Assembly (NCBI GenBank): GCA_964642015.1 | Contig: CAZXLF010000004.1 | Location: 115,001 to 179,000, forward strand | Source of the DNA: an uncultured Planctomycetia bacterium | GTDB lineage: Bacteria; Omnitrophota; Gorgyraeia; 2-02-FULL-51-18 | Length of the DNA: 64,000 nt | Reading direction: 5' to 3' | Shown here: piece after piece, positions 1-64,000 of the stretch | Position numbering within the stretch: position 1 is the first letter of the stretch | Layout: each line of letters opens with the position of its first letter | The notes under the pieces: generated by a model | Told to the model about the DNA's origin: nothing | What the model saw: only the letters and a program-made list of their open reading frames with translations | Database searches by the model: none | Position numbers and translations under genes: made by a program

Positions 1-263
1 AAATGACTGAAAATAATAGTAGCGATCGCGGCGATGGCTGTATTCACAAGACTATTTCCCAACAAGATCGTGGCAATAAGCTTATCCATGCGCGAAACGA
101 GGCCATAAACACGTTGGGCGCCGCGCTTTTTATTCTCGACCAAGTGCCTTAATCTGATTTTATTCAACGCGATCAACGCAGCTTCAGAAGCGGAAAAGAA
201 AGCAGAAAGTAGAAAAAATATGAACAACACCGCAAGAAGAGTTGAGATAGGGATATCCATCAT
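1..263 (-). CDS. CNNM/DUF21-family (HlyC/CorC, TlyC-like) transporter, N-terminal fragment running off the left edge
   Basis: Reverse-complement translation from the ATG at 261-263 gives MMDIPISTLLAVLFIFFLLSAFFSASEAALIALNKIRLRHLVENKKRGAQRVYGLVSRMDKLIATILLGNSLVNTAIAAIATIIFSH. This matches the DUF21 transmembrane domain signature (SASEAAL ... LLGNSLVN). It is not in the ORF track because it is truncated by the window edge. Confidence 0.6.
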   Translation of the reverse strand, partial: MMDIPISTLLAVLFIFFLLSAFFSASEAALIALNKIRLRHLVENKKRGAQRVYGLVSRMDKLIATILLGNSLVNTAIAAIATIIFSH

Positions 264-463
264 AACGTTTGGTATATTATCTTATGGATTTAAATTAATC
301 AATATTTATCAAAAATCACTATCTATTAGTATAATTCGGCCTCTTTGAAGCACATCATTATTTAACCAAATCAAGCATTCTGACCTTCAAGTATTTTTAT
401 TAAACTGACTAAGACATTATATAAGTAATAGAAAACACCGCTGACAGTTTGTCGGGATAATAA

Positions 464-492
464 TTGACAAGGACACGTACGGTTACTAGAAT
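464..492 (+). promoter_or_regulatory. sigma70-like promoter, TTGACA-N17-TAGAAT, upstream of nuoJ
   Basis: TTGACA at 464-469 and TAGAAT at 487-492 with a 17-nt spacer. The region 264-503 is AT-rich. The predicted TSS lies only ~5 nt before the nuoJ ATG at 504, with no obvious SD. Confidence 0.4.
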
Positions 493-503
493 AAGCGAAT
501 TCT

Positions 504-998
504 ATGCTAGAAACCGTACTTTTTTACGTCATTTCTCTCTTCCTGATCGTATTTGCTATCGGTGTCGTGGCTGCGCGCTCGCCTATTTACAGCGTGCTGT
601 CGTTAGTAGCGGCGATGTGCATGATGGCGGGGCTATTCATTCTGCTAAAAGCGTTCCTTGTCGCTACGATCTTGGTCCTAGTGTATGCTGGCGCAATCCT
701 GGTCCTTTTCCTTTTCGTGGTGATGTTGACCGACACAAAGAAAATATCCGCCGCTTCACGCAAATATTCGCCGTCCCATTTTATATTCGCTTTAACGCTT
801 TCAGGGATCATTTTTTGGCAGATTTTTAACGTGATCCGCTCGGCTTCTACCGGTCGAACCACAGCCGTTGACGGAACAGCGCAAGCCATCGGCCGTTTGC
901 TATTCAATAATTACCTGCTACCTTTTGAATTAACTTCATTTTTGCTATTAGCGGCCGTTGTGAGCGTCGTTGTGCTTGCGAAGAAAGATGCGTCATGA
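504..998 (+). CDS. nuoJ: NADH-quinone oxidoreductase subunit J
   Basis: 164 aa polytopic protein. Conserved NuoJ core YAGAILVLFLFVVMLT. 4-nt overlap with nuoK. Confidence 0.85.
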   Translation: MLETVLFYVISLFLIVFAIGVVAARSPIYSVLSLVAAMCMMAGLFILLKAFLVATILVLVYAGAILVLFLFVVMLTDTKKISAASRKYSPSHFIFALTLSGIIFWQIFNVIRSASTGRTTAVDGTAQAIGRLLFNNYLLPFELTSFLLLAAVVSVVVLAKKDAS

Positions 999-1297
999 TA
1001 GGCCTGCATCATTATCTGGTCATTTCGGCCATTCTTTTTTCGATAGGCCTTTTCGGCATCTTTGTCCGCAAGAATATCTTGATGGTCCTGCTTTCGATCG
1101 AACTCATTCTCAACTCAGCAAATTTGTCGTTTGTCAGCTTTTCGTCATTCCTGGGAGATCTTTCAGGGCAAGTCGTGGTATTTTTTACCATGATCGTGGC
1201 AGCAGCGGAAGTCACGGTCGGCTTGGCGATCGTCGTTTTGCTTTTCAGAAAAAAAGAAACTACTGATATTGATGATCTGAACACTCTAAAATGGTAG
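995..1297 (+). CDS. nuoK: NADH-quinone oxidoreductase subunit K
   Basis: 100 aa. Strong similarity to NuoK (MIGLHHYLVISAILFSIGLFGI...LSIELILNSANLSFV...AAAEVTVGLAIVV). Confidence 0.9.
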   Translation: MIGLHHYLVISAILFSIGLFGIFVRKNILMVLLSIELILNSANLSFVSFSSFLGDLSGQVVVFFTMIVAAAEVTVGLAIVVLLFRKKETTDIDDLNTLKW

Positions 1298-3186
1298 ACT
1301 CGATCTTGAATCATATCCCTTCGCTTCCGTGGATCATCCTTTTTTCACCATTTATTTCTGCTATCCTCATTTGCATTTTTTTCATGAAATCGCCCAAAAC
1401 AGCAAGTACCATAGCTTTGGCCGGCATTTTAATATCGCTCGCCGGAAGCATTGCGCTTTTCCTATTCCATACGCACAACACTTTATTGCCCGCTGAATCC
1501 AGTTGGCCTTGGGTCCAGATCGCGGGTCTGAATATTGAATTCGGCTTTTTGATAGACCGTTTATCGATCTTGATGACGCTGATCGTCACCGGTGTCGGCT
1601 CTTGCATATTCTTTTATTCCGTCGGGTATATGCACGGAGATTCGAGTTTTCCGCGTTATTTTGCGTCGTTGTCTTTATTCGCATTCTCGATGCTCGGGAT
1701 CGTGCTCGCAAACAATTTTCTGATGCTTTTTATTTTTTGGGAATTGGTCGCAGTCAGCTCTTATTTGCTGATCGGCTTCTGGTTCGAGAAACCATCCGCT
1801 GCAGACGCCGGGAACAAAGCGTTCATTGTCAATCGCGTCGCAGATTTTGGATTCGTGCTTGGTATTCTTTATGTTTGGATGCTTTCGGGGGTCGGTGGAG
1901 AAAGAACTTTTGTTTTCTCAAAACTTTCCCAGATCCTGCCAGAAGCGGCGGCGAAAGGTATTTTATCCGAAAGATCTCTGGTCATCGCTTCACTATTGGT
2001 ATTTTGCGGAGTCGTCGGAAAATCTGCCCAATTTCCTTTGTACATTTGGCTTCCTGACGCGATGGAAGGCCCGACGCCTGTCAGCGCTCTGATCCACGCA
2101 GCCACAATGGTCGCGGCAGGTGTATATCTGATGAGTCGTTCATTCTTCCTGGTCAGCGGTTCACTGCCTGCGCTTGATACGATCGCAGTGATTGGCGGTA
2201 TCACCGCAATGCTCGCAGCAATATTGGCGACTGTCCAAAATGACATCAAAAAAATCCTTGCCTATTCCACGATCAGCCAATTGGGCTACATGGTCATGGC
2301 GTTAGGCTTAGGCAGCTCCACAGTCGCGATGTATCACCTGACGACGCACGCGTTTTTTAAAGCATTGCTTTTTCTTGGTGCCGGCGCAATGATCCACGGG
2401 CTTCATACGCAAGATATTTGGGAAATGGGTGGCTTGTTAAAACGTATGCCTGTTACCGCAGTCACTTTCCTTATCGGGACTCTGGCGCTTTGTGGAATTT
2501 ATCCGCTATCGGGATTTTTTTCAAAAGATGAGATCTTGGCTTTGGCTTTCGAGCATCATCGCCCGCTTTACATCGTGGCGCTTCTTACGGCGGGTTTGAC
2601 AGCTTTTTATATGAGTCGTGCTTGTTGGATCGCTGTTCTCGGTGAAAAAAGGGTCAATAAACATGCTCACGGTCACAACGACGTTCATGAAGCACCGCCG
2701 ATCATGAAGCTTCCTCTGATCGTTCTTGCGGTCTTTTCGGTTATAGGCGGTTTTATCGGCATCCCTCAATTTATCATGGGTCCGCAGGCACATGAATCAT
2801 CTTTGAACATGATCGTCGCGGCGACATCAACGATCGTCGCGCTTCTCGGGATCGGAATAGGTACTTTACTTTATGCAAAGTTGAAATCCAAAGAGGATCC
2901 TTTGAAAAAATTCCTGGGAGCCGCCTACAATTTTATCGTTAACAAATATTATCTCGATGAATTCTTTAGCGGGATCGCAGATTTCTTTCAAGATATCGTC
3001 GCGAAGGTCCTTTTCCGGTTCGACCGGGATGTGATCATTCAAAAAATGGTGAATGGTTCTGCAAAAGTTACTTCGGGCTTTGCATCGATCTTGAGACTTG
3101 TGCAAACAGGTTATGTGCAAACCTACGCCTCGGTTTTTGGACTGGGCATCGCAGTGATCGTTTACTTTATCATTATGAAAGGCTAA
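1291..3186 (+). CDS. nuoL: NADH-quinone oxidoreductase subunit L
   Basis: 631 aa. Mrp-antiporter-like fold with the long C-terminal amphipathic extension typical of NuoL. Overlaps the nuoK stop. Confidence 0.9.
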   Translation: MVDSILNHIPSLPWIILFSPFISAILICIFFMKSPKTASTIALAGILISLAGSIALFLFHTHNTLLPAESSWPWVQIAGLNIEFGFLIDRLSILMTLIVTGVGSCIFFYSVGYMHGDSSFPRYFASLSLFAFSMLGIVLANNFLMLFIFWELVAVSSYLLIGFWFEKPSAADAGNKAFIVNRVADFGFVLGILYVWMLSGVGGERTFVFSKLSQILPEAAAKGILSERSLVIASLLVFCGVVGKSAQFPLYIWLPDAMEGPTPVSALIHAATMVAAGVYLMSRSFFLVSGSLPALDTIAVIGGITAMLAAILATVQNDIKKILAYSTISQLGYMVMALGLGSSTVAMYHLTTHAFFKALLFLGAGAMIHGLHTQDIWEMGGLLKRMPVTAVTFLIGTLALCGIYPLSGFFSKDEILALAFEHHRPLYIVALLTAGLTAFYMSRACWIAVLGEKRVNKHAHGHNDVHEAPPIMKLPLIVLAVFSVIGGFIGIPQFIMGPQAHESSLNMIVAATSTIVALLGIGIGTLLYAKLKSKEDPLKKFLGAAYNFIVNKYYLDEFFSGIADFFQDIVAKVLFRFDRDVIIQKMVNGSAKVTSGFASILRLVQTGYVQTYASVFGLGIAVIVYFIIMKG

Positions 3187-3190
3187 AAAT

Positions 3191-4705
3191 TTGCCGCATT
3201 TAGGACCTATTTCGTGGATCTTGCTCTCGCCTGCCATCGGCGCATGCATTCTTTTTTTCATTCCCAAAGAAAGAACAGATTGGCTAAAAAAAATATCCGT
3301 CGCTTCGGTTTGCGTTTCTCTTTTCTTCGCGTGCTTTGCGTTTCTAAAATACGATCGTATAGCCGCCGGCTACCAGTTCGTCGATAAGATCGACTGGGTC
3401 AAATCACTCGGTATTTCGTACCACGTCGGCGTCGACGGCATCAATCTCGTTCTTCTGCTGATGACCTCGATCCTGGCATTTACAGGGGTCATTGTCTCCT
3501 GCAACGTCAAAGAGAAACTAAAAGAATATCTGATCTTTTACCTTTTTCTGATCGTAGGTTGTTTTGGGGTCTTGAGCTCGCTGGACATCTTCTTCATGTA
3601 CTTTTTCTACGAAACCGCCGTTGTACCGGTATTTCCGCTGATCGGCGTGTGGGGTTCCGGAAATAAAGAATATGCGACGATGAAACTAACGCTCTATCTT
3701 ACATTAGGAGCTGTTTTTGCACTGTTGGCGCTTTTATCGCTTTATTTTGTGACTGGACTCAATACTTTTGATCTGACCGTCATAGAAAAATCTGTTTCGA
3801 CCCATCCTTTACCGATCGCATTTCAGAAATGGGCATTTCCGATGATCATGGTGGGCTTCGGAGTCATTTTAACGCTTTGGCCTTTTCATACATGGTCGCC
3901 GATGGGTTATGCCGCGGCGCCCACTTCGGTCAGCATGCTGCATGCGGGCGTTCTAAAAAAACTCGGCGCTTATGCGATCATCCGTCTCGGCATCGGACTG
4001 ATGCCTGACGGTGCCAAAATTTGGATGCCTTATGTATCCTGGATCGCCATCATCAATATCGTTTACTGCGGACTTGTTGCGTTCACTCAAAAAGATCTGA
4101 AATTCATATTAGGTTATTCCAGCTGCAGCCATATGGGATATATTTTGCTTGGGCTTTCCTGCATGACCCCTATCGCGTTGAATGGCACGGTGTTCTTCAT
4201 GTTCGCGCACGGTATCATGGCGGCGCTTGGATTCTCTTTAGTAGGATTCATCTATGAGCAAGCTCATACACGCATGATCGATGATTGGGGAGGTTTTGGG
4301 AAAAAGATCCCGTTCATTGCGACTCTCTTCATCATGATGGCTATGGCTTCGGTTGGGCTTCCGGGATTCGCCAATTTTGTCGGTGAGATCATGATCCTTT
4401 TGGGAGCGTGGGACAAATACCGACTGCAAGCGATATTCGCAGTGTTGGGCCTTGTCATCACCGCGGGCTACATGCTTAAAACAGTCAGAGGCTCTATGCA
4501 AGGTCCGCTAAATACACACGGAAATTCTCTGAAAGATGCGTTAGGACTTCAAAAAACTCCTTATCTTTTATTGATAGTTGTTTTAATCCTAGTCGGCTTC
4601 TTTCCGTCAGTAATCCTTAAGCCAATATCTACGGGAACAAAATCTATCATAGACCGGATCCAAAATTCATCCTCAAATGCAGTCAAAGCCGATGAAAATG
4701 TATAG
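3191..4705 (+). CDS. nuoM: NADH-quinone oxidoreductase subunit M
   Basis: 504 aa antiporter-like subunit. Position between L and N. Confidence 0.85.
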   Translation: MPHLGPISWILLSPAIGACILFFIPKERTDWLKKISVASVCVSLFFACFAFLKYDRIAAGYQFVDKIDWVKSLGISYHVGVDGINLVLLLMTSILAFTGVIVSCNVKEKLKEYLIFYLFLIVGCFGVLSSLDIFFMYFFYETAVVPVFPLIGVWGSGNKEYATMKLTLYLTLGAVFALLALLSLYFVTGLNTFDLTVIEKSVSTHPLPIAFQKWAFPMIMVGFGVILTLWPFHTWSPMGYAAAPTSVSMLHAGVLKKLGAYAIIRLGIGLMPDGAKIWMPYVSWIAIINIVYCGLVAFTQKDLKFILGYSSCSHMGYILLGLSCMTPIALNGTVFFMFAHGIMAALGFSLVGFIYEQAHTRMIDDWGGFGKKIPFIATLFIMMAMASVGLPGFANFVGEIMILLGAWDKYRLQAIFAVLGLVITAGYMLKTVRGSMQGPLNTHGNSLKDALGLQKTPYLLLIVVLILVGFFPSVILKPISTGTKSIIDRIQNSSSNAVKADENV

Positions 4706-4743
4706 ATCGATGACAAAATCAAATTCAAACAAGAGACATATCC

Positions 4744-6192
4744 GTGGGATTTAATATTCACTTGTCTATTTTCCAAACCGAAATAGGGCTTACGTTTTTG
4801 GCGCTGGGTTGCCTTGCGCTTGATATTTTCCTAAAAAACAATGAGCGCCGCGGCAAGATCCTTGCGGATGCCGCGATGATCGGTGTGGCAATATTGTTCT
4901 TTAATCTCTGTTTCCAATGGGGAAAATTCGGCTCAAGCTTCAAAGGCTCATTCGTCCAAGATGGCGTGGCCTTTTACTTCAAGATCATATTTCTTTTGGC
5001 GGGTTTTTTCGCTCTTTTCATGGCAAGGGACTACAAAAATCAGCTGAAGCGCGGTTACGGTGAATTCACACTGCTGATCTTATTCAGTCTTATCGGCATG
5101 TCGTTCCTGGCATCAGCAAACGATTTTCTGCTGTTTTTTGTTTCGCTTGAAACGCTCACCGTCTCGCTTTACATCATGACTGCTTACCTTCGAGATAAGA
5201 ATACTTCAATTGAAGCTGGAGTGAAATATCTTATTCTGGGAGCTCTCTCTACTGCGACCTTCCTTTACGGCCTGAGTTTCGTTTATGGTGCTACAACTCA
5301 CACATCTTATTCGGGCATCCAGCAGGCATTATCCCAAGGGAATGTTCCGCCGCGGATCTTTACTTTCGGAGCGATCCTGATCATCTGCTCGCTTGGCTTC
5401 AAGATCGCCGCGGTGCCGTTCCAGCTTTGGGCTCCCGATATTTACGAAGGCGCGCCCACTCCAGTCACGGCGTATCTGGCGATCGGTTCAAAGGCTGCGG
5501 GATTTGCGGCTCTGGTTCGCCTGATGTTCACAGTTTTTTCGCCTCTACCTCCGAAAGATCTAATTTTACTTTTCAGCATTTTATCCGCTTTGACCATCCT
5601 TTACGGGAACTTAGGCGCTATCCCGCAAACAAATATTAAACGTCTATTGGGCTACTCAAGCATTGGCCATGCGGGCTATCTCTTAATAGGTCTCGCTGCG
5701 TTCCATTCATCGGGAGCAGAAGCTTTGCTGTATTATTTGCTCAGTTATCTTTTTAGCACCGGCGGTGCATTCCTGGTCATCCTGGCGTTATCAAATCAAC
5801 TGAAGTCCGATTCGATCTCTGAATTCGCCGGACTTTCGCAAAGATCGCCGCTTTTGGCGGCTGGGATGCTTTTATCTTTGCTATCGCTGGCCGGCGTGCC
5901 GCCTTTATCAGGATTTTTTGCGAAATTCTTCCTTTTATGGGCAGGTATTAAATCAGGCCTTCTGTGGCTTGCTTTAATAGGTGTACTGAACGTCATCACG
6001 TCACTTTACTATTACCTTAAAGTAGTTAAGGTCATGTATATCGACAAACCTACCGACCAAAATCCGATCACGGTCACTTTTGACCAGCGAGTCATGCAGT
6101 ATATTTCGATATTCGGGATACTTCTATTGGGAATTTACCAGGGGCCTTTCGTCCGGCTCGTCGAAGCCGCGGTCAAAAATCTTATCCGTTAG
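4744..6192 (+). CDS. nuoN: NADH-quinone oxidoreductase subunit N (GTG start)
   Basis: 482 aa antiporter-like subunit and last gene of the nuoJKLMN string. Converges on mgtE with a 4-nt overlap. Confidence 0.85.
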   Translation: MGFNIHLSIFQTEIGLTFLALGCLALDIFLKNNERRGKILADAAMIGVAILFFNLCFQWGKFGSSFKGSFVQDGVAFYFKIIFLLAGFFALFMARDYKNQLKRGYGEFTLLILFSLIGMSFLASANDFLLFFVSLETLTVSLYIMTAYLRDKNTSIEAGVKYLILGALSTATFLYGLSFVYGATTHTSYSGIQQALSQGNVPPRIFTFGAILIICSLGFKIAAVPFQLWAPDIYEGAPTPVTAYLAIGSKAAGFAALVRLMFTVFSPLPPKDLILLFSILSALTILYGNLGAIPQTNIKRLLGYSSIGHAGYLLIGLAAFHSSGAEALLYYLLSYLFSTGGAFLVILALSNQLKSDSISEFAGLSQRSPLLAAGMLLSLLSLAGVPPLSGFFAKFFLLWAGIKSGLLWLALIGVLNVITSLYYYLKVVKVMYIDKPTDQNPITVTFDQRVMQYISIFGILLLGIYQGPFVRLVEAAVKNLIR

Positions 6193-7433
6193 CGCTGTAC
6201 CAAAATAGCCGTCGATACGCTGAAATAGACCATTAAAGTCTGAAGATCGCAGATCGCAAGCACCAAAGGCCCTGATGCAATGGCCGGATCGATCTTAAAT
6301 CTTCGAAATAAAAGCGGTAGGGTCAATCCGATCAATCCGGAAAAAATAATAGCCAGCATCATGGAGCTGGCCAAAGCCACACCTAGTAAATTATTTTTCT
6401 GCCAAAAATAAGCAACCACACCAACGATCATTCCGCACGCAAAGCCTATTAAGACGCCGACAATCACTTCTCTGAAAAATAAAGCGCCGAGATCCTTTAA
6501 AGAAACATGTCCCAACGTAAGATTTCTGACCACGATCGTCGCACCCTGCACTCCGGTGCTTTCGGAAATACCCAACACAACCGGCACGAACAAAAATAAA
6601 ACCGCGATCGTCTGAAGACTATTCTGAAAAAGCCCCGAAATAAATGCGCAAAGAAGTCCGCTGGCAATGCTCACCATCAGCCATGGCAGTCTCAACTTCA
6701 TGATCGTCATGATAGATTTTGTTTTAACTTCCTCGGAGCCGGTGCCGACTATTTTAGCGATCGTATCAGTGGCTTTCTCTTCAACCGCCTCGAGCACACT
6801 GTCTGAACTGATGATCCCCACCAGCCGCTGTGATGGATCCACGACCGGCAAACCCAAATAACGATGACGCTGAAGCAGCTTGGCCACATCTTCCTGCGCC
6901 ATTCCTGTTTCAACCTGAACAACCGGACTATTTAAAATATCTTTGACCAGTGTCTCAGGTGAATGAAAAATAAGGTCGCGGATCTGAATAACGCCTATGA
7001 GGCAGCGTTCTTTGTCCACGACGTATATATAGGAAACTTTCCCCTTTCTGCGCTTGGGGACCCGCCTAAGATATTCGGTAGCCTGTTTGATCGTGCTGTC
7101 TATAGGTATATAGAGCACTTCTTTGGACATCATCGCGCCGGCTGTGCCAGGCGGATACGAAAGGATCTCCTGAATATCCGTCAAACAACTTGGCTTATCA
7201 GATCGGATCGCGGACAGAATCTTCTCACGAAAATCCTGAGGCAAACTTCTCAAAACTTCGGCTGAAGCCGCGGAATCAAGCTTGGAAATGACCTCTACCA
7301 TATAAGACACACCTAATTCCTCCGCGATCTCACCGGCTTTGGCCTTCGCTTCATCACCGATTGCACTGGCAGCCTGCGTCAAATCCTGATCAGCAAGCAA
7401 TTTCCATTTTTCGGCGTCGCTTAAATTTTTCAT
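6189..7433 (-). CDS. mgtE: Mg2+ transporter MgtE
   Basis: 414 aa. Cytosolic N-domain with tandem CBS domains, then a C-terminal 5-TM MgtE domain (…PLVLAICDLQTLMVYFSVSTAILV). Confidence 0.85.
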   Translation of the reverse strand: MKNLSDAEKWKLLADQDLTQAASAIGDEAKAKAGEIAEELGVSYMVEVISKLDSAASAEVLRSLPQDFREKILSAIRSDKPSCLTDIQEILSYPPGTAGAMMSKEVLYIPIDSTIKQATEYLRRVPKRRKGKVSYIYVVDKERCLIGVIQIRDLIFHSPETLVKDILNSPVVQVETGMAQEDVAKLLQRHRYLGLPVVDPSQRLVGIISSDSVLEAVEEKATDTIAKIVGTGSEEVKTKSIMTIMKLRLPWLMVSIASGLLCAFISGLFQNSLQTIAVLFLFVPVVLGISESTGVQGATIVVRNLTLGHVSLKDLGALFFREVIVGVLIGFACGMIVGVVAYFWQKNNLLGVALASSMMLAIIFSGLIGLTLPLLFRRFKIDPAIASGPLVLAICDLQTLMVYFSVSTAILVQR

Positions 7434-8482
7434 CGATCCTTGATCGTCTGGATGGCCGTTTTGGATATTTCAAGGCTACGGGTAGGATAAGGTATCTGAA
7501 TACCTTCCTCTGCGAACCGCGCATGAAGCGCTTTGACAAGTTCATGCTTGATAGGCGCCTGAGACGTAAAATCTTTGATTTTCAAAACTATCGTAAAATA
7601 AATACCCGAATCTCCGAACGTATGGAACCAGACCGCCGGTTTGAACGATCCGACCGCAGCCGGTGATTTTTTGATCACCTGTTCAGCGACTTCGTGAACG
7701 ATCTTTTCGACGCGGTCAAGGTCGCTTGCATAATGCACGCTAAGGTCCAAAGTCATCATCATTTCACTGCTAGGCAGAGAATAATTGGTGATGATGCTCC
7801 CCATTAATTTTGCGTTCGGAATGATCACGACGTTCTGCGCCGGAGTACTGAGACGCGCGCTTCTCCAACCGATCTCCGTGACAACTCCTTCACTGCCATT
7901 CTCCAACCTGACAAAATCCCCTACTTGGACAGGCCTGTCGATCGCAATATAAATTCCTGCGAAAAAATTAGACAACGTATCCTGCAACGCCAATGCCACA
8001 GCTAATGAACCAATGCCCAAAGACGCAAGGATCGGTGTGATAGAAATACCTAAAATATCCAAAAATATCAGAACACCTATTCCGATGACAAAACCGCGCA
8101 ACAGGCCTTTCAGCACAGTGTGAGAAATTTTGGCAAAAACACTTTTTGAGGCATACTGATCGACAAGAGTTTTAACAAAACTATCCAAAAAGAACACGAT
8201 CGAGAAAACGATACATCCTTGAAAGATCACCGTAGCGACCTTGTGCGCTTCCCGGGGCAATGTTAAAAGATTGATCAGGATCGCTAATCCAGAAGCCAGG
8301 ATCAGAAGATTGGCAGGCAAAGAAACGGCGCTTATAACGCTATCGGTCCAATGCTGAGAAGCTTTGGATGCCCATTTCTTCAAACGGCGCACAACGACGC
8401 GTTTGATCAGCCAAAGGAATAACACCCAGATAACAGCGAATATCGGGGCATAAAAAGATGTGGGTATGGTCAAATTGTCCAT
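7430..8482 (-). CDS. MscS-family mechanosensitive channel
   Basis: 350 aa. N-terminal TM helices followed by the conserved MscS beta-domain (…DRPVQVGDFVRLENGSEGVVTEIGWRSARL…). 4-nt overlap with mgtE, so the two are an operon. Confidence 0.8.
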   Translation of the reverse strand: MDNLTIPTSFYAPIFAVIWVLFLWLIKRVVVRRLKKWASKASQHWTDSVISAVSLPANLLILASGLAILINLLTLPREAHKVATVIFQGCIVFSIVFFLDSFVKTLVDQYASKSVFAKISHTVLKGLLRGFVIGIGVLIFLDILGISITPILASLGIGSLAVALALQDTLSNFFAGIYIAIDRPVQVGDFVRLENGSEGVVTEIGWRSARLSTPAQNVVIIPNAKLMGSIITNYSLPSSEMMMTLDLSVHYASDLDRVEKIVHEVAEQVIKKSPAAVGSFKPAVWFHTFGDSGIYFTIVLKIKDFTSQAPIKHELVKALHARFAEEGIQIPYPTRSLEISKTAIQTIKDR

Positions 8483-8588
8483 ATCGTCGTAATATTCATG
8501 GTTACTTGATTTTAGATTTTATACTCTCTATTATAAATGCACCTAAAAGTATCATAGCGTATGCTTAAATTATTTTAAATCCAAAAAT

Positions 8589-9434
8589 ATGACCATACAA
8601 CCAACATTGATCATTCATGGCGGCGCAGGTAAAAGCATCAAAGACGCACAACGCGCTGAAAGGATACGCGAAAAGATGTCCGTCATAGTTTCCGCAGCGT
8701 ACGAAACACTTCTGAAGTCAGGCGCGCTCGAGGCCGTGGTCCATGCTGTCAGGCTTCTCGAAGACGATCCTGAATTTAACGCCGGTACGGGTTCCCGAAT
8801 TCAATCCGACGGAGAGGCACGCCTGTCCGCTTCGATCATGGACGGTAAAAATGGGAAATTCGCGGGAGTACTTAATATAGAACGCATAAAAAATCCTATT
8901 TTAGTGGCGCGTGCGTTATTGGAAAAAGAGGACCGTGTTCTATCCGACCAAGGTGCTTTTGATTTTGCCCAGAAAATAGGGTTCAAATCGGAAGATCCGC
9001 GGACACCCGAAGCCATCGAGCGCTGGAAAAAATCAGACAAAAAAGGCTCGGACACCGTAGGCGCATGCGCTTTGGATACCAAAGGATATCTCGCAAGCGC
9101 TACTTCCACCGGCGGCAAGGGCATGGAAACTCCTGGGCGCGTCAGCGACAGCGGTATGCCGGTAGCGAATTTTGCAAACGACAAATGCGCTATTTCAGCA
9201 ACGGGTACAGGCGAAGAGATCATAGAAGAAGGTCTGGCAATCAAAATCGCGACGCGTGTAATCGACAGTATGAGCTTGAAAAAAGCGTTTCAAAAAAGTT
9301 TCAAGGAGGTGCGTGCGCACAAAAGAAACATGGGTGCGATCGGACTTAACAACCGCGGACAAATGGCTTGGGACACTTCAACAGAAAACCTATGCTACGC
9401 ATGGAAAAAAGGTGATAAAGCCGGGATTTTTTAG
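8589..9434 (+). CDS. isoaspartyl peptidase / L-asparaginase (Ntn-hydrolase, asparaginase_2 family)
   Basis: 281 aa. GGAGK N-terminus. Autoproteolytic Thr motif DTVGACALD and a GTGEEI motif. Confidence 0.75.
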   Translation: MTIQPTLIIHGGAGKSIKDAQRAERIREKMSVIVSAAYETLLKSGALEAVVHAVRLLEDDPEFNAGTGSRIQSDGEARLSASIMDGKNGKFAGVLNIERIKNPILVARALLEKEDRVLSDQGAFDFAQKIGFKSEDPRTPEAIERWKKSDKKGSDTVGACALDTKGYLASATSTGGKGMETPGRVSDSGMPVANFANDKCAISATGTGEEIIEEGLAIKIATRVIDSMSLKKAFQKSFKEVRAHKRNMGAIGLNNRGQMAWDTSTENLCYAWKKGDKAGIF

Positions 9435-10228
9435 TGATAAAAATATTTTTTAAAATTTTACTCGTTATTTTCATTGTTCAATTATCTTACACATCACCCG
9501 CGTCTGCTGAGAATATCCGCGAAACGCCGGTCGTTAAAGTAGTCAAAACCTGCGCGCCTTCCGTCGTAAATATCAGCACCGAACGGCTGATATTGCTTCG
9601 GCAAAATCCGTTCTGGGGTAATTTCGGTAATCAATATGATGATTTTTTCCAGGAATATTTCAGAAATAATTTTGGTGTGATGAAACAAAATAGCTTAGGA
9701 TCAGGCGTCATCGTATCAAAAGACGGTCTCATCGTAACAAATGCACATGTGATCCATATGGCAAGTAAGATCTATATCAAAATAAAAGATCAGGAAGCCC
9801 AAGAAGCTTCATTGATCGGCGTGGATAACATGAATGATCTGGCATTGATCAAAATAAACCCCGCACAACCTCTACAACCCATCCAATTCGCGGATGACGT
9901 GATGATCGGAGAAACGGCGATCACAATAGGAAATCCTTTAGGCCTTGAAAGTTCAGTATCGGTGGGCGTGATCAGCGGCACAAACCGCACGTCTTACATG
10001 AGTCAGGCCAACCATATTTTTTCGAACTTGATCCAGACCGATGCCTCGATGAATCCAGGTAATAGCGGAGGAGCACTTCTAAACCTTGAAGGAAAACTTA
10101 TTGGCATTAATCTTGCGATGATGCAAAACGCTCAGAATATCGGATTTGCGGTTTCTGCCGAAAAAGTCAAAAAAATGCTGATCGAATATGATAAAGTGAA
10201 AGCTAAATTAAGAAATGGCAACACTTAA
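9434..10228 (+). CDS. secreted trypsin-like (S1C) serine protease without PDZ domain
   Basis: Signal peptide (…SPASA). Catalytic His region TNAHVI and Ser motif GNSGGALLN. Confidence 0.7.
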   Translation: MIKIFFKILLVIFIVQLSYTSPASAENIRETPVVKVVKTCAPSVVNISTERLILLRQNPFWGNFGNQYDDFFQEYFRNNFGVMKQNSLGSGVIVSKDGLIVTNAHVIHMASKIYIKIKDQEAQEASLIGVDNMNDLALIKINPAQPLQPIQFADDVMIGETAITIGNPLGLESSVSVGVISGTNRTSYMSQANHIFSNLIQTDASMNPGNSGGALLNLEGKLIGINLAMMQNAQNIGFAVSAEKVKKMLIEYDKVKAKLRNGNT

Positions 10229-10386
10229 AACTGCCTCCGGAACAGCATTCGCCCCAAAGACCTTTCAATTGCAAACCGAATAGATAATTGTGGAAATTCT
10301 TTTATGCCTGATATAACATAAGTTTCCATTGCTGAGCCGTTTAGAGCTCTTTTAAACAACATAAAAAAATCATTATTCGAGGGTCT

Positions 10387-12840
10387 ATGAAAAAATTGTT
10401 CCGCTGGTTTATGGTCACGGCCACGCTTTTTACGGTCCAAGGGATTGCATTAGCAAACGATGCAGATCTTAAGATTCCCGATCTCCATGAGGGGCACTTC
10501 AACCTGTTCGGAGGACTCAGTGGTTTCCAGATCCTATTTTATGGGGCGATCGTGATTGTCGGGACGGCCGGGTTGTCCCTTTATCAATTCTTCGCGATCA
10601 AGGCTCTTCCCTCGCATCGTTCTATGCTCGACGTTGCAGAGACTATTTTTCAGACCTGCAAGACCTATCTCAAACAGCAGGTAAGATTCCTGGCGATGCT
10701 TTTCGGAATTATCGCGCTGGCCATGTCCTATTATTTTATCGCGCTTCAGCATGAATCCATAACAACACTGGGGCTCGTCTTATTCTTCTCTATCGTCGGC
10801 ATGACGGGTTCAACGCTCGTCGCGTTTTACGGGATCCGTGTGAATACCTATGCGAATGCTAGGACCGCTTTTGCCTCACTACGAGCCATACCCTGGGATG
10901 TTGTCAACATCCCTCTGCGTGCAGGCATGTCCGTGGGACTATTTCTTATCTCGATCGAACTTGTGATAATGGTAATCATACTTCTCTTTGTGCCGCGCGA
11001 CATTGTCGGATATTGCTTCCTTGGTTTTGCTATCGGTGAATCGCTTGCCGCGAGCGCGCTTCGTATAGCGGGAGGCATCTTCACCAAGATCGCCGATATC
11101 GGATCGGACCTCATGAAGATCGTCTTTCATGTCAAAGAAGACGATCCGCGCAATCCGGGCGTGATCGCTGACTGCGCGGGCGACAATGCAGGTGATTCGG
11201 TAGGCCCAACTGCTGACGGTTTCGAAACCTATGGCGTCACGGGAGTGGCGCTTATTTCTTTTATTACACTCGCGGTGAAAGAACCGAATCTCCAAGCCAA
11301 GCTCATCGTCTGGATATTTGCGATGCGCTTCCTGATGGATTTCATGTCGGGAACATCTTATTTCATAAACAAGGCTATTTCCGAAAACAAATACAAAGGC
11401 CTCAAAGAATTTAATTTCGAGGAGCCTCTTACGCGGCTCATCATGATCGCAACGGGACTTTGCATTTCCACGTCGTTCGGAATGTCTTATCTTCTCGTCG
11501 GAGACCTCCCCGATCCAACACTCTGGTGGAAGCTGGCCTCGATCATCACGTGCGGCACGCTGGCAGCCTTCCTCATTCCTGAATTCACCAAGATCTTTAC
11601 TTCCTCCCATTCTAAGCATGTCCACGAAATCGTCACAGCTTCACGCGAGGGAGGTCCTTCGCTGACCATCCTTTCGGGGATCGTGGCAGGTTCTTTCTCA
11701 GCTTTTTGGAAAGGCATCCTCATCGCAGCGCTCATGTTCGTGGCATATCTCATATCAGGCATGGGGCTGCAAAACATTATGCCTCATGCATCGGTCTTTG
11801 CTTTCGGACTTGTTGCCTACGGTTTTCTTTGTATGGGCCCTGTAAACATTGCGGTAGATTCCTATGGCCCTGTAACAGACAACGCCCAATCAATCTTTGA
11901 GCTGGCACAAACTGAGTCCATCCCAGGGATCCATAAGGAGATCGAGGACTCTTTCGGTTTTAAACCAGATTTCAAGGCAGGTAAACATTACCTAGAAGCC
12001 AATGACTCAGCCGGAAATACGTTCAAGGCCACCGCCAAGCCTGTTCTTATTGGAACGGCTGTCGCTGGAGCGACGACAATGATCTTTTCTATCATCCTAC
12101 TCCTCCAAGAACATCTTCGTTCTGCGGCTATAACCGCGGCGGCAGGCGCGCCGGTAGCCGAAAATATCGGAGAGATCCTTTTACACCAAAAGCTTTCGCT
12201 CACAGCGGCACCGGTCCTTCTAGGTTTTCTTTGCGGTGGAGCGGTGATCTACTGGTTCTGCGGGGCTTCAATACAAGCTGTCACAACCGGTGCTTACTCC
12301 GCCGTCGAGTACATCAAGAAAAACATGAAGCTTGATAAAAAAGAGGCTCACCGCGAAGATTCGATCACAGTCGTAAAGATCTGCACTGAATACGCGCAGA
12401 AAGGTATGTGGAACATCTTTCTGGGTCTACTCAGCTTTACGCTCGCGTTTGCGCTCTTCGATCCTTATTTCTTCATCGCTTATCTTTTGGCGATCGCGGT
12501 CTTCGGACTTTTTCAGGCAATGTATATGGCCAATGCGGGCGGCGCCTGGGACAATGCCAAGAAGCTGGTTGAGGTCGATTTTGGTGAGAAACACACACCC
12601 GTTCATGCCGCGACCGTCATCGGCGACACCGTGGGAGACCCTTTTAAAGACACGACCTCTGTTTCGCTTAATCCGATCATCAAATTCTCGACACTCTTCG
12701 GCATGCTCGCTGTTGAGATCGCGATCAAAATGGATCCGGCTGCAACGCGCATCGGCGGAGCCGCGTTCTTTCTGGTGGGATTATTCTTCGTCTGGAGATC
12801 CTTTTACCAGATGCGGATTCCGGAAAAGGTCAAAGCTTAG
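10387..12840 (+). CDS. hppA: membrane-bound proton/sodium-translocating pyrophosphatase (H+-PPase)
   Basis: 817 aa. Diagnostic motifs DCAGDNAGDSVGPTADGFETYG and TVIGDTVGDPFKDTTSVSLNPIIKF. It has an N-terminal signal-peptide-like extension. Confidence 0.9.
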   Translation: MKKLFRWFMVTATLFTVQGIALANDADLKIPDLHEGHFNLFGGLSGFQILFYGAIVIVGTAGLSLYQFFAIKALPSHRSMLDVAETIFQTCKTYLKQQVRFLAMLFGIIALAMSYYFIALQHESITTLGLVLFFSIVGMTGSTLVAFYGIRVNTYANARTAFASLRAIPWDVVNIPLRAGMSVGLFLISIELVIMVIILLFVPRDIVGYCFLGFAIGESLAASALRIAGGIFTKIADIGSDLMKIVFHVKEDDPRNPGVIADCAGDNAGDSVGPTADGFETYGVTGVALISFITLAVKEPNLQAKLIVWIFAMRFLMDFMSGTSYFINKAISENKYKGLKEFNFEEPLTRLIMIATGLCISTSFGMSYLLVGDLPDPTLWWKLASIITCGTLAAFLIPEFTKIFTSSHSKHVHEIVTASREGGPSLTILSGIVAGSFSAFWKGILIAALMFVAYLISGMGLQNIMPHASVFAFGLVAYGFLCMGPVNIAVDSYGPVTDNAQSIFELAQTESIPGIHKEIEDSFGFKPDFKAGKHYLEANDSAGNTFKATAKPVLIGTAVAGATTMIFSIILLLQEHLRSAAITAAAGAPVAENIGEILLHQKLSLTAAPVLLGFLCGGAVIYWFCGASIQAVTTGAYSAVEYIKKNMKLDKKEAHREDSITVVKICTEYAQKGMWNIFLGLLSFTLAFALFDPYFFIAYLLAIAVFGLFQAMYMANAGGAWDNAKKLVEVDFGEKHTPVHAATVIGDTVGDPFKDTTSVSLNPIIKFSTLFGMLAVEIAIKMDPAATRIGGAAFFLVGLFFVWRSFYQMRIPEKVKA

Positions 12841-13455
12841 TCATTTTTTCTTTAGAAAATCGACGTCCTTCTTTAATTGATAAATGCTTTGCGAATCTCC
12901 TGAATCATAATAGCCGCGCACCTGTCCTTTCTTGTCTATTAGAATGAATCGGGCGCTGTGCATGGTCGGCTCATCGATACGGCTCAGTTTAAGACTCTGG
13001 GCGATAAAGTTTATCTGTTCCATCCGCCCTGTTAAAAATTTCCATGTCCTCCGATCCGCGCCATAACCATCCGCATAGGCGGATAAAACTTCCGGCGTAT
13101 CAAATGAAGGGTCCACACTAAAAGACACAAAAAAAACATCCTTCATTTCTTTGCTAAACGCGCTCATCTTGCTCGTCATCATCGGACATTGCCCGGCGCA
13201 TCTTGTAAAAATAAAATCGGCTATCCATACTTTTCCCTCGAGATCTTTTTTAGAAACAGCTTTTCCGTTGCTGTCCGTCAGCCGAAAATCAGGGACCGGA
13301 TAATAAACGGGTAAAACCTTTTGATCATATCCAAAAAAACGGATACAAAAAACAAGGATCAACAGAACACCAAAAACAAGCTGGATATAAAGAAAAGAAT
13401 TTCTAGGGGAGGGCTTTGGCATTCGGATCGGCGAGATCTTTGATCTTCCTTGCAA
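12841..13455 (-). CDS. SCO1/SenC-family copper chaperone (thioredoxin fold)
   Basis: 204 aa. N-terminal membrane anchor. CxxxC motif in FTRCAGQCPMMTS, typical of SCO1. Confidence 0.7.
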   Translation of the reverse strand: MQGRSKISPIRMPKPSPRNSFLYIQLVFGVLLILVFCIRFFGYDQKVLPVYYPVPDFRLTDSNGKAVSKKDLEGKVWIADFIFTRCAGQCPMMTSKMSAFSKEMKDVFFVSFSVDPSFDTPEVLSAYADGYGADRRTWKFLTGRMEQINFIAQSLKLSRIDEPTMHSARFILIDKKGQVRGYYDSGDSQSIYQLKKDVDFLKKK

Positions 13456-14221
13456 TAGAGGATTTTAAATTAGGGTTTTCTTTGGCATCAAAAAATGTTA
13501 AAGCCTTTTGATACGCTTTCAGCGCCTGCGCTTTCGATGTTTGGCCCATATAAGATTCAGCGAGATAATAATAAACGTCACGCAGATCAACATTGCTTGC
13601 GTTGTCCTTGTTCATATGAGCAATAGAACTTTCGAAATAAACTGAGCTGGTCTTGAAATCTTTTTTGGATTTAAGATAATTCATCCCCAAATGATATTCG
13701 ATCTCCCAAGAATCGGGATTGTCTTTCAGCCCTTGCCTTAAAATTTCTATTGCTTCATCGGTTTTTTTAAAATAACTGTCCAACCAATAAGCCGTCGTCA
13801 ATATCGCCGGAACATTATAAGGATCGAGTTTTATCGCGGAAGCTAAAAGCGGGAGGATCTCTTTGCTTTGTTCTCCCTGCAAATGAATATGTTCCATAAC
13901 CTTCACGCGGCTATTGACCTGATAGACCCAATCAGTGTATTTTTTCTTGAACGATTCGTGGTTTTGCGATCCCCTGTCGCCGGTCTCAACCATTTCTTCA
14001 TGCTGCAAAAGGTCTGTGCTGACACCACCGTGGAGATAGGAATTCGCTTTCAAAAAAAAAGTGTCACCGATCGCCTCTTTTGCGCTTCCGAGAAATAAAT
14101 AAAGCGGGCCTTTCGAGTGTTCGACAAGACGGGGCTGGTGTTTTTCAATCTGCCAGGCCATCATCCCCAAAGCAAAGAACCAAATAAGCAAAAAAAATAA
14201 TGGGAAACGTTCGCTGTTCAT
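13403..14221 (-). CDS. membrane-anchored TPR-repeat protein
   Basis: 272 aa. N-terminal TM helix. Repeated Ala/Tyr-rich 34-residue helical pattern (…AQALKAYQKALTF…). Confidence 0.5.
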   Translation of the reverse strand: MNSERFPLFFLLIWFFALGMMAWQIEKHQPRLVEHSKGPLYLFLGSAKEAIGDTFFLKANSYLHGGVSTDLLQHEEMVETGDRGSQNHESFKKKYTDWVYQVNSRVKVMEHIHLQGEQSKEILPLLASAIKLDPYNVPAILTTAYWLDSYFKKTDEAIEILRQGLKDNPDSWEIEYHLGMNYLKSKKDFKTSSVYFESSIAHMNKDNASNVDLRDVYYYLAESYMGQTSKAQALKAYQKALTFFDAKENPNLKSSIARKIKDLADPNAKALP

Positions 14222-14988
14222 AGTGCCTTTTTGCGGAATTTGAACCAGCCGATCATCAAAAAGAACGCGGAATAAAACACCGCATATGCCGATAAAAATA
14301 AAACCAGTTTATTAGAAACCGGGCTCCATCCGTGAATAAGGCGCTGCCGGACATCAAAAAATTCAAAATGCGGCATCAGATAATAAAACGCCTGGGCGAT
14401 CCAACGGTTCAGCCAAAAGAAACCTTCGCTCGTTTCTTTCAGCGTCAAACCGTAAGTATTGATCAAAATATAGATCGCCAGAGAAATAGTGACATTGGCA
14501 GAAATCGTGAGACCATACGACAATCCGCTCGTCATTGCAGTGAGGATCATCAGATTCAGAAAAAAAAGATAATAAGTCTGAGCCGCCATAAGAAGCGACA
14601 GCTGATGGGCTTTTGAAACGGTAAACAGAATGAACGTCAAATAAAAAACCGAAAAACACAATGTCCCCGCCATTAAAGAACCGACGAATTTTCCAAGCAC
14701 ATAATGGAGTCTCGACAGCGGTTTGGCCATTAATACATGTAAAGTGCGGTTTTGAACTTCAGAAGGATATTGTCTTGCTGCGAGCGAAGTGGTCAGAATC
14801 GCCGAAAAAATAAAACACAAAGCCAGTCCGATCTCCATTAAATAACGATAAATATTTTCGACATTATAAAATTGGAGCTGTGAAGCATAGAAGAGAATGA
14901 CAACACTCAAGATCAGCGCGACATAAAAATCTTTTTTTCGGAATATCTCCTTGATCAAAAGGCTTGAAATTGCCAAGACTTGCCTCAT
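14218..14988 (-). CDS. ABC-2 type transporter permease
   Basis: 256 aa with 6 predicted TM segments. Overlaps the upstream ATPase gene by 4 nt. Confidence 0.55.
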   Translation of the reverse strand: MRQVLAISSLLIKEIFRKKDFYVALILSVVILFYASQLQFYNVENIYRYLMEIGLALCFIFSAILTTSLAARQYPSEVQNRTLHVLMAKPLSRLHYVLGKFVGSLMAGTLCFSVFYLTFILFTVSKAHQLSLLMAAQTYYLFFLNLMILTAMTSGLSYGLTISANVTISLAIYILINTYGLTLKETSEGFFWLNRWIAQAFYYLMPHFEFFDVRQRLIHGWSPVSNKLVLFLSAYAVFYSAFFLMIGWFKFRKKAL

Positions 14989-15710
14989 GAGGAGCTTCCT
15001 TTGATCGTTTGGATGAAAAAACGTTCCAAATGCTGATCATTCTTTCCCAGAATATCATTTAAAGACCCCGATCTCACAAGTTTACCGTCCTTAAGGATCG
15101 CGATGGAATCCGAAAGTAATTCCACTTCGGATAATTCATGCGAAGAAAAAAAGATCGTTTTCCCACGGTCTTTAAGATCTTTCAGTATCTTTCTTAGATC
15201 CATGCGTGAAATAGGATCAAGGCCGGAGGTGGGCTCATCCAATATCAACGTATCCGGTTCATGGATCAAAACCTGCGCAAGGCTGATCTTTTGCGTCATG
15301 CCTTTGGAAAAAGTTCCGATTTGTTTATTTTTTACATCAGATAAACCGACAAGCTCTAAAAGCTCCGGAATACGTTTCGCCATTACACTTCTCGACACTT
15401 CACAAATATGGCCGTAAAAATTCAGAATTTCGATTGGCGTCAGAAACCTATAATAATTAGCTTCTTCGGGAAGGAATCCTACTTTGCGTCTTGATTCAGG
15501 ATGACTCGGTGAAAGACCGTGCAAAACAACTTTGCCTGATGTCGGAAAAATAAGCCCCAACAACGCCTTGATCGTAGTGCTCTTGCCGGCACCGTTGGGG
15601 CCAATGAAACCGAATATCTCACCTTGCCGGACATTAAGAGACAGACCGTTCAATACGCGCTTATGCGCGTAATCGACGACCAGATCGTTGATCTCAATGA
15701 CCGGTGTCAC
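14985..15710 (-). CDS. ABC transporter ATP-binding protein
   Basis: Walker A GPNGAGKST. Signature-like FSKGMTQK. Walker B LILDEPTSGLD. Confidence 0.85.
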   Translation of the reverse strand: MTPVIEINDLVVDYAHKRVLNGLSLNVRQGEIFGFIGPNGAGKSTTIKALLGLIFPTSGKVVLHGLSPSHPESRRKVGFLPEEANYYRFLTPIEILNFYGHICEVSRSVMAKRIPELLELVGLSDVKNKQIGTFSKGMTQKISLAQVLIHEPDTLILDEPTSGLDPISRMDLRKILKDLKDRGKTIFFSSHELSEVELLSDSIAILKDGKLVRSGSLNDILGKNDQHLERFFIQTIKGSSS

Positions 15711-15716
15711 TAGTTT

Positions 15717-16376
15717 TTATTTTTGGAGAATGCCTTCGATCTCGAGCGTTATATCGACTTCATCTCCGACCAGAACTCCGCCTGTCTCAAGCGCTTCGTT
15801 CCAATTGAGGCCAAAGTCCTTGCGGTTTATCTTTGTGGTGGCTGTAAATCCGGCTCTCGTATTTCCCCAAGGATCTTTTCCGACCCCATGGATCTCGATA
15901 TCCAAAGTAACCGGTTTTTCGACGCCGTGTATCGTCAGAAGTCCTTCGAGCTTCGCGTTCGTTTCGGTCGCGGCGGCGACTTTTGTGCTCTTGAAGCTTA
16001 TCGCCGGATATTTTTCTACGTCAAAAAAATCAGCTGAGCGCAGATGCTTATCTCTTTCAGGAACATGCGTGTTGATGCTGGTCACGTCGATCGTACCACT
16101 GGTTTTCCATGTATCGGATTTACCGGGCTCATAATCGACAGTGCCGTCATATTTATCAAACCGTCCTTCGACCTTTGAAAAAAGATGGCGTATCTTGAAC
16201 GACACCGTTGAATGGTCTGGATCCACTTTATACGTGGCCGCCCAGGAAACCGTTGAATAAGAAAAAATGATCAATGCAACAAATACAAAATATTTGAAAA
16301 AACGCGCTATTTTAAACATTGCTCCCCCTTTTTTCTTTCTTTGCTGATCCGTTCTAGAACATCCAAACAACTTCAT
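15717..16376 (-). CDS. YceI-family periplasmic (polyisoprenoid-binding) protein
   Basis: 219 aa. Signal peptide. YKVDPDHSTVSFKIRHLFSKVEGRF is the YceI lipocalin-like signature. Confidence 0.75.
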   Translation of the reverse strand: MKLFGCSRTDQQRKKKGGAMFKIARFFKYFVFVALIIFSYSTVSWAATYKVDPDHSTVSFKIRHLFSKVEGRFDKYDGTVDYEPGKSDTWKTSGTIDVTSINTHVPERDKHLRSADFFDVEKYPAISFKSTKVAAATETNAKLEGLLTIHGVEKPVTLDIEIHGVGKDPWGNTRAGFTATTKINRKDFGLNWNEALETGGVLVGDEVDITLEIEGILQK

Positions 16377-16395
16377 AATGACACTTCATTCGAAA

Positions 16396-17103
16396 CTAAA
16401 GCATTTTCCGCAGCTCTTCCTTTTTGAGGATAGAGATCTGATGAGGCCTGATATCAATGAGTTTTTTCCTTTTAAGCTCGTAAAGCTGGCGCGCCACAGT
16501 TTCACGCGCAACGCCTATTCTTTGCGCAAGTTCCTCGCGCGTGAATGGCACAGAAAGAATATTATCAGATTCGGTTTTATTACCATTGGCTGCCTGCAGC
16601 ATATCCAGCAGGAATTTGATCAGTCTCTTTTTGCTATCCTTTAAAGAAACCTCTTCTATCAACTCGCTGAAACATTGAAGGCGGTTCGCGAATAAGTTAT
16701 TCAGTGTATGCGACAGCTTCGCGTTCTCTTGGACCAGCTTTACATAATGATCCCGGGAAAGGAACCAGACATTGCTCGGCTCCAATGCTTCTGCTGAAGA
16801 AAAACAGCTCCAGTTCGTCGATCCGGGGTTGCAGGCGCAGGTATCACCGGGACCCAAGGTTTCCAGAATCTGTTCCCGGCCGGCGGAAGAGGTACGGTAG
16901 ATCTTTACTCTTCCCGACCGAACAAAAAATATGCGCTCGCAGGATTTACCCTCAAAAAAAAGGGATTCGCCCTTTTTAAAGGCCTTTTCATTCAAACAAT
17001 TTTTTACTATTGTGAGCTCTTCTTTGGACAAGCTTTGGAAAAATGGGACATTCTCAACAGCTATTGGCATCATTTGCTTCTTCCGAAAGCAAATATGCCA
17101 CAA
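16396..17103 (-). CDS. Crp/Fnr-family transcriptional regulator
   Basis: cNMP-binding beta-roll (…FFEGKSCERIFFVRSGRVKIY…) plus a C-terminal HTH (RETVARQLYELKRKKLI). The true start is probably the internal MMPIAV. Confidence 0.8.
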   Translation of the reverse strand: MWHICFRKKQMMPIAVENVPFFQSLSKEELTIVKNCLNEKAFKKGESLFFEGKSCERIFFVRSGRVKIYRTSSAGREQILETLGPGDTCACNPGSTNWSCFSSAEALEPSNVWFLSRDHYVKLVQENAKLSHTLNNLFANRLQCFSELIEEVSLKDSKKRLIKFLLDMLQAANGNKTESDNILSVPFTREELAQRIGVARETVARQLYELKRKKLIDIRPHQISILKKEELRKML

Positions 17104-17153
17104 TATCTAAGTACACGCAACAGAATTTCTCACCAACGCCCTCTCAAACAATC

Positions 17154-17411
17154 TTAACAGGAAATAACACCTGCCCCTATGAGCGATAAACGATTGGGGC
17201 GATAGTTGAGTTCGAAACGGATCTTTCCTTCACGTGCCAACCAACCAATCGCCTGATGCAGAAGTGCCGGATCGTTCACTTGTATCTCTTTGGCCAGATC
17301 TTCCGTTGTTTTGTCACCTTTTTCCAAGGCCTTATAGATCTTCCCCGCTGTTTCTCCAATGGCCAGATATTGTTCCTGCACGCTGAACCCTCCTTTATTG
17401 TCAGAATTCAA
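17154..17411 (-). CDS. small winged-helix protein (DUF2582-like)
   Basis: 85 aa with a helix-turn-helix-like pattern (…TTEDLAKEIQVNDPALLHQAIGWLAREGKI…). Confidence 0.45.
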   Translation of the reverse strand: MNSDNKGGFSVQEQYLAIGETAGKIYKALEKGDKTTEDLAKEIQVNDPALLHQAIGWLAREGKIRFELNYRPNRLSLIGAGVISC

Positions 17412-17485
17412 TACTAACTAGATCTGAAAAAATTTGGATATCTTAAAACAAATTCTTCGATAACTAAAAACTTCTGCCATGCATT

Positions 17486-17653
17486 TTACCGATTTCTCAT
17501 TAGCTGCGGAGCATGCTCTCCCATATACCGTGCCCGGATGCTTGCTTTTGCATTAGCAAGGGTTTTTGAACTTCCGACGATCTCCCCTGTGCTTTGCTTC
17601 ATGATCTTATAAGGCCTTTCATCGTGTGGTTTTTTCACGATACGATATGGCAT
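17486..17653 (-). CDS. unannotated 55-aa small ORF translationally coupled to rubrerythrin
   Basis: Manual translation: MPYRIVKKPHDERPYKIMKQSTGEIVGSSKTLANAKASIRARYMGEHAPQLMRNR. The ATG immediately follows the rubrerythrin TAA (TAAATG). Below the 60-aa cutoff of the ORF track. Confidence 0.3.
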   Translation of the reverse strand: MPYRIVKKPHDERPYKIMKQSTGEIVGSSKTLANAKASIRARYMGEHAPQLMRNR

Positions 17654-18286
17654 TTAAGAGATCCTCCGAAATTTATCTCTGGACGACCCGCATGACGGAC
17701 ATTTTTCTTTCGGAAATGAACCAGTCACATAACCGCAAACCGAGCAGACAAAAAAAGCGCGTTTTCCGTCCTTCCATAATTCCAGATCTTTCAACGCCTC
17801 ACTGAACAACAACGCATGCTGGTTCTCGGCGCGCTGCGCATAAGTAAATGTGCGCACCGTGTCCAGCATATTCTCGTCTTTTGCGGTTTGAATGAACTTG
17901 GAATACAGTTTCTGCGCTTCAAAGAATTCGCCGCGACTGGCAGAAGTTAAATTCTCTTGGGTGGATTTTACATCCATCGCAATGCGATATGGTTTTAAAG
18001 TTCCACCGAGTTTTTTGATGATGGACGCATGATTTTTAGCATGCACCAGCTCTCCCATCGCCACCGCTCTAAACAGACTTCCTAACGCCGGATAACCTTC
18101 TTCATCGGCCCTGTTCGCATAGGCCCAATACCGGTCACTGACATTGATCTCATCCGTGTAGGCATAGGTGATATTCTTCAGTGTGTAGAAATTAGGCCCC
18201 TGTGCTAATTGCGCCTTGGCAATGCTGGCAAACATAAGCGCGCCGGCCAATACCGCGAAACTCACCGCTATTTTATTCTTCATCAT
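17654..18286 (-). CDS. rubrerythrin with N-terminal signal peptide (probably periplasmic)
   Basis: Two ExxH diiron motifs (GELVHAKNH; AENQHALLF). C-terminal rubredoxin-like CSVC…CPSC. AGGAGG RBS 7 nt before ATGATG at 18286; the track start at 18310 is probably too far upstream. Signal-like MKNKIAVSFAVLAGALMFASIAKA. Confidence 0.8.
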   Translation of the reverse strand: MMKNKIAVSFAVLAGALMFASIAKAQLAQGPNFYTLKNITYAYTDEINVSDRYWAYANRADEEGYPALGSLFRAVAMGELVHAKNHASIIKKLGGTLKPYRIAMDVKSTQENLTSASRGEFFEAQKLYSKFIQTAKDENMLDTVRTFTYAQRAENQHALLFSEALKDLELWKDGKRAFFVCSVCGYVTGSFPKEKCPSCGSSRDKFRRIS

Positions 18287-18314
18287 GACGTCACCCTCCT
18301 TCCGACGCACAGCC

Positions 18315-18812
18315 TTATTTTATTTCTTTCAAAGACCGCGCCTTCGAATAAGTATTCACAGCTCTCGTGCGGCATCTTTTGCTGATGACCTTCGCGGGAG
18401 GCGGAGTCAAGCCCGTGGAAGACGTTCGTTCAACTTTCATATGGTGAGGCTTAAAAATTGGGGCCTTTGATTCAAATTCCAAGAATTCCTTCAAAATCGA
18501 AGCCACAGACAGATCGGGATGTTTGGCCCCATATAACAACATCACATTCTGCCCGCGAGCTATTTTTGCCAACGGCATCCACGCATTCTTCTTTTTTTCG
18601 AGTTCGTTAAAGTACCTCGCGCGAAAAGCATCACGTTTATCGACATCATGACGGTACCAACGCTGCAATTTTTCACTTGGTGCTAAAGTCCTAAGCCAGT
18701 CGTCTATCTCGGGAGTACGCCGATGCACGCCCCGCGGCCAAACACGATCGACCAAAAAACGGGCTTCTTTCTTTTCATTGGGGAGATGATGAATGCTTTC
18801 TATCCTTATCAT
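18315..18812 (-). CDS. DUF488-family protein
   Basis: N-terminal two-thirds match the DUF488 pattern (RVWPRGV…DDWLRTLAPS…LQRWYRHD). C-terminal extension of ~45 aa. Confidence 0.6.
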   Translation of the reverse strand: MIRIESIHHLPNEKKEARFLVDRVWPRGVHRRTPEIDDWLRTLAPSEKLQRWYRHDVDKRDAFRARYFNELEKKKNAWMPLAKIARGQNVMLLYGAKHPDLSVASILKEFLEFESKAPIFKPHHMKVERTSSTGLTPPPAKVISKRCRTRAVNTYSKARSLKEIK

Positions 18813-18836
18813 GTCAAACGCCTCCCTTCTACAAGA

Positions 18837-19310
18837 TCAATGGATCATGACAGCGATATCACCTACAATGGGACTCACGATCTTTTCGTAATCTTTATAA
18901 GCCATCCTCATTGCTTCAGAGTGCGTCCCCGCATTAAAAACGATCGTATTGTTTTCCGCTAACGATAAATCAACAACAACCGGCACTCCGTAAAGCTCTC
19001 CAAATGGAGGCATCGCTCCGGGTTCGCAATCCTGAAATATAGAAACAAACTCTTCTTCCGCCTCCAGCCGGATATCCTCTGTACCAAAAAGATACCTCAC
19101 CTTTAACATATCGATCCGGTGAGTGGCGGGTACTACGGCCATGACGTTCATACCGTCAACGCTTAGCATCACGACCTTCGCTTCTTTTTTTCCTGAAATA
19201 TGTTCCATTTCTGCCGTTGTTTGAGCAGTAAATGCTACCGGATGATCAACCAGATCATACGGCATCCGCTTTTCAACTAACATGCTTTCCAATTTTTGCC
19301 TGACGTTCAT
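18837..19310 (-). CDS. YbaK/ProX-like aminoacyl-tRNA deacylase domain protein
   Basis: 157 aa. YbaK-like fold pattern (…HPVAFTAQTTAEMEHISGKKEAKVVMLSVDG…NAGTHSEAMRM…). Confidence 0.55.
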   Translation of the reverse strand: MNVRQKLESMLVEKRMPYDLVDHPVAFTAQTTAEMEHISGKKEAKVVMLSVDGMNVMAVVPATHRIDMLKVRYLFGTEDIRLEAEEEFVSIFQDCEPGAMPPFGELYGVPVVVDLSLAENNTIVFNAGTHSEAMRMAYKDYEKIVSPIVGDIAVMIH

Positions 19311-19344
19311 GTTGGCTCCCTCCCTTTTTCCCTAACCATAACGC

Positions 19345-19755
19345 TCACGCAGCCCCTAAACTCTGATAACGTTCATTTCTTGCCCGTTCTTCAAGCGCCT
19401 CATCCACTTCTTCAATCGCCTCAAGCACCAGCGGCAAATAACGATCCAATCCGCAATTAAGCGTATCACGCAGCTCACAGACATCATTCTTTTTCTGCGA
19501 ACGGCAAGACATGCAAATATTTTCGCGGACCGCTTTATTATATGATTCGATTTTCGGATCGTTGAGACGCTGGGCGAGGATCACAAGCTGAGGCAGATAA
19601 CGAAGAAGGGCACATCCGTTCGGATCTTTAGTATGACACACACCATCAGCGCCCATATCCATACACTTGCCGCATACATGACGCTTTACCGCTTCTTCAA
19701 ACTCGACTTTGTTCCAGAAGAAGTAATTATTCCGATTTTCGCTCATCGAAATCAC
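19345..19755 (-). CDS. hypothetical Cys-rich protein with internal duplication (two CxxC-x8-C-x8-C…RYLP modules)
   Basis: 136 aa. Module 1 CGKCMDMGADGVCHTKDPNGCALLRYLP. Module 2 CMSCRSQKKNDVCELRDTLNCGLDRYLP. I recognise no family. Confidence 0.5.
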   Translation of the reverse strand: MISMSENRNNYFFWNKVEFEEAVKRHVCGKCMDMGADGVCHTKDPNGCALLRYLPQLVILAQRLNDPKIESYNKAVRENICMSCRSQKKNDVCELRDTLNCGLDRYLPLVLEAIEEVDEALEERARNERYQSLGAA

Positions 19756-19810
19756 CCCCCTTGCTAGGGTTTTCTTCTTCTTTCACTTATAATATACAAC
19801 GGTCAAAAAA

Positions 19811-19838
19811 ATCATCTGTGACATATGTCACAGATGAT
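19811..19838. promoter_or_regulatory. perfect 28-bp palindrome containing a consensus CRP-type site TGTGA-N6-TCACA
   Basis: ATCATCTGTGACATATGTCACAGATGAT. Core TGTGA at 19817-19821 and TCACA at 19828-19832. Centred ~70 nt upstream of the Cys-rich gene start, in the dps to Cys-rich intergenic region. Confidence 0.55.
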
Positions 19839-19907
19839 CTAAAATAATTGGTTAATTCTTTATTTTATAAGTCCTTTATTTTAAGTAGTTTACAGAATCA
19901 ATACCAT

Positions 19908-20381
19908 CTATTCTAATGTGGCCCTTAACATCCACGCCATTTTTTCATGTTTCTCCATTAAGCCCGTCAAAAAATCACTTGTACCTGCGTCGCCATATTT
20001 TTCGTTACAGGTCACAAGGTCCTCACGTAGGATATTGATGATCTCCTCATGGTCTTCAAGCAGCTTTAAAACCATCGCCTTTGAACTCGGATAATCCTTC
20101 GGAAATTCTTTGAGTCTCGCACACTTCAAGAACTCACCCATTGTTCCGATCGATCTTCCCCCTAACGCTCTTACTCTCTCGGCTGTATCATCGATAATAT
20201 CATTGAGCTCTTCGTACTGCGACTCAAAGAATTTATGAAGATCATGGAAATTGGGTCCGACGACATTCCAGTGGTAATTCCGCGTCTTGGCGTACAATAC
20301 ATACTCATCCGCCAAAAGCTGGTTCAGAATGTCGGCGGACCCTTCACGTTTCTTATCGGGAATTCCTATATCAGTTCTCAT
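19908..20381 (-). CDS. dps: Dps (DNA protection during starvation) ferritin-like protein
   Basis: 157 aa. LLADEYVLYAKTRNYHWNVVGPNFHDLHKFFESQYEEL is the Dps ferroxidase-site region. Confidence 0.85.
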   Translation of the reverse strand: MRTDIGIPDKKREGSADILNQLLADEYVLYAKTRNYHWNVVGPNFHDLHKFFESQYEELNDIIDDTAERVRALGGRSIGTMGEFLKCARLKEFPKDYPSSKAMVLKLLEDHEEIINILREDLVTCNEKYGDAGTSDFLTGLMEKHEKMAWMLRATLE

Positions 20382-20409
20382 TACCGCTCCTTTCTTAAAG
20401 CAGTTTTGA

Positions 20410-20868
20410 CTATTGGATCTGGATCTTCACTTCTCTCGGCTTGGCGGTCGCATCCTTCGGAAGATGGATCTCCACGACACCATCCTTGTAAGATGCCTTG
20501 ACGTCGGTCGCTCTCACCTTCGACGGTAGCTCCACTGCCCTGGAGAAAGTACCGTGAAATCTCTCGGCGTAGTAATAATCTTTGCCCTTTTTCTCCTGTT
20601 CTTCTTTTCTTTCGCCTTTGACGGTGAGAATATCATCCTGCACACTGATATTCAATTCGTCTTTTTTAATGCCCGGTATATCAGCGCGGACAATAACTTC
20701 ATCTTTTTCATCCTTCACGTCAATATCGGGAGCAAAAAAAGTCTCTTCGCCTTTTAACAAGTGTGATGATCTCAACGGCCTTTCCATTAACCTGTCCATC
20801 TCTTCCTGTAAATTCCTCAGCGTTCCAAACGGTTCCCACAAATCCCCTCTCCTGATCAAATGATTCAT
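20410..20868 (-). CDS. Hsp20/alpha-crystallin small heat-shock protein
   Basis: 152 aa. Alpha-crystallin domain (…FAPDIDVKDEKDEVIVRADIPGIKKDELNISVQDDILTVKGER…GTFSRAVELP). Confidence 0.85.
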   Translation of the reverse strand: MNHLIRRGDLWEPFGTLRNLQEEMDRLMERPLRSSHLLKGEETFFAPDIDVKDEKDEVIVRADIPGIKKDELNISVQDDILTVKGERKEEQEKKGKDYYYAERFHGTFSRAVELPSKVRATDVKASYKDGVVEIHLPKDATAKPREVKIQIQ

Positions 20869-20936
20869 GGCCTGGCCCTCCTTTTAGTTCTTAACTCTGA
20901 TCCGTAATTATTTTATCAAGCAATACGTCGCTGAAA

Positions 20937-20952
20937 CTGTGACAAGCGTCAC
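20937..20952. promoter_or_regulatory. CRP-type half-palindromic site TGTGA-N6-TCACT upstream of hsp20
   Basis: TGTGACAAGCGTCACT, centred ~76 nt upstream of the Hsp20 start. Same spacing as the site at 19811-19838. Confidence 0.4.
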
Positions 20953-20967
20953 TAAAAAACGAATTTT

Positions 20968-21432
20968 TTAGGACTTGGCTTCGAGAGAGATTATTTTGTA
21001 GAAAAGAGCTGCCTCAAGGATCATCAGGACTCCGCTGGCAAAGATCAATAAGAGTCCGAATAAAAAGATCGAGACTGTAAAATGAAGTGGCTGAAAAGAA
21101 GAATATATATTAGAGAATATCAATATCGAGGTCATTGTAAAACACAGGATGGCTCCGTAAGTAAGCACGATCGCATTTTTTACATAAGTGGCGCGCCGCA
21201 TGAGATTACTGACTTGGACAATCAGACTCGATAATCGTGCCTGTTCTGCCGGATCTTTCGAGTTCTTTTGTGACAATAAACGTTTTTCATGATTTAAAGA
21301 CCGGAAGCGGCTGGCAAGGTTCGAGAATTTGTTCTGAAAACCTAATAATAACAGCGCCGAGCTTGAAACCATCACCGCCGGCGAAAGCACATATTGGATC
21401 TCCTGGGCAATTTTTGTAATATCCATCGGCAA
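20968..21432 (-). CDS. small membrane protein (DUF2721-like)
   Basis: 154 aa. Two to three TM helices flanking a charged loop. Weak family call. Confidence 0.35.
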   Translation of the reverse strand: MPMDITKIAQEIQYVLSPAVMVSSSALLLLGFQNKFSNLASRFRSLNHEKRLLSQKNSKDPAEQARLSSLIVQVSNLMRRATYVKNAIVLTYGAILCFTMTSILIFSNIYSSFQPLHFTVSIFLFGLLLIFASGVLMILEAALFYKIISLEAKS

Positions 21433-21443
21433 TCATCTCCTCA

Positions 21444-22547
21444 TTAACTTAAGCGTTTGTGGAATTTACGGATGCTCACGGTCAGGATCAATACAGCCAT
21501 CGCCGTCAACGGCACGATTTGAGGCCAAAGATCGTTCAGACCCAAACCTTTTAAGATGATCCCGCGCGCGATGACGAGAAAATAAGTCAACGGGATCAGA
21601 TGTGTAATCTGGAAAATAAAAAATGGCATCGCTTCTCTCGGAAAAATAAAACCTGACAATAAGATCGACGGCGCAGCGAAAAACATGATGATCTGTGAAG
21701 CCTGTTGTTGATTTTCAGCGATCGTCGACGCAAAAAGCCCGAGGCCCAGGCATACCGTAATAAATAAGATAGTTAACCCAAATAGAGTAATGGGATTACC
21801 TCTCACCGGTACACGAAATAAAAAATGCGCTGCGCCGACGACCATGAGCGCTATAAAGATCCCGATAAAAACGTATGGGATCAGTTTTCCAAAGATCAGC
21901 TGGTAAGGTTTTATCGGCGTTACCAAAAGCTGCTCAATGTTGCCTCTTTCCTTTTCTCTGACGATAGCCGTTGCTGTGATCATAGGCACCAATAACTGCA
22001 ATAATAGCCCCACAAGGCCTGGTATCATGAAAAACGAGCTTTTAAGATCAGGGTTATACCAAAGCCGCGGCCTGTAGTCGATCGGCAGCACCTGAGCGGG
22101 GACCAGACGTTCCCGTTGAACAAACGACAGCACGATAGATTGTCCAGTGTTCATCGCAGTATTTGCAGGATTAGAATCCGTCCCATCGATCAGCAATTGA
22201 ATGGAGGCGCCGCGCGAAGCCATTAAATTTTTTGTAAAATCAGGCGGAATATGTATGCCAACCTTAGCTTTGCCTCGATCCAATAGTTTCCGCATTTCAG
22301 TCGGTGAAGCCGTATGATATTTCATATCGAAATAAGCGGATTGTTCAAACGCCGACACAAGACGCCGGCTGAGCGGAGTCTGGTCTTCATCATAAAGCAC
22401 GGTCGAAATATGCTTCACATCCGTGTTAATCGCATAACCATAGATCGAAAGCTGGATCAACGGCATCATGACGATCAGGATCAGCGTCCGTTTATCACGC
22501 AAAATATGGAGTATTTCTTTTTGAATGATCGCTTTAATTGTTTGCAA
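21444..22547 (-). CDS. ABC-2 type exporter permease
   Basis: 367 aa. N-terminal TM helix, large periplasmic loop, then 5 C-terminal TM helices. Overlaps the ATPase gene. Confidence 0.65.
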   Translation of the reverse strand: MQTIKAIIQKEILHILRDKRTLILIVMMPLIQLSIYGYAINTDVKHISTVLYDEDQTPLSRRLVSAFEQSAYFDMKYHTASPTEMRKLLDRGKAKVGIHIPPDFTKNLMASRGASIQLLIDGTDSNPANTAMNTGQSIVLSFVQRERLVPAQVLPIDYRPRLWYNPDLKSSFFMIPGLVGLLLQLLVPMITATAIVREKERGNIEQLLVTPIKPYQLIFGKLIPYVFIGIFIALMVVGAAHFLFRVPVRGNPITLFGLTILFITVCLGLGLFASTIAENQQQASQIIMFFAAPSILLSGFIFPREAMPFFIFQITHLIPLTYFLVIARGIILKGLGLNDLWPQIVPLTAMAVLILTVSIRKFHKRLS

Positions 22548-23475
22548 CGTTTGCTCCTTCCCCTTGCAAAGTAGCGAACACGTCTTCCAGCGATGCGGAT
22601 ATCGGTTTTATGGAAGTTACCGTAATGCTTTCGTTTTTCGCGATCTGCTTGAGCCTTTCATCGATCGAAACGTCGCTTTTAACATTTAAATGAAGAGTGG
22701 TCCCATAGGCTGTAATACCAATGACTCCCTGGATATTTTGAAAAGCACTTGACGCTTTCATCAGCGGCCTGCATTCTACTTCGAGCACTTTTTCGTGCAC
22801 CTGGGCTTTTAATTCATTCGGCTGGCCGATGCGCAGGATCCTGCCTTGGGCCATGATCACAATATTGTTGCACCGTTCTGCTTCTTCCATATAGTGCGTT
22901 GTGACAAAAAGCGCGATCCCTTCGTCCGCTAATTTATACAACAGCTCCCATAATGCCCGGCGCGATAACGGATCGATCCCGGCAGTCGGTTCATCCAAAA
23001 AAAGGATGCGCGGTTTATGAAGGATCGCGTTGGCGACCGCGAGGCGTTGCTTCCATCCTCCCGAAAGATTGCCGGCCATTTGAGTTTTGTACTGGTCCAG
23101 TCCGGTTAATTTCATGACCTCTTCAATACGGTCTTTTAAAGCAGTCGAATAAAGTCCGTACACACGGCCGTAAAACTCCAGGTTTTCTTTGACTGATAGA
23201 TCAGAATAGAGACTGAATTTTTGGGAAACGTATCCTATCGCTTGTTTGATCTTTTCGGGATCTTTATTCACATCAAAACCGGCAACGGTAGCGGTACCGC
23301 CTGTAGGTGCCAAGATCCCGCAAAGCATGCGGATCGTGGTGCTCTTTCCGGCTCCGTTGGCTCCAAGATAACCAAAGATCTCTCCATAGTGGATTGAAAA
23401 ACTGACTTTATCTACCGCCACGAGAGCACCGAATTTGCGCGTGAGATCTTTTACTTCTATCGCAATATCGTTCAT
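22534..23475 (-). CDS. ABC transporter ATP-binding protein
   Basis: Walker A GANGAGKST. Signature LSGGWKQRL. Walker B LFLDEPTAGID. Confidence 0.85.
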   Translation of the reverse strand: MNDIAIEVKDLTRKFGALVAVDKVSFSIHYGEIFGYLGANGAGKSTTIRMLCGILAPTGGTATVAGFDVNKDPEKIKQAIGYVSQKFSLYSDLSVKENLEFYGRVYGLYSTALKDRIEEVMKLTGLDQYKTQMAGNLSGGWKQRLAVANAILHKPRILFLDEPTAGIDPLSRRALWELLYKLADEGIALFVTTHYMEEAERCNNIVIMAQGRILRIGQPNELKAQVHEKVLEVECRPLMKASSAFQNIQGVIGITAYGTTLHLNVKSDVSIDERLKQIAKNESITVTSIKPISASLEDVFATLQGEGANVANN

Positions 23476-24167
23476 GGCTTCTCCCTAAGATCTAGCTGCA
23501 CATCCGCATTTACACCGGGGCGAAGATAATCCGCAAGTTCATCCAAAGTGATCTTGACAGCAAAGGTTTGCGTGATACGCTCTTCCTGCGTCTGAACATT
23601 CCGCGGCGTGAACTCCGCCCTCGGCGCTATGAAACTGACATGTGCTTTAAAACTCTTTTTGATGCCATCAACTTTAAGCGTCGCGAGCTGATCGAGGCGG
23701 ACGCGATTGATCAATCCTTCAGGTATGTAGATCTTGACCCAAAGCTTGGACCTGTCCCCGATATCAACGACAGTCGAGCCGGCAGACAAGACTTCACCTT
23801 CTTCTCGCACTTTGAGAAGCACAACTCCATCCACAGGAGAAATGATTTCCTGATCTTCTAGGGCAAGCTCGGCTTGTTCGAGAGCTTGTTTGGACGCGCC
23901 GCCATCATTAAAGATCTGTGACATTCTGTCGTAATCTTTTTTTGCCTGATCATAGCGGTCAAGCACAGCGATAAGCTCGCCTTTTTTGACGATCTGCCCT
24001 TCATCGACCATTAATTTCGAGAGCCGTCCGGCTACCCGCGCGCCGACAGAATGCTCCGTAAGCTCCAGAGTCCCTGAAAGGTCCAAATGATGGCTCTTCC
24101 ATAGGTCCACACCAATAGAAAAAAGGATAAATATTAAAATACCGAAAAGAAATACCTTCTTTTTCAT
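23472..24167 (-). CDS. HlyD-family periplasmic adaptor (membrane fusion protein)
   Basis: 231 aa. N-terminal anchor. Coiled-coil and beta-barrel pattern. Sits between the TolC-like and ABC genes. Confidence 0.7.
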   Translation of the reverse strand: MKKKVFLFGILIFILFSIGVDLWKSHHLDLSGTLELTEHSVGARVAGRLSKLMVDEGQIVKKGELIAVLDRYDQAKKDYDRMSQIFNDGGASKQALEQAELALEDQEIISPVDGVVLLKVREEGEVLSAGSTVVDIGDRSKLWVKIYIPEGLINRVRLDQLATLKVDGIKKSFKAHVSFIAPRAEFTPRNVQTQEERITQTFAVKITLDELADYLRPGVNADVQLDLREKP

Positions 24168-25498
24168 TTTTTCTCCAAGCTTTCCGATAATTTTTCCATC
24201 TGGCCAAGCGAATGCACAAAATAGACCTGCGCGGTCTGATACATTGCGAGCGTTTCCTCGCGCTCATCAGCAGCCTGCGCTTCTTGGACCATAGCAACGA
24301 TCAGATCCATTTGGCTTGCGCTGCCGTTTTCAAACCGATGCGTTAAAAGATCCAGCTGTTGTTTGTAAGCGGCAAGGTTATCTTCTTTGGCCTTCATCAT
24401 TTTCCGCGCGTCCTTAAGGGACTCTTTGGCGTCAAGAGCCGATATTTGTTTTTGATTGGAAGTGTCATCAAGGTTCACTTGAGCTTCGCGGGACTTGCTT
24501 TGGCTTTCAGCGACACGCGCATTTCTCTCTCCGCCATCGAATAGATCCCATGACGCTTCAAGTCCGTAGGAATAAGTCGCTTCAGATCGGCTGGGTTGAT
24601 CAGCGCTGGCACCGTAATCGGCCTTGCCGCTCAACTTGGGCAGATATTCCGCTTTCTCCGAAGCTTCAAGCGCTTTGGTTTCACGCAATTTTTGTTCGGC
24701 AAGTTCTACTTCCGGATGTCTACCTGACGATCTTAAGATCTCGTCCCGTGTGGGGAAAATAGACCTTAAAGACACCGCTTCGCCGGGAAAAGATAAGTTT
24801 TGATTTTCAGGCAGACCCAAAGCGGCTTTTAGATCCAATTGACTGCGGAGCAGTTTAGATTTTGAAGCATGCCACCGAGAACGCGCGTCAGAAAGTTCAG
24901 TCCTCGCGTTCTTCAGGTCCAGATCGGAACCGGTCCCTAATTTCAAATAAGTCTCGGCCAAGCGGAATTTTTCTCTGGAAAGCCACAGCACCACCTTCGA
25001 AAATTGAAATTCGCTTTCAGCCCTTCTCGCTTCGATATAAAAAGAAGCGGTCATCGCCAAAATATCCTCTTTCACTTTTCTTGCTTCGGCGGTGGAAACA
25101 TCCTGCGCGATCCCGGCTGCTTCAAGCCGTTTGATCACTGACGGATCAAAAAGGACCTGGGTAAGCTTCACTCTGGCGTCAAACACGTTGAAAGGCCCCG
25201 TGACCGATGGAGCACCAACGGCAGTCTTGAAACCAAAAGTCTCCAGATTCTCAGTCTTCCGTGTCTCAGATAAAGTAGTTGAGACTTGAGGAAACATGGT
25301 GGAACGTGTTTGATTCAAGCGTTCAACGGCCTGTTTCACTCTCTCGTTGGCCATGATAACCGCCGGACTTTTTTGGCCGGCCATTCTAAGCGCATCCTGG
25401 AAACTCAAAGGCAAAACGGGCTGAACCGCGTCCGCCATCGTAAGTGACGGCAGAAAAAAACATGCCAAAAATAATATAATGATTTTCCGAGCGGCCAT
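24164..25498 (-). CDS. TolC-family outer-membrane efflux protein
   Basis: 444 aa. Signal peptide. Two-fold repeated coiled-coil/beta architecture. Operon context with the HlyD and ABC genes. Confidence 0.7.
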   Translation of the reverse strand: MAARKIIILFLACFFLPSLTMADAVQPVLPLSFQDALRMAGQKSPAVIMANERVKQAVERLNQTRSTMFPQVSTTLSETRKTENLETFGFKTAVGAPSVTGPFNVFDARVKLTQVLFDPSVIKRLEAAGIAQDVSTAEARKVKEDILAMTASFYIEARRAESEFQFSKVVLWLSREKFRLAETYLKLGTGSDLDLKNARTELSDARSRWHASKSKLLRSQLDLKAALGLPENQNLSFPGEAVSLRSIFPTRDEILRSSGRHPEVELAEQKLRETKALEASEKAEYLPKLSGKADYGASADQPSRSEATYSYGLEASWDLFDGGERNARVAESQSKSREAQVNLDDTSNQKQISALDAKESLKDARKMMKAKEDNLAAYKQQLDLLTHRFENGSASQMDLIVAMVQEAQAADEREETLAMYQTAQVYFVHSLGQMEKLSESLEKK

Positions 25499-25502
25499 AT
25501 GT

Positions 25503-25949
25503 TTATAACGAGCTTTTAAGGTTTTCTTTGAGCTTGTTTATCACTCCGTAAAATGCTTTCAGTTCATGGGGCTCAAGCGAGCGCAGCACTTCTTCCCATC
25601 GCCGGCGCATGACCATCTGGAATTCCAGGATGAATTTGCGCCCTTTGGGAGTGAGTTCCAACCAAACTGAGCGCCTGTCAGATGGCTCACTGAAACGCCT
25701 GACATAACCAACAGACGCCAACCGGTCCGCAAATCCTGTCGCCGTCGGCATTTTGATCCTCATTGCCCTCGACAACTCGCTCATGCGGCAGCGGCCAACA
25801 GCGTGGATCGCCACGACCATAATGAACTGCGCCTGCGTGATCGGTCTTCCCGCAAAAAAATCAAGCTGCACGCCTCGAATAATATTCGGCATGAGCTCAG
25901 CTATCGAAAGGCTGACATCCGTTACGCGTAGAGAACTAATTTTGTTCAT
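25503..25949 (-). CDS. MarR-family transcriptional regulator
   Basis: 148 aa. Winged HTH (…CRMSELSRAMRIKMPTATGFADRLASVGYVRR…). Confidence 0.7.
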   Translation of the reverse strand: MNKISSLRVTDVSLSIAELMPNIIRGVQLDFFAGRPITQAQFIMVVAIHAVGRCRMSELSRAMRIKMPTATGFADRLASVGYVRRFSEPSDRRSVWLELTPKGRKFILEFQMVMRRRWEEVLRSLEPHELKAFYGVINKLKENLKSSL

Positions 25950-26034
25950 ATAGGCTAAATATTAGCATAAATGAATAAAATGTCAATAGATGATTTTTGG
26001 AATTTTATAAGCTATTAAAAAGCGTGGTGAGCGG

Positions 26035-26424
26035 TTAAGCCCGCTCGAGGAAATCGGTGATCATTTGACGGAGTTTGTCCATCAGCGGAAAAGGTTTTTC
26101 AAGAAATTCGACATGTCCCAATGACAACGCCTCATTGCGCTTCTCCTCATTGGCATAACCAGTCATGAACATGATCGGAAGGTTCGGATAAACAGCGCGG
26201 ATCGCTCTGGCGAATGCTACGCCGTCGCCACTGGGCATCACGATATCGGTGATCAACAGATCATAGCGAACTGAGCCCATGATGATCGCATTCAGCGCTT
26301 CCGCTGAGTTCTGAAAAAAATCGGTATTCAGTTTCATCTGCTTCATCATCGAGGAAAAAACTTTTAGAATCACTTTGTCATCATCTACAACGGCGATCTT
26401 CAACTTTGTCAGGTCTATAGCCAT
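26035..26424 (-). CDS. single-domain response regulator (receiver only)
   Basis: 129 aa. DD…D phospho-acceptor pattern (VVDDDKVI…LLITDIVMP…K). Confidence 0.75.
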   Translation of the reverse strand: MAIDLTKLKIAVVDDDKVILKVFSSMMKQMKLNTDFFQNSAEALNAIIMGSVRYDLLITDIVMPSGDGVAFARAIRAVYPNLPIMFMTGYANEEKRNEALSLGHVEFLEKPFPLMDKLRQMITDFLERA

Positions 26425-26462
26425 ATCATGATCTCCTTAAGTAATTTATTGGGCATCCCATG

Positions 26463-28097
26463 CTATTTGTTCAAAGTTTTAGCGATCACAGCTGCAAATG
26501 TTGATATCGCATACGGTTTAGTAAGATAAGCAAGTGCCCCGTCGTGCATGAGATCCTCGCTAGTTCCCTCGGAAGTATAACCGCTGGACACAACAATCTT
26601 CGCATTCGGATTCACTTCTAAAATTTTTCTCAAGGTTTCACGGCCGGTCAATTTCGGCATCGTCATATCAAGAACCACCAAACGGATCTTTTGGTAGTTA
26701 TCTTTATAAACCCGCACCGCCTCCATTCCGTCTTTAGCCATGATAACTTGGTAACCTAATTTTTCCAAAAAAAGGCGCCCGACATTGCGCACATTCTCCT
26801 CGTCATCAGCAAAAAGGATCAACCCTTCTCCGCGCGGCAAAGCGGATGTTTCTTGACTGGGCCGTTGCTCCACCTTAGCGTCTGGTTTAGCCGGCAAATA
26901 GATAGTAAATACGCTGCCTTTGTCTACTTCGCTGGCCACATCGATCCAACCTTTGTGAGCGGTCACAATATTCAGCGCCATGGCCAGACCCAATCCGCTG
27001 CCGCCTTCCTTTCTCTTCGTGGTATAAAACGGCTCGAAAATATGCGGGAGAACATCCGGAAGGATTCCGCTCCCCGTATCTTGCACGCGTATAAAAATGT
27101 AATGATTTGAATGAGAGTGGTGCTGAAGTTGCTCCGCGGTCAACTGAGCATTGCCGGCCTCGATCAAAAGCTGCCCGCCGGTAGATAACATCGCATCCTT
27201 GGCGTTTGTCACCAGATTCATCAGCACCGTCTCTATTTCGCCTTCATTGCCATAGACGGGCCATAAGTCGTCATCGATGTAAACAGCCATCTCTATGGTC
27301 TTTGGCAACACCGTCTGAAAAAGGGTCCGGGTCTCATTAAGGATATTCTGAAGCTTGATCATCGATTTTTGATGGGATGACGGCCGGCTGACATCCTTGA
27401 TCTTCTTGACGATATCGACACAACGTTGCGCAGCCTGTTGCGCTTCCACCAATATATCTATATCCACCTCCTGCGAATTATCTTTATGCTCTCTGATAAA
27501 AATATCCAAATAGCCCAGAACAGGTGTCATCTGATTGTTCAGATCATGGGCAATACCTCCCGCGAGGGTCCCGATAAGTTCCATTTTTTGCGCCTGCAAA
27601 AGCTGCGCTTCCAACTTCTTCTTTTCCGTGATATCCAGCTTGATACCGAGCAAGCTCAACACTTTACCTTCACCGCTCAAAATCGGAACGATCGTGGCAG
27701 ATTCCCAGTAGAAGGTCCCGTTTTTATGCTTATTGTGAAATTCTCCGCGCCATTCGCGGCCGTTCAAAACCGTATCCCACAACTCCTGGAATATGGCCTG
27801 CGGCATTTCTCCTGATTTTAAAATACGGGGATTTTTGCCAAGCACCTCTACTGCGGAATAACCGCTGACCTCCTCAAAATTCTTGTTAACAAATTGAATG
27901 TTCCCTTTGGGATCCGTGATCATAATGCTTGCCGGTGTCTGCTCAACGGCCGTGGACAAACGCTGTAATTCGTTTTCCGTCGCTTTGTGTTCCGCTGTGC
28001 GCCGAGAAAGTTGGGCCCGTAAAATGATGGTCCATGCTGTTAGCAAAACCAAAATGGCCGCAAAAACCAAGCAGATGACCCAAAAGAAAGCGCTCAT
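26463..28097 (-). CDS. hybrid sensor histidine kinase (TM, PAS, HisKA, HATPase, C-terminal receiver)
   Basis: H-box AHDLNNQMTPVLGY. G-box GSGLGLAMALNIV. C-terminal receiver ILFADDEENV…VLDMTMP. Confidence 0.85.
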   Translation of the reverse strand: MSAFFWVICLVFAAILVLLTAWTIILRAQLSRRTAEHKATENELQRLSTAVEQTPASIMITDPKGNIQFVNKNFEEVSGYSAVEVLGKNPRILKSGEMPQAIFQELWDTVLNGREWRGEFHNKHKNGTFYWESATIVPILSGEGKVLSLLGIKLDITEKKKLEAQLLQAQKMELIGTLAGGIAHDLNNQMTPVLGYLDIFIREHKDNSQEVDIDILVEAQQAAQRCVDIVKKIKDVSRPSSHQKSMIKLQNILNETRTLFQTVLPKTIEMAVYIDDDLWPVYGNEGEIETVLMNLVTNAKDAMLSTGGQLLIEAGNAQLTAEQLQHHSHSNHYIFIRVQDTGSGILPDVLPHIFEPFYTTKRKEGGSGLGLAMALNIVTAHKGWIDVASEVDKGSVFTIYLPAKPDAKVEQRPSQETSALPRGEGLILFADDEENVRNVGRLFLEKLGYQVIMAKDGMEAVRVYKDNYQKIRLVVLDMTMPKLTGRETLRKILEVNPNAKIVVSSGYTSEGTSEDLMHDGALAYLTKPYAISTFAAVIAKTLNK

Positions 28098-28483
28098 TGT
28101 GAATGTCCGGGAAATTGGAGCAGAAGAATATTTCTCAAATAATCGAAATCGATCGGCTTAGTCACATAACCCCACGCGCCGAGATCGAACGCACGCCTAC
28201 CCTCTTCCTCATCGTGGCGACCTGTCACAATGATCACAGGTAAACCTGGTCTTACGGATTTAATTTTCTTTAGAATTTCCAGACCGCTCATATCAGGCAA
28301 GCCTAGATCGCAAAGGACAACAGAAACGCTTGTTTTTTTGATCCTTTCAAGCGCAGCGTTGCCAGTCGCTTCACCAATAACAGCATAACCCTCTGTCTCA
28401 AGATTCAATTTGATCAAATGAACTATAGAAGGCTCATCTTCAACAACTAAAATAACTATTGGGAAGGGCTTTTCTTGTGGCAT
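28094..28483 (-). CDS. single-domain response regulator (receiver only)
   Basis: 129 aa. VVEDEPSI…VLCDLGLPDMSG…K pattern. Confidence 0.75.
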   Translation of the reverse strand: MPQEKPFPIVILVVEDEPSIVHLIKLNLETEGYAVIGEATGNAALERIKKTSVSVVLCDLGLPDMSGLEILKKIKSVRPGLPVIIVTGRHDEEEGRRAFDLGAWGYVTKPIDFDYLRNILLLQFPGHSQ

Positions 28484-28556
28484 GAAAGCCTTGGCTAAAA
28501 TTATATATAAATATATAATAATTATACATCTTTATATATTTCTGTCAAAAAATAAC

Positions 28557-31145
28557 TCAATAACCGTATTTTTTGACGTACCATACCTTGACTATTTGCG
28601 CTATACCCAAATAGACCAAGGTTATTCCTGCCAAAGCTAACAACAAATTCAAAGGTGGGCGTACAAATCCAACATACTGATTGATAGGCGAAAATGGCAA
28701 GATCAAGCCTATTGAAAGAATAAAAAGAGACATCAGCACAAGGAACCTGCTGGGACGGCTTTCGATAAGTGGCAATTTTGAGGTGCGAATGACGTGAATG
28801 ACCAGCGTCTGCGTACACAAAGATTCTATGAACCAGCCTGTATGGAACAAGATCTCAGACGACTTGAAAAAAAACAAAAGAACTCCAAATGTAACAAAAT
28901 CAAAAAGGGAGCTGATAGGACCGAAGATCACCATGAACCGCCGAATCGCATCAATATTCCATGGTTTCGGTCTTTCAAGATATTCCGCATCGACTTGATC
29001 CGTAGGAATCGCAACTTGAGAAACATCGTACAAGAAATTATTCAGTAATATCTGGATCGGCGTCATTGGCAGAAATTTCAAGAAAAGGCTGGCGCCCGTC
29101 ATGCTGATCATGTTGCCCAGATTGGAACTTGCGCCCATTTTGATATACTTCATTGTATTTCCGAAGGTTTTGCGTCCCTCAAGCACGCCATGCTCTAAAA
29201 CCAATAGACTCTTTTCCAAAAGAATGATGTCGGCCGATTCTTTAGCAATGTCAACCGCATTATCCACCGAAATGCCGACATCTGAGGCTTTGAGCGAAGG
29301 CGCATCATTGATCCCGTCGCCCAGATAGCCAACAATATGGTTGTTCCGATGAAGCGCTCGGATCACTCGTTCCTTTTGTAAAGGTGCAAGTCTGGCGAAA
29401 ACACTCGTGGATTTCACAAGCTCCTGCAGTTCTTGATCATTCAAATTCTCTAAACGGTCACCCGTGATAATACTTTTAACGTCCAAACCGACGTCTCCGC
29501 ATATCTTTTTCGTAACAAGTTCATTATCGCCGGTCAGCACCATAAATCTGACGCCCAATTTTTGCAAATGGGCGATCGTTTTCTTGGCTGTGGGTTTAGG
29601 CGGGTCAAGGAACGCAAGATATCCTTTCAAGATCATCTGTTGCTCATCGTCTTTTGAATAAGCGTCTTTTTTAGTTGTGATATCCTTGTAAGATGTGGCT
29701 AAGACACGAAAACCATCAGCGCTCAACTGGTCATACTCTTCCTTAAGATCCGTGAGGATCAAGCTTTCCATTTCATAAATCTCTCCGTCGAGCTCATAAT
29801 GCGTGCACCGTTTAAATATCTCTTCAGGAGCTCCTTTGGAAATAAGCCGCTGTTTTCCTTCATTCTCGACGATCACAGACATGATCTTTCTCGAAAAATC
29901 AAACGGGATCTCATCGACCTTCTTATATTCTTTAACGATCAGCTTCTGATGTTTCAAAATAGCTTTATCGAGAAGGTTTTTTAGGCCCGTTTGATAGCAG
30001 CTATTAATATAAGCAAGTTTCAGCACTTCCTCGCTTTCATTCCTGACAACATCGCAATATTTTTCTAAAACCACTTTATCCATCGTGAGCGTACCGGTCT
30101 TATCCGTACAGAGCACATCCATCGCACCCAAATTCTGGATAGAGTTCAAGCGTTTCACGATGACTTTCTTTGTCGACATCGAAATAGCACCTTTGGAAAG
30201 ATTGATCGCAACGATCATAGGGAGCATTTCAGGGGTCAGGCCGACAGCCACCGCTAAGGAAAATAAGAACGCTTCGATCATATTTCCCTTCACAGCCGCA
30301 TTGATCGCAAAAATGATCACCACAAGCAACACCATGAAACGGATCATAAGCCATACGAATTTGTGGATCCCTTTATCAAAGCTGGATTCTGTAGTCATGG
30401 CAGCCAGCCGTTTGGATAATTCTCCGAATTGAGTGCGCACGCCGGTCTTGATCGCGATACCGAGCGCCGTACCGCTGACCACGCTCGATCCCATGAATGC
30501 CACATTGGACATCTCGGAGATCGATGATGATTTTGTCTGGATCGGATTTGGGAATTTTTCTATCGGAAATGATTCGCCCGTCAGGGATGCCTGGTTGATG
30601 AATAGATCCTTGCAGGAGAGAATGCGCAGGTCCGCCGGGATCATGTCGCCGGCATAAAGGTCGACGATATCTCCGGGCACAATGTTCCTCATTTTGATCT
30701 CACGTTTCTTCCCGTTGCGGATAAGCGTGGAGGTTGCACGTACCATTTCGCTTAATTTCTCAGCCTCTTTGCCTGAGCGGTATTCCTGAACAAAGGACAA
30801 GAGGACACTCATCAGGATCATCAGCAAAATAAGAAACGCCTCTATCTTTTCTCCGAAAAATAAAGAAAATGTACCAATGATCACCAACACAATGACTAAG
30901 GGATTCAAGAACTTGGAAAAAAATTGGATCAGGATCGTGCGCTTCTTTTTCTTGGCGGGTTCGTTAAAACCGTATTCCTTCAGGCGGGATTCGGCTTCAG
31001 TCTGAGAAAGGCCTTGCAAAGAAGTATTGAACTTCTCTAATAGATCATCCGCCGAAGTTTGGCAAAAATATTCCGATGCCGATACAGGTATCGTCTGATG
31101 AGAATTATTCTTACCGTTGGCAAGTTTGTCTTTTGTGGCCGGCAT
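28557..31145 (-). CDS. mgtA: Mg2+-importing P-type ATPase (MgtA/MgtB family)
   Basis: 862 aa. DKTGTLT phosphorylation site. TGDN and GDGINDAPSLK motifs. 10 TM helices. Confidence 0.9.
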   Translation of the reverse strand: MPATKDKLANGKNNSHQTIPVSASEYFCQTSADDLLEKFNTSLQGLSQTEAESRLKEYGFNEPAKKKKRTILIQFFSKFLNPLVIVLVIIGTFSLFFGEKIEAFLILLMILMSVLLSFVQEYRSGKEAEKLSEMVRATSTLIRNGKKREIKMRNIVPGDIVDLYAGDMIPADLRILSCKDLFINQASLTGESFPIEKFPNPIQTKSSSISEMSNVAFMGSSVVSGTALGIAIKTGVRTQFGELSKRLAAMTTESSFDKGIHKFVWLMIRFMVLLVVIIFAINAAVKGNMIEAFLFSLAVAVGLTPEMLPMIVAINLSKGAISMSTKKVIVKRLNSIQNLGAMDVLCTDKTGTLTMDKVVLEKYCDVVRNESEEVLKLAYINSCYQTGLKNLLDKAILKHQKLIVKEYKKVDEIPFDFSRKIMSVIVENEGKQRLISKGAPEEIFKRCTHYELDGEIYEMESLILTDLKEEYDQLSADGFRVLATSYKDITTKKDAYSKDDEQQMILKGYLAFLDPPKPTAKKTIAHLQKLGVRFMVLTGDNELVTKKICGDVGLDVKSIITGDRLENLNDQELQELVKSTSVFARLAPLQKERVIRALHRNNHIVGYLGDGINDAPSLKASDVGISVDNAVDIAKESADIILLEKSLLVLEHGVLEGRKTFGNTMKYIKMGASSNLGNMISMTGASLFLKFLPMTPIQILLNNFLYDVSQVAIPTDQVDAEYLERPKPWNIDAIRRFMVIFGPISSLFDFVTFGVLLFFFKSSEILFHTGWFIESLCTQTLVIHVIRTSKLPLIESRPSRFLVLMSLFILSIGLILPFSPINQYVGFVRPPLNLLLALAGITLVYLGIAQIVKVWYVKKYGY

Positions 31146-31188
31146 AATGAACGGCTATTATACAACGGGAAGCGGTTAAGACTAAGCC

Positions 31189-31242
31189 AAAAAATGACGC
31201 CGCAATAGCCGTTTCAAAACAAAAAGCATTAAAAGTGCGGCG
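31189..31242 (-). terminator. hairpin plus U-run just after the nitroreductase stop, inside the mgtA leader
   Basis: On the minus strand: TGCGGCG (31242→31236), a 31-nt loop, CGCCGCA (31204→31198), then TCATTTTTT. An alternative 10-bp pairing AACGGCTATT/AATAGCCGTT would occlude the mgtA start region. Confidence 0.35.
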
Positions 31243-31243
31243 A

Positions 31244-31882
31244 TCAGTTCTTTGCGACAACAACCTCCTGAGAGCTGAACCGGACCTTCTTTAGACTTGA
31301 ATAAGGGTCTTCGGAGGATCGATAGCCGACCGGGCATAACACGACCGATTCGATCCCTTCATCACCTAATTTTAAGATCTCGTCGAATTTTTTACTGTCG
31401 AAACCCTCCATTGGGCAGGAATCAATGTGGCGGTCACTGGCAGCGTAGATCAGAAACCCAAGCGCGAGATACACTTGTTTCTTCATCCATTCGGACAACC
31501 ATTCTTTAGTATGCCCCTTAACAAACCCCAGCATCATCTCTTCATAACTTTTAAGTGATTCAACGGATACACCGCGTTGGGAAGCAAGCTGTTTTATGAA
31601 CTGTTTGACATAAGCTTCATCTATGCTTTTGAGTGCGCACAAAACTATCAAATGCGATGCATCCGCCACCTGTGGCTGATTCCATGCGTGGGCCTGAAGC
31701 TCTTTTCTCAAAGCCGGATTGACGACGACCGCAAATTTCCACGGCTGCAGGCCAAAAGACGAGGGCGCCAGACGAAGCGCCTCGATCAGTTCTGTAAATT
31801 GGGATTCCGGTACTTTTTTTGAAGGATCGAATTTTTTCGTTGCATATCTCCATAACAAACTATTTCCATTTTGTGAACTCAT
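31244..31882 (-). CDS. nitroreductase-family NAD(P)H oxidoreductase
   Basis: 212 aa. Nitroreductase fold pattern (…RYATKKFDPSKKVPES…PSSFGLQPWKF…). Confidence 0.75.
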   Translation of the reverse strand: MSSQNGNSLLWRYATKKFDPSKKVPESQFTELIEALRLAPSSFGLQPWKFAVVVNPALRKELQAHAWNQPQVADASHLIVLCALKSIDEAYVKQFIKQLASQRGVSVESLKSYEEMMLGFVKGHTKEWLSEWMKKQVYLALGFLIYAASDRHIDSCPMEGFDSKKFDEILKLGDEGIESVVLCPVGYRSSEDPYSSLKKVRFSSQEVVVAKN

Positions 31883-31894
31883 ACGGACCTCCTA

Positions 31895-32887
31895 TTATTT
31901 TGAATGATCTCCGGATTCTTCAGGGACAATAAATAATGACATTTTTTTATAATTCCTTAAAAGGATAACTTCTACAGCCACGCCGAATTTTTTTTCCGTA
32001 AGCAGCCGGTGTAAATCGTCGACAGTCTGCACATTCTGATCCCCAAATCGTATTAAAATATCCCCTTCAACGATGCCTGCTTTTTCCGCGGGACTGTCTT
32101 CAGCAACAGAAATCACCAGTATCCCTTGATCTGAAACAAGGTTATTAAACCTAACTATCTGCCGGTGAAGCGGGACATTTTGCCCCATGATCCCCACATA
32201 ACCGCGGTTGATCTTGCCGTCTTTGATCAAACGGCCTGCCACATAAACAGCTGTATTACTGGCTATCGCAAAACTGATCCCTTGCGCCGGCGCAATGATC
32301 GCTGTATTCACGCCAACCACATTTCCGCTAGAAGTCACGAGCGGTCCGCCTGAATTTCCGGGATTCAGCGCCGCATCCGTTTGAATGATATTTTGGATCA
32401 GCCGGCCTGAACTCGAACGTAAAGACCTGCCCATCGCGCTAACCACCCCGGCCGTGACTGTATATTGAAAACCAAAAGGATTTCCGACAGCGATCACAAG
32501 CTGGCCGACTTTAAGCGCTTCGGAATCTCCGAAAACCGCGGATGAAAGCTTCGGCGCAGTAATACGGATAACTGCCAGATCCGTGTCAGGATCATCTCCG
32601 ACGAGATCGGCCCGGTAATCATTACCGTCGGAAAGAGTTACATGAATACTGTCAGAGCCGTGAACAACATGGCTATTCGTTAAAATGAACCCATCGCTTG
32701 TAAATATAAATCCCGAACCACCTCCCTTTGCAGGCTGCGATACACGCGAACCGCTGTTGTTTTTTATCACGTCGATATTAACAACGGACGGATTGATCTT
32801 TTCAGCGGCTGTAATAACAGTGTTGGAATAATCGTCCAGATCCTGTCCGTCTTGATGCCGAATTTCCCGCACTTCTTTTGACATCAT
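31895..32887 (-). CDS. HtrA/DegP-like serine protease with C-terminal PDZ domain
   Basis: Catalytic His in TNSHVVHG, catalytic Ser in GNSGGPLV, PDZ signature GIVEGDILIRFGDQNV. No obvious signal peptide. Confidence 0.75.
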   Translation of the reverse strand: MMSKEVREIRHQDGQDLDDYSNTVITAAEKINPSVVNIDVIKNNSGSRVSQPAKGGGSGFIFTSDGFILTNSHVVHGSDSIHVTLSDGNDYRADLVGDDPDTDLAVIRITAPKLSSAVFGDSEALKVGQLVIAVGNPFGFQYTVTAGVVSAMGRSLRSSSGRLIQNIIQTDAALNPGNSGGPLVTSSGNVVGVNTAIIAPAQGISFAIASNTAVYVAGRLIKDGKINRGYVGIMGQNVPLHRQIVRFNNLVSDQGILVISVAEDSPAEKAGIVEGDILIRFGDQNVQTVDDLHRLLTEKKFGVAVEVILLRNYKKMSLFIVPEESGDHSK

Positions 32888-32957
32888 GCACCTCGCTTTT
32901 TGAATGACAGTGATGAGAAAGGAACGCTCTGAAGCATCCCTTTCCCATCACAAAATA

Positions 32958-33278
32958 TTACTTCTTACCTTCCGTCATGATACGTGTTATTTTCTCCTTC
33001 AGATCCATCTTTGCTTTACCTTGCGCCAGCATGGATTCCCATTGCACTCCCATCGCTTCGATCACCGCATCAGCCATTTTATCCATCTTGGCCCCCCATG
33101 CCTTATGGATCTTCGCTTTTAAGACTTCCACATGAGCTTCCTTAATGGCTTGATGAAACGCACAACCCCACATCTCCGTGACCTTTTCTATAGGACAGCA
33201 AGTCGAGGACTGCGTCGAACAGCTCTGTTCTTCATGGGTATCGCATGAACCGGTTTGAGACGAACACTTATTTTCCAT
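32958..33278 (-). CDS. hypothetical small protein with Cys-rich N-terminus and helical C-terminus
   Basis: 106 aa. Seven Cys in the first 40 residues (CSSQTGSCDTHEEQSCSTQSSTCCPIEKVTEMWGC). Confidence 0.45.
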   Translation of the reverse strand: MENKCSSQTGSCDTHEEQSCSTQSSTCCPIEKVTEMWGCAFHQAIKEAHVEVLKAKIHKAWGAKMDKMADAVIEAMGVQWESMLAQGKAKMDLKEKITRIMTEGKK

Positions 33279-33333
33279 TGTAACGCTCCTTTGTTTTTAT
33301 CCGCCGAACCTCAGCAGATCGTTTTAATTTACA

Positions 33334-33352
33334 TTCCAACCAGTTGGTATGT
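33334..33352. promoter_or_regulatory. TetR-operator-like imperfect palindrome (site A) upstream of the Cys-rich gene
   Basis: TTCCAACCAGTTGGTAT shares the core CCAACCAGT(T/C)GGTA with site B. Confidence 0.35.
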
Positions 33353-33368
33353 AATTTGAGCAAAAAAA

Positions 33369-33980
33369 TTATTTTTTGAAAAGCGACCTTATATATTCCT
33401 TATAATGGATCAACCCATTCTGTCTTGCGGTTGAGTTTTGTTTTACTTTTGAGACTAATAAAGTGCCCTCCAGCACTACTACAAAATGGTCCGCCAGACT
33501 TGCCGGATCCCAATCCGCCTTCGGCGCATATTTTGCTTTGGCCTGCTGCAGGTCGGATTTTAGGACTTCGGACATTTCATGGAACGCATGGCCGCAAATC
33601 GACCGGATCTCAGGATGAGTATCTGAGAGTTCCTGCGCCATACTGCCGACTAAACATCCCCTGCCGTTATTTTTCTTCATTTTCTCTATCATAAAATCCA
33701 AAAATCCGTAAACTCTCTGCAAAGGATCTTTTTCCGCCAGACAACAGCCGGATCTCATAGCCTCTTTGTTATGAGAACAATAACGCCTGAGAAGTTCTAC
33801 ACCCAATTCTTCTTTACTGTCAAAATAATGAAAAAAACTTCCCTTGGTCAGCTTTGCCTTCCGGCATATATCATCGACCGTCGTGCCGGCAAAACCTTTC
33901 TCCAGGACCAGTCCTTGCGCGGTGTCCAAGAGTTTCTGCTTCGTTGGGTGATCTTCCATCAGGGTTTTCATACATACCAA
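33369..33980 (-). CDS. TetR/AcrR-family transcriptional regulator
   Basis: N-terminal HTH (GFAGTTVDDICRKAKLTKGSFFHYFDSKEELGVEL). The first ATG is at M4 (33969-33971); the track start at 33980 is a TTG. Confidence 0.8.
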   Translation of the reverse strand: MVCMKTLMEDHPTKQKLLDTAQGLVLEKGFAGTTVDDICRKAKLTKGSFFHYFDSKEELGVELLRRYCSHNKEAMRSGCCLAEKDPLQRVYGFLDFMIEKMKKNNGRGCLVGSMAQELSDTHPEIRSICGHAFHEMSEVLKSDLQQAKAKYAPKADWDPASLADHFVVVLEGTLLVSKVKQNSTARQNGLIHYKEYIRSLFKK

Positions 33981-33990
33981 CCAGTCGGTA
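33975..33990. promoter_or_regulatory. TetR-operator-like imperfect palindrome (site B) abutting the tetR start
   Basis: TACCAACCAGTCGGTA, 12 of 16 positions palindromic. Same core as site A. Confidence 0.35.
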
Positions 33991-34147
33991 CAATTATACT
34001 ATTTCGGCCAAGTTTGTCAAGTCTGCTGTCAACTCTTAGCGGTTCCTGATAATGCCCTCGTCAGACAAAAGCTGTTTGACCTTCTTAGCCTTATACAGTC
34101 AATATAAAAAGGGTCGCCGGTAACTCATGCACACCGCTTCTTTGAAA

Positions 34148-34537
34148 TCAATACTCCACCCATCGATCCATCTTACCGTCATAATCAGAATCTTTTTCGA
34201 CCTTCACCAGCTTGCCGTCTTTATAATAGCCGATCTCATCAACAACACCATCAAAATTAGTATCTGCCTCTGTCCGTACAATCTGACCATTCTCATAATA
34301 TTGCCACTGATCCGGCTTTCCATCGTGATTGGTATCCAACGCGATAACCTTTGGGGATGGAGCATTCCTCGAGGATTGGTCTTCGGCATAACTAGAATGA
34401 AAGCCACCGGCGATCATTACTATGGCAGCCAGCCCTGCGATTAAAATATACTTCGTAAATTTGTTTCTATTCTGATGTTTTAACAGCACTTTATACCTCC
34501 TGTTTTGAGCGTTATCGACCAAAACTGATATTTTCAT
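34148..34537 (-). CDS. membrane-anchored or secreted protein with three tandem DxNxDG (EF-hand-loop-like) repeats
   Basis: The three repeats are DTNHDGKPDQWQYYENGQIV, DTNFDGVVDEIGYYKDGKLV and DSDYDGKMDRWVEY. A hydrophobic N-terminal segment precedes them. Confidence 0.5.
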   Translation of the reverse strand: MKISVLVDNAQNRRYKVLLKHQNRNKFTKYILIAGLAAIVMIAGGFHSSYAEDQSSRNAPSPKVIALDTNHDGKPDQWQYYENGQIVRTEADTNFDGVVDEIGYYKDGKLVKVEKDSDYDGKMDRWVEY

Positions 34538-34626
34538 ACTTCAAACCTGACCATTATAAACCAGAAATAAATAAAGCCGTAGATTTTTTCTACGGCTTTA
34601 TTAGATCGCTTTGTTGAAAAATACCT

Positions 34627-34986
34627 TTATTCCAGTTCCACTGTCTTAACGAAAACCTTACCCTCTTTTTCGGTATGACGAACTTTCGCTTTATCGCCCA
34701 CTTTAATATCAGTCCAGGTGACCTGATTCCCGCCCCTCCAAATAGAACTGGAAGCAGTATCGATCATGATCACCCATTCTCTTCCGACGGCATCCTTGAT
34801 CTTAAGCCAAGGTGCAGTGACGCTTGTATTAACCGCAGAAACAGTGCCTTCGGAAGTGCTGATCACAGGAGTAGGCGCCGATGTCACCGCCGTAGATGCG
34901 GGAGGCGTTGTTTCGGCAAAACTCATGGCGGAAACACCGCAAAAAGCGATAGTCGACACCAAAGTTAACACCCGCTTTCTGTGCAT
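34627..34986 (-). CDS. hypothetical secreted protein
   Basis: 119 aa. Signal peptide, a Thr/Ser/Ala-rich linker, then a beta-rich C-terminal domain (…WRGGNQVTWTDIKVGDKAKV…). Confidence 0.45.
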   Translation of the reverse strand: MHRKRVLTLVSTIAFCGVSAMSFAETTPPASTAVTSAPTPVISTSEGTVSAVNTSVTAPWLKIKDAVGREWVIMIDTASSSIWRGGNQVTWTDIKVGDKAKVRHTEKEGKVFVKTVELE

Positions 34987-35017
34987 TCAGGATCTCCTTC
35001 TTACAAATTATAGTGAA

Positions 35018-35251
35018 TTAGGCAGCCGGTGATGCTGAACTCGCCGGAGCTGGTGAAGGTTTCGCTTTTTTCTTTTTAACACCCGGCTTTTTCTTCAGGT
35101 GTTTCTTTTTTTCGCCCTTCTCGCCCTTATCGGTTTTCTGATCCGTAGCAGTAGTGGTTTCCGCAGCAATGGCAGACGCCTGATAAACTAATGCCGCCCC
35201 AAAAAGAAACGCTAAGACTAATACCAATCCTTTTAATTTTTTCATGGTCAT
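35018..35251 (-). CDS. hypothetical small secreted Lys-rich protein
   Basis: 77 aa. Signal peptide followed by KGEKGEKKKHLKKKPGVKKKKAKP. Could be spurious. Confidence 0.3.
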   Translation of the reverse strand: MTMKKLKGLVLVLAFLFGAALVYQASAIAAETTTATDQKTDKGEKGEKKKHLKKKPGVKKKKAKPSPAPASSASPAA

Positions 35252-35307
35252 CTCTCCCTTTGCTTTCGATTTTATACTATTAAAATGACGTAGGGATGAA
35301 TTTAAGA

Positions 35308-36786
35308 TTACAAATCGTTCATCTGTATAATAGCGCCTTCCGGAGGGATCGCAGGAAACGAAATCAAGAAAGTCGCCCCCGGTCCGGAAGGATTCTGAAC
35401 TTCTATCCGCCCCTTATGCGATTCGGCGATCCATCGGCACAAACCCAAACCTAATCCAACACCCGAAGAGCTGCCGTTGTTTGGTTTTGTACGGCTGAAG
35501 AACTTATCAAATATCTTGGGCAATTCTTCCGCAGGAATCCCTGAGCCCGTATCTTGGACCACGATACATACTTCGCCGTTACGCCGAGCCACTTCAACAT
35601 GTATCTTTCCCTGTGCAGGCGTATGTTTGACGGCATTATCCAGGAAATTAGAGACCAAACGCTCCAGAAGTCTTTTTTCTCCCCGGATAAGAGAAACGTC
35701 ACGCTCCACAAAATCGATCGTGATCCCTTTAGCGGAAGCCACTTTCTGCCAAACATAAACCATCGGCCTGACCAGCTCTCCCAACTGAATATCTTTCCAC
35801 TCAATGGCCTCTTCGCCTTCTTCGGCATAGGCCAACGCCAGAAGCTGCTCCACGATATTCGCTAATTCGGTCAACACATCAAGCTGTGACCGCAGAAGCT
35901 CCCTGTATTCCTCATTATTCCGCGGTTTGCGCAACGTAACCTCAAGCTCCCCTTTCATGACACTGAGAGGAGTGCGCAATTCATGTGCCGCTGCCGCACT
36001 GAATTGACGTACGCGTTTGAAAGATCTATCCAATCTCGACAGCAGTCCATTGAAAGTTTCAGCCAATTGCTCCAATTCGTCATGTGTATTCGGTACTTCG
36101 ATACGCTCATGAAGACGCTGAATGCCGATCAACCGCACTTTCCTGATCATTCGATCCACGGGCCGCAAAGCCGCAGTGGCTAAAAACCATCCGATGGCAC
36201 TAGTGAACAAGGCCGTTAAAGGAACAAGCCAAAAAAGCCAGCTACGCAATTGTTCGAGCGAAGTTTCGGCCTGCCGGCGTGAAACGGCTATTTGTACAAT
36301 ATAAAGCAACTGCCCATCCTCAACGATCGGACGTGTAATCAGCTGAAATCCGCTTTTACCTTGTTTGAAAGTTTGGTAACTGGTGCGTTTTTTGAACGCT
36401 TTTTTTATGATCGATTCTTCAAGAGGCAGATTTAATTCAGAGAAATGGTCTGAAGCAGCTAAGACCGTTCCATCATGTCCGACCAGACGCAAGCTATGAT
36501 CTTCCAATTCGTTGGTTTCATTAGACCAGCGGTCGATCAAAGCTTGAAACCGCCCATACTTGATCTCTTTTTGGATCGTGTCCGTTTTGTAAACTTCGTG
36601 TTCGGCTTTCCAAAAAGCAAAGATATTATCCGCCGTCGCATCAGCTTGAGCGGCTAAAGTTTCATTAATATGACGGTTCAGATTTGACGAAACCTTCGAA
36701 TAAAGCGTGTAACTAAACAGGCAAAGGATGACCGTGAGGATCCCGATATACCATAAGGTCAGAACAAATCGGATCGAGCGGATCAC
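35308..36786 (-). CDS. sensor histidine kinase (2 TM helices, HAMP, HisKA, HATPase)
   Basis: H-box AAAHELRTPLS. N-box NFLDNAVKHT. G-boxes DTGSGIP and GVGLGLGL. Overlaps its response regulator by 4 nt. Confidence 0.85.
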   Translation of the reverse strand: MIRSIRFVLTLWYIGILTVILCLFSYTLYSKVSSNLNRHINETLAAQADATADNIFAFWKAEHEVYKTDTIQKEIKYGRFQALIDRWSNETNELEDHSLRLVGHDGTVLAASDHFSELNLPLEESIIKKAFKKRTSYQTFKQGKSGFQLITRPIVEDGQLLYIVQIAVSRRQAETSLEQLRSWLFWLVPLTALFTSAIGWFLATAALRPVDRMIRKVRLIGIQRLHERIEVPNTHDELEQLAETFNGLLSRLDRSFKRVRQFSAAAAHELRTPLSVMKGELEVTLRKPRNNEEYRELLRSQLDVLTELANIVEQLLALAYAEEGEEAIEWKDIQLGELVRPMVYVWQKVASAKGITIDFVERDVSLIRGEKRLLERLVSNFLDNAVKHTPAQGKIHVEVARRNGEVCIVVQDTGSGIPAEELPKIFDKFFSRTKPNNGSSSGVGLGLGLCRWIAESHKGRIEVQNPSGPGATFLISFPAIPPEGAIIQMNDL

Positions 36787-37463
36787 GATTTATCAGGTTC
36801 TTGCAAAATATAACCGCTGCCCCGGACAGTTTGCAGCAATCGAGGATGAAAATCGCCATCGATCTTCCGGCGCAAGCGGGCAACCAAAACATCGATCACA
36901 TTGGAGAAAGTATCAAAGTCGTGTTCCCATACTTTTTCAGCGAGAGCAGAACGTGTCACGACCTGATTCTTGTGGCGGATCATGAACTCCAGCAGAGAAT
37001 ATTCACGACTGGTCAAAAATATTTCCTTACCGGCACGCAAAACTTGACGTTTTAAAGTGTCGACCTGAAGATCCGCGACGCGAAGGACTGTTTCCAGAAG
37101 ATCGCCTCTTCGGCGAAGCAGCGCGCGCACGCGCGCCAAAAACTCCTCGAACGAAAACGGCTTCACCAAATAGTCATCGGCGCCCGAATCCAATCCTGTA
37201 GCTTTGTCCGACGGCTTATCTTTAGCCGTCAGGATCAAAACAGGCACGGTCACCCGTTCTCGGCGGAGATCCCTTAAAACTTCAAGACCGCTTTTTTTAG
37301 GCAACAACAAGTCTAGGATAATGAGATCGTAAGGATTAAGTTGGGCTAGGTAGAGCCCCTCTTCTCCGTTTTTCGCAAGATCAACCGTATAATTTTCTTC
37401 TTTCAATCCGCGGCGGATGAAACTTGCCATTCGCGCGTCATCTTCTACCAATAAAATGCGCAT
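36783..37463 (-). CDS. OmpR/PhoB-family response regulator
   Basis: Receiver domain (MRILLVEDD…DLIILDLLLP) and winged-helix DNA-binding domain (…LSRTEYSLLEFM…VRGSGY). Confidence 0.9.
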   Translation of the reverse strand: MRILLVEDDARMASFIRRGLKEENYTVDLAKNGEEGLYLAQLNPYDLIILDLLLPKKSGLEVLRDLRRERVTVPVLILTAKDKPSDKATGLDSGADDYLVKPFSFEEFLARVRALLRRRGDLLETVLRVADLQVDTLKRQVLRAGKEIFLTSREYSLLEFMIRHKNQVVTRSALAEKVWEHDFDTFSNVIDVLVARLRRKIDGDFHPRLLQTVRGSGYILQEPDKS

Positions 37464-37469
37464 ATCAAG

Positions 37470-37832
37470 TCAATCAGACTTATCCTTATTTTCAAGGAGA
37501 TCCAATTCTTGTTCCAATTTTTCAAACCCTACTTTACAGAGTTTTCCAAAAAAAGGTCCGAACAAAAATCCCAAAGCCGCTACAACAGATCCCACGGAGA
37601 CAAAAGCCATCAAAGACGCAAAGATCTTCCCTGCCACAGTGACTGGAGCCAATGCCGGCCCTTGGGCTGTCGCGATCATGCTCATAAAATAAAAAGCGTC
37701 TAAATAAGATAATTTTTCGAGATGATGCATGCCGACGGTCCCGACAAGCATCACCGAAGCAACTAAAACAAAAGACATGATGCCCCGCCGCGCGGCAGAA
37801 TGATAATGATGAAGTCTTCTTTGTTTATTCAT
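37470..37832 (-). CDS. minimal 2-TM ion-channel-like protein (K+-channel pore-loop-like)
   Basis: 120 aa. TM1, a pore-helix-like segment YLDAFYFMSMIATAQGP, then TM2. The stop is 7 nt before the response-regulator start. Confidence 0.4.
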   Translation of the reverse strand: MNKQRRLHHYHSAARRGIMSFVLVASVMLVGTVGMHHLEKLSYLDAFYFMSMIATAQGPALAPVTVAGKIFASLMAFVSVGSVVAALGFLFGPFFGKLCKVGFEKLEQELDLLENKDKSD

Positions 37833-37924
37833 TGATTTGGGTGATCCATTATTATATCAAATAAAAAGAGGTTGCGCGAAACCCTTCTTCCGCACAACCT
37901 CTAAAACATCTGTGGATCGGATAA

Positions 37925-38320
37925 TTACTGCTTTAAAACGCCTTTGAACCACGAATCGGTGGATTTGCCGTTCTCCTGGGAAATAAAAGTCCCCTCTATC
38001 TTGTCGCCTATCACCGCACCTTTCCAATCCATCTTTCCACCTGCAGCGTTGGTTATCTGGCTTTCAAAATTCACTGTTTTGCCCTGCGCCGTTGTCTGAT
38101 AATCTCCGCTGCCATAACCAAAGGTACTGCAAAGAGCCGAAACAAACTTCCCGTCCTTAAACACAAAATCATCCTTAGTGCCGGCAGCCTCACCTTTGTT
38201 GCCGAATTCTCCGGTAAAAATCTTACCATCCAAACTACCGGCGGCTGAAACCGGTCCGCACAACAGAATAAAAAAAGATATCACTAAAAACGATGGAAAC
38301 CATACTCTGGTCAATTTCAT
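37925..38320 (-). CDS. hypothetical secreted protein
   Basis: 131 aa. Signal peptide. Gly/Lys-rich and beta-rich. No family recognised. Confidence 0.4.
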   Translation of the reverse strand: MKLTRVWFPSFLVISFFILLCGPVSAAGSLDGKIFTGEFGNKGEAAGTKDDFVFKDGKFVSALCSTFGYGSGDYQTTAQGKTVNFESQITNAAGGKMDWKGAVIGDKIEGTFISQENGKSTDSWFKGVLKQ

Positions 38321-38351
38321 TTTAATTCCCTCATTTATAATTTTATCTGGC

Positions 38352-39113
38352 TTACTCCCAAACTTCCTCTTCCGATATCACATTGCCGTCGGAATCATAT
38401 TTACGAATGATCTTTTTCTTGGGCTGAGACGTCGTTGAACTACTCTGGTTCACATAACCCTGATTCTGATTTGAATATTGAGCAGGATACTGCTGATACT
38501 GCGGTGGTGGTGGCGCTTGCTGAACATACACCGTCTGAGGTCTCTGAGGTTGAGACGGCGTCGTCAGCGTATCTAATAAAGCGCCGCCGATCACATTGGT
38601 CCCCGCGCCGATCAATGCACCTTTTCCGGCATTTCCCCCGGATGCGCCGGCTGCAATAGCACCCGTGCCCGCACCGAGCAGACCTTGCTTCAATATTTTT
38701 TTATTGGGATCTTCTTGAGGAGGAGGTTCATAAGCAGGCGCTTGCTGGACATAGACCGGTTGAGACTCTGCAGGATAATAACCTCCTTGTTGAGGCGCAG
38801 AGTAAGATTGAACATACTGTGGTTGCTGCTGAACATAAACCACTTGCTGAGGTTGTTGTTGCGGCTGAGAAGGCCCGGTCAAAGTATCCAAAAGCGCACC
38901 TCCAATGATATTGGTCCCCGCGCCGATCAAGGCTCCTTTTCCGGCTTTGCCGCCTGAAGCGCTCGCCGCGATCGCGCCGGTACCTGCGCCGAGCAAGCCT
39001 TGTTTCAAAATATTTCTCGAACTGTCATCATCAGCATGCACTTTAGGCATTGACCATAAAACCGTCATTGCAGCAACAATTAAAACGATACTTGGATTTT
39101 TTATTGATCTCAT
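38352..39113 (-). CDS. secreted glycine-zipper protein with internal tandem duplication
   Basis: 253 aa. ILKQGLLGAGTGAIAA(S/G)ASGG(K/N)AGKGALIGAGTN(I/V)IGGALLDTLT occurs twice, each copy followed by a Q/P/Y-rich linker. Confidence 0.55.
   Translation of the reverse strand: MRSIKNPSIVLIVAAMTVLWSMPKVHADDDSSRNILKQGLLGAGTGAIAASASGGKAGKGALIGAGTNIIGGALLDTLTGPSQPQQQPQQVVYVQQQPQYVQSYSAPQQGGYYPAESQPVYVQQAPAYEPPPQEDPNKKILKQGLLGAGTGAIAAGASGGNAGKGALIGAGTNVIGGALLDTLTTPSQPQRPQTVYVQQAPPPPQYQQYPAQYSNQNQGYVNQSSSTTSQPKKKIIRKYDSDGNVISEEEVWE
38440..39020. repeat. ~315-bp tandem duplication inside the glycine-zipper gene
   Basis: The DNA segment 38569-38703 is ~85% identical to 38884-39018. The flanking Q/P-rich coding linkers are also duplicated. 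Confidence 0.6.
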
Positions 39114-39146
39114 TGCTTTGCTCCTTCAAGTCCTTTCATTTGTTTC

Positions 39147-39413
39147 TCAACCAACCTTAACTTCGACCGTATCAGCCACATTGCTTCCCGGTTTCAGGGA
39201 CGCTTTCACGACAGTGCCGTTCTGCAACGTTGCAATGATCTTCGGATGAACGATGACGGCTTTGTCGGTCCCCGTTTCTTTATTCTTCACAACGATCTCA
39301 TTCTTGGTCTTATCGATAGATTCTATCGGTCCTTGGACCACTTCGGCATAGCTTGAAACAGCAAGTCCTGCGAATATCAATACCGCAAAAATCGAAGATG
39401 TTATTTTCTTCAT
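39147..39413 (-). CDS. hypothetical small secreted protein
   Basis: 88 aa. Signal peptide plus a small beta-rich domain (…VVKNKETGTDKAVIVHPKIIATLQNGTVVKASLKPGSNV…). Confidence 0.45.
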   Translation of the reverse strand: MKKITSSIFAVLIFAGLAVSSYAEVVQGPIESIDKTKNEIVVKNKETGTDKAVIVHPKIIATLQNGTVVKASLKPGSNVADTVEVKVG

Positions 39414-39495
39414 TTCTATTCTCCTTCCGCTAGATCAAACTTTGATTATACTCAAATTTTACATTACACAACATAACAAAAAGATTAATTTAAAA

Positions 39496-41289
39496 TTACA
39501 AATCATTCATCTGGGACCACTTTTTCAGAGCGTTGAAGAATATGAAGAGCGTGCTGCCGACCATCACACAGATCAACGCCACATTCAGATGGACAATGAA
39601 CGCGGTTGCGGATTTGGGCCAATAATGTTTTAGGATCATTTCTGAAGCGGCTGTCACTGTGGTCACTGCGACAAAGCTCACCGGCAAAACAGTCGTCCAA
39701 ATATACCGGCTCTTTTTCATCCGGATAAGGATCGTGGTACCGATGATCAGCGCAATAACAGCCAGTAATTGATTGGCGATCCCGAACATCGGCCAGATCG
39801 TGCTGATGCTGGCATTCCATATCAAATATCCCCACGACAACACTACGACAAGGCTCGCCAAAATATTGCCAGGGAGCCAATCTGGTTTTCTAAAGGGCGC
39901 ATAAATTCTTCCCAAAAATTCCTGCAGAATGAAACGTGCTATCCTTGTGCCTGCGTCGATCGTTGTCAGGATAAAAAGCGCCTCGAACATGATCGCAAAA
40001 TGGTACCAATATTTCATCAGACCTTTGAGTCCGGGGATTGCGCTGAAGATCTGTGCCATTCCAACAGCCAAAGTTACGGCGCCGCCGGTACGGCCCGCCA
40101 GATTTTTTTCACCCACCTGTTGCGTTAGCTCGGCCAGATTAACGGGTTGATTTAATCCGCCTCCGAGCGTCTGATAGACAGCCGGCGGTACATTAATCGC
40201 ATAATAATCAGCCGGCTGCAGCGAACAAACCGCGATCAGACACACAACAGCTACAAGGGACTCCAGAAGCATGCAGCCATAGCCGATCGAGCGTGCATGG
40301 CATTCGTTCGAGATCATCTTCGGCGTCGTCCCAGACGAAACTAACGCGTGAAATCCGGATATCGCGCCGCACATGATCGTGATGAAGCAAAATGGCCACA
40401 CTTTTCCCGGTACGATCGGTCCACCGCCGTGAATATACGGCGTGATCGCGGGAAAATGAAGTTTCGGATTCACAAAACAAATACCGGCGATCAGAAAAAA
40501 AATAGTTCCAAGTTTCATGTATGAACTTAAGTAATCACGCGGCGCAAGTAAAAGCCACACAGGCAGTACGGAAGCAAAAAAACCGTAAACCGCGATCGCA
40601 ATAATAATGGCTCGCTTATCCATCAAAAAAAAGTGATTCAGCCAGGAAATATCCGGCACGAACCGCCCGAAGACGACCGCCGCCAAAAGTGCGCCAACCC
40701 CCAAAATACTGGCGATGCGGATCGCTTGATGCGATCCTTTGTTCACCGCAAATACATAAAATCCCATGACCATCGCGATCGGAATGCTCATCGCGATAGT
40801 GAAAGTACCCCAGGAGCTTTCTGCTAATGCGTTGACAACCACAAAGCCAAGACCCGCAAGGGCCACGATCACAATAAAAAGGATCGCCACTGCACAAGCC
40901 AATCCTGTAGATGTATTTATTTCTTCCTTTGCGATCTCCGCAAGCGAGCGACCTTCGCGTCTCGTCGACGCGACCAATATCACGAAATCCTGTACAGCAC
41001 CGCCGAGAACCGCGCCCACCACGATCCAAATCAACCCCGGTAAATAGCCAAACTGCGCTGCCAGCACAGGTCCGATCAACGGGCCCGCACCTGAGATCGC
41101 AGCAAAATGATGTCCAAAAAGGACCCATTTATTCATCGGATAATAATTCTGTTCGTCGCGGTGAGTATAAGCAGGCGTCGTCCGATCTTTGTCCAATACA
41201 AAAACTTTGGCGGCAAGAAATGCGCTGTAATAACGATATCCAAGCGTGAAGATCCCTAATGTCAGGATCATGATAGGCAAGGCAAACAT
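39496..41289 (-). CDS. cstA: carbon starvation protein A (peptide/pyruvate transporter)
   Basis: 597 aa. N-terminus [66 protein letters not shown] is the CstA signature. Confidence 0.9.
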
Positions 41290-41303
41290 TATAATATCGG
41301 CTC

Positions 41304-41345
41304 CCTAAAAAAACTCCTGCGACGCACGATATGCGTGGCAGGAGT
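41304..41345 (-). terminator. Rho-independent terminator after the 116-aa secreted-protein gene
   Basis: Minus strand: ACTCCTGC, a 17-nt loop, GCAGGAGT, then TTTTTTT. Located 29 nt after the stop at 41374 and upstream of the cstA start. Confidence 0.55.
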
Positions 41346-41373
41346 CTGTATCAAGACAAAAAACCGTTATAGA

Positions 41374-41724
41374 TCAACTTGTCGTTGTCGGTGATGCCTC
41401 CGGCTTAGCTGTCCTTTTATTATGCTTCTTTCTGTAGATCTTCCGGCTATCTCTATTTTCTTCGTGGTTTAATTTCCTTCTTTCCTTCGGTGTTATTTTC
41501 CCATCTGCCAAAGCCGCTTGTCTATCTGCCTCGAGTTTGTCTTCTCTTTTCTCGAGATTGGCGGATTCTTTAGACGTTAATTGACCTGACTGTATCCCTT
41601 GGTCGATACGATCTTGCTGCCGCTCTTCTCTATTCTGTACTTCACCCGCAAATGCCAATGGAGCCATAGAGATAAGGGCTAAAGACAAAGCCAAACCACT
41701 TACTAATGTAGAACGATTTCTCAT
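41374..41724 (-). CDS. hypothetical secreted, highly charged helical protein
   Basis: 116 aa. Signal peptide (…APLAFA). Glu/Arg/Lys/Gln-rich helical region. Own terminator. Confidence 0.45.
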   Translation of the reverse strand: MRNRSTLVSGLALSLALISMAPLAFAGEVQNREERQQDRIDQGIQSGQLTSKESANLEKREDKLEADRQAALADGKITPKERRKLNHEENRDSRKIYRKKHNKRTAKPEASPTTTS

Positions 41725-41816
41725 TGATCTCTCCTTTTTAAAAAAAGCAATAGATTGTTGTTATTGTACCCTATTAGACGTAAAAAACCAGAAAAGGTTT
41801 AATAGGGAAAACCACA

Positions 41817-42821
41817 TTATGATGCGGGTCTCTTCGATGGGATTGAAGAAAAACCGTCATACGCAATATTGGATAATCCTTCGATCACCTGTTCCAAGTG
41901 TTCAAAGTCTTGTCCTCTTGTCATGATACATATCAGATAAGGATGCTCTGGGAAATAAACAATGCCGCAGTCGTGAAGCTGCACTTCTCGCCCAAGCTCT
42001 CCGCTTTCGCCGAACTTATGGGCAACTACAGTATTTCTTGGAAGACCACCGACGATCCCTTTATTAAATTCGGACTCTGTCAATAATCCTAGCGCCTTCT
42101 CCGAAAGCTCTCTATTCAAATAGGTCGCTCGGTAAAGCATCCTAAAAAAACTTGAATAATCTTTGGCCGATATTTGATAGTCTCCTTGACCTTTTTGTGG
42201 GATTGGCAATTGCAACTGCGCCAAAAGAAGATTCGCAATGCCAAGATCGATGTCTTGGTCATAACCAAGAAGCAATAATGAAATATTATCAGAGTAAACA
42301 ATCATATTATGCACCAATTCATCAACGGTATATTCTTGGCCTAATTGTAATCGAGCTTGAGGCGCATGAACCTGATATCTCGGGCTTTCTATCGGAACAG
42401 CGTACCTGATCTTCTTATGAAGAAGTCCCGGATCGCTTTGTGCTTTGAGGTAAATGGTGAACATCAAGGGTACCTTGCCCAGACTTGCTGATGAATATTT
42501 GGCATCTTCATTTATGCCTACCCAGTTCGCCTTGTTAAAATCCCTCAAATAAACCGAGACTTTGATCGCGCTCCCGTTAGCTATCGACTTCTGGATGTAG
42601 CTCTCCATTTCTTTTTTAATCCCTTCCAGCTGCGTATCACGCGCCTGCTGGAACTCATCTTGTATGATCGGATCGATCAAATGTCCGCCTGCGGGATAAT
42701 AGTGTAATCGGTTTAAAGGTCCGACATTATTGCTTTTTTGGAAATATGGTAAACTGGTGCCAAACCACCCGACGGCAATACCGAGAAGAAAAACAATAAT
42801 AAATAGTAGTATTTTTTTCAT
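41817..42821 (-). CDS. membrane-anchored serine hydrolase of the class-A beta-lactamase family
   Basis: SxxK (SLGK), SDN (IVYSDNISL) and a K(F)G triad-like HKFGESG. Confidence 0.6.
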   Translation of the reverse strand: MKKILLFIIVFLLGIAVGWFGTSLPYFQKSNNVGPLNRLHYYPAGGHLIDPIIQDEFQQARDTQLEGIKKEMESYIQKSIANGSAIKVSVYLRDFNKANWVGINEDAKYSSASLGKVPLMFTIYLKAQSDPGLLHKKIRYAVPIESPRYQVHAPQARLQLGQEYTVDELVHNMIVYSDNISLLLLGYDQDIDLGIANLLLAQLQLPIPQKGQGDYQISAKDYSSFFRMLYRATYLNRELSEKALGLLTESEFNKGIVGGLPRNTVVAHKFGESGELGREVQLHDCGIVYFPEHPYLICIMTRGQDFEHLEQVIEGLSNIAYDGFSSIPSKRPAS

Positions 42822-42975
42822 GTAACCTGCAAAAAGCTATTATTAGACTATAGTCATTGGTACTAAAAAGATACTATCTTATACAGTATTAGACGATTAC
42901 TAACCCTAAAAAGTGTCAATGTATTATTTTAATAATTATATCATAAGTAATTTATTTATTTAAACTTATAAAACA

Positions 42976-44127
42976 TTAAGAACAAAGATTAATAATTCTG
43001 ATGAGACTTCTATATGCTCGACGCGGGGTTGGCTCCTCTTTACATAGCTTAAGAACTGCGAAAAGGATTTCGCGCTTTAGGGATCTTGCAACTTTGGACG
43101 AAGAGGATAACTTATGAAGTTCCGCTGAAAATATACGCTGGTCGATCAAGTTGCCTACTTTATAATATGGGTATTCAACCATTGTCCGAACAATTATTCG
43201 TTCCTCTGCAGAGAACGGACGTGGATCGTCAAGCTCGGCAAGAGCGCGAAGATCGTTCATGGCTTCTTGAACTAAAATCTTGTTCGCCATGATCACAAGA
43301 CGTTGAAGCAGTGCCTGCCGTTTGTTATGGCTGTTCAAGTTATTTGAGGGGAGATACTTTTCCAATGGATACTCCCGGTAAATTCTACGGAAGATAAATT
43401 GATCGTATTCCAACCATTTGGACAGCCGCTGATTGGAAGAGAAACGGTCTTTAAGATTGCCACGTATGCCATCGTGCTGCCGATAATGGAACGTTGCGCT
43501 CCCTGGCACACGGACGCCGGTGAATCGTTCGGCAAGCCTGATAGCCATCTCATAATCTTGCGAACGCAAAAGTCTGGGATCAAACAGGCCGACTGCTTTA
43601 TAACAAGATGTTCGTGCAAATAAAGCCGCTCCGCCTAAAAAATTGTTTTCCAGCAACGGGATCAAAAATCCTCTTTTTTCCAAGTCCGGAATTTTTAACT
43701 CATACAAAACCTTTCCGATCCGATTGTTATTTAGCTCATTGGCTGTAACAAAAAATGTGCTATGGCTGAAACCATGCTGAGGCATTTGTTCCAGCGGCTC
43801 AACAAATCGCTCCAGCGCATCCGAAAGGGCCACATCATCATCGTCAAAGATCCAGAGGTAGTCTCCTTTGACTCTTTCCAAACCATGATTGATCGCGCTC
43901 GGCTTCCCGATCTGGTTCGTTTCAAAATAATCGATACGGTCCATGTAAGGCTCTAAGATATGGCGAGTGCGGTCGGTGGAACCGTCATTGACGACGATCA
44001 CTTGGAACGCCGGAAGCGTCTGGGACAAGATACTGTCCAAACATTCCGCAATATATTCAGCCCGATTAAAAGTCGGAATAAGAACAGTGATCTTAGGGTT
44101 GCTTGACATTTTGGTTTTGACGAACAA
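42976..44127 (-). CDS. family-2 glycosyltransferase
   Basis: VLIPTFNRAEYIAECLDSILSQT…VIVVNDGSTD…IFDDDD are GT-A fold motifs. Confidence 0.75.
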   Translation of the reverse strand: MFVKTKMSSNPKITVLIPTFNRAEYIAECLDSILSQTLPAFQVIVVNDGSTDRTRHILEPYMDRIDYFETNQIGKPSAINHGLERVKGDYLWIFDDDDVALSDALERFVEPLEQMPQHGFSHSTFFVTANELNNNRIGKVLYELKIPDLEKRGFLIPLLENNFLGGAALFARTSCYKAVGLFDPRLLRSQDYEMAIRLAERFTGVRVPGSATFHYRQHDGIRGNLKDRFSSNQRLSKWLEYDQFIFRRIYREYPLEKYLPSNNLNSHNKRQALLQRLVIMANKILVQEAMNDLRALAELDDPRPFSAEERIIVRTMVEYPYYKVGNLIDQRIFSAELHKLSSSSKVARSLKREILFAVLKLCKEEPTPRRAYRSLIRIINLCS

Positions 44128-45031
44128 AACTGCTTCCGATCACAAAAAAGGGATAAAAAAGCTGTCGTAACGGCACAAGAATCGCGCTTTGAAGCGTCGC
44201 TTTCTTTTCAACCGGAAAATCGGTATCTGCAATTCCTGTCGTGGGATATTCATCGGATGTTTCCCATTGCGTACCAAAAAGGCGGTCCCAGAATGAAAAC
44301 ATCACGCCAAAATTTCTATCGTGATGACGTTCTTCAACAGAGTGATGAATTCGGTGTGATTGGGGTGTCACAAAAATATAACGCAAGAAACCCAGGTCAG
44401 ACCTGATATTGGCATGATAAAATCGCGTTTGCCATGTGGCAAATACATTGAACAAAGCAATGGTGGGAACATCCACTCCTAGTGCCATCATCGGGACCAT
44501 CACAATAGGCCGCGAAATGATATATTCAAAAAAATGGAACCGGAAATCGGTGAACAAATTGATCTCATGCTGAGAATGATGTACGGCGTGGATCTGCCAG
44601 AACCACGGCACTTTATGCTTCAACCAGTGCTGAAACCAGGCCAAAAAATCGGCCCCCAATATTCCAATGACGAAAGAAACGGTTTGGGGAAGATATTTGC
44701 TCTGTTTTAATGTCAAAAAACTCAAATGCGCATCATAAAAACTTTTAAACCAGTGAACATACTCATTCACCACGATCGCCACAAAAGACAAGGCCAGCAC
44801 GAGCCAAACGCAATCATGTAAAAAACCTACGCTGAACGTTTTTTGTCTGGGATCAACTGGCCATATTCGTTCCAACAGCAAAATAAACACCACTGCAACA
44901 ATAAAGACAGGGCTTAAAACTGTTTTTTTAAGAATGGCTTCTATGCCATGCGATAAAAGCCATAACATTTGAGAAAGCAAGGTTATTTCACTTTTCTGAA
45001 TAGAACACGAAAAAATACCCATTAAACGCAA
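44093..45031 (-). CDS. sterol-desaturase / fatty-acid-hydroxylase superfamily membrane enzyme (copy 1)
   Basis: Histidine boxes HWLKH, HAVHHS and HRIHHS. 4 TM helices. Confidence 0.75.
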   Translation of the reverse strand: MRLMGIFSCSIQKSEITLLSQMLWLLSHGIEAILKKTVLSPVFIVAVVFILLLERIWPVDPRQKTFSVGFLHDCVWLVLALSFVAIVVNEYVHWFKSFYDAHLSFLTLKQSKYLPQTVSFVIGILGADFLAWFQHWLKHKVPWFWQIHAVHHSQHEINLFTDFRFHFFEYIISRPIVMVPMMALGVDVPTIALFNVFATWQTRFYHANIRSDLGFLRYIFVTPQSHRIHHSVEERHHDRNFGVMFSFWDRLFGTQWETSDEYPTTGIADTDFPVEKKATLQSAILVPLRQLFYPFFVIGSSFVRQNQNVKQP

Positions 45032-45102
45032 GACAAAAATTAGCTAGTTCAAATGTATTCGGAATATTTCGATCCTTTTCGCTTAGTTTATCTCAACAGA
45101 CA

Positions 45103-45987
45103 TCAAAGTCTATTCATCGAGCCTTTGGTTCTAAAATCCCTAGCGATCGCATAAAATGGATAAAAAAGCTGGCGTAATGGCATGATAAATAAATCCAAAA
45201 AACTTGTCTTCCTCTCCAAAGGAAATTGACCGTCTTTAATCCCTGTATCCGGATATTCATTAATAATATCAGACTGCGTATTAAAGATCCTGTCCCAAAA
45301 TGAGAACATGATGCCAAAATTTTTTTCCTGAAATTGACGTTCAAAAGAATGGTGAAGTCTATGCGACTGAGGGGTGACAAAGATATGACGTAAAAAACCC
45401 AAGTTTGATTTAATGTTGGAATGATAAAAACGGACTTGCCATGTTGAAAAGATCCCAAAAGCAATGATATTAGGCATATCGACCGCCAAAATCATCATCG
45501 GAATCAAAACAATGGGTCGTGAAACGATATATTCAATAAAATGAAAACGCTCATTAGTGAACATGTTGAGCTGACGTTGCGAATGGTGGACTGCATGAAA
45601 CTGCCAGAGCCAAGGGACCTTATGCATAAGCCAATGTTTGAACCATTGCAAAAGGTCGGATAAAACCACGCCTATCATGAAGGACACAATTTGAGGCAGA
45701 TGACCTTTCCATGGCACTGTCAAAAAACTAAAATATTTATTATAAAGAAATGTGAAAGCTTTCACATACACGGCCACCACTGTACTTACAAACAGCAGGG
45801 CCATTAGCAACCAGACGCTATCATGAAGAAATCCGATGCTCAATGTTTCCTGTTTGGGGTCGACGGGGAATAAGCGCTCTAAAATCAGGATGATCGTCAC
45901 AGCAATAATAAAAATAGGGCTGTAAACAGTCTCTTGAAGTACAGACGTGATCCCATGAATTAAAAATAGATATAATCGATTATACAT
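45103..45987 (-). CDS. sterol-desaturase / fatty-acid-hydroxylase superfamily membrane enzyme (copy 2, tandem paralog)
   Basis: ~60% identical to copy 1 over the full length, with the same histidine boxes (HWLMH, HAVHHS, HRLHHS). Confidence 0.75.
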   Translation of the reverse strand: MYNRLYLFLIHGITSVLQETVYSPIFIIAVTIILILERLFPVDPKQETLSIGFLHDSVWLLMALLFVSTVVAVYVKAFTFLYNKYFSFLTVPWKGHLPQIVSFMIGVVLSDLLQWFKHWLMHKVPWLWQFHAVHHSQRQLNMFTNERFHFIEYIVSRPIVLIPMMILAVDMPNIIAFGIFSTWQVRFYHSNIKSNLGFLRHIFVTPQSHRLHHSFERQFQEKNFGIMFSFWDRIFNTQSDIINEYPDTGIKDGQFPLERKTSFLDLFIMPLRQLFYPFYAIARDFRTKGSMNRL

Positions 45988-46063
45988 TTATGAATCAATC
46001 TTACCGTGTGAAACGTCTAAATAATACCAAAATTTTATTACATGGAGCGTCCCAAGAATATAT

Positions 46064-47146
46064 TTACAAGATGGGGATGTCCCTTGAGGAAGGATTGTGT
46101 CCGGATCTAACACCTATATTATCGGCTTTATCGCCGTGTGAATCATAGATCTTTCTGGATTCGCTTGATCCCCTGAAGAAGGCATCAACAACATCGGGAT
46201 CAAAATGCTCACCCTTGCCTTGCTCGATAATTCCCATGGACCTTTCCCACGAATAAGCCGTTTTGTAAGGCCGGTTGGAAGTCAAGGCATCAAAAACATC
46301 GACTACCGCAACGATCCTGCCGGCGATCGGTATTTCTTTCCCTTTCCTTCCGAAAGGATATCCTGAACCATTCCATTTTTCATGATGAGATAAGGCGATT
46401 TCGCACCCCATTTTGATCATGCGGGACGTCCCCTTTTGCAAAATGCTAGCACCGATCAAGGTGTGGGTTTTCATGATCGCAAATTCCCCGTTTGTGAGTT
46501 TACCCGGTTTAAGCAATATGCTGTCGGGAATACCGATCTTACCTATATCGTGGACCGGACCGGCTTCTTCAATAGTTTCCATGAATCTTGTGCCAAATCC
46601 CAAGTATCCGGCTATCAAACGACTGTACTGCCCCACACGAACGATATGACGTCCCGTCTGATCATCCCGATATTCGGAAGCCATCAAAAGCCGGTGAACC
46701 ATTTCGTGGTTGGCTTCCGCTAATTTTTGAAATGTATGCCTAAGTCGGCGGGCACGGTACTCCGCGCGATGTTTGGCGGATTTTTGAAATTCTCTGAGTT
46801 TTAATAAATTTCTAACACGGAGCAAAAGTTCTTCGGGCACCAGCGGCTGTGAAACAAACTCATCCACCCCGCTTTCGATCCCTCCAACGACGGATCTTCT
46901 ATCTCCAAAGCCGGTGAGAAAAATTATTGGAACATCCTTTAACCTTTTGACACCTTTTGCCGTTTCAAAACCGATAAGCTTAGACATGATCACATCCATC
47001 AGCACAAGATCAACATCCTTATACTTTACCGCCGAAAGCGTTTCTTCACCATCTGTCGCGGTCAAAACTTCGTAACCTTGCGCATGGAACAGTGATTCCA
47101 GGAAATGTAAGTTGTGGATGTTATCGTCGGCCAATAAAAGTCTCAA
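46064..47146 (-). CDS. response regulator with HD-GYP c-di-GMP phosphodiesterase domain
   Basis: Receiver domain (MRLLLADDN…LVLMDVIM). HD motif HDIGKIGIP. HHEKWNGSGYP (GYP motif). Confidence 0.85.
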   Translation of the reverse strand: MRLLLADDNIHNLHFLESLFHAQGYEVLTATDGEETLSAVKYKDVDLVLMDVIMSKLIGFETAKGVKRLKDVPIIFLTGFGDRRSVVGGIESGVDEFVSQPLVPEELLLRVRNLLKLREFQKSAKHRAEYRARRLRHTFQKLAEANHEMVHRLLMASEYRDDQTGRHIVRVGQYSRLIAGYLGFGTRFMETIEEAGPVHDIGKIGIPDSILLKPGKLTNGEFAIMKTHTLIGASILQKGTSRMIKMGCEIALSHHEKWNGSGYPFGRKGKEIPIAGRIVAVVDVFDALTSNRPYKTAYSWERSMGIIEQGKGEHFDPDVVDAFFRGSSESRKIYDSHGDKADNIGVRSGHNPSSRDIPIL

Positions 47147-47387
47147 AGGAACTCTCTCCCGTGATTGACTTTATTGAGGAACTGTAAAAGAAAAGTTTAT
47201 ATTGAAAGTATCATACTGGCAGCTTTTGTATTTTACTTAAAATAATCGATCTTTACAAGTGCAAAATAACATATAAATGAATAAACTTAATTATGCTTAT
47301 AAGAATACTATTTTTGATAAGAATAATATGCCCTATTGCACCTGTCTAAGGGTTTAAAAGGGGTGGGCGTACGGCATTCTGAGCTTG

Positions 47388-48185
47388 TTAAGGCATCGCG
47401 AAAAACGTGTCCTTGCCGGATCTTTTCGCCTGAAACATATTTTGGTCGATCTTCTCAATAAATTGCGCTGCATCTAAGGTGCTCGCGTCTTCAAAAGAAA
47501 AAAGGCCAATGCTCACCGTAAGCGAAATATAATCTCTAGCCGTCTTAAAACGGTGCTGCCTCACGTTCTGCAAAATCCTTTTGGAAACAACTTCTGACGA
47601 TTTTAGATCTGCCTCCGGAAGAATAGCAATGAACTCATCTCCTCCATATCGGCCTATAATATCGATCTTACGGATGCTTTGCCTCAAAACAAGCGCCATT
47701 TCCCTTAAAATATAATTACCGACGGGATGGCCATAAAGTTCATTGATATTTTTAAATCCATCGACATCCACCATCATGCCTGACAAAACATGATTGTATC
47801 TTTTGGATCTCTCGACTTCTTTTTCTATTTCTTCCATCAGATGCCGATGGTTGTAGATCCCCGTCACGTCGTCCATCATGGACTGAGATTCTAAAACGTG
47901 CATCATGCTTTCCAAGGATTTATTCTGCGCGCGGATTTTATCGTTCAAATTTCCCAGATAAGCACCGAAAACACCGAAGACGAACGGCGTAAGAAGCATC
48001 ATGTAAGAATAAAAAAAGAGATGCCGGTGAACATCCTGGCTGATCCAAATGTAGTCGATCCGGCCGGCCAGGACCGATCTAAACAAAATACTGCCAGCCG
48101 GAGCTCCAAGGCCCAATATCGCGCCCGTCAACATTCCAAATTGTTTGAAATTCTTATCCGGAGATAACATCAAAGGCTCGGCCAA
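47388..48185 (-). CDS. membrane-anchored diguanylate cyclase (GGDEF)
   Basis: Two N-terminal TM helices. RYGGDEF active-site motif. Confidence 0.8.
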   Translation of the reverse strand: MAEPLMLSPDKNFKQFGMLTGAILGLGAPAGSILFRSVLAGRIDYIWISQDVHRHLFFYSYMMLLTPFVFGVFGAYLGNLNDKIRAQNKSLESMMHVLESQSMMDDVTGIYNHRHLMEEIEKEVERSKRYNHVLSGMMVDVDGFKNINELYGHPVGNYILREMALVLRQSIRKIDIIGRYGGDEFIAILPEADLKSSEVVSKRILQNVRQHRFKTARDYISLTVSIGLFSFEDASTLDAAQFIEKIDQNMFQAKRSGKDTFFAMP

Positions 48186-48209
48186 TTTAAGGGTTTATTT
48201 TTACCGACA

Positions 48210-48962
48210 TCAATAGACTTTTGCAGGTATTGACGCATAGGATTGAAGTTGATCGGCAATATGTTGCAATTTATCTTTACCGACAGGCAAGATACCCTGC
48301 TCTTGAGTGGTACGATCAACCGTATAAATTTGCACTTTTATGGGACGGATAAAGGATATGGCCTCGATCCAATTTTTTATATCGCGTTCGCTAATATTTT
48401 TAATATTACCAGTAACGAACATACTTTGTATAGTCGTATCTTGCAAGTCACGCAGACCGACAAGCATGCTGTCCCAATCAAGTTTCGCGATCGGGCGGTT
48501 AATATATTGACATAGGTAACGGTTGCCTGCATCCAATTTCATAAAGCGTCCATCCAGCTTCGAAAGTGCGATGTGGATCTCTTTTTTCTGGCATGTCGAG
48601 GAATTGGAAAGAATGCCGAGCGGCTTGTTTGGAAAAAAGAGGTTCCGCAATGTCGTCAAACCATCTACGATTTCCGGAAATTGAGGATGAAGCGTCGGTT
48701 CTCCGTTGCCGGACAGCATAAGCCAATCTATTTCTGTGCCCATATCTCTGATCCTCTCAAAATCCGATGAAAGCTGAGCGTAAATATCACCAAAACCGGG
48801 GAAATGCTCGTTACCGATACCGGCTGTGTACTGACAATAAATGCAATCAAATGAGCAGGTCCGCCGATCTATAGGCAAGATATTGATGCCGAGAGATTTA
48901 CCAAATCGCCTTGAGTCCACAGGACCGTAAACCATACGAGATTGAAGTTGTACCGTCTTCAT
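48210..48962 (-). CDS. radical SAM protein (COG0731-like)
   Basis: N-terminal YGPVDSRRFGKSLGINILP followed by the CxxxCxxC cluster CSFDCIYCQ. Confidence 0.7.
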   Translation of the reverse strand: MKTVQLQSRMVYGPVDSRRFGKSLGINILPIDRRTCSFDCIYCQYTAGIGNEHFPGFGDIYAQLSSDFERIRDMGTEIDWLMLSGNGEPTLHPQFPEIVDGLTTLRNLFFPNKPLGILSNSSTCQKKEIHIALSKLDGRFMKLDAGNRYLCQYINRPIAKLDWDSMLVGLRDLQDTTIQSMFVTGNIKNISERDIKNWIEAISFIRPIKVQIYTVDRTTQEQGILPVGKDKLQHIADQLQSYASIPAKVY

Positions 48963-49465
48963 TTGCTAGCCTTTTTGACGCACTCGATTAGCTGTTTTTT
49001 TTCATCGGGGCGCAATTCATCCTCAGCGATCCGGTAAAGAACTTGGGTCTCCACTTGCATATGGCCCCTAAGAAAGCAAATAAGATAGGTGAACTGTTCG
49101 TTGATCTTGTAGATCAGAAATGCCCTGTCCGCGGCAGGTTTTTGAGCTTTCGACAAAGAGGATTTTAATTTGTTCATGCTGTCCCTGAAATCGCTATGTT
49201 CGGAATTCAAAAGGCCGATCATCGGCTTTAGCTTCGGAATATGCCGTGCTAAGAAAGGGAACAATATCTTCTCCTCTTCTATCATGTGGCTTTCAAAATC
49301 TTTTTTAAAATTCGACACGAACTCTTGAGCATGTTTCAAATTCTTACTCAGATTTTGTTTGCCTTCAAAGCGGAGTTTTTCAAGAACGCTGTAGAATTGA
49401 TTCAGATCACGCGCGGTTTGCCTATGATCCCGTTCGAACATCTCAGAAAGGCTTCTAGTTGACAT
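48959..49465 (-). CDS. hemerythrin-like (HHE cation-binding) domain protein
   Basis: Spaced H/HxxxE motifs (ERDHRQ; HMIEEE; SEHSDF; HMQVE). Confidence 0.5.
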   Translation of the reverse strand: MSTRSLSEMFERDHRQTARDLNQFYSVLEKLRFEGKQNLSKNLKHAQEFVSNFKKDFESHMIEEEKILFPFLARHIPKLKPMIGLLNSEHSDFRDSMNKLKSSLSKAQKPAADRAFLIYKINEQFTYLICFLRGHMQVETQVLYRIAEDELRPDEKKQLIECVKKASK

Positions 49466-49557
49466 AGTTTACACCCCTTCTTTCTGAAATAAATTAAACT
49501 ATATAACGCCATAATAATCTGTGATGTCCGTCACTGATATTGGAAAACCATAAAAAT

Positions 49558-51219
49558 TCAGCCGGAAGTCGTCGGACCCACCAGTTGGTCGGCTCTGTCC
49601 AAAGCATCTTTCATATTAGAAAAAACATTATCCTCGCCGATCAGGTCATACAGATCTGACTTGATCATCTGATCAAGCGGCTGGACATGGAGCCCTGTGA
49701 CAATAAGTTGGATGTGGCTTTTTTTGCATTTTTCGTAAAAACTTCTGAGCGCATGCAGGCCTGTTGAATCAATAAATGAAACATTTCGAAACCTTAAGAT
49801 CCTGACCTTCGGTTTAGCGCTGACGATCCGGTCCGCTTCGTCAAACTGGCTCGCCGCTCCGAAAAAAAGCGGGCCGTTCACCTCAAAGATCTGAACTCCT
49901 TCCGGAACACTGAAATGCATTAAACCGTTTTCTTCTTCTTTTTGATCATCCTGGATCTGCTGAGTGATCAGCTTTACGCATTGCACATCGGACATTCTTT
50001 TGATAAAAATAAACGCGGACAAGACCATTCCCAGTTCTATAGCGACGGTCAGGTCAATCATGACCGTGACCAAAAACGTGGTCAAAAGAACAACGATCCC
50101 GCCTTTCGTTCCATGCAACAGTTCACGGAACGAACGCCACTCGCTCATATGATAAGCCACGACCGCCAAAATCCCGGCCAGACACGATAAAGGCACAAGC
50201 TTGATCCATTTACCGAAAAAGAACATCGCTAAAAATAAAGTAAGCGCATGGATCATTCCGGCAACCGGAGTTCTTCCGCCGTTCTTGATATTGGTGACTG
50301 TCCGAGCGATCGCCCCCGTAGCGGGAATGCCTCCGAAAATGGACGAACCGATGTTAGCAATGCCCTGACCGATCAATTCCGTATTCGAGCGGTGATGACC
50401 TCCAATCATTCCGTCGGAAACAACCGCCGATAGAAGCGATTCGATAGCGCCCAGAAGAGCGATCGTAAAAGCCGGCTGGTAAAGGTATTGGATCTTTTGA
50501 AGATCGAAGGACGGGATCTGAGGCATCGGAAGCGTATGAGGCAATTCACCAAAACGGCTCCCGATCGTCTCAACCGGCAAATGAAAATAAACCGCAATAG
50601 CCGATGTCACAAATAAAGCAACGAATGAACCCGGTATTTTTCTTGATATTCTAGGCCAGATCGCGATTGTCACGATCGTCAATAGTGCAAGCAATAGCGC
50701 GCTGTGATTGATCGTATGGAAATTTTCTATCAAAACGCGCCATTTACCAAAAAATTCTGCCGGAAGTTTGCCGGTCTTCAGACCCAAAAGATCCTTTATC
50801 TGTGAAGAAAAAATAACGACCGCAATGCCGCTGGTGAATCCGACAATGACCGAATGAGGGATGAATTTGATCACCGATCCGAAACGCGCAAAGCCCATGA
50901 TCACCAGAAGAATACCCGCCAAAAAAGTAGCGGTCACAAGTCCATCGATCCCGTATTTTTGTACAATGCCATAGACAATAACAACGAACGCGCCCGTTGG
51001 ACCGCCTATTTGAACTCGACTGCCTCCAAAAAAAGATATTAAAAACCCTGCGATGACCGCTGTGTAAAGCCCTTTATCAGGAGATACGCCGGAAGCAATT
51101 GCAAATGCTATAGCCAAAGGGATCGCCACGATCCCTACAATGACACCGGCAATGGCGTCTGACAGGAACTGGCTTGTTGAATATTCCGACAAGGTGGTAA
51201 AAAGTTTGGGGCGGAACAT
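49558..51219 (-). CDS. SulP-family anion permease with C-terminal STAS domain
   Basis: 553 aa. ~11 TM helices plus a STAS domain (…VRILRFRNVSFIDSTGLHAL…). Confidence 0.85.
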   Translation of the reverse strand: MFRPKLFTTLSEYSTSQFLSDAIAGVIVGIVAIPLAIAFAIASGVSPDKGLYTAVIAGFLISFFGGSRVQIGGPTGAFVVIVYGIVQKYGIDGLVTATFLAGILLVIMGFARFGSVIKFIPHSVIVGFTSGIAVVIFSSQIKDLLGLKTGKLPAEFFGKWRVLIENFHTINHSALLLALLTIVTIAIWPRISRKIPGSFVALFVTSAIAVYFHLPVETIGSRFGELPHTLPMPQIPSFDLQKIQYLYQPAFTIALLGAIESLLSAVVSDGMIGGHHRSNTELIGQGIANIGSSIFGGIPATGAIARTVTNIKNGGRTPVAGMIHALTLFLAMFFFGKWIKLVPLSCLAGILAVVAYHMSEWRSFRELLHGTKGGIVVLLTTFLVTVMIDLTVAIELGMVLSAFIFIKRMSDVQCVKLITQQIQDDQKEEENGLMHFSVPEGVQIFEVNGPLFFGAASQFDEADRIVSAKPKVRILRFRNVSFIDSTGLHALRSFYEKCKKSHIQLIVTGLHVQPLDQMIKSDLYDLIGEDNVFSNMKDALDRADQLVGPTTSG

Positions 51220-51290
51220 ATCGTTAGTGTATCACCATAAAAAATCGTATGACCATATATCCGGTTTCTGGGTAATTTTCACAAAGCCCT

Positions 51291-52775
51291 TTATGCGCCG
51301 CTATGACAATCCGAGCAGTTTGTCTCATTCCACCCTTCGATTTCTACAGGATGTTTAAAATCAAGTCCATTTATATTTTTTTCTATGGATCCCTTTGGTC
51401 CTTGCTCTATGATCAGATGGCATGCTTTGCAGTCTTTTGTGATCGTTGCTCCTTGAACAGTTTTATGTTCTCCATCGTGGCATCGAAAACATCCCGGTGT
51501 GTAAAGATGCCCGATATTTTCAGGATGCGTGTCCCACCGAACTTTCATTTCGGGGAACATGTTATTTTGGAACATCACTTTGACGGCTTCCGCCGCTTTT
51601 TCTATCGCATCTTTGTGAGCCGCATAAAAATCCGGCATTTTTTCTTTATAATAATTTTCTAATGAGTTCTTTATCGTGTCAAGCGCTTCATCAGTCGATT
51701 TATATTCCTTCGAAAGAACCTCCATGCCTTTTTCCCTGATCTTCGGGATCAACGCATCAATATCCCCTCTTTGCATCGCCTCATCCATCAAGCGGTAAGG
51801 AGGTTCAAAGCGGTGTGTCGGACGATTATGGCAGTCAATACAATCCATTTTCCTTACCAATGACGCTGGGGGCTCAGTGTCTTTATACTTGGAGCTCGAA
51901 GTTGTATATATTGTCTCTTTTCCGTCTTTATCTACTGTTTTTATCCAGCTTATCTTCTGTCTTTTTTCATCATCGGCTACATAGTAGAGGTCTTGATCGA
52001 TATTCATATGAGCGTGGACACCGCGGGTCTGTCCGTGACCTGCGCCCACATTCATCAGCATGCGCAGATGCCATTCCGAGTTTTTATTGTCAGATAAAAA
52101 ATATGTGCGGTTAAAGTCCATCGTACTGAAAAGTTTTCCGGGCCAGTGGCATTGTTTGCACGTTTCTTCGGCAGGCCGCAGATCCTTAACCGGAGTTTGT
52201 ACCGGTTTTTTATAAGTATTGGACAAATATTTGATCACCTGACGCGCGCCGGAGATCTTAGAATGCACATACCAGTCCGCTCCGGCACCGATATGGCATT
52301 CGACGCATTTAACGCGGCCATGCGGTGAATTTTTATAAGTTGTGAATTCCGGTGTCATAACCCCATGACATAAGACACCGCAAAACTGGACGGATTCCGT
52401 ATAGTGGAAGGCTTTATAAGCGCCGATCACTGACATCAATATTAAAAGTGAAGTGCCTGTAATAAAAACAAGTAGCATGTTTCGATGCTGCGAAATAGAA
52501 AGATCGATACGGAACCTTTGGAGCTCTATGACCGGAAGGCCCTTTGCGATACGGTTCTTCTTCCAGAAATAGCCGATAGGGATCAACAAAAGCCCCAAAA
52601 TCAAGAACGCCGGCAGGATCAGGTAAGTGATCAGTCCTAGATATAAATTCTTGCCATGATCAAAGAAATCCAGCGCAAAAAGGAAAACTTCTATCGAAGC
52701 GACGGTAATGCTGATCATCACGCCGAGGTAGGTGATCACATTGTAAAACAAAGATGAGAATTTTTTGTCGCTCAA
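51291..52775 (-). CDS. membrane-anchored multiheme c-type cytochrome (7 haem motifs; NapC/NirT-related, ImcH/CymA-like)
   Basis: 2-3 N-terminal TM helices, then an atypical CGVLCH (CX3CH) and six CxxCH motifs (CVECH, CKQCH, CIDCH, CFRCH, CKACH, CSDCH). 494 aa. Confidence 0.7.
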   Translation of the reverse strand: MSDKKFSSLFYNVITYLGVMISITVASIEVFLFALDFFDHGKNLYLGLITYLILPAFLILGLLLIPIGYFWKKNRIAKGLPVIELQRFRIDLSISQHRNMLLVFITGTSLLILMSVIGAYKAFHYTESVQFCGVLCHGVMTPEFTTYKNSPHGRVKCVECHIGAGADWYVHSKISGARQVIKYLSNTYKKPVQTPVKDLRPAEETCKQCHWPGKLFSTMDFNRTYFLSDNKNSEWHLRMLMNVGAGHGQTRGVHAHMNIDQDLYYVADDEKRQKISWIKTVDKDGKETIYTTSSSKYKDTEPPASLVRKMDCIDCHNRPTHRFEPPYRLMDEAMQRGDIDALIPKIREKGMEVLSKEYKSTDEALDTIKNSLENYYKEKMPDFYAAHKDAIEKAAEAVKVMFQNNMFPEMKVRWDTHPENIGHLYTPGCFRCHDGEHKTVQGATITKDCKACHLIIEQGPKGSIEKNINGLDFKHPVEIEGWNETNCSDCHSGA

Positions 52776-52868
52776 TGCGTTATCCTTCTTTGATCACAAA
52801 TAAAAAAGCGCCGGATATCCGATCCAACGCTTTTTCATCAAGTGTTTCGGCCTTTAAACCGGCAACGA

Positions 52869-53147
52869 TCATCCGGCCGCCGGGGCTTTCCCTGCCGCTT
52901 TGTATGTTTCGGTATCGGGTGTTTCTTTTATCTTTCTGACTTTTTGCCCGTATTCATTCCAGTCATGCTTACCATCATCTTTCTTTGGAATTTTGTCAAC
53001 ATGGCAAGCGGTGCATTTGGGTTTTTCTTCATCGGGAAACGCCGCCTTGTAGATCTTGGCCTGTTCAAGATTGGCTAACGCAATTCCCGTTGAGCAGAAA
53101 CCCACGATGACCAGTGCAATGGTCTTTGTTAATTTTTTCATACGCAT
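52869..53147 (-). CDS. periplasmic monohaem cytochrome c (MtoD-like by position)
   Basis: 92 aa. Signal peptide. Single CTACH. Confidence 0.65.
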   Translation of the reverse strand: MRMKKLTKTIALVIVGFCSTGIALANLEQAKIYKAAFPDEEKPKCTACHVDKIPKKDDGKHDWNEYGQKVRKIKETPDTETYKAAGKAPAAG

Positions 53148-53181
53148 ATTTCTCCAAGTTAGTTATATGCCACAAATACCG

Positions 53182-55293
53182 TCAGCCCCAATTGATCTTT
53201 GCTTCAAGCCAAAACGTATGGGCGTTGTAACTGCCTATTTCAGCCTCATTGGCGCTGTACTGATACCATGAATATTTCGGCTCGAGCGACAGATCTTTGT
53301 TCAGCTTCCAGGAACAGCCTAACGTTAGATCCACCTGATGAAAATCAGCGCCATAGGGCATTCCAATGATACTAAAATCTTGAAAGTTAGCCGCGCGAAT
53401 ATAATCCGCAGTGCCGGTCAGGATAATATCCTTTGTCAAAGCATACTCGGCACTGAACAGCGTGGTATAAGAGTCGAAATTAAATGTCGGGATAGCTGAC
53501 GCCAGACCCGTGGAACGATCAGGAGTAATGATCTTTCCGTCTTGAAAAGAAAATGATGCCGTCAGCAAAAGATCGTCCACCGGCTGGCTTGATAAATCCC
53601 AAGTATATATATTTGAAATAAGTGCCGTACCTACACTCACATCGTCATTGGGCAGACCCCACGCGGTGTACCGCTTATCCTGGAGCTGATAGCGAAAAGT
53701 TGGCTGAAACCAGCGGACAGGTTTCCAGCTGACGCGAGTTTCAAATTCATCCGTCGCCGTGGACTGTTTATCAATAAATGTAAGCGAAGTATCGCCACCG
53801 TTATTGAATAGATGATTGTAATGAATATCATCCAGTTTATGACGGACTTGAGCCGTTAATGTAACGTGATTCAATGGAAAAATCTGCGCGCCAAGCGTGC
53901 CGGAACCCCTGTACATATGGTCAAGTTCCTGGCGGTTTAAAGTGGTAGCTGCACTGGCACTTGTCAGGTTCATATAAAGGTCGTCCCTGACTTGTTGAAA
54001 ATCATAATCGTTATAAATGGAAACATGCGGAATCCCGCCATAGCGAAACGATACGCTTTCACCATAGCTCATCCTCTTGTCCTGGTTGTTGGCCACATCG
54101 ATCTGATCAATGGATCCGTCCGGCACCGCAGGAGAAATATCCTGAGGCGTTGTAGATTCGCTTCGGCGGTTGATAGCTTCGACCTTAAACCTTGTAATGG
54201 CCGTTATCGGGTTAAGCAATGTCGTCATGAAACTCATCACGCCTGTTTGCGATATGTAATGATTATCCGCAAACGCATTCACCCACTGCTTTGGATTGGC
54301 AAAATTATGGAGCACTCCATTGCCTGTCAACTCATTCAAATTATCCAATTCATGGCTATCGACCTGCGAAAAACGATAGTCGCCGGACACATAGATTTTC
54401 TCTTTCCAAAACCACCGGTTCACACCCAAGAGTGTGGTAAGCAAATCCGTGCGCGGAGACTGATACAGGTCGCGGATCTTGGCATTCGCGTCAGGTGAGC
54501 CGGACACCACTGTATCAAGTTGTTTTTCTTCGCGCATATCATTAGCACGCGTAAATTCCCATCTTTGCTCCGCATTCCAATTAAAACCGGCGACCGTGTC
54601 ATCCAGCTTAGCGCCAAATGAATCAGTTATTTCGTCGATCTGCTGCCACGAGGGAGCGATCTTTCTAACCGTCGATGCGCCAACCCCCGGCGCATTATCG
54701 GTTACACTCGCCCACGATAAGCGCGACTTTGTACCCTCCTTAAAATCACGCTCATAGTCTAACGTGATATCAGGCATATTTTTGATTGAAAGCCCTGCCT
54801 CGACGCCGAACTTTCCAATATTAAGCGCCAATTCTTTATCTGTGTAATTTTGCGCAAGATTAACAAAAGGCCGATATAATCCGCCTGCGTTGCTGTAATA
54901 TTTACGAAACTCGCTATAATCAAAATTAAGATATGCGATGTCATCCTTTTTAAAATGGGCCGATCCGCTGTAATCTCCGTCTTCGGGTATGACATGGCCT
55001 TCTGATTCCAGCGATACATCATTTGAAAATTCCTTATTCAGCTTAAAATCTTTTACACCAAACGCAAAACCGTCATCCATCCAGTGAAGTGCACGGAACT
55101 TGCTCGAATCCCCATCGATAAAAGTGTATCGAGCAGGATCGGCCGTAAGAGAAAAATCTATAGGGTCGGTCTTCGTCTCGGCCGAGTCGCCGGCTAGCAA
55201 AGAATTGGACAATGATAACATCAACAAAAAACCGGACGACACTGCGATAAAATTTTTATAATCCATTTTGCGCATGAATAGCTCCTTAATCAA
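53182..55293 (-). CDS. large outer-membrane beta-barrel protein (MtrB/MtoB/PioB-like porin candidate)
   Basis: 703 aa. Signal peptide. Alternating hydrophobic/polar beta-strand pattern throughout, rich in Tyr/Asn/Asp/Gly. Overlaps the upstream cytochrome gene by 4 nt. Confidence 0.55.
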   Translation of the reverse strand: MIKELFMRKMDYKNFIAVSSGFLLMLSLSNSLLAGDSAETKTDPIDFSLTADPARYTFIDGDSSKFRALHWMDDGFAFGVKDFKLNKEFSNDVSLESEGHVIPEDGDYSGSAHFKKDDIAYLNFDYSEFRKYYSNAGGLYRPFVNLAQNYTDKELALNIGKFGVEAGLSIKNMPDITLDYERDFKEGTKSRLSWASVTDNAPGVGASTVRKIAPSWQQIDEITDSFGAKLDDTVAGFNWNAEQRWEFTRANDMREEKQLDTVVSGSPDANAKIRDLYQSPRTDLLTTLLGVNRWFWKEKIYVSGDYRFSQVDSHELDNLNELTGNGVLHNFANPKQWVNAFADNHYISQTGVMSFMTTLLNPITAITRFKVEAINRRSESTTPQDISPAVPDGSIDQIDVANNQDKRMSYGESVSFRYGGIPHVSIYNDYDFQQVRDDLYMNLTSASAATTLNRQELDHMYRGSGTLGAQIFPLNHVTLTAQVRHKLDDIHYNHLFNNGGDTSLTFIDKQSTATDEFETRVSWKPVRWFQPTFRYQLQDKRYTAWGLPNDDVSVGTALISNIYTWDLSSQPVDDLLLTASFSFQDGKIITPDRSTGLASAIPTFNFDSYTTLFSAEYALTKDIILTGTADYIRAANFQDFSIIGMPYGADFHQVDLTLGCSWKLNKDLSLEPKYSWYQYSANEAEIGSYNAHTFWLEAKINWG

Positions 55294-56114
55294 TATCGGA
55301 GTTTATCGCTAAAATTTGAACCATGCACCGCCGTATGGCATCCTGCGCTCCAACAGGTGCCTTCACTCCATTGGCCTGTCGCGGCGCCTCCGCCGTGATT
55401 ATGCGCGCCGATGATCGGGACATTCAGTTCAGTGTGGCAACGCAAACAAAGGTTATGATCGCGTGCGATCAGCATCTTTTCATGGATCGAGCCATGGACT
55501 TTATGGCAAGTCTGGCATCCTTCGCGCAACGCTTCATGTTCCCACGCAAACGGGCCCCGCTTGTCCTTATGGCACTTGAAACAGGCTTCATTGACATCGC
55601 GCATCGTCGTCGCAGACCAAGGTCTGACTTCTTCTCCATGCGGGGAATGGCAATCTGCGCAACTCATTTTGCCTTCAAGCACCGGATGATGATACGGCAA
55701 ACGGAATTCCATTTTTTTATCGGTATGACAAGCAAAACAAGCGGAAGGATCCTTCTTCGGATTGATAATATTTCCTCGCCCGCCGCCCGCATCGACGTGA
55801 ATGCTCGCCGGGCCGTGGCACATTTCACAATCTTTCACGTCGCCATCTTTGACGCTGATCCGGGCATGCGTAGACAAACGAAATTCCTTCTCTTCTTTCT
55901 CGTGGCACGACGCGCAGGTATCCGAACCGACATATTTAGCCCCTTTAAAAGCCAAAAGTTTTGCTAACGAGCCCTCATTGTTATCCACATTGACAACATT
56001 TTTATCCTCTGCCTGAACTGCGCCGGAAACAAAAAATAGAATGATAACTAAGGCAAAAAATTTGGCCGGCTTTTTAATGCGAAAAAAATTTGAAAAATCC
56101 TTTTGTTTTATCAT
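55290..56114 (-). CDS. periplasmic multihaem c-type cytochrome (7 CxxCH plus 1 possible CX4CH; MtrA/MtoA/OmaB-like)
   Basis: 274 aa. Signal peptide. CASCH, CEMCH, CFACH, CADCH, CFKCH, CQTCH, CLRCH and a terminal CWSAGCH. Very high haem density, about one per 34 aa. Confidence 0.8.
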   Translation of the reverse strand: MIKQKDFSNFFRIKKPAKFFALVIILFFVSGAVQAEDKNVVNVDNNEGSLAKLLAFKGAKYVGSDTCASCHEKEEKEFRLSTHARISVKDGDVKDCEMCHGPASIHVDAGGGRGNIINPKKDPSACFACHTDKKMEFRLPYHHPVLEGKMSCADCHSPHGEEVRPWSATTMRDVNEACFKCHKDKRGPFAWEHEALREGCQTCHKVHGSIHEKMLIARDHNLCLRCHTELNVPIIGAHNHGGGAATGQWSEGTCWSAGCHTAVHGSNFSDKLRY

Positions 56115-56230
56115 CGCCGACGCAACTATTCTAAATTTCCGATTTAAGTATCAATATTAAAAGTTATAAAAATATAATTAATTTTGACTTATATTAACAT
56201 ATTTTTGATTTATAGTTCAACCTAAACTGC

Positions 56231-56278
56231 TTTTAGACTAGCAAATAGTCTAAGAGCAGTCTGTGACAAATGTCACTT
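56231..56278. promoter_or_regulatory. 8-bp inverted repeat (TTAGACTA-N5-TAGTCTAA) next to a CRP-type site TGTGA-N6-TCACT in the cytochrome/ccsBA divergent region
   Basis: TTTTAGACTAGCAAATAGTCTAAGAGCAGTCTGTGACAAATGTCACTTAA. The CRP-like core is at 56263-56278. Confidence 0.4.
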
Positions 56279-56441
56279 AATCTAACCTCTCGGCATTTCA
56301 TGCAACAGGCTAGATCGAATCTGCGCTTAAAACCATCACACGCAAATCACGAATGGACGAACATAAATTGTGCCAACCGACAACATTCGTTGAACAACTC
56401 AGTTTATGTTAGAATAACCGGATCCTTTTGATTAAAAGAAT

Positions 56442-58220
56442 ATGCGCCATACTAAAAAAAATAAAAAAACCTCTTTCTGGCAATCGCTTATTGACGCGTT
56501 GGGTTCTGTCTACTTCGCAGTATTCTTGATCGCAGCGCTCGCCGCGATTCTGATCTCATCGACATTCTTGGAATCCAAATACGGTACTCCATTCGCGCAG
56601 AAGTTCTTTTATCAGGCAGATTGGTTCGACATCATTCTGTCCTTGATCTGGATAAACATGTTCCTAGCGGTCGTCAAACGTTTTCCATTAAAAAAGTATC
56701 ACACGGGATTCGTCGTAACGCACATCGGTATATTGCTCCTTTTAATTGGAGCTCTTTTATCCAGAATGATCGGCATGAACGGTCAGATGGTCTTGCGTGA
56801 AGGTCAAAAACTGGATTATGTGACGCTGGAGACCTATCAGCTGGCAGCGCATACTTCAAATGGCAAGGCCGCAGCATTTAGTTTGAAGCCTAAAATAAAC
56901 GGGACTTTTTCACGTGATCTTGGAAATGGGTTCAAATTAACGGTCGATCGGATCATTGAATCGGCCAAAATATCGAGTGAAGTCGAAGATGACCAAAATT
57001 CCTCATCCAACGCTGCGATTCATTTTTTTCTTCGGAGCGAACGCGCAGGGTTCGAAAATTCCTTCTGGCTTGTCGAGCATGGTGAAGATCCGGGACCAAC
57101 AATGGATCTGGGTATGGCCAATTTCGAACTAAAAAGAGGTACGGCCTCCTACCACAAATCATCCGCTGCAGCTGACATCGCCGGACCAATGATCAAAATC
57201 ACTATGGGAGAGCTGTCTCAAACGCAAACCGTAGAAGTGACACCGGCCATCGGCAAAGAAATCCCGCTTGGCGATGGCAAGTTTAAAATGATCGATTTGA
57301 TCTACTATCCGGATGCGCGTGTCGGCGACGGCAACAAACTTGTGAACGTTTCCGATGTTCCCAATAATCCCGCCGTGGAATTCGACATTGCGAATTCAAA
57401 AGGCATCATACGGCATTTCACAAAATTCGCTTTATTTCCCGATTTTGAATCCATGCACGGCAAAAAAGAGGACGAAGGGCTCAATATCGAAGCCGAATTA
57501 CTTGCTGGATCAGAAACAAAAACTCCGGAAATGCATGGAGCTGCCAGTCTCACCTTTTATGCACCGATCAATCCTGCAGACCCATGGACCTATGAATCGC
57601 ACACGCGCCATGGGGATGGCGCGCATGGAGTCATTGAGCAAGGGAAAAATTATCCGGCCGGATGGATGGATTTTTCTATCAGCATCGATAAATTATTGCG
57701 CAGAGCAGTGATTACGCAGAAAGTCGAACCTTTGCCGTTCGGAGCCAAAGGTGAATTTGTGGTACAAACGTCCCTTTCCAAGAACGGAAAAGATCTGGGA
57801 ACTCAGTGGCTGGCCGAAGGAGGCACTGCTTTTTTTGACTCACCGGATGGGCCGGTCCTTGTAGCATTGGGGCGTAAATCCGAAAAGGTGCCCTTTATGC
57901 TTGGTCTTAAAGACTTCCGCAAAGTGGACTATCCGGGGACGGCACAGCCTTCTTCATTTGAAAGCGATGTCAAACTGGAGGACGCCGATGCGGGTATCAC
58001 GATCGACAAAACGATTAAAATGAACAAACCGCTCGATTACAAAGGCTACCGGATCTTCCAGTCCTCTTATGCTCAAGATGAGGAAGGAGAAACATCTATC
58101 TTCACGGTGGCAAAAAATCCTGGTATTATCTTCATTTATTCCGGAGCGGTGATCATGTTCGCCGGCGTGATCATGCTTTTTTATTTGAAACCATTCTCTT
58201 CTTTCCACGAAAGGAAATAG
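56442..58220 (+). CDS. ccsB: system II cytochrome c biogenesis protein CcsB/ResB
   Basis: 592 aa. N-terminal ResB pattern (FWQSLIDALGSVYFAVFLIAALAAILISSTFLESKYG). Large periplasmic domain. C-terminal TM helix. Confidence 0.8.
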   Translation: MRHTKKNKKTSFWQSLIDALGSVYFAVFLIAALAAILISSTFLESKYGTPFAQKFFYQADWFDIILSLIWINMFLAVVKRFPLKKYHTGFVVTHIGILLLLIGALLSRMIGMNGQMVLREGQKLDYVTLETYQLAAHTSNGKAAAFSLKPKINGTFSRDLGNGFKLTVDRIIESAKISSEVEDDQNSSSNAAIHFFLRSERAGFENSFWLVEHGEDPGPTMDLGMANFELKRGTASYHKSSAAADIAGPMIKITMGELSQTQTVEVTPAIGKEIPLGDGKFKMIDLIYYPDARVGDGNKLVNVSDVPNNPAVEFDIANSKGIIRHFTKFALFPDFESMHGKKEDEGLNIEAELLAGSETKTPEMHGAASLTFYAPINPADPWTYESHTRHGDGAHGVIEQGKNYPAGWMDFSISIDKLLRRAVITQKVEPLPFGAKGEFVVQTSLSKNGKDLGTQWLAEGGTAFFDSPDGPVLVALGRKSEKVPFMLGLKDFRKVDYPGTAQPSSFESDVKLEDADAGITIDKTIKMNKPLDYKGYRIFQSSYAQDEEGETSIFTVAKNPGIIFIYSGAVIMFAGVIMLFYLKPFSSFHERK

Positions 58221-58221
58221 T

Positions 58222-59820
58222 ATGGCGCCTCACAAGAACGAATTAGTAAGAAGCATTCTCTTTGGTGCCGTATTATTCTCGCTGATCCTATTCGGCTCTA
58301 AACCCTCTCTTAAAGACCCGTCACTCGGCATCGCAATCCAGCACAACGGGCAAGTAAAATCTTTTGACGCCTTTTGTCGAGAGACAGTTCAAACTATCAC
58401 AGGGAAACAAAAATGGGATCATCGTTCTCCGGAATCCGCGGTTTTTCGGGTCCTGCGGGATAACAATGCGGCCGGTGATCTTAAATGGATCCGCATTGAT
58501 CTGCCTGAACTCATTTCTAAAATTGGTCTTGTACAAGGTCAGGTCTTTTATTCCTACAACCAGGTCATCCCATCTATCGGCGAGGTACAATGGCTCGTTC
58601 AAGAGGCGCGAAATAAACGCGACAAAGACTTGAGGCCTACGAAATTGGAGCAAGCGGCGGAAACTCTTTATGGAAAACTTTCAATAGCAAAAGACCTGAT
58701 GAGCGGCGATTCTATCAACGTCATCCCTCCGAAAGAAGGCAAGGTCTGGTCTTCTCCGTATGCCAGCGAAGGTTCGCGAAGCGACGAATTCAGAAAACTC
58801 GTGTCATTGTCAGCTCCGGGAAAAGAAAATGACTTTCGAGAAGGCTGCAAAAAATGGATCGAACAGACGAACCATGATACGGCGTCGGCATTCCGAGCTA
58901 AGATCAAGCGGGAACTCATTTATTTTAGCCTTCGCCCTTTTCAATGGGCATGGATCCTTTATTTAGTATCCTTCATCTTCCTTTCTTTTTTTAAAAAAAA
59001 GAACTTTGGCATTTTAATCGGTTTAGCCAGTGTTTTTTGCGCGTTCGCTCTCCATACTGACGGACTCATTCTAAGGGTACTCATTCTCGGACGACCGCCT
59101 GTTTCAAATATGTACGAATCCATGATCTACATGAGCTGGGTCGTTATGGCCGTCGCGGTCATCTTTTCTTTGACCAACAAAAATCTCGTTTTCATATCGT
59201 CTGCTTCGATGATCAGCGCTCTAGTCGTCATCTATGGAAATCTTTTGCCGTTGGATCCCAGTCTGGAAGTATTAGTGCCTGTTTTACGCAGCAATTATTG
59301 GCTTACGATCCATGTTCTGACGATCGTTTCAAGTTACGGCGTGTTCGGAGTCGCAATGGCGCTAGGCCATCGGCATCTGATCCTCTCCATGTTAGGCAAA
59401 CTGCCCAAATCTGCGGAACAAACTTCCGCTCAGCTTATTTACCGCGTGATCCAACTGGGCGTACTTTTGATCGGCATCGGCACCACGCTCGGAGGCGTCT
59501 GGGCCAATGAATCCTGGGGAAGATTCTGGGGCTGGGATCCCAAGGAAACCTGGGCTCTGATCACGCTCTTAGGTTACTTAGTGGTGATTCATCTAAAATA
59601 TTCTAAACTGATTTCAAATTTCTGGCTTGCGATGAGCGCAGTGCTCGGATTCTTACTGGTGCTTATGACATGGTACGGCGTGAATTTTGTGCTCGGACGA
59701 GGACTTCACAGCTACGGATTCGGCTCAGGCGGGATCGTTTGGATATTTTATTATCTCGGTTTTGAATTTATCTTCGTCACAGCTGTATTTTACAGAAATT
59801 TTTCGCATAAAAATGCTTAA
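58222..59820 (+). CDS. ccsA: system II cytochrome c biogenesis protein CcsA/ResC with a long N-terminal periplasmic extension
   Basis: Trp-rich haem-handling motif WGRFWGWDPKETWA with conserved His residues. 532 aa. The first ~230 aa form an extra domain. Confidence 0.85.
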   Translation: MAPHKNELVRSILFGAVLFSLILFGSKPSLKDPSLGIAIQHNGQVKSFDAFCRETVQTITGKQKWDHRSPESAVFRVLRDNNAAGDLKWIRIDLPELISKIGLVQGQVFYSYNQVIPSIGEVQWLVQEARNKRDKDLRPTKLEQAAETLYGKLSIAKDLMSGDSINVIPPKEGKVWSSPYASEGSRSDEFRKLVSLSAPGKENDFREGCKKWIEQTNHDTASAFRAKIKRELIYFSLRPFQWAWILYLVSFIFLSFFKKKNFGILIGLASVFCAFALHTDGLILRVLILGRPPVSNMYESMIYMSWVVMAVAVIFSLTNKNLVFISSASMISALVVIYGNLLPLDPSLEVLVPVLRSNYWLTIHVLTIVSSYGVFGVAMALGHRHLILSMLGKLPKSAEQTSAQLIYRVIQLGVLLIGIGTTLGGVWANESWGRFWGWDPKETWALITLLGYLVVIHLKYSKLISNFWLAMSAVLGFLLVLMTWYGVNFVLGRGLHSYGFGSGGIVWIFYYLGFEFIFVTAVFYRNFSHKNA

Positions 59821-60041
59821 TCCGTCTGGCGGTTCAGAATATCGATAAGTTCCTGCACAAGAACAGCGTGGCGTTTCTCGTCCGACACCAACTTTTCCAA
59901 TTGATGCTGAACTTCATGATTTTCATGATTTTTCTTGCATTCCTCCAACAAAGCCGTGTATGAGTCGACGCTCTTTACTTCGAGATCGAGCATTTTTTTG
60001 AACCGGATAGCCCAGAGTTCTTTGTAAAATTTCCTTTCCAT
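59817..60041 (-). CDS. hypothetical small helical protein with ExxH motif (downstream member of a coupled pair)
   Basis: 74 aa. …LEKLVSDEKRHAVLVQELI…. 1-nt stop/start overlap with the upstream 74-aa ORF. Confidence 0.4.
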   Translation of the reverse strand: MERKFYKELWAIRFKKMLDLEVKSVDSYTALLEECKKNHENHEVQHQLEKLVSDEKRHAVLVQELIDILNRQTD

Positions 60042-60265
60042 CAGCGTGAGCCCAATTCAACTATAAGTTTAAGAAGTTCTGTATGCTGTTTAGTATCGTT
60101 TATCAAGATCTTAAAGATCTCTTTCACCCGGTCCCGATCGACCTCATTAAAATAGCCAATATCTTCGCTGCTGATCATATAAAGCGTCATGGTATAGATG
60201 TCTATTTCTTCATCCTGCAGAGACATCGCGATCTTTTTCATGAATTCGGTGGAAAGAATTTTCAT
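60041..60265 (-). CDS. hypothetical small helical protein (upstream member of a coupled pair)
   Basis: 74 aa. Same length and predicted helical character as its partner. No family recognised. Confidence 0.4.
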   Translation of the reverse strand: MKILSTEFMKKIAMSLQDEEIDIYTMTLYMISSEDIGYFNEVDRDRVKEIFKILINDTKQHTELLKLIVELGSR

Positions 60266-60399
60266 CGGTCTCTCACGCGCTTAAAAACTAAACGTTTAAA
60301 TATCAGTCTTTACTGATTCAATTATTGACAAGATGCCAGAGTTAGTCAATTTAAATATGCCTGCGATGAAAAATGAAAACGGCGGATCCGAACTTTGTA

Positions 60400-61122
60400 T
60401 CAGGATTTATGCTTAGGATGGATATTTTTGTCCATCCAACACTGAAATAGGACACCATAGGTTTCGATCGCCTGTCCCCAAGTGATCTTTTTACCCTCTT
60501 CCCGACTGCGGGCTTTATATTCTATCGGGATCTCCGTGATCTTAAAACCCGCGTTAAGCGCCTTGGCTGTGAATTCTGTATCAAAACAGAAGCGCTCGGA
60601 CTTCAAAGAAATCTTATCCAAGACACTCCGTCTGAATACCTTGAAGCAGGTGTGAAAATCCGTGATATTCGTTCCGTAAAGCAGATTGATAGTTCTGACA
60701 GACAGCCGATTTGCTAATGAATTGATCAATTTCATATCTTTAGCCGTCCCTAAAAAACGCGAGCCAAAAACTATTTCTGATCTATTTTGGAGGATCGGTT
60801 CGAGCAGCTTGACATAGTGTTTCGGATGATATTCCAGGTCCGCATCCTGAACTAAAAAAATGTCGCCTCTTGCATGCTCTATAGCGGTTCGAACAGCACC
60901 CGACTTTCCCTGGTTCTTGGGATGAAAAACGGCTTTGACGCGAGGGTCGGAGATGCCTTTCAAAATATCACGGCTACCGTCAGCGGAAGCGTCATCCACC
61001 ACAACAAGTTCCCGTTCGCACGAGGAAGGCAATTGAGCATTCAGCGCTTCTTTGACAATAGTCGCAAGAGTTCTCTCTTCATTATAAACGGGTATCAAAA
61101 TAGATACGGTCAATAGGCTCAT
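60400..61122 (-). CDS. GT2 polyprenyl-phosphate glycosyltransferase (DPM1/GtrB/ArnC-like)
   Basis: SILIPVYNEERTLATIV…VVVDDASADGS…LVQDADLEYHP. 240 aa, soluble. Confidence 0.8.
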   Translation of the reverse strand: MSLLTVSILIPVYNEERTLATIVKEALNAQLPSSCERELVVVDDASADGSRDILKGISDPRVKAVFHPKNQGKSGAVRTAIEHARGDIFLVQDADLEYHPKHYVKLLEPILQNRSEIVFGSRFLGTAKDMKLINSLANRLSVRTINLLYGTNITDFHTCFKVFRRSVLDKISLKSERFCFDTEFTAKALNAGFKITEIPIEYKARSREEGKKITWGQAIETYGVLFQCWMDKNIHPKHKS

Positions 61123-61131
61123 GGTTTCTCT

Positions 61132-63000
61132 TTACGTCGATACGTTCTTATCTTTTGAAAGGATTTTTTTAATCTGCGATTTTAACAAATGAATGCGCCC
61201 TTTATCCGGTTCAATTTTCGCGGCTTCCTTCTCTTCCGATTGAGCAGCTTTCTCATACCCAAGCTCTCTCAATAAAAGCGCGCGTTCATTATACATGATC
61301 CTCGCGTCAATGAACTTTTTGAACGCTTCCGGCATAGGTTCCGTTCTCCACCGGAAAAGATCTAAAGCGCACTTTTTGATCACACCTTGGTACTGGGGTA
61401 TATTTTTCAAAAAAATAACGCCGTCATAATCCAAATAAACAAGTTTCCACTCCGGGCTTTGATAAAGATTGAGAAGGAATTGATGTGGCGGTACCGGTTC
61501 TGCCGCAGGGCTTATGAAAACGCCAGTGATATTATATTTTTTCACCTGGGCTTGAAATACCTCCCAATCTCCCTCATTCATGATCTTCAGGTAGTCATCG
61601 TATATCTGCTTGCTGAAGATTTCCACGCGTCCATCGAAAAATACGCGGATATTTGGAGCCGTTCGGTATATTAGATACATACCTTGGCTCAGAGGGTTAA
61701 AAAAATCGCCGTGAATGTCATTGGCTATCAAAAAGTCTGTTGCCTTCTTGGCAAAGGCCCGGTGCTCTGAAAAATGACCATATCCGCTTTTCACCTGCCT
61801 GGACGCAAAATCGGGATATTGCCAACGATGGATCTGAGAACGCAGGCATGATAGGGCCAAAATGATCATGGCTATCTGAATCATATGAATGATCCACGCT
61901 CCTATCACTCGACACCAGGACGGCCATGTCCATGAATAATGTCCGCGAATCTGCGAATAATTCAAAACAATGGCCAGATAAGCCGGCGGACCAAAAAAGA
62001 AAATGGTCCTAATCGTTCTCATACAAAAAAAGGCTATAATGAGACACAAAATGAGCAGTTTGAGATCCAACCGTCTGTAATTGATCAAAAAACTCACGGC
62101 TGAACATACCAGCAAGAATTTAAATGCAAACCAGTCTTTTAAATCAAAAAAACGTGACAAAATATGAGGGGAAGCGAGTTCGCTTACGTAAAGATACAAG
62201 TGTTTGGTGTTATTGCCCGCGTCCGATAAAACGCCCAAGGGATAAATGGCGCCTTTGATGAACTGCGGATTAAGAAAACACGCCAAGATCGAAAGCGGTA
62301 CGATCCATGTCAATCTCTTCAACTCATTATCATTCAATCTTTCCGATTGGCTCCATTCCCACGGCAGAGTCCACTTGCGCTTAAGAAATTCAACGGACCA
62401 AAATACAAGAACAGCGAGAGGGCCAGCGATAAAAAAACCGTGCACATTAACCCAAATAACCTGGATCAAAAAAAGAGCCGCTACGGACCATCGTTTATTC
62501 AAACCCTTGTACAGAAGGATGCAAGTGATCAAAAAAAACAATAAACTGACTACATCCGGACGGATATAATTCCTGTAAACATCGATCAATGCAGCGGCCA
62601 GCAGTAAACTTGATATAAGCCAGAGCGGGGCTTTCTTTATTCCTATAAAAAGCATGATCCCAGTTATCGATAAAATGATCAGAGATTGAACGCAGATAAT
62701 GCTTTTTTCTCCAAAAGCAGAATAAAGCTTATATAAAAAAACTTGCCAAAGCCATTCGTGGACTTTCCAAGTTTGACCCGCCGCCGTGAAACTATAAACG
62801 TCCGCTGTGGGAATACCATGCTGGAGGATATAAGCGCCGTTCTTGATATGATAAACGGTATCTTCGCTTATTATATTTTGCTGGGAACGTAAAAAGGCCA
62901 TTGCCACAAATAGCACGATAAAAATCACGTCCAATAAGCGTAAAAAACCGAATGCAGTTCGTTTGTTTTGTATCATAACGGTTATAATTCTTAATCGCAT
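61132..63000 (-). CDS. large polytopic membrane protein with C-terminal soluble domain; possible GT-C-type glycosyltransferase partner of the GT2 enzyme
   Basis: 622 aa. ~11 TM helices in the first ~390 aa, then a ~230-aa soluble domain. Immediately upstream of, and co-directional with, the GtrB-like gene. Confidence 0.4.
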   Translation of the reverse strand: MRLRIITVMIQNKRTAFGFLRLLDVIFIVLFVAMAFLRSQQNIISEDTVYHIKNGAYILQHGIPTADVYSFTAAGQTWKVHEWLWQVFLYKLYSAFGEKSIICVQSLIILSITGIMLFIGIKKAPLWLISSLLLAAALIDVYRNYIRPDVVSLLFFLITCILLYKGLNKRWSVAALFLIQVIWVNVHGFFIAGPLAVLVFWSVEFLKRKWTLPWEWSQSERLNDNELKRLTWIVPLSILACFLNPQFIKGAIYPLGVLSDAGNNTKHLYLYVSELASPHILSRFFDLKDWFAFKFLLVCSAVSFLINYRRLDLKLLILCLIIAFFCMRTIRTIFFFGPPAYLAIVLNYSQIRGHYSWTWPSWCRVIGAWIIHMIQIAMIILALSCLRSQIHRWQYPDFASRQVKSGYGHFSEHRAFAKKATDFLIANDIHGDFFNPLSQGMYLIYRTAPNIRVFFDGRVEIFSKQIYDDYLKIMNEGDWEVFQAQVKKYNITGVFISPAAEPVPPHQFLLNLYQSPEWKLVYLDYDGVIFLKNIPQYQGVIKKCALDLFRWRTEPMPEAFKKFIDARIMYNERALLLRELGYEKAAQSEEKEAAKIEPDKGRIHLLKSQIKKILSKDKNVST

Positions 63001-63139
63001 TGATCCGCTTTAGGCGGAGTAACCTCTTTTACTTGAAGACTTCGTACAGGCCCGCGTCGAAGGTAGGTAAAAGTGAGCGCTATTCTATCACACGGCATGG
63101 CTGAAGCGCTAATCAAGCCGGTCCGATTCGAATTTAGTA

Positions 63140-64000
63140 TCAGATCCGCTTTTCGGCCGGAACGCCGCTGGTTTTTACTTCAGAATTCCATTTCCATATC
63201 TTGTATATCGGCGGGTAAACCAACAATTCCATCATGAAACTCGTGAGGAGTCCTCCGATCATTGGAGCCGCGATGCGTTTCATCATGTCCGCGCCGGCCC
63301 CCATCGACCACATGATAGGCAAAAGCCCTATCATCGCAGCAAAAACCGTCATCATTTTAGGCCGAATGCGTCTGACCGCACCATGAATGATAGCTTCATC
63401 CAGATCATTGATATTTTTCATTTTCCCTTCTTTAACCGCATCTTTGTAGGCCAGGTCCAGGTAAAGCAACATGAAAACACCGGTCTCTGCATCCAATCCC
63501 ATCAAAGCGATCATACCGACCCATGTTGCGGTAGAGACATTGTAGCCAAGCAAATACAAAAACCAGACAGCGCCGATCAGAGAAAAAGGCACAGCAAGAA
63601 GAACGATGCCTGTTTTGATCCACGATTTCGTGTTCATATAGAGCAGCAACATGATCAAAAGGATCGTCGCGGGTATCAGCGTCGCAAGTCTCTTGTTAGC
63701 ACGGAGCATGTTCTCGTATTGTCCACTCCATGCGATCGAGTAGCCCTGCGTGACATGGACTTTTTCGGCGACTATCCGTTTGGCTTCCGTCACAAAACCT
63801 CCGATGTCGCGGCCTACAACATCAATGTAGACATATCCGGTGAGGCGGCCATTTTCATCGCGGATCATCGAAGGACCGTGAACGATTTTTATGTCGGCGA
63901 TCTGGGAAACAGGAACGTTCTCACCTCCGGGTGCACGCAAAAGGATCTGCTTCAATGCTTCTGGGTCATCACGGTATTCGCGTCCGTAACGCACCTGGAT
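63140..64000 (-). CDS. RND-family efflux transporter, C-terminal part (CusA/CzcA-like), partial at the window edge
   Basis: The last ~285 aa of an RND pump: …VPFSLIGAVWFLYLLGYNVSTATWVGMIALMGLDAETGVFML… with C-terminal TM10-12. The gene continues beyond position 64000. Confidence 0.8.
   Translation of the reverse strand: MQVRYGREYRDDPEALKQILLRAPGGENVPVSQIADIKIVHGPSMIRDENGRLTGYVYIDVVGRDIGGFVTEAKRIVAEKVHVTQGYSIAWSGQYENMLRANKRLATLIPATILLIMLLLYMNTKSWIKTGIVLLAVPFSLIGAVWFLYLLGYNVSTATWVGMIALMGLDAETGVFMLLYLDLAYKDAVKEGKMKNINDLDEAIIHGAVRRIRPKMMTVFAAMIGLLPIMWSMGAGADMMKRIAAPMIGGLLTSFMMELLVYPPIYKIWKWNSEVKTSGVPAEKRI

What the first reader, a model, noticed from the sequence alone, without database searches (positions are those of the whole stretch)
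17486..20868. Stress-defence gene string with an apparently secreted rubrerythrin
Co-directional genes: hsp20, dps, Cys-rich repeat protein, YbaK-like deacylase, DUF488, rubrerythrin and a coupled 55-aa ORF. This looks like an oxygen/peroxide defence unit of an anaerobe. The rubrerythrin carries an N-terminal hydrophobic signal-like segment (MKNKIAVSFAVLAGALMFASIAKA). Classical rubrerythrins are cytoplasmic, so a periplasmic peroxide reductase that needs periplasmic electron donors (cytochromes?) would be unusual.
Basis: partly seen in the sequence, partly recalled or inferred. Interest (0 to 1): 0.5.

Follow-up and report, generated by a model that had tools for sequence, protein, structure and literature searches.

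The report
Exported (periplasmic) rubrerythrin in stress regulon
A peroxide-destroying iron enzyme normally assumed to work inside the cell here carries a genuine export signal; hundreds of bacterial species have similar exported versions, often next to a membrane protein that could feed them electrons, and I found no paper describing this.

Summary
Seven co-directional minus-strand genes lie at 17486-20868: hsp20, dps, an 8-Cys protein, a YbaK-like protein, DUF488, rubrerythrin and a coupled 55-aa ORF. The rubrerythrin can only start at ATG 18286/18283. That start has a strong Shine-Dalgarno, and no other in-frame start lies upstream of the first iron ligand. Its first 25 residues form a textbook Sec signal (K-rich n-region, hydrophobic core, AKA|Q). 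All diiron and Fe(Cys)4 ligands are intact. The export signal is not a one-off. In a nigerythrin-like clade with a 13-residue loop insertion, 126 of 147 cluster representatives and 76 of 80 species-level genome loci carry Sec, lipoprotein or Tat signals. Only 1 of 40 classical rubrerythrins does. Some relatives are surface proteins with up to 8 rubrerythrin units plus SLH domains. In at least 45 of 76 relatives' loci the next gene encodes a membrane redox protein: DUF2231 (with or without cytochrome c), a NOX-like ferric-reductase/FAD/NAD protein, or a Tat-Rieske protein. The window has no such neighbour. The string is two transcription units, each with a CRP-type box (TGTGAC-N4-GTCACA) about 42 nt upstream of the predicted transcription start. 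The same box precedes the hemerythrin and multihaem cytochrome genes. No paper found describes exported rubrerythrins. Verdict: new variant of a known kind.

The parts
20938..20953 (-). CRP-type box (AGTGACGCTTGTCACA on the minus strand) upstream of hsp20. Its centre lies 30.5 nt upstream of the extended -10 TGaTAAAAT (hexamer 20910-20915).
20410..20868 (-). hsp20 (small heat-shock protein, 152 aa).
   Evidence: Pfam PF00011, E 1.3e-24.
19908..20381 (-). dps (Dps/ferritin-like, 157 aa), 28 nt after hsp20.
   Evidence: PF00210, E 5.8e-32. NCBIfam Dps 90 bits, below the cut-off of 114.
19811..19838 (.). 28-nt perfect palindrome ATCATCTGTGACAT|ATGTCACAGATGAT followed by T7. It contains a perfect CRP-type box TGTGACATATGTCACA (19817-19832). 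Likely operator of the second unit and possibly the terminator of hsp20-dps. The -10-like TATTAT lies at 19789-19794.
19345..19746 (-). Cys-rich protein (133 aa from ATG 19746). It has two C-x2-C-x8-C-x7-C...RYLP repeats and 8 conserved Cys (6 invariant, 2 in at least 90% of 17 homologues). Unannotated family.
18837..19310 (-). YbaK/ProX-like aminoacyl-tRNA-editing-domain protein (157 aa). Not a YbaK equivalog.
   Evidence: PF04073, E 2.3e-23. TIGR00011 35.7 bits against a cut-off of 153.
18315..18812 (-). DUF488 protein (165 aa; best match is the 'inactive DUF488-N3' subclade).
   Evidence: PF22752, E 5.6e-33.
18294..18299 (-). Shine-Dalgarno GGAGGG, 7 nt before the rubrerythrin ATG.
18212..18286 (-). 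Signal peptide coding region, residues 1-25: MMKNKIAVSFAVLAGALMFASIAKA, predicted cut AKA|QLAQ.
17654..18211 (-). Mature nigerythrin-like rubrerythrin. Four-helix diiron bundle at residues 33-166 (nt 17789-18190). Clade-specific loop at residues 93-108 (nt 17963-18010). Fe(Cys)4 domain at residues 178-209 (nt 17657-17755). Stop at 17654-17656.
17486..17653 (-). 55-aa basic protein, translationally coupled (TAAATG; SD GGAGGA at 17662-17667). Conserved small-protein family also found next to dps and in phage contigs.
17154..17411 (-). DUF2582 winged-helix protein. The likely true start is GTG 17381, after a GGAGGG.
16396..17103 (-). Crp/Fnr-family regulator (cNMP-binding plus HTH_Crp_2). Its recognition helix RETVAR resembles E. 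coli CRP RETVGR. Candidate regulator of the boxes.
15717..16319 (-). YceI-like periplasmic protein with its own signal peptide (start ATG 16319).
49520..49535 (.). CRP-type box upstream of the hemerythrin gene (48959-49465, minus strand).
56262..56277 (.). CRP-type box between the heptahaem cytochrome c gene (55290-56114, minus strand) and the ResB/CcsA cytochrome c maturation genes (56442-59820, plus strand).
28223..28238 (.). CRP-type box upstream of the PAS histidine kinase/receiver gene (26463-28097, minus strand).

Best explanation
The gene at 17654-18286 (minus strand) encodes a catalytically intact, nigerythrin-like rubrerythrin made as a precursor with a Sec-type signal peptide (cut after AKA25). 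It is exported unfolded to the periplasm and takes up iron there.

Its Fe(Cys)4 domain would then accept electrons from periplasmic or membrane carriers and pass them to the diiron site. That site reduces H2O2 to water outside the cytoplasm. In this organism the carriers are probably c-type cytochromes. In relatives they are a DUF2231 membrane protein, a NOX-like ferric-reductase/FAD/NAD protein, or a Tat-exported Rieske protein encoded next door.

The gene is fourth in a five-gene unit: Cys-rich, YbaK-like, DUF488, rubrerythrin, 55-aa protein. The unit's promoter carries a CRP-type palindrome centred about 42 nt upstream of the predicted transcription start. hsp20-dps is a second unit with the same box and geometry. 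The same box precedes the hemerythrin, multihaem cytochrome/cytochrome-maturation and PAS-kinase genes. The Crp/Fnr regulator encoded just downstream of the string probably drives them all as one stress regulon.

Shown: gene content, start codon, ligand set, conservation of export signals across the clade, neighbour genes in relatives, enrichment and conservation of the box.

Inferred: actual export and cleavage, peroxidase activity, the electron donor, and which regulator and signal act.
For: **Start codon.** There is a unique SD-backed start and no downstream alternative before the first iron ligand.

**Signal.** n-region charge +2, h-region residues 6-23, AKA|Q at residue 25. AF2 models residues 3-28 as a separate, lower-confidence helix in front of a pLDDT-94 rubrerythrin fold.

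**Catalytic residues.** E46, E79/H82, E120/E123, E154/H157, Y53, Y128 and C181/C184/C196/C199 are all present.

**Clade evidence.**
- 126/147 representatives at 50% identity carry an N-terminal signal, against 1/40 classical rubrerythrins (Fisher p = 1e-23).
- 76/80 species-level genome loci carry one, including 17 lipoboxes.
- A few members have bona fide SRRxF Tat motifs.
- Multi-rubrerythrin proteins carry SLH, Big_2 or Ig surface domains.

**Partners.** The gene immediately downstream, on the same strand, is DUF2231 (22 loci), DUF2231-cytochrome c (3), FRD/FAD/NAD (13) or Tat-Rieske (7) in 45 of 76 loci. Three further cases occur in metagenome loci.

**Regulon.**
- 6 boxes in the window against 1.55 expected; 0 of 100 shuffles reach 6; 5 of the 6 are intergenic.
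- The same geometry is seen in four promoters.
- The box lies directly upstream of the closest exported-rubrerythrin relative (L003), of the 55-aa-dps operon (L085) and of hemerythrin (L090). Background is 0.11 hits per 10 kb.

**Periplasmic cytochromes.** Multihaem cytochromes c and system II cytochrome maturation genes are present in the window.
Against: - No trained signal-peptide predictor could be run. My heuristic only detects N-terminal hydrophobic segments: it flags 36 of 62 large ORFs in the window, many of them membrane proteins. It cannot separate a cleaved signal from an uncleaved anchor.
- The window has no DUF2231, FRD or Rieske partner anywhere in its 64 kb, so the donor is unknown here.
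- The window protein is an isolated lineage: at most 51% identity to anything found.
- Two of its three nearest relatives have degenerate diiron ligands (P0024, and E154D in P0178).
- Sec export requires post-export assembly of both iron sites and protection of the CxxC pairs from oxidation. Neither has been demonstrated for any rubrerythrin.
- The profile used included signal-peptide columns, a slight ranking bias.
- No experiment in the literature shows a periplasmic rubrerythrin.
Confidence: 0.7

Rival explanations
1. The hydrophobic N-terminus is an uncleaved signal anchor. The rubrerythrin domain faces the periplasm but stays tethered to the cytoplasmic membrane, close to membrane electron donors.
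For: The uncharged stretch is fairly long, 17-18 residues. AF2 draws one continuous helix over residues 3-28. Many relatives are lipoproteins or carry long Pro/Ala/Lys tethers, so membrane proximity is common in the clade.
Against: A canonical AxA site (AKA|Q) follows a Gly-containing core. A split into a 14-residue h-region plus a 6-residue c-region fits SPase I substrates.
Confidence: 0.15
2. The protein is exported but is not primarily an H2O2 reductase. It acts instead as a periplasmic ferroxidase or iron-detoxifying protein, an O2 reductase, or a redox sensor.
For: A review cited in PMC3672088 lists ferroxidase and other in-vitro activities for rubrerythrins. The gene sits in a regulon with Dps and hemerythrin. 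Some exported relatives have lost the rubredoxin cysteines or diiron ligands. No dedicated reductant is encoded next to the window gene.
Against: The window protein keeps the full ligand set of characterised peroxidase rubrerythrins, plus the electron-input Fe(Cys)4 domain. Most relatives are paired with electron-delivering membrane proteins, as expected for a reductase that consumes electrons.
Confidence: 0.12
3. The protein is cytoplasmic. Either translation starts downstream of the hydrophobic segment, or the N-terminal helix inserts N-out/C-in so that the enzyme sits on the cytoplasmic face of the membrane.
For: All characterised rubrerythrins and nigerythrin are cytoplasmic (PMC545781). 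A few long-loop relatives lack any signal (for example P0117, P0140, P0174).
Against: No usable downstream start exists. The positive charges (K3, K5) precede the helix, which by the positive-inside rule predicts N-in/C-out. Lipobox, Tat and SLH relatives can only be extracytoplasmic. DUF2231-cytochrome c partner fusions place the donor in the periplasm.
Confidence: 0.03

Closest known systems
Nigerythrin of Desulfovibrio vulgaris (PDB 1yuz/1yux)
   Same: Best solved-structure match (E 2e-25) and best NCBIfam match. Same diiron four-helix bundle plus C-terminal Fe(Cys)4 domain. Shares the roughly 13-residue insertion in the loop between helices B and C that marks the clade.
   Different: Nigerythrin's N-terminal extension is polar with no hydrophobic core, and the protein is regarded as cytoplasmic. 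The window protein scores 110 bits against an equivalog cut-off of 340, so it is not an orthologue.
Classical rubrerythrins (D. vulgaris 1ryt/1lkm, P. furiosus 1nnq/3mps)
   Same: Pfam Rubrerythrin plus RUBY_RBDX domains above threshold. Identical metal-ligand pattern. Presumed NAD(P)H- or rubredoxin-linked H2O2 reductase chemistry.
   Different: Classical forms are 164-195 aa, have the short loop, and carry no signal peptide (39 of 40 scored none). They take electrons from cytoplasmic rubredoxin or NADH oxidoreductases.
Bacterial dihaem cytochrome c peroxidase (CcpA): the known periplasmic H2O2 reductase
   Same: Works like it in outline: a periplasmic enzyme reducing H2O2 with electrons from the respiratory chain or periplasmic carriers (from my own knowledge; Nitrotoga preprint 10.1101/317552).
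   Different: Unrelated fold and cofactors (two c haems against non-haem diiron plus Fe(Cys)4).
MsrPQ (YedYZ): a ferric-reductase-domain haem b membrane protein feeding a periplasmic repair enzyme
   Same: Architectural analogy for the relatives' two-gene modules. A membrane FRD-type or His-rich protein is encoded beside an exported redox enzyme. Hajjar et al. 2017 cite it as a model for bacterial NOX-like proteins with acceptors other than O2.
   Different: The acceptor here is a rubrerythrin, not a molybdoenzyme. The FRD partners here carry their own FAD/NAD domains. No such partner is present in the window.
CRP-like HcpR regulon of Desulfovibrio (TTGTGA-N6-TCACAA)
   Same: Same half-site type, and a Crp/Fnr-family regulator encoded near its targets in an anaerobe (PMC545781). 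The regulator has the R-E-x-x-x-R recognition helix.
   Different: The targets here are stress and redox genes (hsp20, dps, rubrerythrin, hemerythrin, cytochromes). No hcp gene is in the window. Orthology to HcpR was not tested.

Membership tests
Rubrerythrin family (Pfam PF02915 + PF21349) | Profile match above the curated threshold for both the diiron and the rubredoxin-like domain. | tested here: met
   PF02915 69.2 bits (cut-off 22.8); PF21349 35.5 bits (cut-off 26.5).
Rubrerythrin family | Diiron ligand set E...ExxH...ExxE...ExxH plus the two second-sphere Tyr. | tested here: met
   E46, E79, H82, E120, E123, E154, H157, Y53 and Y128 are present and conserved in the alignments.
Rubrerythrin family | C-terminal Fe(Cys)4 site, CxxC...CxxC. 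| tested here: met
   C181, C184, C196, C199. These are the only Cys in the mature protein.
Rubrerythrin family | Four-helix bundle plus rubredoxin-like fold. | tested here: met
   AF2 pLDDT 94; helices 33-62, 66-92, 109-137, 141-166; beta-strand domain 178-209. PDB sequence matches.
Rubrerythrin family | H2O2 reductase (peroxidase) activity. | not testable with these tools
   Needs biochemistry.
Rubrerythrin family (as described in the literature) | Cytoplasmic location, no targeting sequence. | tested here: not met
   N-terminal Sec-type signal. The literature treats rubrerythrin as cytoplasmic. This is the point of difference, not a structural criterion.
Nigerythrin (NCBIfam NF045783 equivalog) | Score at or above the equivalog cut-off. 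| tested here: not met
   110.1 bits against a cut-off of 340.
Nigerythrin-like subfamily (informal) | Roughly 13-residue insertion between helices B and C. | tested here: met
   Loop length 34 against 21 in classical forms. Aligns with the nigerythrin loop.
Sec/SPase I signal peptide | Positive n-region, 7-15+ residue hydrophobic h-region, small residues at -3/-1, no twin arginine. | tested here: met
   K3 and K5; core IAVSFAVLAGALMF; A(-3) K A(-1) | Q. Heuristic only.
Sec/SPase I signal peptide | Positive call by a trained predictor (SignalP/Phobius), or experimental cleavage. | not testable with these tools
   No such predictor is available. My heuristic has low specificity against TM anchors.
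CRP/FNR-type class II activated promoter | Palindromic TGTGA-N6-TCACA site centred near -41.5 relative to the start, with a -10 element about 30 nt downstream. | tested here: met
   The centres lie 30.5 nt upstream of TAAAAT and TATTAT in the window, and 29.5 nt upstream in L003 and L085.
CRP/FNR-type class II activated promoter | Regulator binding and a mapped transcription start. | not testable with these tools
   Needs EMSA or footprinting and 5'-RACE.
YbaK Cys-tRNA(Pro) deacylase | Equivalog-level match. | tested here: not met
   TIGR00011 35.7 bits against a cut-off of 153.25. Only superfamily membership (PF04073).

The most novel reading that the evidence does not exclude
Exported nigerythrin-like rubrerythrins form a widespread, undescribed extracytoplasmic H2O2-reductase system. 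It is found in Acidobacteriota, Planctomycetota, Hydrogenedentota, Lentisphaerota/Verrucomicrobiota, Omnitrophota, Cyanobacteria, Desulfobacterota and monoderm surface proteins. It would be powered across the membrane by dedicated, co-encoded partners: NOX-like FRD/FAD/NAD proteins, the uncharacterised five-His DUF2231 membrane proteins (with or without a cytochrome c domain), or Tat-Rieske lipoproteins. That would give bacterial NOX homologues and DUF2231 a physiological electron acceptor, and it would make these NOX homologues remove ROS rather than produce it. The window gene would be a partner-less member fed by multihaem cytochromes of the same CRP-type regulon.
Probability: 0.45. Interest if true: 0.8.

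Novelty: new variant of a known kind. Interest (0 to 1): 0.6.

Why it matters
Rubrerythrin is the textbook cytoplasmic peroxide reductase of anaerobes. Periplasmic peroxide defence has been attributed to cytochrome c peroxidases, catalases and thiol peroxidases.

- **Location.** A large exported clade would mean that non-haem diiron peroxidases also protect the cell envelope, including cytochromes, hydrogenases and, in monoderms, surface layers.
- **Cofactor assembly.** Most members use Sec signals, which implies that both iron sites assemble after export.
- **Partner function.** The conserved pairing with NOX-like ferric-reductase proteins and DUF2231 gives two membrane-protein families of unknown bacterial function a testable acceptor.
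- **This organism.** The finding defines a compact CRP-type stress regulon linking Hsp20, Dps, hemerythrin, cytochromes, two uncharacterised small protein families and the exported enzyme.

Tried and rejected
- **FNR-type box** TTGAT-N4-ATCAA: 88 hits at up to 2 mismatches against 62 expected, and none in the promoter regions upstream of hsp20 or of the Cys-rich gene. Dropped in favour of the CRP-type box.
- **Generic sigma-70 and terminator scan** of 15.5-21.6 kb: not above shuffles.
- **tRNA and Rfam scans** of the window: nothing.
- **Organism identification**: the exact-sequence clusters carry no names. The species is absent from the species-representative genome set, where the best match is 48% identical. 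The organism stays unidentified.
- **Close relatives in metagenome contigs**: the single-protein scan found none. The subclade-profile scan gave at most 46% identity.
- **Partner genes in the window**: HMMs of DUF2231, FRD-NOX, Rieske and DUF2231-cytochrome c, plus tblastn, gave no hit.
- **Fold of the Cys-rich protein**: no PDB match at E < 0.001. The afdb50 library was unavailable.
- **Literature**: 'periplasmic rubrerythrin' 0 papers; rubrerythrin + DUF2231 0 papers. No paper links rubrerythrin with FRD/NOX. The rubrerythrin phylogeny paper PMC5114695 contains no mention of signal, periplasm, export or lipoprotein. Other candidate papers mention rubrerythrin only generically.
- **Anabaena RbrA (Alr1174)**: I could not establish whether it belongs to the lipoprotein cyanobacterial branch.
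- **Neighbour analysis caveat**: crude ORF calling in GC-rich loci creates spurious antisense ORFs, so 45/76 is a lower bound.

Full report
**1. What is in the sequence**

The interval 17486-20868 holds seven closely spaced minus-strand ORFs. Pfam assigns five of them:

| Gene | Coordinates | Pfam |
|---|---|---|
| hsp20 | 20410-20868 | HSP20 |
| dps | 19908-20381 | Dps/Ferritin |
| YbaK-like | 18837-19310 | tRNA_edit |
| DUF488 | 18315-18812 | DUF488 |
| rubrerythrin | 17654-18310 ORF | Rubrerythrin + rubredoxin-like domain |

The Cys-rich ORF and the 55-aa ORF match no Pfam or NCBIfam family. Gaps are 0-34 nt, except for 152 nt between dps and the Cys-rich gene. The rubrerythrin stop and the 55-aa start abut (TAAATG), with GGAGGA upstream.

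**2. The start codon**

In the rubrerythrin frame, only ATG 18286/18283 follows a Shine-Dalgarno. This is GGAGGG at 18294-18299, 7 nt spacing, with an anti-SD duplex of -12.2 kcal/mol. The other candidates upstream of the first ExxH motif score at most -5.1, and a GTG at 18046, already inside the domain, scores -7.3.

After the ATG inside the hydrophobic core (18235), the next in-frame start is at ORF codon 83. That is beyond the first iron-ligand helix. The gene callers behind the public copies used the same 210-aa product.

**3. The N-terminus as a signal**

The sequence is MMKNKIAVSFAVLAGALMFASIAKA|QLAQG.
- Two Lys precede a Gly-containing hydrophobic core.
- An AxA site follows it.
- There is no twin arginine.
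- AF2 gives a separate helix over residues 3-28 at pLDDT 72-83, in front of a pLDDT 94-99 rubrerythrin fold.

My classifier is a home-made heuristic. A calibration on the window showed it is really an N-terminal hydrophobic-segment detector: 36 of 62 large ORFs were flagged, many of them membrane proteins. It cannot distinguish a cleaved signal from an anchor. SignalP was not available.

**4. The enzyme is intact**

All diiron ligands are present and conserved: E46, E79, H82, E120, E123, E154, H157. So are the second-sphere Tyr53 and Tyr128 and the four rubredoxin-type Cys. The mature protein has no other Cys.

The best solved relative is nigerythrin (1yuz, E 2e-25). It shares a roughly 13-residue insertion between helices B and C. 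The NCBIfam nigerythrin equivalog score is 110 against a cut-off of 340, so the window protein is nigerythrin-like but not an orthologue.

**5. The signal is a clade property**

- **Word-indexed search.** This returned about 27 relatives of 200-240 aa, at 36-51% identity. Nearly all carry hydrophobic N-termini. Some have lipoboxes (LIAINGC, CIAGC, LVGC) and some have Pro/Ala/Lys-rich tethers. The 164-168-aa classical proteins have none.
- **Exhaustive profile search.** This found 726 clusters (50% identity) at E <= 1e-30. Of the 147 best new representatives, 126 have an N-terminal signal-like segment: 95 SPase-I-like, 23 lipobox, 4 RR-containing, 4 hydrophobic only. Only 1 of 40 classical rubrerythrins does (Fisher p = 1e-23).
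- **Species-representative genomes.** The pattern matched in at least 482 species. Of the best 80 loci, 76 encode a signal (57 SPI-like, 17 lipobox, 2 RR). They come from Acidobacteriota, Planctomycetota, Hydrogenedentota, Omnitrophota, Lentisphaerota/Verrucomicrobiota, Cyanobacteria, 'delta proteobacteria'/Desulfobacteraceae, Nitrospirales and others.
- **Independent architectural evidence.** P0200, P0215 and P0153 have canonical SRRxF twin-arginine motifs. P0076 is a 1957-aa protein with a signal peptide, eight complete rubrerythrin units, an InlB B-repeat and SLH cell-wall anchors. P0077 has six units plus Big_2, and others carry Ig-type domains.
- **Tree.** A neighbour-joining tree groups the long-loop sequences, almost all with signals, apart from the short-loop classical ones. 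A small signal-less long-loop subgroup and nigerythrin sit within or beside the long-loop group.

**6. Who feeds it electrons**

I clustered the neighbours of the 76 analysable genome loci. The gene immediately downstream on the same strand was:
- a DUF2231 membrane protein in 22 loci;
- a DUF2231-cytochrome c fusion in 3;
- a ferric-reductase-TM/FAD/NAD (NOX-like) protein in 13;
- a Tat/lipobox Rieske protein in 7, all cyanobacterial.

That makes 45 of 76, a lower bound given crude ORF calling. Three more DUF2231 or DUF2231-cytochrome c cases appeared in metagenome loci, and one in L004.

The NOX-like partner keeps the H-x13-H and H-x12-H bis-haem motifs (sequence). The DUF2231 partners have five highly conserved His, four invariant and one in 21 of 22. 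A fused cytochrome c domain must be periplasmic, which places the donor on the same side as the exported enzyme.

DUF2231 is mentioned in a single paper of the library. Hajjar et al. 2017 explicitly wondered whether bacterial NOX homologues serve acceptors other than O2, by analogy with MsrQ-MsrP.

The window itself has no such partner in its 64 kb. It does encode hexa- and heptahaem c-type cytochromes and ResB/CcsA. For this organism the donor remains an inference.

**7. Regulation and the 'string'**

- **Second unit.** Between dps and the Cys-rich gene lies a 28-nt perfect palindrome containing TGTGACATATGTCACA, followed by T7. Its centre is 30.5 nt upstream of TATTAT.
- **First unit.** Upstream of hsp20 lies AGTGACGCTTGTCACA. 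Its centre is 30.5 nt upstream of an extended -10, TGaTAAAAT.
- **Enrichment.** TGTGA-N6-TCACA with at most 1 mismatch occurs 6 times in the window against 1.55 expected, and 0 of 100 shuffles reach 6. Five of the six sites are intergenic. Besides the two above, they lie before the hemerythrin gene, between the heptahaem cytochrome and ResB/CcsA, and before a PAS histidine kinase.
- **Conservation elsewhere.** The box sits directly upstream of the closest exported-rubrerythrin relative (L003, with TGtTATTCT 29.5 nt from the centre). It also sits upstream of a 55-aa-homologue-dps-rhodanese-Crp operon (L085), and between Crp and hemerythrin in L090/L091. Background is 0.11 hits per 10 kb over 1.15 Mb of unrelated loci.
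- **Candidate regulator.** The Crp/Fnr gene just downstream of the string has a RETVAR recognition helix like CRP's RETVGR. CRP-like boxes are used by HcpR in Desulfovibrio (PMC545781).

I therefore read the 'string' as two class-II-type units of one CRP-family stress regulon. The sensed signal (O2, H2O2 or NO) is unknown.

**8. The two unannotated genes**

- **55-aa protein.** Homologues of 67-72% identity occur two genes downstream of the L003 rubrerythrin, fused operonically to dps in L085, and in phage contigs in front of terminase or chaperonin genes. It is real, basic, and not rubrerythrin-specific.
- **Cys-rich protein.** It belongs to a family of about 120-130-aa proteins with eight conserved Cys (six invariant, two in at least 90% of 17 homologues) in two repeats. 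AF2 gives pLDDT 80 and there is no PDB fold match. In L090/L091 its homologue lies inside a Crp-hemerythrin-multihaem cytochrome-...-GGDEF-NapC/NirT-NrfA cluster. Those are the same families that carry or neighbour the box in the window at 47-56 kb. This supports a functional link to that regulon.

**9. Comparison with what is known, and novelty**

Structurally this is a rubrerythrin of the nigerythrin-like branch, and the membership criteria are met (see table). It differs in the one property the literature takes for granted:
- A Ruminococcus secretome paper notes that rubrerythrin 'would normally be assumed to be intracellular'.
- The dedicated rubrerythrin phylogeny paper never mentions signals or export.
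- Full-text searches for periplasmic rubrerythrin, rubrerythrin + DUF2231, and rubrerythrin + FRD/NOX found nothing relevant.

The library lacks most subscription journals, so absence of prior description is not proven. I rate it a new variant of a known kind. It is common in genomes but apparently undescribed, and it comes with a mechanistic lead (the partner genes) from outside the window.

**10. Caveats**

- No trained signal predictor and no experiment were available.
- The window protein is a lone lineage, at most 51% identical to anything found.
- Two near relatives have degenerate active sites.
- The donor in this organism is unknown, and the organism itself is unidentified.
- The profile contained signal columns.
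- The tree is a quick neighbour-joining tree without support values.

Noticed in passing
P0076, P0077, P0078, P0084, P0143, P0086: Giant secreted proteins with 2-8 tandem complete rubrerythrin units behind a signal peptide. They are combined with SLH, InlB B-repeat, Big_2, Ig or He_PIG surface domains. P0076 is 1957 aa with 8 units plus SLH anchors.
   Followed up: partly
L005-L084 (for example L015 8608-9387, L034 8556-10148, L036 8634-9080, L041 8804-9520); L096, L098, L099: The gene immediately downstream of exported rubrerythrins is a DUF2231 membrane protein (with or without a cytochrome c domain), a NOX-like ferric-reductase/FAD/NAD protein, or a Tat-lipobox Rieske protein in at least 45 of 76 loci. 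DUF2231 has five highly conserved His (four invariant, one in 21 of 22) and is essentially uncharacterised.
   Followed up: partly
window 19817-19832, 20938-20953, 28223-28238, 45751-45766, 49520-49535, 56262-56277; L003 7916-7931; L085 5927-5942; L090 605-620: A CRP-type palindrome TGTGAC-N4-GTCAC(A/T) is enriched in the window (6 against 1.55 expected). It is conserved upstream of rubrerythrin, dps and hemerythrin genes in related contigs, with class-II spacing to -10 elements.
   Followed up: yes
window 17486-17653; L003 9093-9263; L085 6001-6174; L087 1221-1373; L089 4098-4274: The 55-aa protein family (MPYRIVK...RPYKI.K..TG..VG.SKT...AKASIRARY) occurs next to stress genes in bacteria and in front of terminase or chaperonin genes in phage contigs. 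Function unknown.
   Followed up: partly
window 19345-19746; L090 5001-5381: The 8-Cys two-repeat protein family has no Pfam or NCBIfam model and no PDB fold match. Elsewhere it is embedded in a Crp-hemerythrin-multihaem cytochrome-NrfA cluster.
   Followed up: partly
P0020, P0039, P0052; P0024, P0178: Some exported clade members have lost the rubredoxin cysteines, and others have lost diiron ligands. This suggests non-catalytic or differently wired derivatives.
   Followed up: no
window 53182-55293 (minus strand); L090 2502-4565: A roughly 700-aa protein with no Pfam match overlaps the stop of the heptahaem cytochrome gene by 4 nt. A 687-aa protein, also with no Pfam match, lies in the same position after the paired-CXXCH cytochrome in L090/L091. 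It may be an uncharacterised partner of that cytochrome. Homology between the two was not tested.
   Followed up: no
window 16396-17103 (minus strand): The Crp/Fnr-family regulator has a Cys cluster in its sensor domain (GDTCACNPGSTNWSC). This may be a redox- or metal-sensing site.
   Followed up: no
whole window: Nearly every window protein checked is a singleton at 90% identity. The species is missing from the species-representative genome collection, so the source organism could not be named. Some homologues of the small proteins come from Omnitrophota MAGs.
   Followed up: partly
cyanobacterial loci L011, L035-L037, L039, L045, L047: Cyanobacterial members carry lipoprotein signals and are followed by a Tat-Rieske gene. 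I could not determine whether the characterised heterocyst RbrA (Alr1174), reported as an FNR/NADPH-dependent peroxidase, belongs to this exported branch.
   Followed up: no

Follow-up and report, generated by a model that had tools for sequence, protein, structure and literature searches.

An unnamed family of eight-cysteine proteins with a duplicated four-Cys module, its predicted CRP/FNR-family regulon and its genomic links to hemerythrin-type proteins

The 64,000-nt stretch of DNA analysed here (the window) encodes on its minus strand, at 19345..19746 (stop codon included), a protein with eight Cys in two tandem modules which belongs to a widespread family that has no name, no Pfam model, no NCBIfam model and no solved structural relative. 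From the genes that lie beside its homologues or are fused to them, we propose that this eight-Cys protein may act as an iron/Fe-S electron-transfer or iron-handling partner of hemerythrin/RIC-like, Fe-S and haem enzymes, a reading to which we assign a probability of about 0.4. Each module would bind a single redox-active iron centre, which could be an Fe-S cluster or an Fe(Cys)4 site of the rubredoxin type, and the protein would shuttle electrons or iron to hemerythrin/RIC-type di-iron proteins, while also serving cytochrome b-anchored or radical-SAM enzymes; it would then stand to hemerythrin as the rubredoxin domain stands to rubrerythrin. Small Cys-rich metalloproteins are a known kind, and those of the Cys4 type are familiar from stress regulons. 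The present protein adds a defined member to the stress regulon of poorly known uncultured bacteria, and its genomic links are unusually coherent, comprising a conserved activator site, translational coupling or fusion to hemerythrin/RIC domains and operons that hold cytochrome, Rieske and radical-SAM genes.

The enclosing ORF in the ORF list spans 19345..19755 on the minus strand, and an earlier note on this DNA had counted 136 aa from its upstream GTG. The likely start is instead the ATG at 19746, which gives a 133-aa product with the N-terminus MSENRNN. Since this ATG is preceded at 6 nt by a ribosome-binding site read off the sequence (AAGGGGGGTG, 19753..19762, minus strand) and homologues begin at the same Met, we take the protein to be 133 aa long. 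The coding sequence is further supported by an identical protein in the public collection (P0001) and by 16 homologues. The product has a mass of 15 kDa, is acidic and carries no signal peptide, and is therefore probably cytoplasmic. That the ORF or its Cys pattern arose by chance, with no functional gene behind it, is a reading for which we found no supporting point and whose probability is close to nil: length, motifs and Cys are kept in 17 close relatives and in over 400 distant cluster representatives, the ribosome-binding site is strong and the structure prediction is confident. The homologue data rule this reading out, and the gene is real.

As the earlier note had placed it, the gene is flanked by a Dps/ferritin-like gene (19908..20381) and a YbaK-type tRNA_edit gene (18837..19310). 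Its window neighbours are YbaK-like, DUF488 and rubrerythrin genes, and hemerythrin is not adjacent to it here. The rubrerythrin gene (17654..18310, minus strand) belongs to the same putative operon, and its product carries at its N-terminus a hydrophobic stretch that resembles a signal peptide (MKNKIAVSFAVLAGALMFASIAKAQ), which would be unusual in a protein that is normally cytoplasmic. Between this rubrerythrin gene and a CRP/FNR-family regulator gene lie a 55-aa ORF without a family (17486..17653, minus strand) and a DUF2582 winged-helix gene (17154..17411, minus strand).

The protein is built from two tandem modules of ~52 residues, each composed of a helix, a four-Cys loop and a second helix. 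Module 1 (residues 13-64; 19555..19710, minus strand) runs from its first helix through the loop C25-x2-C28-x8-C37-x7-C45 and an RYLP motif into the next helix, and module 2 (residues 65-117; 19396..19554, minus strand) does so through C78-x2-C81-x8-C90-x7-C98 and DRYLP into a long C-terminal helix. The internal duplication that the earlier note had pointed out, and of which both quoted peptides are present, lies far beyond chance: residues 13-64 matched residues 65-117 with an E-value of 2e-9 and 35% identity over 37 ungapped residues (BLASTP), and family profiles of the two halves aligned over 51 columns with a probability of 99.4% and an E-value of 2.7e-21 (hhalign). The unit common to both is approximately Y-x2-A-(I/V)-R-x2-(V/I)-C-x2-C-x6-G-x-C-x7-C-x-L-x-R-Y-L-P-x-(V/I)-V. 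The spacing given previously, CxxC-x8-C-x8-C, was correct as far as CxxC-x8-C, but the last interval is x7 and not x8 in both halves.

Conservation of the eight Cys, which the earlier note had also proposed, was borne out in the homologues. All eight are retained in 238 of 254 full-length relatives, with rare losses at C25, C37 and C78, and each Cys is 94-100% conserved among 153 divergent representatives; exactly eight Cys are present in 173 of 242 members. The 17 close relatives show little or no variation in the eight Cys, RxLP, DRYLPLV, Y69 and R93. We infer that the four Cys of each module bind one metal centre, with which both the Cys conservation and the compact Cys loop of the structural model are consistent.

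A word-indexed search of 5.8 billion proteins returned the 17 close relatives, whilst a profile search of 1.84 billion cluster representatives returned 432 clusters at E <= 1e-3, 215 of them at E <= 1e-10. At 50% identity the family thus falls into at least 432 clusters. All of them come from uncultured bacteria, and every relative is named 'hypothetical protein' at its source; the few that carry a taxonomic label come from metagenome-assembled genomes of Omnitrophota, Bacteroidota and Vicinamibacteria. Members are 100-140 aa long with a median pI of 5.0, and no N-terminal hydrophobic stretch was seen in them. Large, confidently predicted and marked by eight near-invariant Cys, the family would merit a new domain entry. 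Elsewhere in the window, 26463..28097 (minus strand) encodes a PAS/histidine kinase/receiver hybrid sensor whose closest relative among the 5.8 billion proteins is only 45% identical, so that the genome comes from a poorly sampled lineage.

The earlier statement that the protein could not be placed in a known family held up against every search made. Scanning the 133-aa protein with Pfam-A and NCBIfam gave no family above its curated cut-off, and comparison of 118 relatives with Pfam one by one gave isolated one-member matches, none of which recurred. Neither the protein nor the family profile found anything better than E 0.2 in sequence searches of the PDB. AlphaFold2 gave a pLDDT of 80.5 with a 17-sequence alignment, and of 91.3, with a pTM of 0.83, when 118 sequences were used; a fold search of the PDB with the latter model found no relative. 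In that model a helix ends at the CxxC of each module and is followed by a loop of ~20 residues that includes a small hairpin bearing the third Cys, the fourth Cys lies just ahead of the next helix, and module 2 leads into the long C-terminal helix.

No ferredoxin, rubredoxin or other Fe-S signature was detectable by Pfam in the query or the 118 relatives. The Fer4 motif CxxCxxCxxxCP is missing from the sequence and Fer4 matched none of the 118 members; rubredoxin gave no Pfam match either, each module having a single CxxC and two further Cys that stand alone. Two-cluster ferredoxins (2 x CxxCxxCxxxCP) nevertheless resemble the eight-Cys protein in being small, acidic and duplicated with four Cys per repeat, and both are encoded beside oxidoreductases and radical SAM enzymes; they differ in Cys spacing and in their beta-alpha-beta fold, as against the all-helical fold predicted here. 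YgbA (a family with NO-stimulated promoters), DksA-type, zinc-ribbon, WhiB-like and CHCH-type proteins were rejected on both spacing and profiles. The sole literature return for the Cys spacing was the plant B-box, C-X2-C-X8-C-X7-C-X2-C-X4-H-X8-H, whose first four Cys are spaced identically to those of each module. Its remaining ligands (C-X2-C-X4-H-X8-H) are absent here, Pfam gave no match, and the kingdom and the predicted fold are different, and we rejected kinship as a coincidence of spacing.

A Cys4 arrangement of such spacing could, however, equally hold structural zinc, which weakens the case for an iron centre. On that account the protein would be a structural or redox-switch zinc protein with one Zn(Cys)4 site per module, acting as an adaptor or, like Hsp33 or RsrA, as a thiol-based redox switch; attack on the thiolates by oxidants or NO would release or activate it. 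The spacing shared with the first half of the B-box zinc finger, scattered weak matches of single members to PHD/FYVE-type zinc fingers, the adjoining hsp20 and Usp stress genes and the lack of a detectable Fe-S signature all speak for zinc, whereas the zinc-finger matches are isolated (one member each of the 118) and below threshold, and placement in electron-transfer operons together with replacement of ScdA_N (see below) is more easily explained by a redox cofactor. We regard zinc as possible, although we lean against it; it is the main rival, ahead of the sensor and cytochrome-helper readings considered below.

The preference for a redox-active iron partner is drawn from the genes around the homologues, of which we examined 27 non-redundant loci with DNA and two gene lists without DNA, set against the 432 clusters of the family; the related loci found numbered four from the genome collection and 26 from the metagenome collection. 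Among homologues of at least 45% identity, the order crp - hemerythrin - homologue occurs in L005, L023, L026 and L040, with L024 truncated, and in five loci the hemerythrin and homologue genes overlap or are separated by at most 6 nt. L001 and L016 carry a longer operon, crp - hemerythrin - Aq_1264_TM - multihaem cytochrome - ~690-aa unknown - monohaem c - homologue, with a GGDEF gene after it; L001 has nrfHA as well. Further arrangements are found in L015 and L018 (homologue - Aq_1264_TM - multihaem cytochrome - unknown), in L032 (cytochrome b - homologue - ccsA) and in L004, where resB/ccsA is divergent from the homologue. Stress-related neighbours are found in L021, L027 and the window (hsp20 - homologue - ybaK) and in L028 (Usp - homologue). 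The homologue is followed by a radical SAM gene in L030, P0188 and P0192; in L030, which reads DUF488 - homologue - radical SAM, the latter is the orthologue of window 48210..48962. Taken across loci, these arrangements indicate that the same gene set has been reshuffled between genomes, and in the window this set is split over three promoters that carry the same regulatory site.

More distant members are arranged differently. Those of 36-40% identity in L011, L034 and L035 lie between Rieske and cytochrome b genes (Pfam), in a bc-type operon that also encodes a GltD-like flavoprotein and an eight-haem cytochrome, and in L012 and L036 the homologue follows genes for a 2-oxoacid:ferredoxin oxidoreductase, called from translations rather than by family search, and precedes a radical SAM/SPASM gene. 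The GltD-like FAD/Fe-S subunit on the Bacteroidota-type contigs (L011 206..3998, L034, and L035 383..3889) is 634 aa long. In two other loci, L013 and L014, the order is homologue - multihaem cytochrome - Ni_hydr_CYTB. The hemerythrin adjacency at five loci, the operons of L001 and L016, the fusions P0134 and P0124 described below and the Rieske/cytochrome b, multihaem, radical SAM and oxidoreductase neighbours are together the basis on which we favour an iron/Fe-S partner.

Within the window, the hemerythrin (HHE) gene that corresponds to these arrangements lies at 48959..49465 (minus strand); it is the orthologue of the hemerythrin gene abutting the homologue in other genomes, and its product is weakly RIC-like (TIGR03652, E 3.5e-11). 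The radical SAM gene in this hemerythrin operon (48210..48962, minus strand) encodes 250 aa without a specific family, and in L030 its orthologue (4209..5024) is directly downstream of the eight-Cys gene. A Paired_CXXCH multihaem cytochrome and a ~690-703-aa protein without a Pfam or NCBIfam family form a conserved module of their own (window 51291..56114, minus strand; L001 2171..5565; L018 6419..9845; L009 14578..16348). It is preceded elsewhere by Aq_1264_TM and is followed in the window by a 494-aa NapC/NirT-like cytochrome, and it carries the same regulator site; the pair may represent an undescribed respiratory or detoxifying complex.

The same neighbourhoods could be read as pointing to a cytochrome accessory or maturation factor, that is, a cytoplasmic Cys-rich helper for haem delivery or for assembly of b- or c-type cytochromes. 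ResB/CcsA genes do neighbour the homologue in L004, L032, P0188 and P0192 and belong to the window regulon, multihaem cytochromes and cytochrome b are nearby, and a nearby pair of radical SAM and amine-oxidase genes could relate to haem synthesis. Many loci, however, contain only hemerythrin, hsp20 or ybaK beside the homologue and no cytochrome. System II maturation, moreover, takes place on the periplasmic side and, to our knowledge, needs no such factor in characterised organisms. We consider this role improbable.

Coupling to a di-iron domain is also seen in fusion proteins: in two of them, P0134 and P0124, a hemerythrin domain follows the eight-Cys domain at the C-terminus. Residues 114-284 of P0134 align with positions 55-216 of the RIC model TIGR03652 (216 positions) with an E-value of 2.5e-44, and the protein falls below the full-length cut-off of that model because positions 1-54, corresponding to ScdA_N, are missing. 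RIC proteins combine ScdA_N, four helices with a conserved DfCCgG motif, with a di-iron four-helix bundle, and they have been proposed to donate iron to Fe-S assembly and to act in nitrite or NO chemistry (PMC9268430). In P0134 the eight-Cys domain stands where ScdA_N would be. It shares neither sequence nor fold likeness with ScdA_N, having no CC pair and instead eight Cys in two repeats, and no CC dipeptide or PF04405 match was found in the window protein. By these profile and motif comparisons, the eight-Cys domain of P0134 occupies the ScdA_N position and is not homologous to ScdA_N.

A clearly RIC-type domain was found in P0134 only, the adjacently encoded hemerythrins giving weak or no RIC scores. 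The likeness to RIC/YtfE/ScdA extends beyond that fusion in that the eight-Cys protein is encoded beside, or fused ahead of, a hemerythrin-type di-iron domain, and in that the genes for RIC and for the eight-Cys protein both belong to stress regulons controlled by regulators of the redox or NO type (PMC9268430). Activity of ScdA, whose kinetics were measured with an artificial electron donor, is raised by its N-terminal domain (PMC12412097). The electron or iron supply of RIC is still debated, and a dedicated partner domain would make the question testable; we regard the replacement of ScdA_N in an RIC protein as the most interesting lead. Rubrerythrin, in which a di-iron four-helix bundle is joined to a rubredoxin-like Fe(Cys)4 site, follows the same logic of a Cys4 module coupled to a di-iron bundle, and shares the oxidative-stress context, with one rubrerythrin (17654..18310) encoded in the putative operon of the eight-Cys gene itself. 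Its rubredoxin domain (PF21349) has two CxxC knuckles in a small beta fold, whereas the eight-Cys module has the spacing CxxC-x8-C-x7-C, is predicted to be helical, is duplicated and is usually a separate polypeptide.

Some of the other fusions also fit a sensor. P0029 has a Usp domain at its N-terminus, P0023 a winged helix that weakly resembles MarR/FeoC and scores below the Pfam cut-off, P0161 an N-terminal region without a Pfam match that is possibly receiver-like, and P0044 a zf-FCS/YHS-like N-terminus; the winged helix of P0023 also shows a weak likeness to the DUF2582 protein of the window (BLASTP E 0.001). If the Usp, winged-helix and receiver-like fusions are taken as the guide, the eight-Cys protein would be a stand-alone sensor whose Cys centres detect NO, O2 or redox state and modulate a CRP/FNR, Usp or GGDEF partner, carrying no electrons, and the frequent position of the homologue as first gene of its operon and the recurrence of GGDEF and CRP genes nearby would agree with this. 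Each regulatory fusion is a single case, however, with the helix-turn-helix match below the Pfam cut-off; the protein itself is acidic and without a DNA-binding domain, and a place between the Rieske and cytochrome b genes is what one expects of a subunit, not of a sensor. A sensor of this kind is in our judgement unlikely.

The iron/Fe-S partner reading can also be put in a more specific form, namely that the family is a new all-helical two-centre iron/Fe-S carrier which would be the physiological redox partner of RIC-type/hemerythrin di-iron proteins, would replace ScdA_N in some of them and, as a cytoplasmic subunit, would also pass electrons into or out of the cytochrome b/multihaem and Rieske/cytochrome b complexes of uncultured anaerobes. 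In this full form we hold the proposal to be doubtful.

Evidence of a different kind comes from the promoter. The earlier note had reported a perfect CRP-type palindrome there, and such a site, TGTGACATATGTCACA, is indeed present at 19817..19832, 71 nt 5' of the ATG, with the core GTGAC-N4-GTCAC, which recurs at other promoters. Allowing one mismatch, TGTGA-N6-TCACA occurs six times in the window against 1.55 expected, and the core seven times against 0.72 expected, a count reached in none of 100 shuffles. Promoter regions hold four of the seven core matches: besides the eight-Cys gene, these are a site (TGTGACAAGCGTCACT, 20938..20953) 5' of hsp20-dps, a site with one mismatch to the core (49520..49535) 5' of the hemerythrin-radical SAM-GGDEF operon, and a site (56262..56277) between the divergent multihaem cytochrome/703-aa operon and the resB-ccsA pair. 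In at least ten related loci the core is likewise found 5' of the homologue or of its operon (L001, L016, L015, L018, L005, L023, L026, L040, L021 and L027).

The position of the site is also constrained. On the minus strand of the eight-Cys gene, -10-like hexamers (TATATT/TATTAT, 19789..19796) start 20 and 22 nt past the site, and in 15 of 17 promoters, with the crp promoters left out, a TAnnnT begins 21-22 nt 3' of the 16-bp site, for which the background of 3.7% per position gives a binomial tail of 2e-12. This spacing would centre the site ~41.5 bp 5' of the inferred transcription start. A centre near -41.5, with the site replacing the -35 element, is the geometry of class II activation by CRP/FNR proteins; no sigma-70 -35/-10 pair was found on the strand of the eight-Cys gene, which also fits. 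The palindrome thus has the recurrence and the placement of a real promoter element of the class II activated kind, and the shared sites define a predicted conserved regulon that comprises the eight-Cys gene, hsp20-dps, the hemerythrin-radical SAM-GGDEF operon, multihaem cytochromes and ResB/CcsA.

The cognate regulator is most plausibly the CRP/FNR-family protein encoded 2.3 kb downstream (16396..17070, minus strand; cNMP_binding and HTH_Crp_2 by Pfam). Its identity to the regulators at the start of the crp-hemerythrin-homologue operons of other metagenomes is 62-68%, and it has the recognition helix RETVAR in common with the regulators of these orthologous operons. R and E in the recognition helix (R180/E181) correlate with TGTGA-type sites (PMC1274295), so that the RE...R helix of this protein fits the TGTGA site, and by this rule, together with the sequence identity, we identify it as the predicted regulator of the regulon. 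Its sensor domain has four conserved Cys, C44 and those in GDTCACNPGSxxWSC, and relatives with the same four Cys in a cNMP-binding-type domain are encoded at L001 938..1609 and L005 4758..5387. The arrangement differs from the canonical FNR Cys motif, which is N-terminal, and these Cys may bind an Fe-S cluster or form a thiol switch.

The closest described counterpart is the HcpR type of regulon found in anaerobes (Rodionov et al., 2005; PMC1274295), with the site wTGTGAnnnnnnTCACAw and, as here, R and E in the helix. Predicted HcpR-type regulons often hold genes for ferredoxin-, hemerythrin- and cytochrome c-like proteins and nrfHA (PMC1274295), a content which resembles that of the eight-Cys regulon. 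By comparison with HcpR-type regulators, the four conserved Cys of the window regulator sit elsewhere, in the sensor domain, and no hcp gene was found among the annotated genes of the window or the related loci. Site, class II spacing and nearby regulator are in combination consistent with the regulon of a CRP/FNR-family activator that is HcpR-like. Nitrosative or oxidative stress, sensed by the regulator, would be the inducing signal of the regulon, as is suggested by Dps, Hsp20, rubrerythrin and hemerythrin, by nrfHA in relatives and by the HcpR-like gene content.

The palindrome of the eight-Cys promoter extends to 28 perfect bp (19811-19838), and in the minus-strand RNA it would fold into a 14-bp hairpin (-20.8 kcal/mol; z -5.0) with U7 behind it, 70 nt past the dps stop codon; this hairpin, visible on folding, was absent from the list of the standard terminator scan. 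From its folding we infer that the palindrome with its U7 (19804..19838, minus strand) doubles as a probable intrinsic terminator of hsp20-dps overlapping the regulator site. A terminator alone was considered and rejected, as other promoters have the core with neither a hairpin nor a U-run, and the -10 spacing is fixed. The two functions are carried by separate elements in L021, a terminator for hsp20 and a regulator site ahead of the homologue, for which reason we read the window palindrome as a regulator site that serves as a terminator besides.

Two further features accompany the crp genes. At their own promoters a -10-like hexamer lies 6-14 nt past the site (L001 893-908, L016 752-767, L005 4632-4647 and L026 4674-4689) rather than 21-22 nt, and this short spacing suggests autorepression of crp beside class II activation of the target genes. 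Divergent from the crp operon in several genomes, and beside a Kinase-PPPase gene, are two adjacent genes of ~75-96 aa with ExxH-type motifs (window 59817..60265, minus strand; L001 320..837; L005 4082..4583), whose products match Ferritin_2 weakly and look like a split ferritin-like di-iron protein.

Follow-up and report, generated by a model that had tools for sequence, protein, structure and literature searches.

Four intergenic sites in the stretch of DNA analysed here (64 kb in full, hereafter the window) appear to be class II operators of a Crp/Fnr-family regulator, the product of 16396-17073, which would govern a regulon of respiration and stress genes through Cys-based sensing. We give this reading about three chances in four. 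Such a regulon would have the content of FNR/ANR/DNR-like systems, i.e. respiration and stress, but would be read through CRP-like DNA sites. The regulator is conserved across the uncultured phylum Omnitrophota, where it probably activates genes for respiration, haem, hemerythrin and stress. The original prediction, that one resident regulator ties the stress genes to the cytochrome cluster, is supported by the enrichment of the motif, the recognition helix, the linkage between regulator and site (49/61 loci) and the conserved targets. Its set of sites was incomplete, since it left out hemerythrin, a conserved core target with a site of its own at 49520.

The three TGTGA-type sites first noted are all present in the sequence, at positions that were off by 1-2 nt. 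The 28-bp perfect palindrome at 19811-19838 is as claimed and encloses the core TGTGACATATGTCACA (19817-19832). The hsp20 site TGTGACAAGCGTCACT lies at 20938-20953, not 20937-20952, and the cytochrome-region site TGTGACAAATGTCACT at 56262-56277, not 56263-56278. Two further sites had been missed: the intergenic TGTGATGTCCGTCACT (49520-49535), 62.5 nt upstream of the hemerythrin gene, and TGTGAAAGCTTTCACA (45751-45766), a perfect CRP consensus within a fatty-acid hydroxylase ORF. The pattern TGTGA-N6-TCAC matches the window seven times over both strands, at five loci, whereas dinucleotide shuffles gave 0.38 +/- 0.63 matches and none of 100 got to seven. Only 7.2% of the window is non-coding, and this fraction holds four of the six sites with at most one mismatch to the 16-mer.

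We scored the window with an 18-nt matrix trained only on 57 sites from genomes other than the window's own. The four intergenic sites rank first (22.2-25.3 bits). Read on the minus strand, these operator candidates are the palindrome core at 25.1 bits, the hsp20-facing AGTGACGCTTGTCACA followed by G at 22.6 bits, the hemerythrin-facing AGTGACGGACATCACA followed by G at 22.2-23.6 bits, and, at 56262-56277, AGTGACATTTGTCACA followed by GA at 25.3 bits. The next-best locus, which overlaps a start codon, reaches 15.0 bits; the consensus inside coding DNA at 45751 has 7.7 bits and is probably a decoy. Promoter enrichment of the motif, set beforehand as a test, thus holds, all four top-scoring sites being intergenic. 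Among 68 Omnitrophota loci with an orthologue of the regulator (909 kb, 9.5% non-coding), 65 of 97 sites with at most one mismatch are non-coding, as are 68 of 86 matrix matches, a count that reuses the training sites.

Oriented towards its targets, the motif across Omnitrophota loci reads wGTGAC-N4-GTCACA-G, with G at position 17 in 50 of the 57 sites when orientation is set by the nearest gene. In 38 of the 57 a TAnnnT hexamer begins exactly 21 nt past the site, and in seven more it begins 22 nt past it; other offsets have 0-4 sites. In class II CRP/FNR promoters the distance from centre to hexamer is likewise 29.5 nt. Judged from sequence, the 21-nt spacing corresponds to the -41.5 arrangement of class II CRP/FNR activation, and its rigidity points to direct contact with RNA polymerase. 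The predicted transcription start would lie about 41.5 bp downstream of each site's centre, and the site would stand in for the -35 element, with 29.5-30.5 nt between its centre and a -10 hexamer of the form TAnnnT. In the window the spacing is 20-22 nt, not uniformly 21. The -10-like hexamers, all on the minus strand, are TATATT (19796-19791) and TATTAT (19794-19789), 20 and 22 nt past the 19817 site; TAAAAT (20915-20910), 22 nt past the 20938 site; TTTAAT (49498-49493), at offset 21 from the 49520 site and without the A at position 2; and TAGTCT (56240-56235), at offset 21 from the 56262 site.

Binding at these sites, and activation instead of repression, are what we infer from this arrangement. 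CRP/FNR proteins repress some promoters, and the sites cover the expected -35 position, so that a bound regulator might simply occlude it. The 56262 site also overlaps a sigma-70-like GTGACA-18-TAGACT arrangement, in which the distal half-site supplies GTGACA and which binding would block. We nevertheless hold repression to be unlikely: the rigid spacing to the -10 hexamer is that of an activator touching polymerase, no -35-like hexamer is found at 17 nt from the -10 hexamer, and the asymmetry of G17 on the promoter-proximal side suggests a constraint linked to polymerase.

The palindrome at 19811 probably has a second role, as intrinsic terminator of hsp20-dps. Its minus-strand RNA would form a 14-bp hairpin followed by U7 (-20.4 kcal/mol, z = -6.8), 70 nt past the dps stop codon; a terminator scan of the sequence did not list this hairpin. 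These features, and the fact that the palindrome reaches 6 bp per side beyond what an operator needs, would also suit a site that is only the terminator of hsp20-dps and resembles an operator incidentally. This we doubt. A terminator needs paired arms, not TGTGAC/GTCACA in particular, and the two roles are compatible. Moreover, the site is top-tier under the other-genome matrix, with C6, G11 and G17, it has -10-like hexamers at both offsets given above, and the Cys-rich gene downstream of it is predicted to be site-controlled elsewhere, both homologues found (L011 and L013) lying behind sites. Operator and terminator in one element is the reading we retain.

The predicted targets are four minus-strand operons, and the gene identities first proposed are borne out for the Crp/Fnr regulator, Hsp20, the Dps-like ferritin, rubrerythrin, the multihaem cytochromes and ResB/CcsA. 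The 19817 site would control a predicted operon at 17654..19746, with short gaps between genes, encoding the Cys-rich protein (19345-19746) and then a YbaK-like deacylase (18837-19310), a DUF488 protein (18315-18812) and rubrerythrin (17654-18310), as annotated with Pfam and NCBIfam. The distance of about 70 nt between palindrome and Cys-rich gene is right (69.5 nt from site centre to the GTG at 19755); an alternative start, the ATG at 19746, lies at 78.5 nt and has a better ribosome-binding site. This operon may read on into DUF2582 (17154-17411) and the regulator gene itself. The 20938 site would control a predicted two-gene operon of hsp20 (20410-20868, Pfam HSP20) and dps (19908-20381, Pfam Ferritin, NCBIfam Dps), 28 nt apart; its centre lies 77.5 nt from the hsp20 start codon, close to the 76 nt first given. 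Behind the 49520 site stands a predicted operon at 47388..49465 of hemerythrin (48959-49465), a radical-SAM protein (48210-48962) and a GGDEF diguanylate cyclase (47388-48185), all Pfam assignments. The fourth target is the cluster at 51291..56114, with a multihaem cytochrome (55290-56114, Pfam), a putative outer-membrane protein of 703 aa and possible porin (53182-55293), a 92-aa protein (52869-53147) and a second multihaem cytochrome (51291-52775, Pfam).

The 56262 site does lie in the divergent region between the cytochrome operon and ccsBA, its centre 155.5 nt from the start codon of the cytochrome gene and 172.5 nt from that of ccsB. Yet it faces the minus-strand cytochrome operon and not ccsBA: its minus-strand score is 25.3 bits and its plus-strand score 15.7, and a -10-like hexamer at the right distance was not found on the plus strand. 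At that distance from the cytochrome start codon, the 5' UTR would be about 114 nt long. What had been described as a separate 8-bp inverted repeat really has 15-nt arms, 93% complementary, at 56226-56240 and 56246-56260; it abuts the site and may belong to another factor.

The same targets recur in other Omnitrophota. A site lies at most 350 nt past the regulator gene in 49 of 61 loci, a hemerythrin gene past it in 44 and both in 38, counts that reuse training sites; the regulon's conserved core is this order of a site and then a hemerythrin gene. The hemerythrin, radical-SAM and GGDEF families stand behind sites in seven loci (L007, L020, L024, L027, L030, L036, L067) and the cytochrome/porin cluster is downstream of sites in five (L032, L049, L057, L061, L063). 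Two of four hsp20 orthologues lie behind sites (L071, 24.9 bits; L073, 22.8 bits), with the -10 hexamer at offset 21. Homologues of YbaK are found behind sites in L012, L026, L031 and others, and those of DUF2582 in L010 and L023. Site-associated genes across the phylum include hemerythrin, hemA, cytochromes c, Rieske/cytochrome b, Rrf2-nosZ, copper oxidase and related genes.

The regulator gene adjoins no site in the window, and its assignment to the motif therefore rests on other genomes. The sites might instead be bound by another Crp/Fnr paralogue encoded elsewhere, such as a true cAMP-CRP, in which case the resident regulator would have another motif. The window covers only 64 kb of the genome, and some Omnitrophota genomes carry two paralogues of the clade (L046/L061, L054/L058, L057/L063). 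This seems quite improbable given the site directly past the regulator gene in most orthologous loci, and given that the window has no Crp/Fnr gene other than 16396-17073. The recognition helix, also set beforehand as a test, reads R190-E-T-V-A-R195, which is of the CRP/HcpR1 type and not of the FNR type; RETxxR is invariant in the clade alignment. It conforms to the R180/E181 rule for TGTGA sites and so predicts exactly this half-site (PMC1274295). The resident regulator, presumably a homodimer, would read wGTGAC-N4-GTCACA through R190, E191 and R195.

The Crp/Fnr family membership of this protein (225 aa, minus strand, Pfam cNMP_binding and HTH_Crp_2) was correctly predicted, but its start is probably the ATG at 17073 (MMPIAV...), as in homologues, and not 17103. 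It was proposed to respond to cyclic nucleotides or to redox state. The former is unsupported: in an alignment to M. tuberculosis CRP, C81 and C90 fall on the cAMP-binding Glu and Arg (Glu72 and Arg82 in CRP). Throughout the clade, at identities as low as about 33%, the set C45, C79-A-C81 and C90 never varies, and proteins outside the clade lack it; the 68 loci were retrieved by the peptide pattern GDTCACNP, so that conservation within them is partly by construction, and the independent evidence comes from separate alignments and the clade signature. This replacement of cAMP contacts by invariant Cys makes a redox or metal signal likely and a cyclic nucleotide improbable. Cofactor, signal and its sign are inferred from these residues. 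Most likely, the cysteines in the former cAMP pocket form a Cys4 metal centre reporting O2, NO or oxidants; the sensor could be an Fe-S cluster, a Zn-thiolate or a disulfide switch. The loop at the four cysteines has low confidence in the predicted structure model. The exact E. coli CRP half-sites and the cNMP_binding match (69.5 bits) would fit an ordinary cAMP- or cGMP-responsive CRP orthologue with a catabolite-type regulon, which we regard as very improbable: every clade member has Cys for Glu72 and Arg82, the NCBIfam CRP equivalog scores 59.6 bits (cut-off 266), and the target genes serve respiration and stress responses, not catabolism. The NCBIfam Fnr model reaches 70.5 bits (cut-off 228).

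Several known systems share parts of this design. Deinococcus DdrI and Thermus SdrP are stress-linked, cAMP-independent CRP-family factors that are reported to govern stress genes. Neither is known to have a Cys4 pocket, and their likeness to the regulator, set by description and not by sequence or motif, is a lead only. HcpR1, a Crp/Fnr regulator of nitrosative stress in Desulfovibrio, binds TGTGA-N6-TCACA (PMC5701242). Like the regulator, it has a CRP-like palindrome, Arg and Glu at both helix specificity positions, no FNR N-terminal Cys motif, and predicted regulons that often contain hemerythrin-, ferredoxin- or cytochrome c-like genes (PMC1274295, PMC5701242). Yet hcp and frdX were not seen among the annotated site-controlled operons of the Omnitrophota clade, and HcpR proteins are described as having no Cys cluster, or as haem-based in P. 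gingivalis (PMC12750200), whereas the Cys4 signature of the clade is invariant. In a Foldseek comparison, P. gingivalis HcpR shows only 17% identity.

FNR, ANR and DNR are likewise class II activators centred at -41.5, with hemA, cytochromes c, nosZ, a DnrN/YtfE-like di-iron protein and hemerythrin in the regulon; an Anr-regulated hemerythrin is known in P. aeruginosa (10.1101/802934). O2 sensing by a Cys-ligated Fe-S cluster is a feature of FNR, and a Cys4 sensor is what we propose here. However, these proteins read TTGAT-N4-ATCAA with the helix E-x-x-S-R, in contrast to TGTGAC-N4-GTCACA and R-E-x-x-x-R; the cysteines of FNR are N-terminal plus C122, unlike those lining the former cNMP pocket; and DNR uses haem. 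E. coli CRP has the same half-sites (TGTGA/TCACA), the same helix residues (R180, E181, R185) and class II geometry, and in Shewanella a CRP-type factor governs an outer-membrane cytochrome/porin conduit, the mtr genes (PMC4417206). The regulator differs from CRP in its Cys for the cAMP contacts, in an equivalog score far under the cut-off, in an identity of about 22-25% to solved CRPs, and in a motif that is extended and asymmetric, with C6/G11 preferred and G17 on the promoter side.

The motif TGTGA-N6-TCAC matches the window seven times on the two strands, at five loci, against 0.38 ± 0.63 matches in shuffled sequences. The original prediction had named three CRP-type sites and all three are present in the sequence. 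Site 1 (TGTGACATATGTCACA, 19817-19832) lies within a perfect 28-bp palindrome at 19811-19838, exactly where it had been placed, whereas site 2 (TGTGACAAGCGTCACT, 20938-20953) and site 4 (TGTGACAAATGTCACT, 56262-56277) had each been put one nucleotide off. Two of the five loci had been missed: site 3 (TGTGATGTCCGTCACT, 49520-49535), which is intergenic and stands 62.5 nt upstream of a hemerythrin gene, and a perfect TGTGA-N6-TCACA at 45751-45766 inside a fatty-acid hydroxylase open reading frame. An 18-nt matrix trained exclusively on genomes other than that of the window ranks the four intergenic sites as its top four, i.e. site 4 with 25.3 bits (56260-56277, minus strand), site 1 with 25.1 bits (19815-19834, either strand), site 3 with 22.2-23.6 bits (49518-49537, either strand) and site 2 with 22.6 bits (20936-20953, minus strand). 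In every case they are oriented towards minus-strand genes. The match in the hydroxylase gene carries A6, T11 and T17, scores only 7.7 bits and probably arose by chance. The next-best locus, at 15694-15711 (15.0 bits), is also best read as chance, since it overlaps the GTG start codon of an ABC ATPase gene and leaves no room for a promoter.

The window contains a single Crp/Fnr-family gene, that of the regulator (16396-17073, minus strand), and we compared it with its orthologues in GTDB species representatives, using the surroundings of their genes at 68 loci (909 kb). These loci extend 10 kb on either side of each gene and were retrieved by a peptide pattern including the Cys motif of the regulator; counts based on the matrix partly reuse its training sites. 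Matches to TGTGA-N6-TCACA with at most one mismatch are enriched in promoter regions, as 65 of 97 fall in the 9.5% of these loci that is non-coding, a lower bound because genes were called by a crude longest-ORF method. The same holds for the window, where four of the six matches fall in the non-coding 7.2%. Among the 61 regulator genes with enough downstream sequence, 49 are followed by a site within 350 nt (mostly 2-90 nt), 44 by a homologue of the window's hemerythrin gene (48959-49465) and 38 by both. This linkage of regulator gene and operator across the phylum is the main evidence that this very protein binds the sites. In the window itself the regulator gene and the site lie apart, and the hemerythrin gene still has its site. 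No autoregulatory site was found upstream of the window's regulator gene at up to two mismatches (17000-17700 searched); such sites are present upstream of the regulator gene in some other genomes (L004, L007 and L011). Some Omnitrophota genomes (locus pairs L046/L061, L054/L058 and L057/L063) encode two paralogues of the regulator, which share about 47-54% of their residues with the window protein. Every one of these paralogues is followed by its own site and hemerythrin gene, so that their regulons may be sub-functionalised. Judged from sequence, this regulon of an uncultured phylum appears real and well supported; it belongs to a known kind and would have a new variant of sensor.

The arrangement of the sites suggests how the regulator might act. 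We took 57 sites from genomes other than that of the window and oriented each to the nearest downstream gene. The oriented motif is asymmetric and reads w-G-T-G-A-C/t-N4-G/a-T-C-A-C-A, followed by G in 50 of the 57 sites and then by A or C. Positions 2-5 and 12-15 are invariant through the selection of the sites, of which C6, G11, G17 and the spacing to the -10 hexamer are free. In 38 sites the 16-mer is followed by a TAnnnT hexamer at an offset of precisely 21 nt and in 7 others at 22 nt, with counts of 0-4 at any other offset. The window sites have -10-like hexamers at 20-22 nt: TATATT (20) or TATTAT (22) for site 1, TAAAAT (22) for site 2, TTTAAT (21) for site 3 and TAGTCT (21) for site 4. 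With an offset of 21 nt, the hexamer begins 29.5 nt from the site centre. This is also the distance in class II promoters that depend on CRP or FNR, with a site centred at -41.5 and a -10 hexamer at -12 to -7; in the present case the transcription starts are predicted from sequence. No -35-like element was found 17 nt from the -10 hexamer of the 57 oriented sites, so that the operator, about 41.5 bp upstream of the predicted start, would take its place. The half-site GTGACA resembles TTGACA and could itself be taken for a -35 element, but neither of the distances to the hexamer, 30 nt for the distal and 21 nt for the proximal half-site, is a sigma-70 spacing. The fixed -10 spacing and the absent -35 element instead favour a CRP/FNR-type class II activator that would stand in for the -35 contact. 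Activators of this type bound to a palindromic site at -41.5 are a textbook phenomenon.

The regulator has the two parts of the Crp/Fnr superfamily, an N-terminal beta-barrel resembling cNMP-binding domains and a C-terminal Crp-type helix-turn-helix (PF00027 with 69.5 bits, PF13545 with 60.7 and PF00325 with 26.7, all above cut-offs), and Foldseek retrieves CRP, FNR, GlxR and DNR folds at probability 1.00. No NCBIfam family passes its cut-off: the CRP equivalog NF008732 scores 59.6 bits against 266 and the Fnr model 70.5 bits against 228. Sequence and fold searches of the PDB returned nothing beyond generic Crp/Fnr relatives, none of them above 25% identity. The homologues at 60-77% identity all come from metagenome-assembled genomes of Candidatus Omnitrophota, and their start, MMPIAV, is most likely also that of the window protein (ATG at 17073). 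The other gene identities that had been proposed hold as well, i.e. Hsp20, Dps, rubrerythrin, the multihaem cytochromes and ResB/CcsA.

CRP proper binds TGTGA-N6-TCACA through R180, E181 and R185 of its recognition helix. The helix of the regulator, G-V-A-R190-E191-T-V-A-R195, has the same R-E-x-x-x-R arrangement, and the matching motif occurs in at least 57 sites. FNR differs on both counts, with an E-x-x-S-R helix and the operator TTGAT-N4-ATCAA against R-E-T-V-A-R and TGTGAC-N4-GTCACA here; it also ligates a [4Fe-4S] cluster with N-terminal C20, C23 and C29 together with C122. The N-terminus of the regulator (MMPIAVENVPFFQSL) holds no Cys, as had been suspected, the cysteines being at positions 45, 79, 81 and 90. 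Hence the regulator is not an FNR, and its helix, of the CRP/TGTGA type, predicts no alternative half-site such as that of FNR. It is not CRP proper either, because both the cAMP-contacting residues and the equivalog score fail. In comparative work, the R-E-x-x-x-R arrangement goes together with TGTGA half-sites and is that of Desulfovibrio HcpR1, whose operator is wTGTGA-N6-TCACAw with Arg/Glu specificity residues (PMC1274295, PMC5701242). The regulator shares this operator and these residues, and would read DNA like CRP and HcpR1. HcpR proteins are also defined by controlling, or lying close to, hcp (hybrid cluster protein) and frdX. No hcp was found among the roughly 40 annotated target families within 10 kb of the regulator genes, where several target clusters lack a Pfam match, and the P. 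gingivalis HcpR structure has 17% identity to the regulator in Foldseek.

Where the regulator departs from all of these is the pocket. cAMP is contacted in CRP by residues of the phosphate-binding cassette, Glu72, Arg82 and Ser83 in E. coli. When the regulator is aligned by HMMER to M. tuberculosis CRP, C81 takes the position of the Glu (Glu72 in E. coli) and C90 that of the Arg (Arg82), so that both of these cAMP contacts are replaced by invariant Cys. The 23 homologues that we aligned all share C45, C79, A80, C81, N82, P83, W88 and C90. The AlphaFold model (pLDDT 79) places C45 in the beta2-beta3 loop, with C79, C81 and C90 flanking residues 81-90, a loop with pLDDT of about 59 that is equivalent to the phosphate-binding cassette; these two elements are neighbours in cNMP-binding domains. 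When 1.84 billion cluster representatives were searched exhaustively, only about 30 clusters came out at E ≤ 1e-30, followed by a plateau of generic Crp/Fnr proteins. Down to about 33% identity, all full-length proteins of this compact clade have C45, C79-[AS]-C81-[NH], C90 and the RETxxR helix, with the R-E-x-x-x-R arrangement invariant. In proteins just outside, the Cys trio is missing and the usual F-[AG]-E is present.

These features suggest that cNMP binding was lost and that a Cys4 centre took its place, which might hold an Fe-S cluster or work as a switch of the Zn-thiolate or disulfide type and would then respond to O2, NO or oxidants. A cNMP- or redox-responsive regulon had been proposed; the replacement of the cAMP-binding Glu and Arg by Cys speaks against the first option and favours the second. 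The most far-reaching interpretation, to which we give a probability of only about 0.4, is that the regulator founds an undescribed Crp/Fnr clade whose cNMP pocket has become a Cys4 (C45, C79-x-C81, C90) Fe-S or metal-thiolate sensor, i.e. an FNR-like O2/NO/oxidant switch at a new position of the fold, combined with CRP-type DNA reading. Throughout Omnitrophota it would be a master switch, with N2O reductase, the conduit for extracellular electron transfer, haem synthesis, hemerythrin and stress proteins under its control. If the pocket holds a cluster or a metal, this would be a second, independent conversion of the CRP fold to a redox sensor. A literature search for a Cys-pocket Crp/Fnr clade or an Omnitrophota Crp/Fnr regulon found no description in the papers covered, an absence that is no proof of novelty.

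The functions of regulator, sites and targets are all deduced from sequence, and the predicted regulon resembles in content those of FNR/ANR/DNR and of Shewanella CRP (PMC4417206; 10.1101/802934). Rrf2-nosZ gene pairs stand behind the motif at L009 (12234-), L020 (12638-) and L036 (3239-), with nosZ encoding nos_propeller and cupredoxin domains; in these genomes N2O reductase would be under the regulator, with an Rrf2-type second layer of control. A copper oxidase is a member at L029, and other genomes add cytochromes c, Rieske/cytochrome b, an Fe-S flavoprotein, SPASM radical-SAM enzymes and an ADP-forming acyl-CoA synthetase. Radical-SAM and GGDEF genes, which lie behind the hemerythrin gene in the window, are recurrent targets elsewhere. 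The hemerythrin is weakly related to YtfE/DnrN. There are hints of a link to c-di-GMP signalling. A GGDEF gene (47388-48185) and a response-regulator/HD-GYP-type gene (46064-47146) lie in or next to the hemerythrin operon, and GGDEF genes also follow hemerythrin at L007, L024 and L027.

For the stress genes, two of four hsp20 orthologues have a site with a -10 hexamer at offset 21 (L071, 24.9 bits; L073, 22.8 bits). A Dps homologue with 74% identity near the regulator gene at L044 lacks any site that reaches 15 bits, and control of dps is therefore supported solely through its operon with hsp20. YbaK-like and DUF2582 genes, within the gene string of site 1 in the window, have their own sites in several other genomes. 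Both homologues found of the Cys-rich protein are site-controlled: at L013 the gene has its own 19.3-bit site about 60 nt upstream, and at L011 it is second in a site-hemerythrin operon. The window's version (19345-19746, 133 aa) has the motif groups C-x2-C-x8-C-x8-C and C-x2-C-x8-C-x7-C, matches no Pfam or NCBIfam family and looks like a metal- or cluster-binding protein. In the same string, a 55-aa open reading frame (17486-17653, MPYRIVKKPHDERPYK...) begins directly after the rubrerythrin stop codon, before DUF2582.

To our knowledge, almost nothing is known of gene regulation in Omnitrophota, a near blank because the phylum is uncultured. The present analysis offers a testable regulator-operator pair with its promoter architecture, and a regulon that would join N2O reduction, multihaem-cytochrome/porin conduits, haem synthesis, hemerythrin, c-di-GMP enzymes and oxidative- and heat-stress proteins. 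The motif could be used for annotating regulons in hundreds of metagenome-assembled genomes and for reading metatranscriptomes.

Site 4 had been placed in the divergent promoter region between the porin-cytochrome operon and ccsBA. The orientation of the site and the TAGTCT at 21 nt point to the cytochrome operon (55290-56114 and downstream). In the plus orientation, towards ccsBA, the score drops from 25.3 to 15.7 bits and no -10 hexamer begins at offsets 20-22, so that we reject ccsBA as a target. The order multihaem cytochrome, 703-aa protein, 92-aa protein, multihaem cytochrome recurs behind a site at L032, L049, L057, L061 and L063, usually after hemerythrin and hemA. The 703-aa protein (53182-55293), which had been called a porin, has no Pfam or NCBIfam match and adjoins multihaem cytochromes at L049, L057 and L061. 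A 15-nt inverted repeat, ACTGCTTTTAGACTA-N5-TAGTCTAAGAGCAGT (56226-56260, 93% complementary), abuts site 4 and holds the predicted -10 hexamer TAGTCT (56240-56235) and a second hexamer, TAGACT, which forms a sigma-70-like -35/-10 pair with the half-site GTGACA at an 18-nt spacer. The repeat may serve a second factor as its operator, or may be an alternative promoter.

Site 1 is more symmetrical than an operator requires. In minus-strand RNA the 28-bp palindrome would fold into a 14-bp stem with a 4-nt loop (-20.4 kcal/mol, z = -6.8) followed by U7, the shape predicted for a rho-independent terminator, 70 nt after the dps stop codon. Such a hairpin best explains the 5-6 bp of extra symmetry on each side, as the operator uses only the central 18 nt. 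A scan for terminator consensus did not list it, an Rfam scan of 15-22 kb gave no match, and sites in other genomes have no general T-tract next to them. We think that both roles hold, i.e. that site 1 would be the terminator of hsp20-dps and the operator of the next operon; placing an operator within the stem of a terminator is a notably compact design. On the plus strand, GTGACA and TAAAAT 16 nt apart (19818-19845) overlap site 1, with 10 of 12 matches to the sigma-70 consensus, and point antisense into dps; this pair is probably fortuitous, because the half-site resembles TTGACA.
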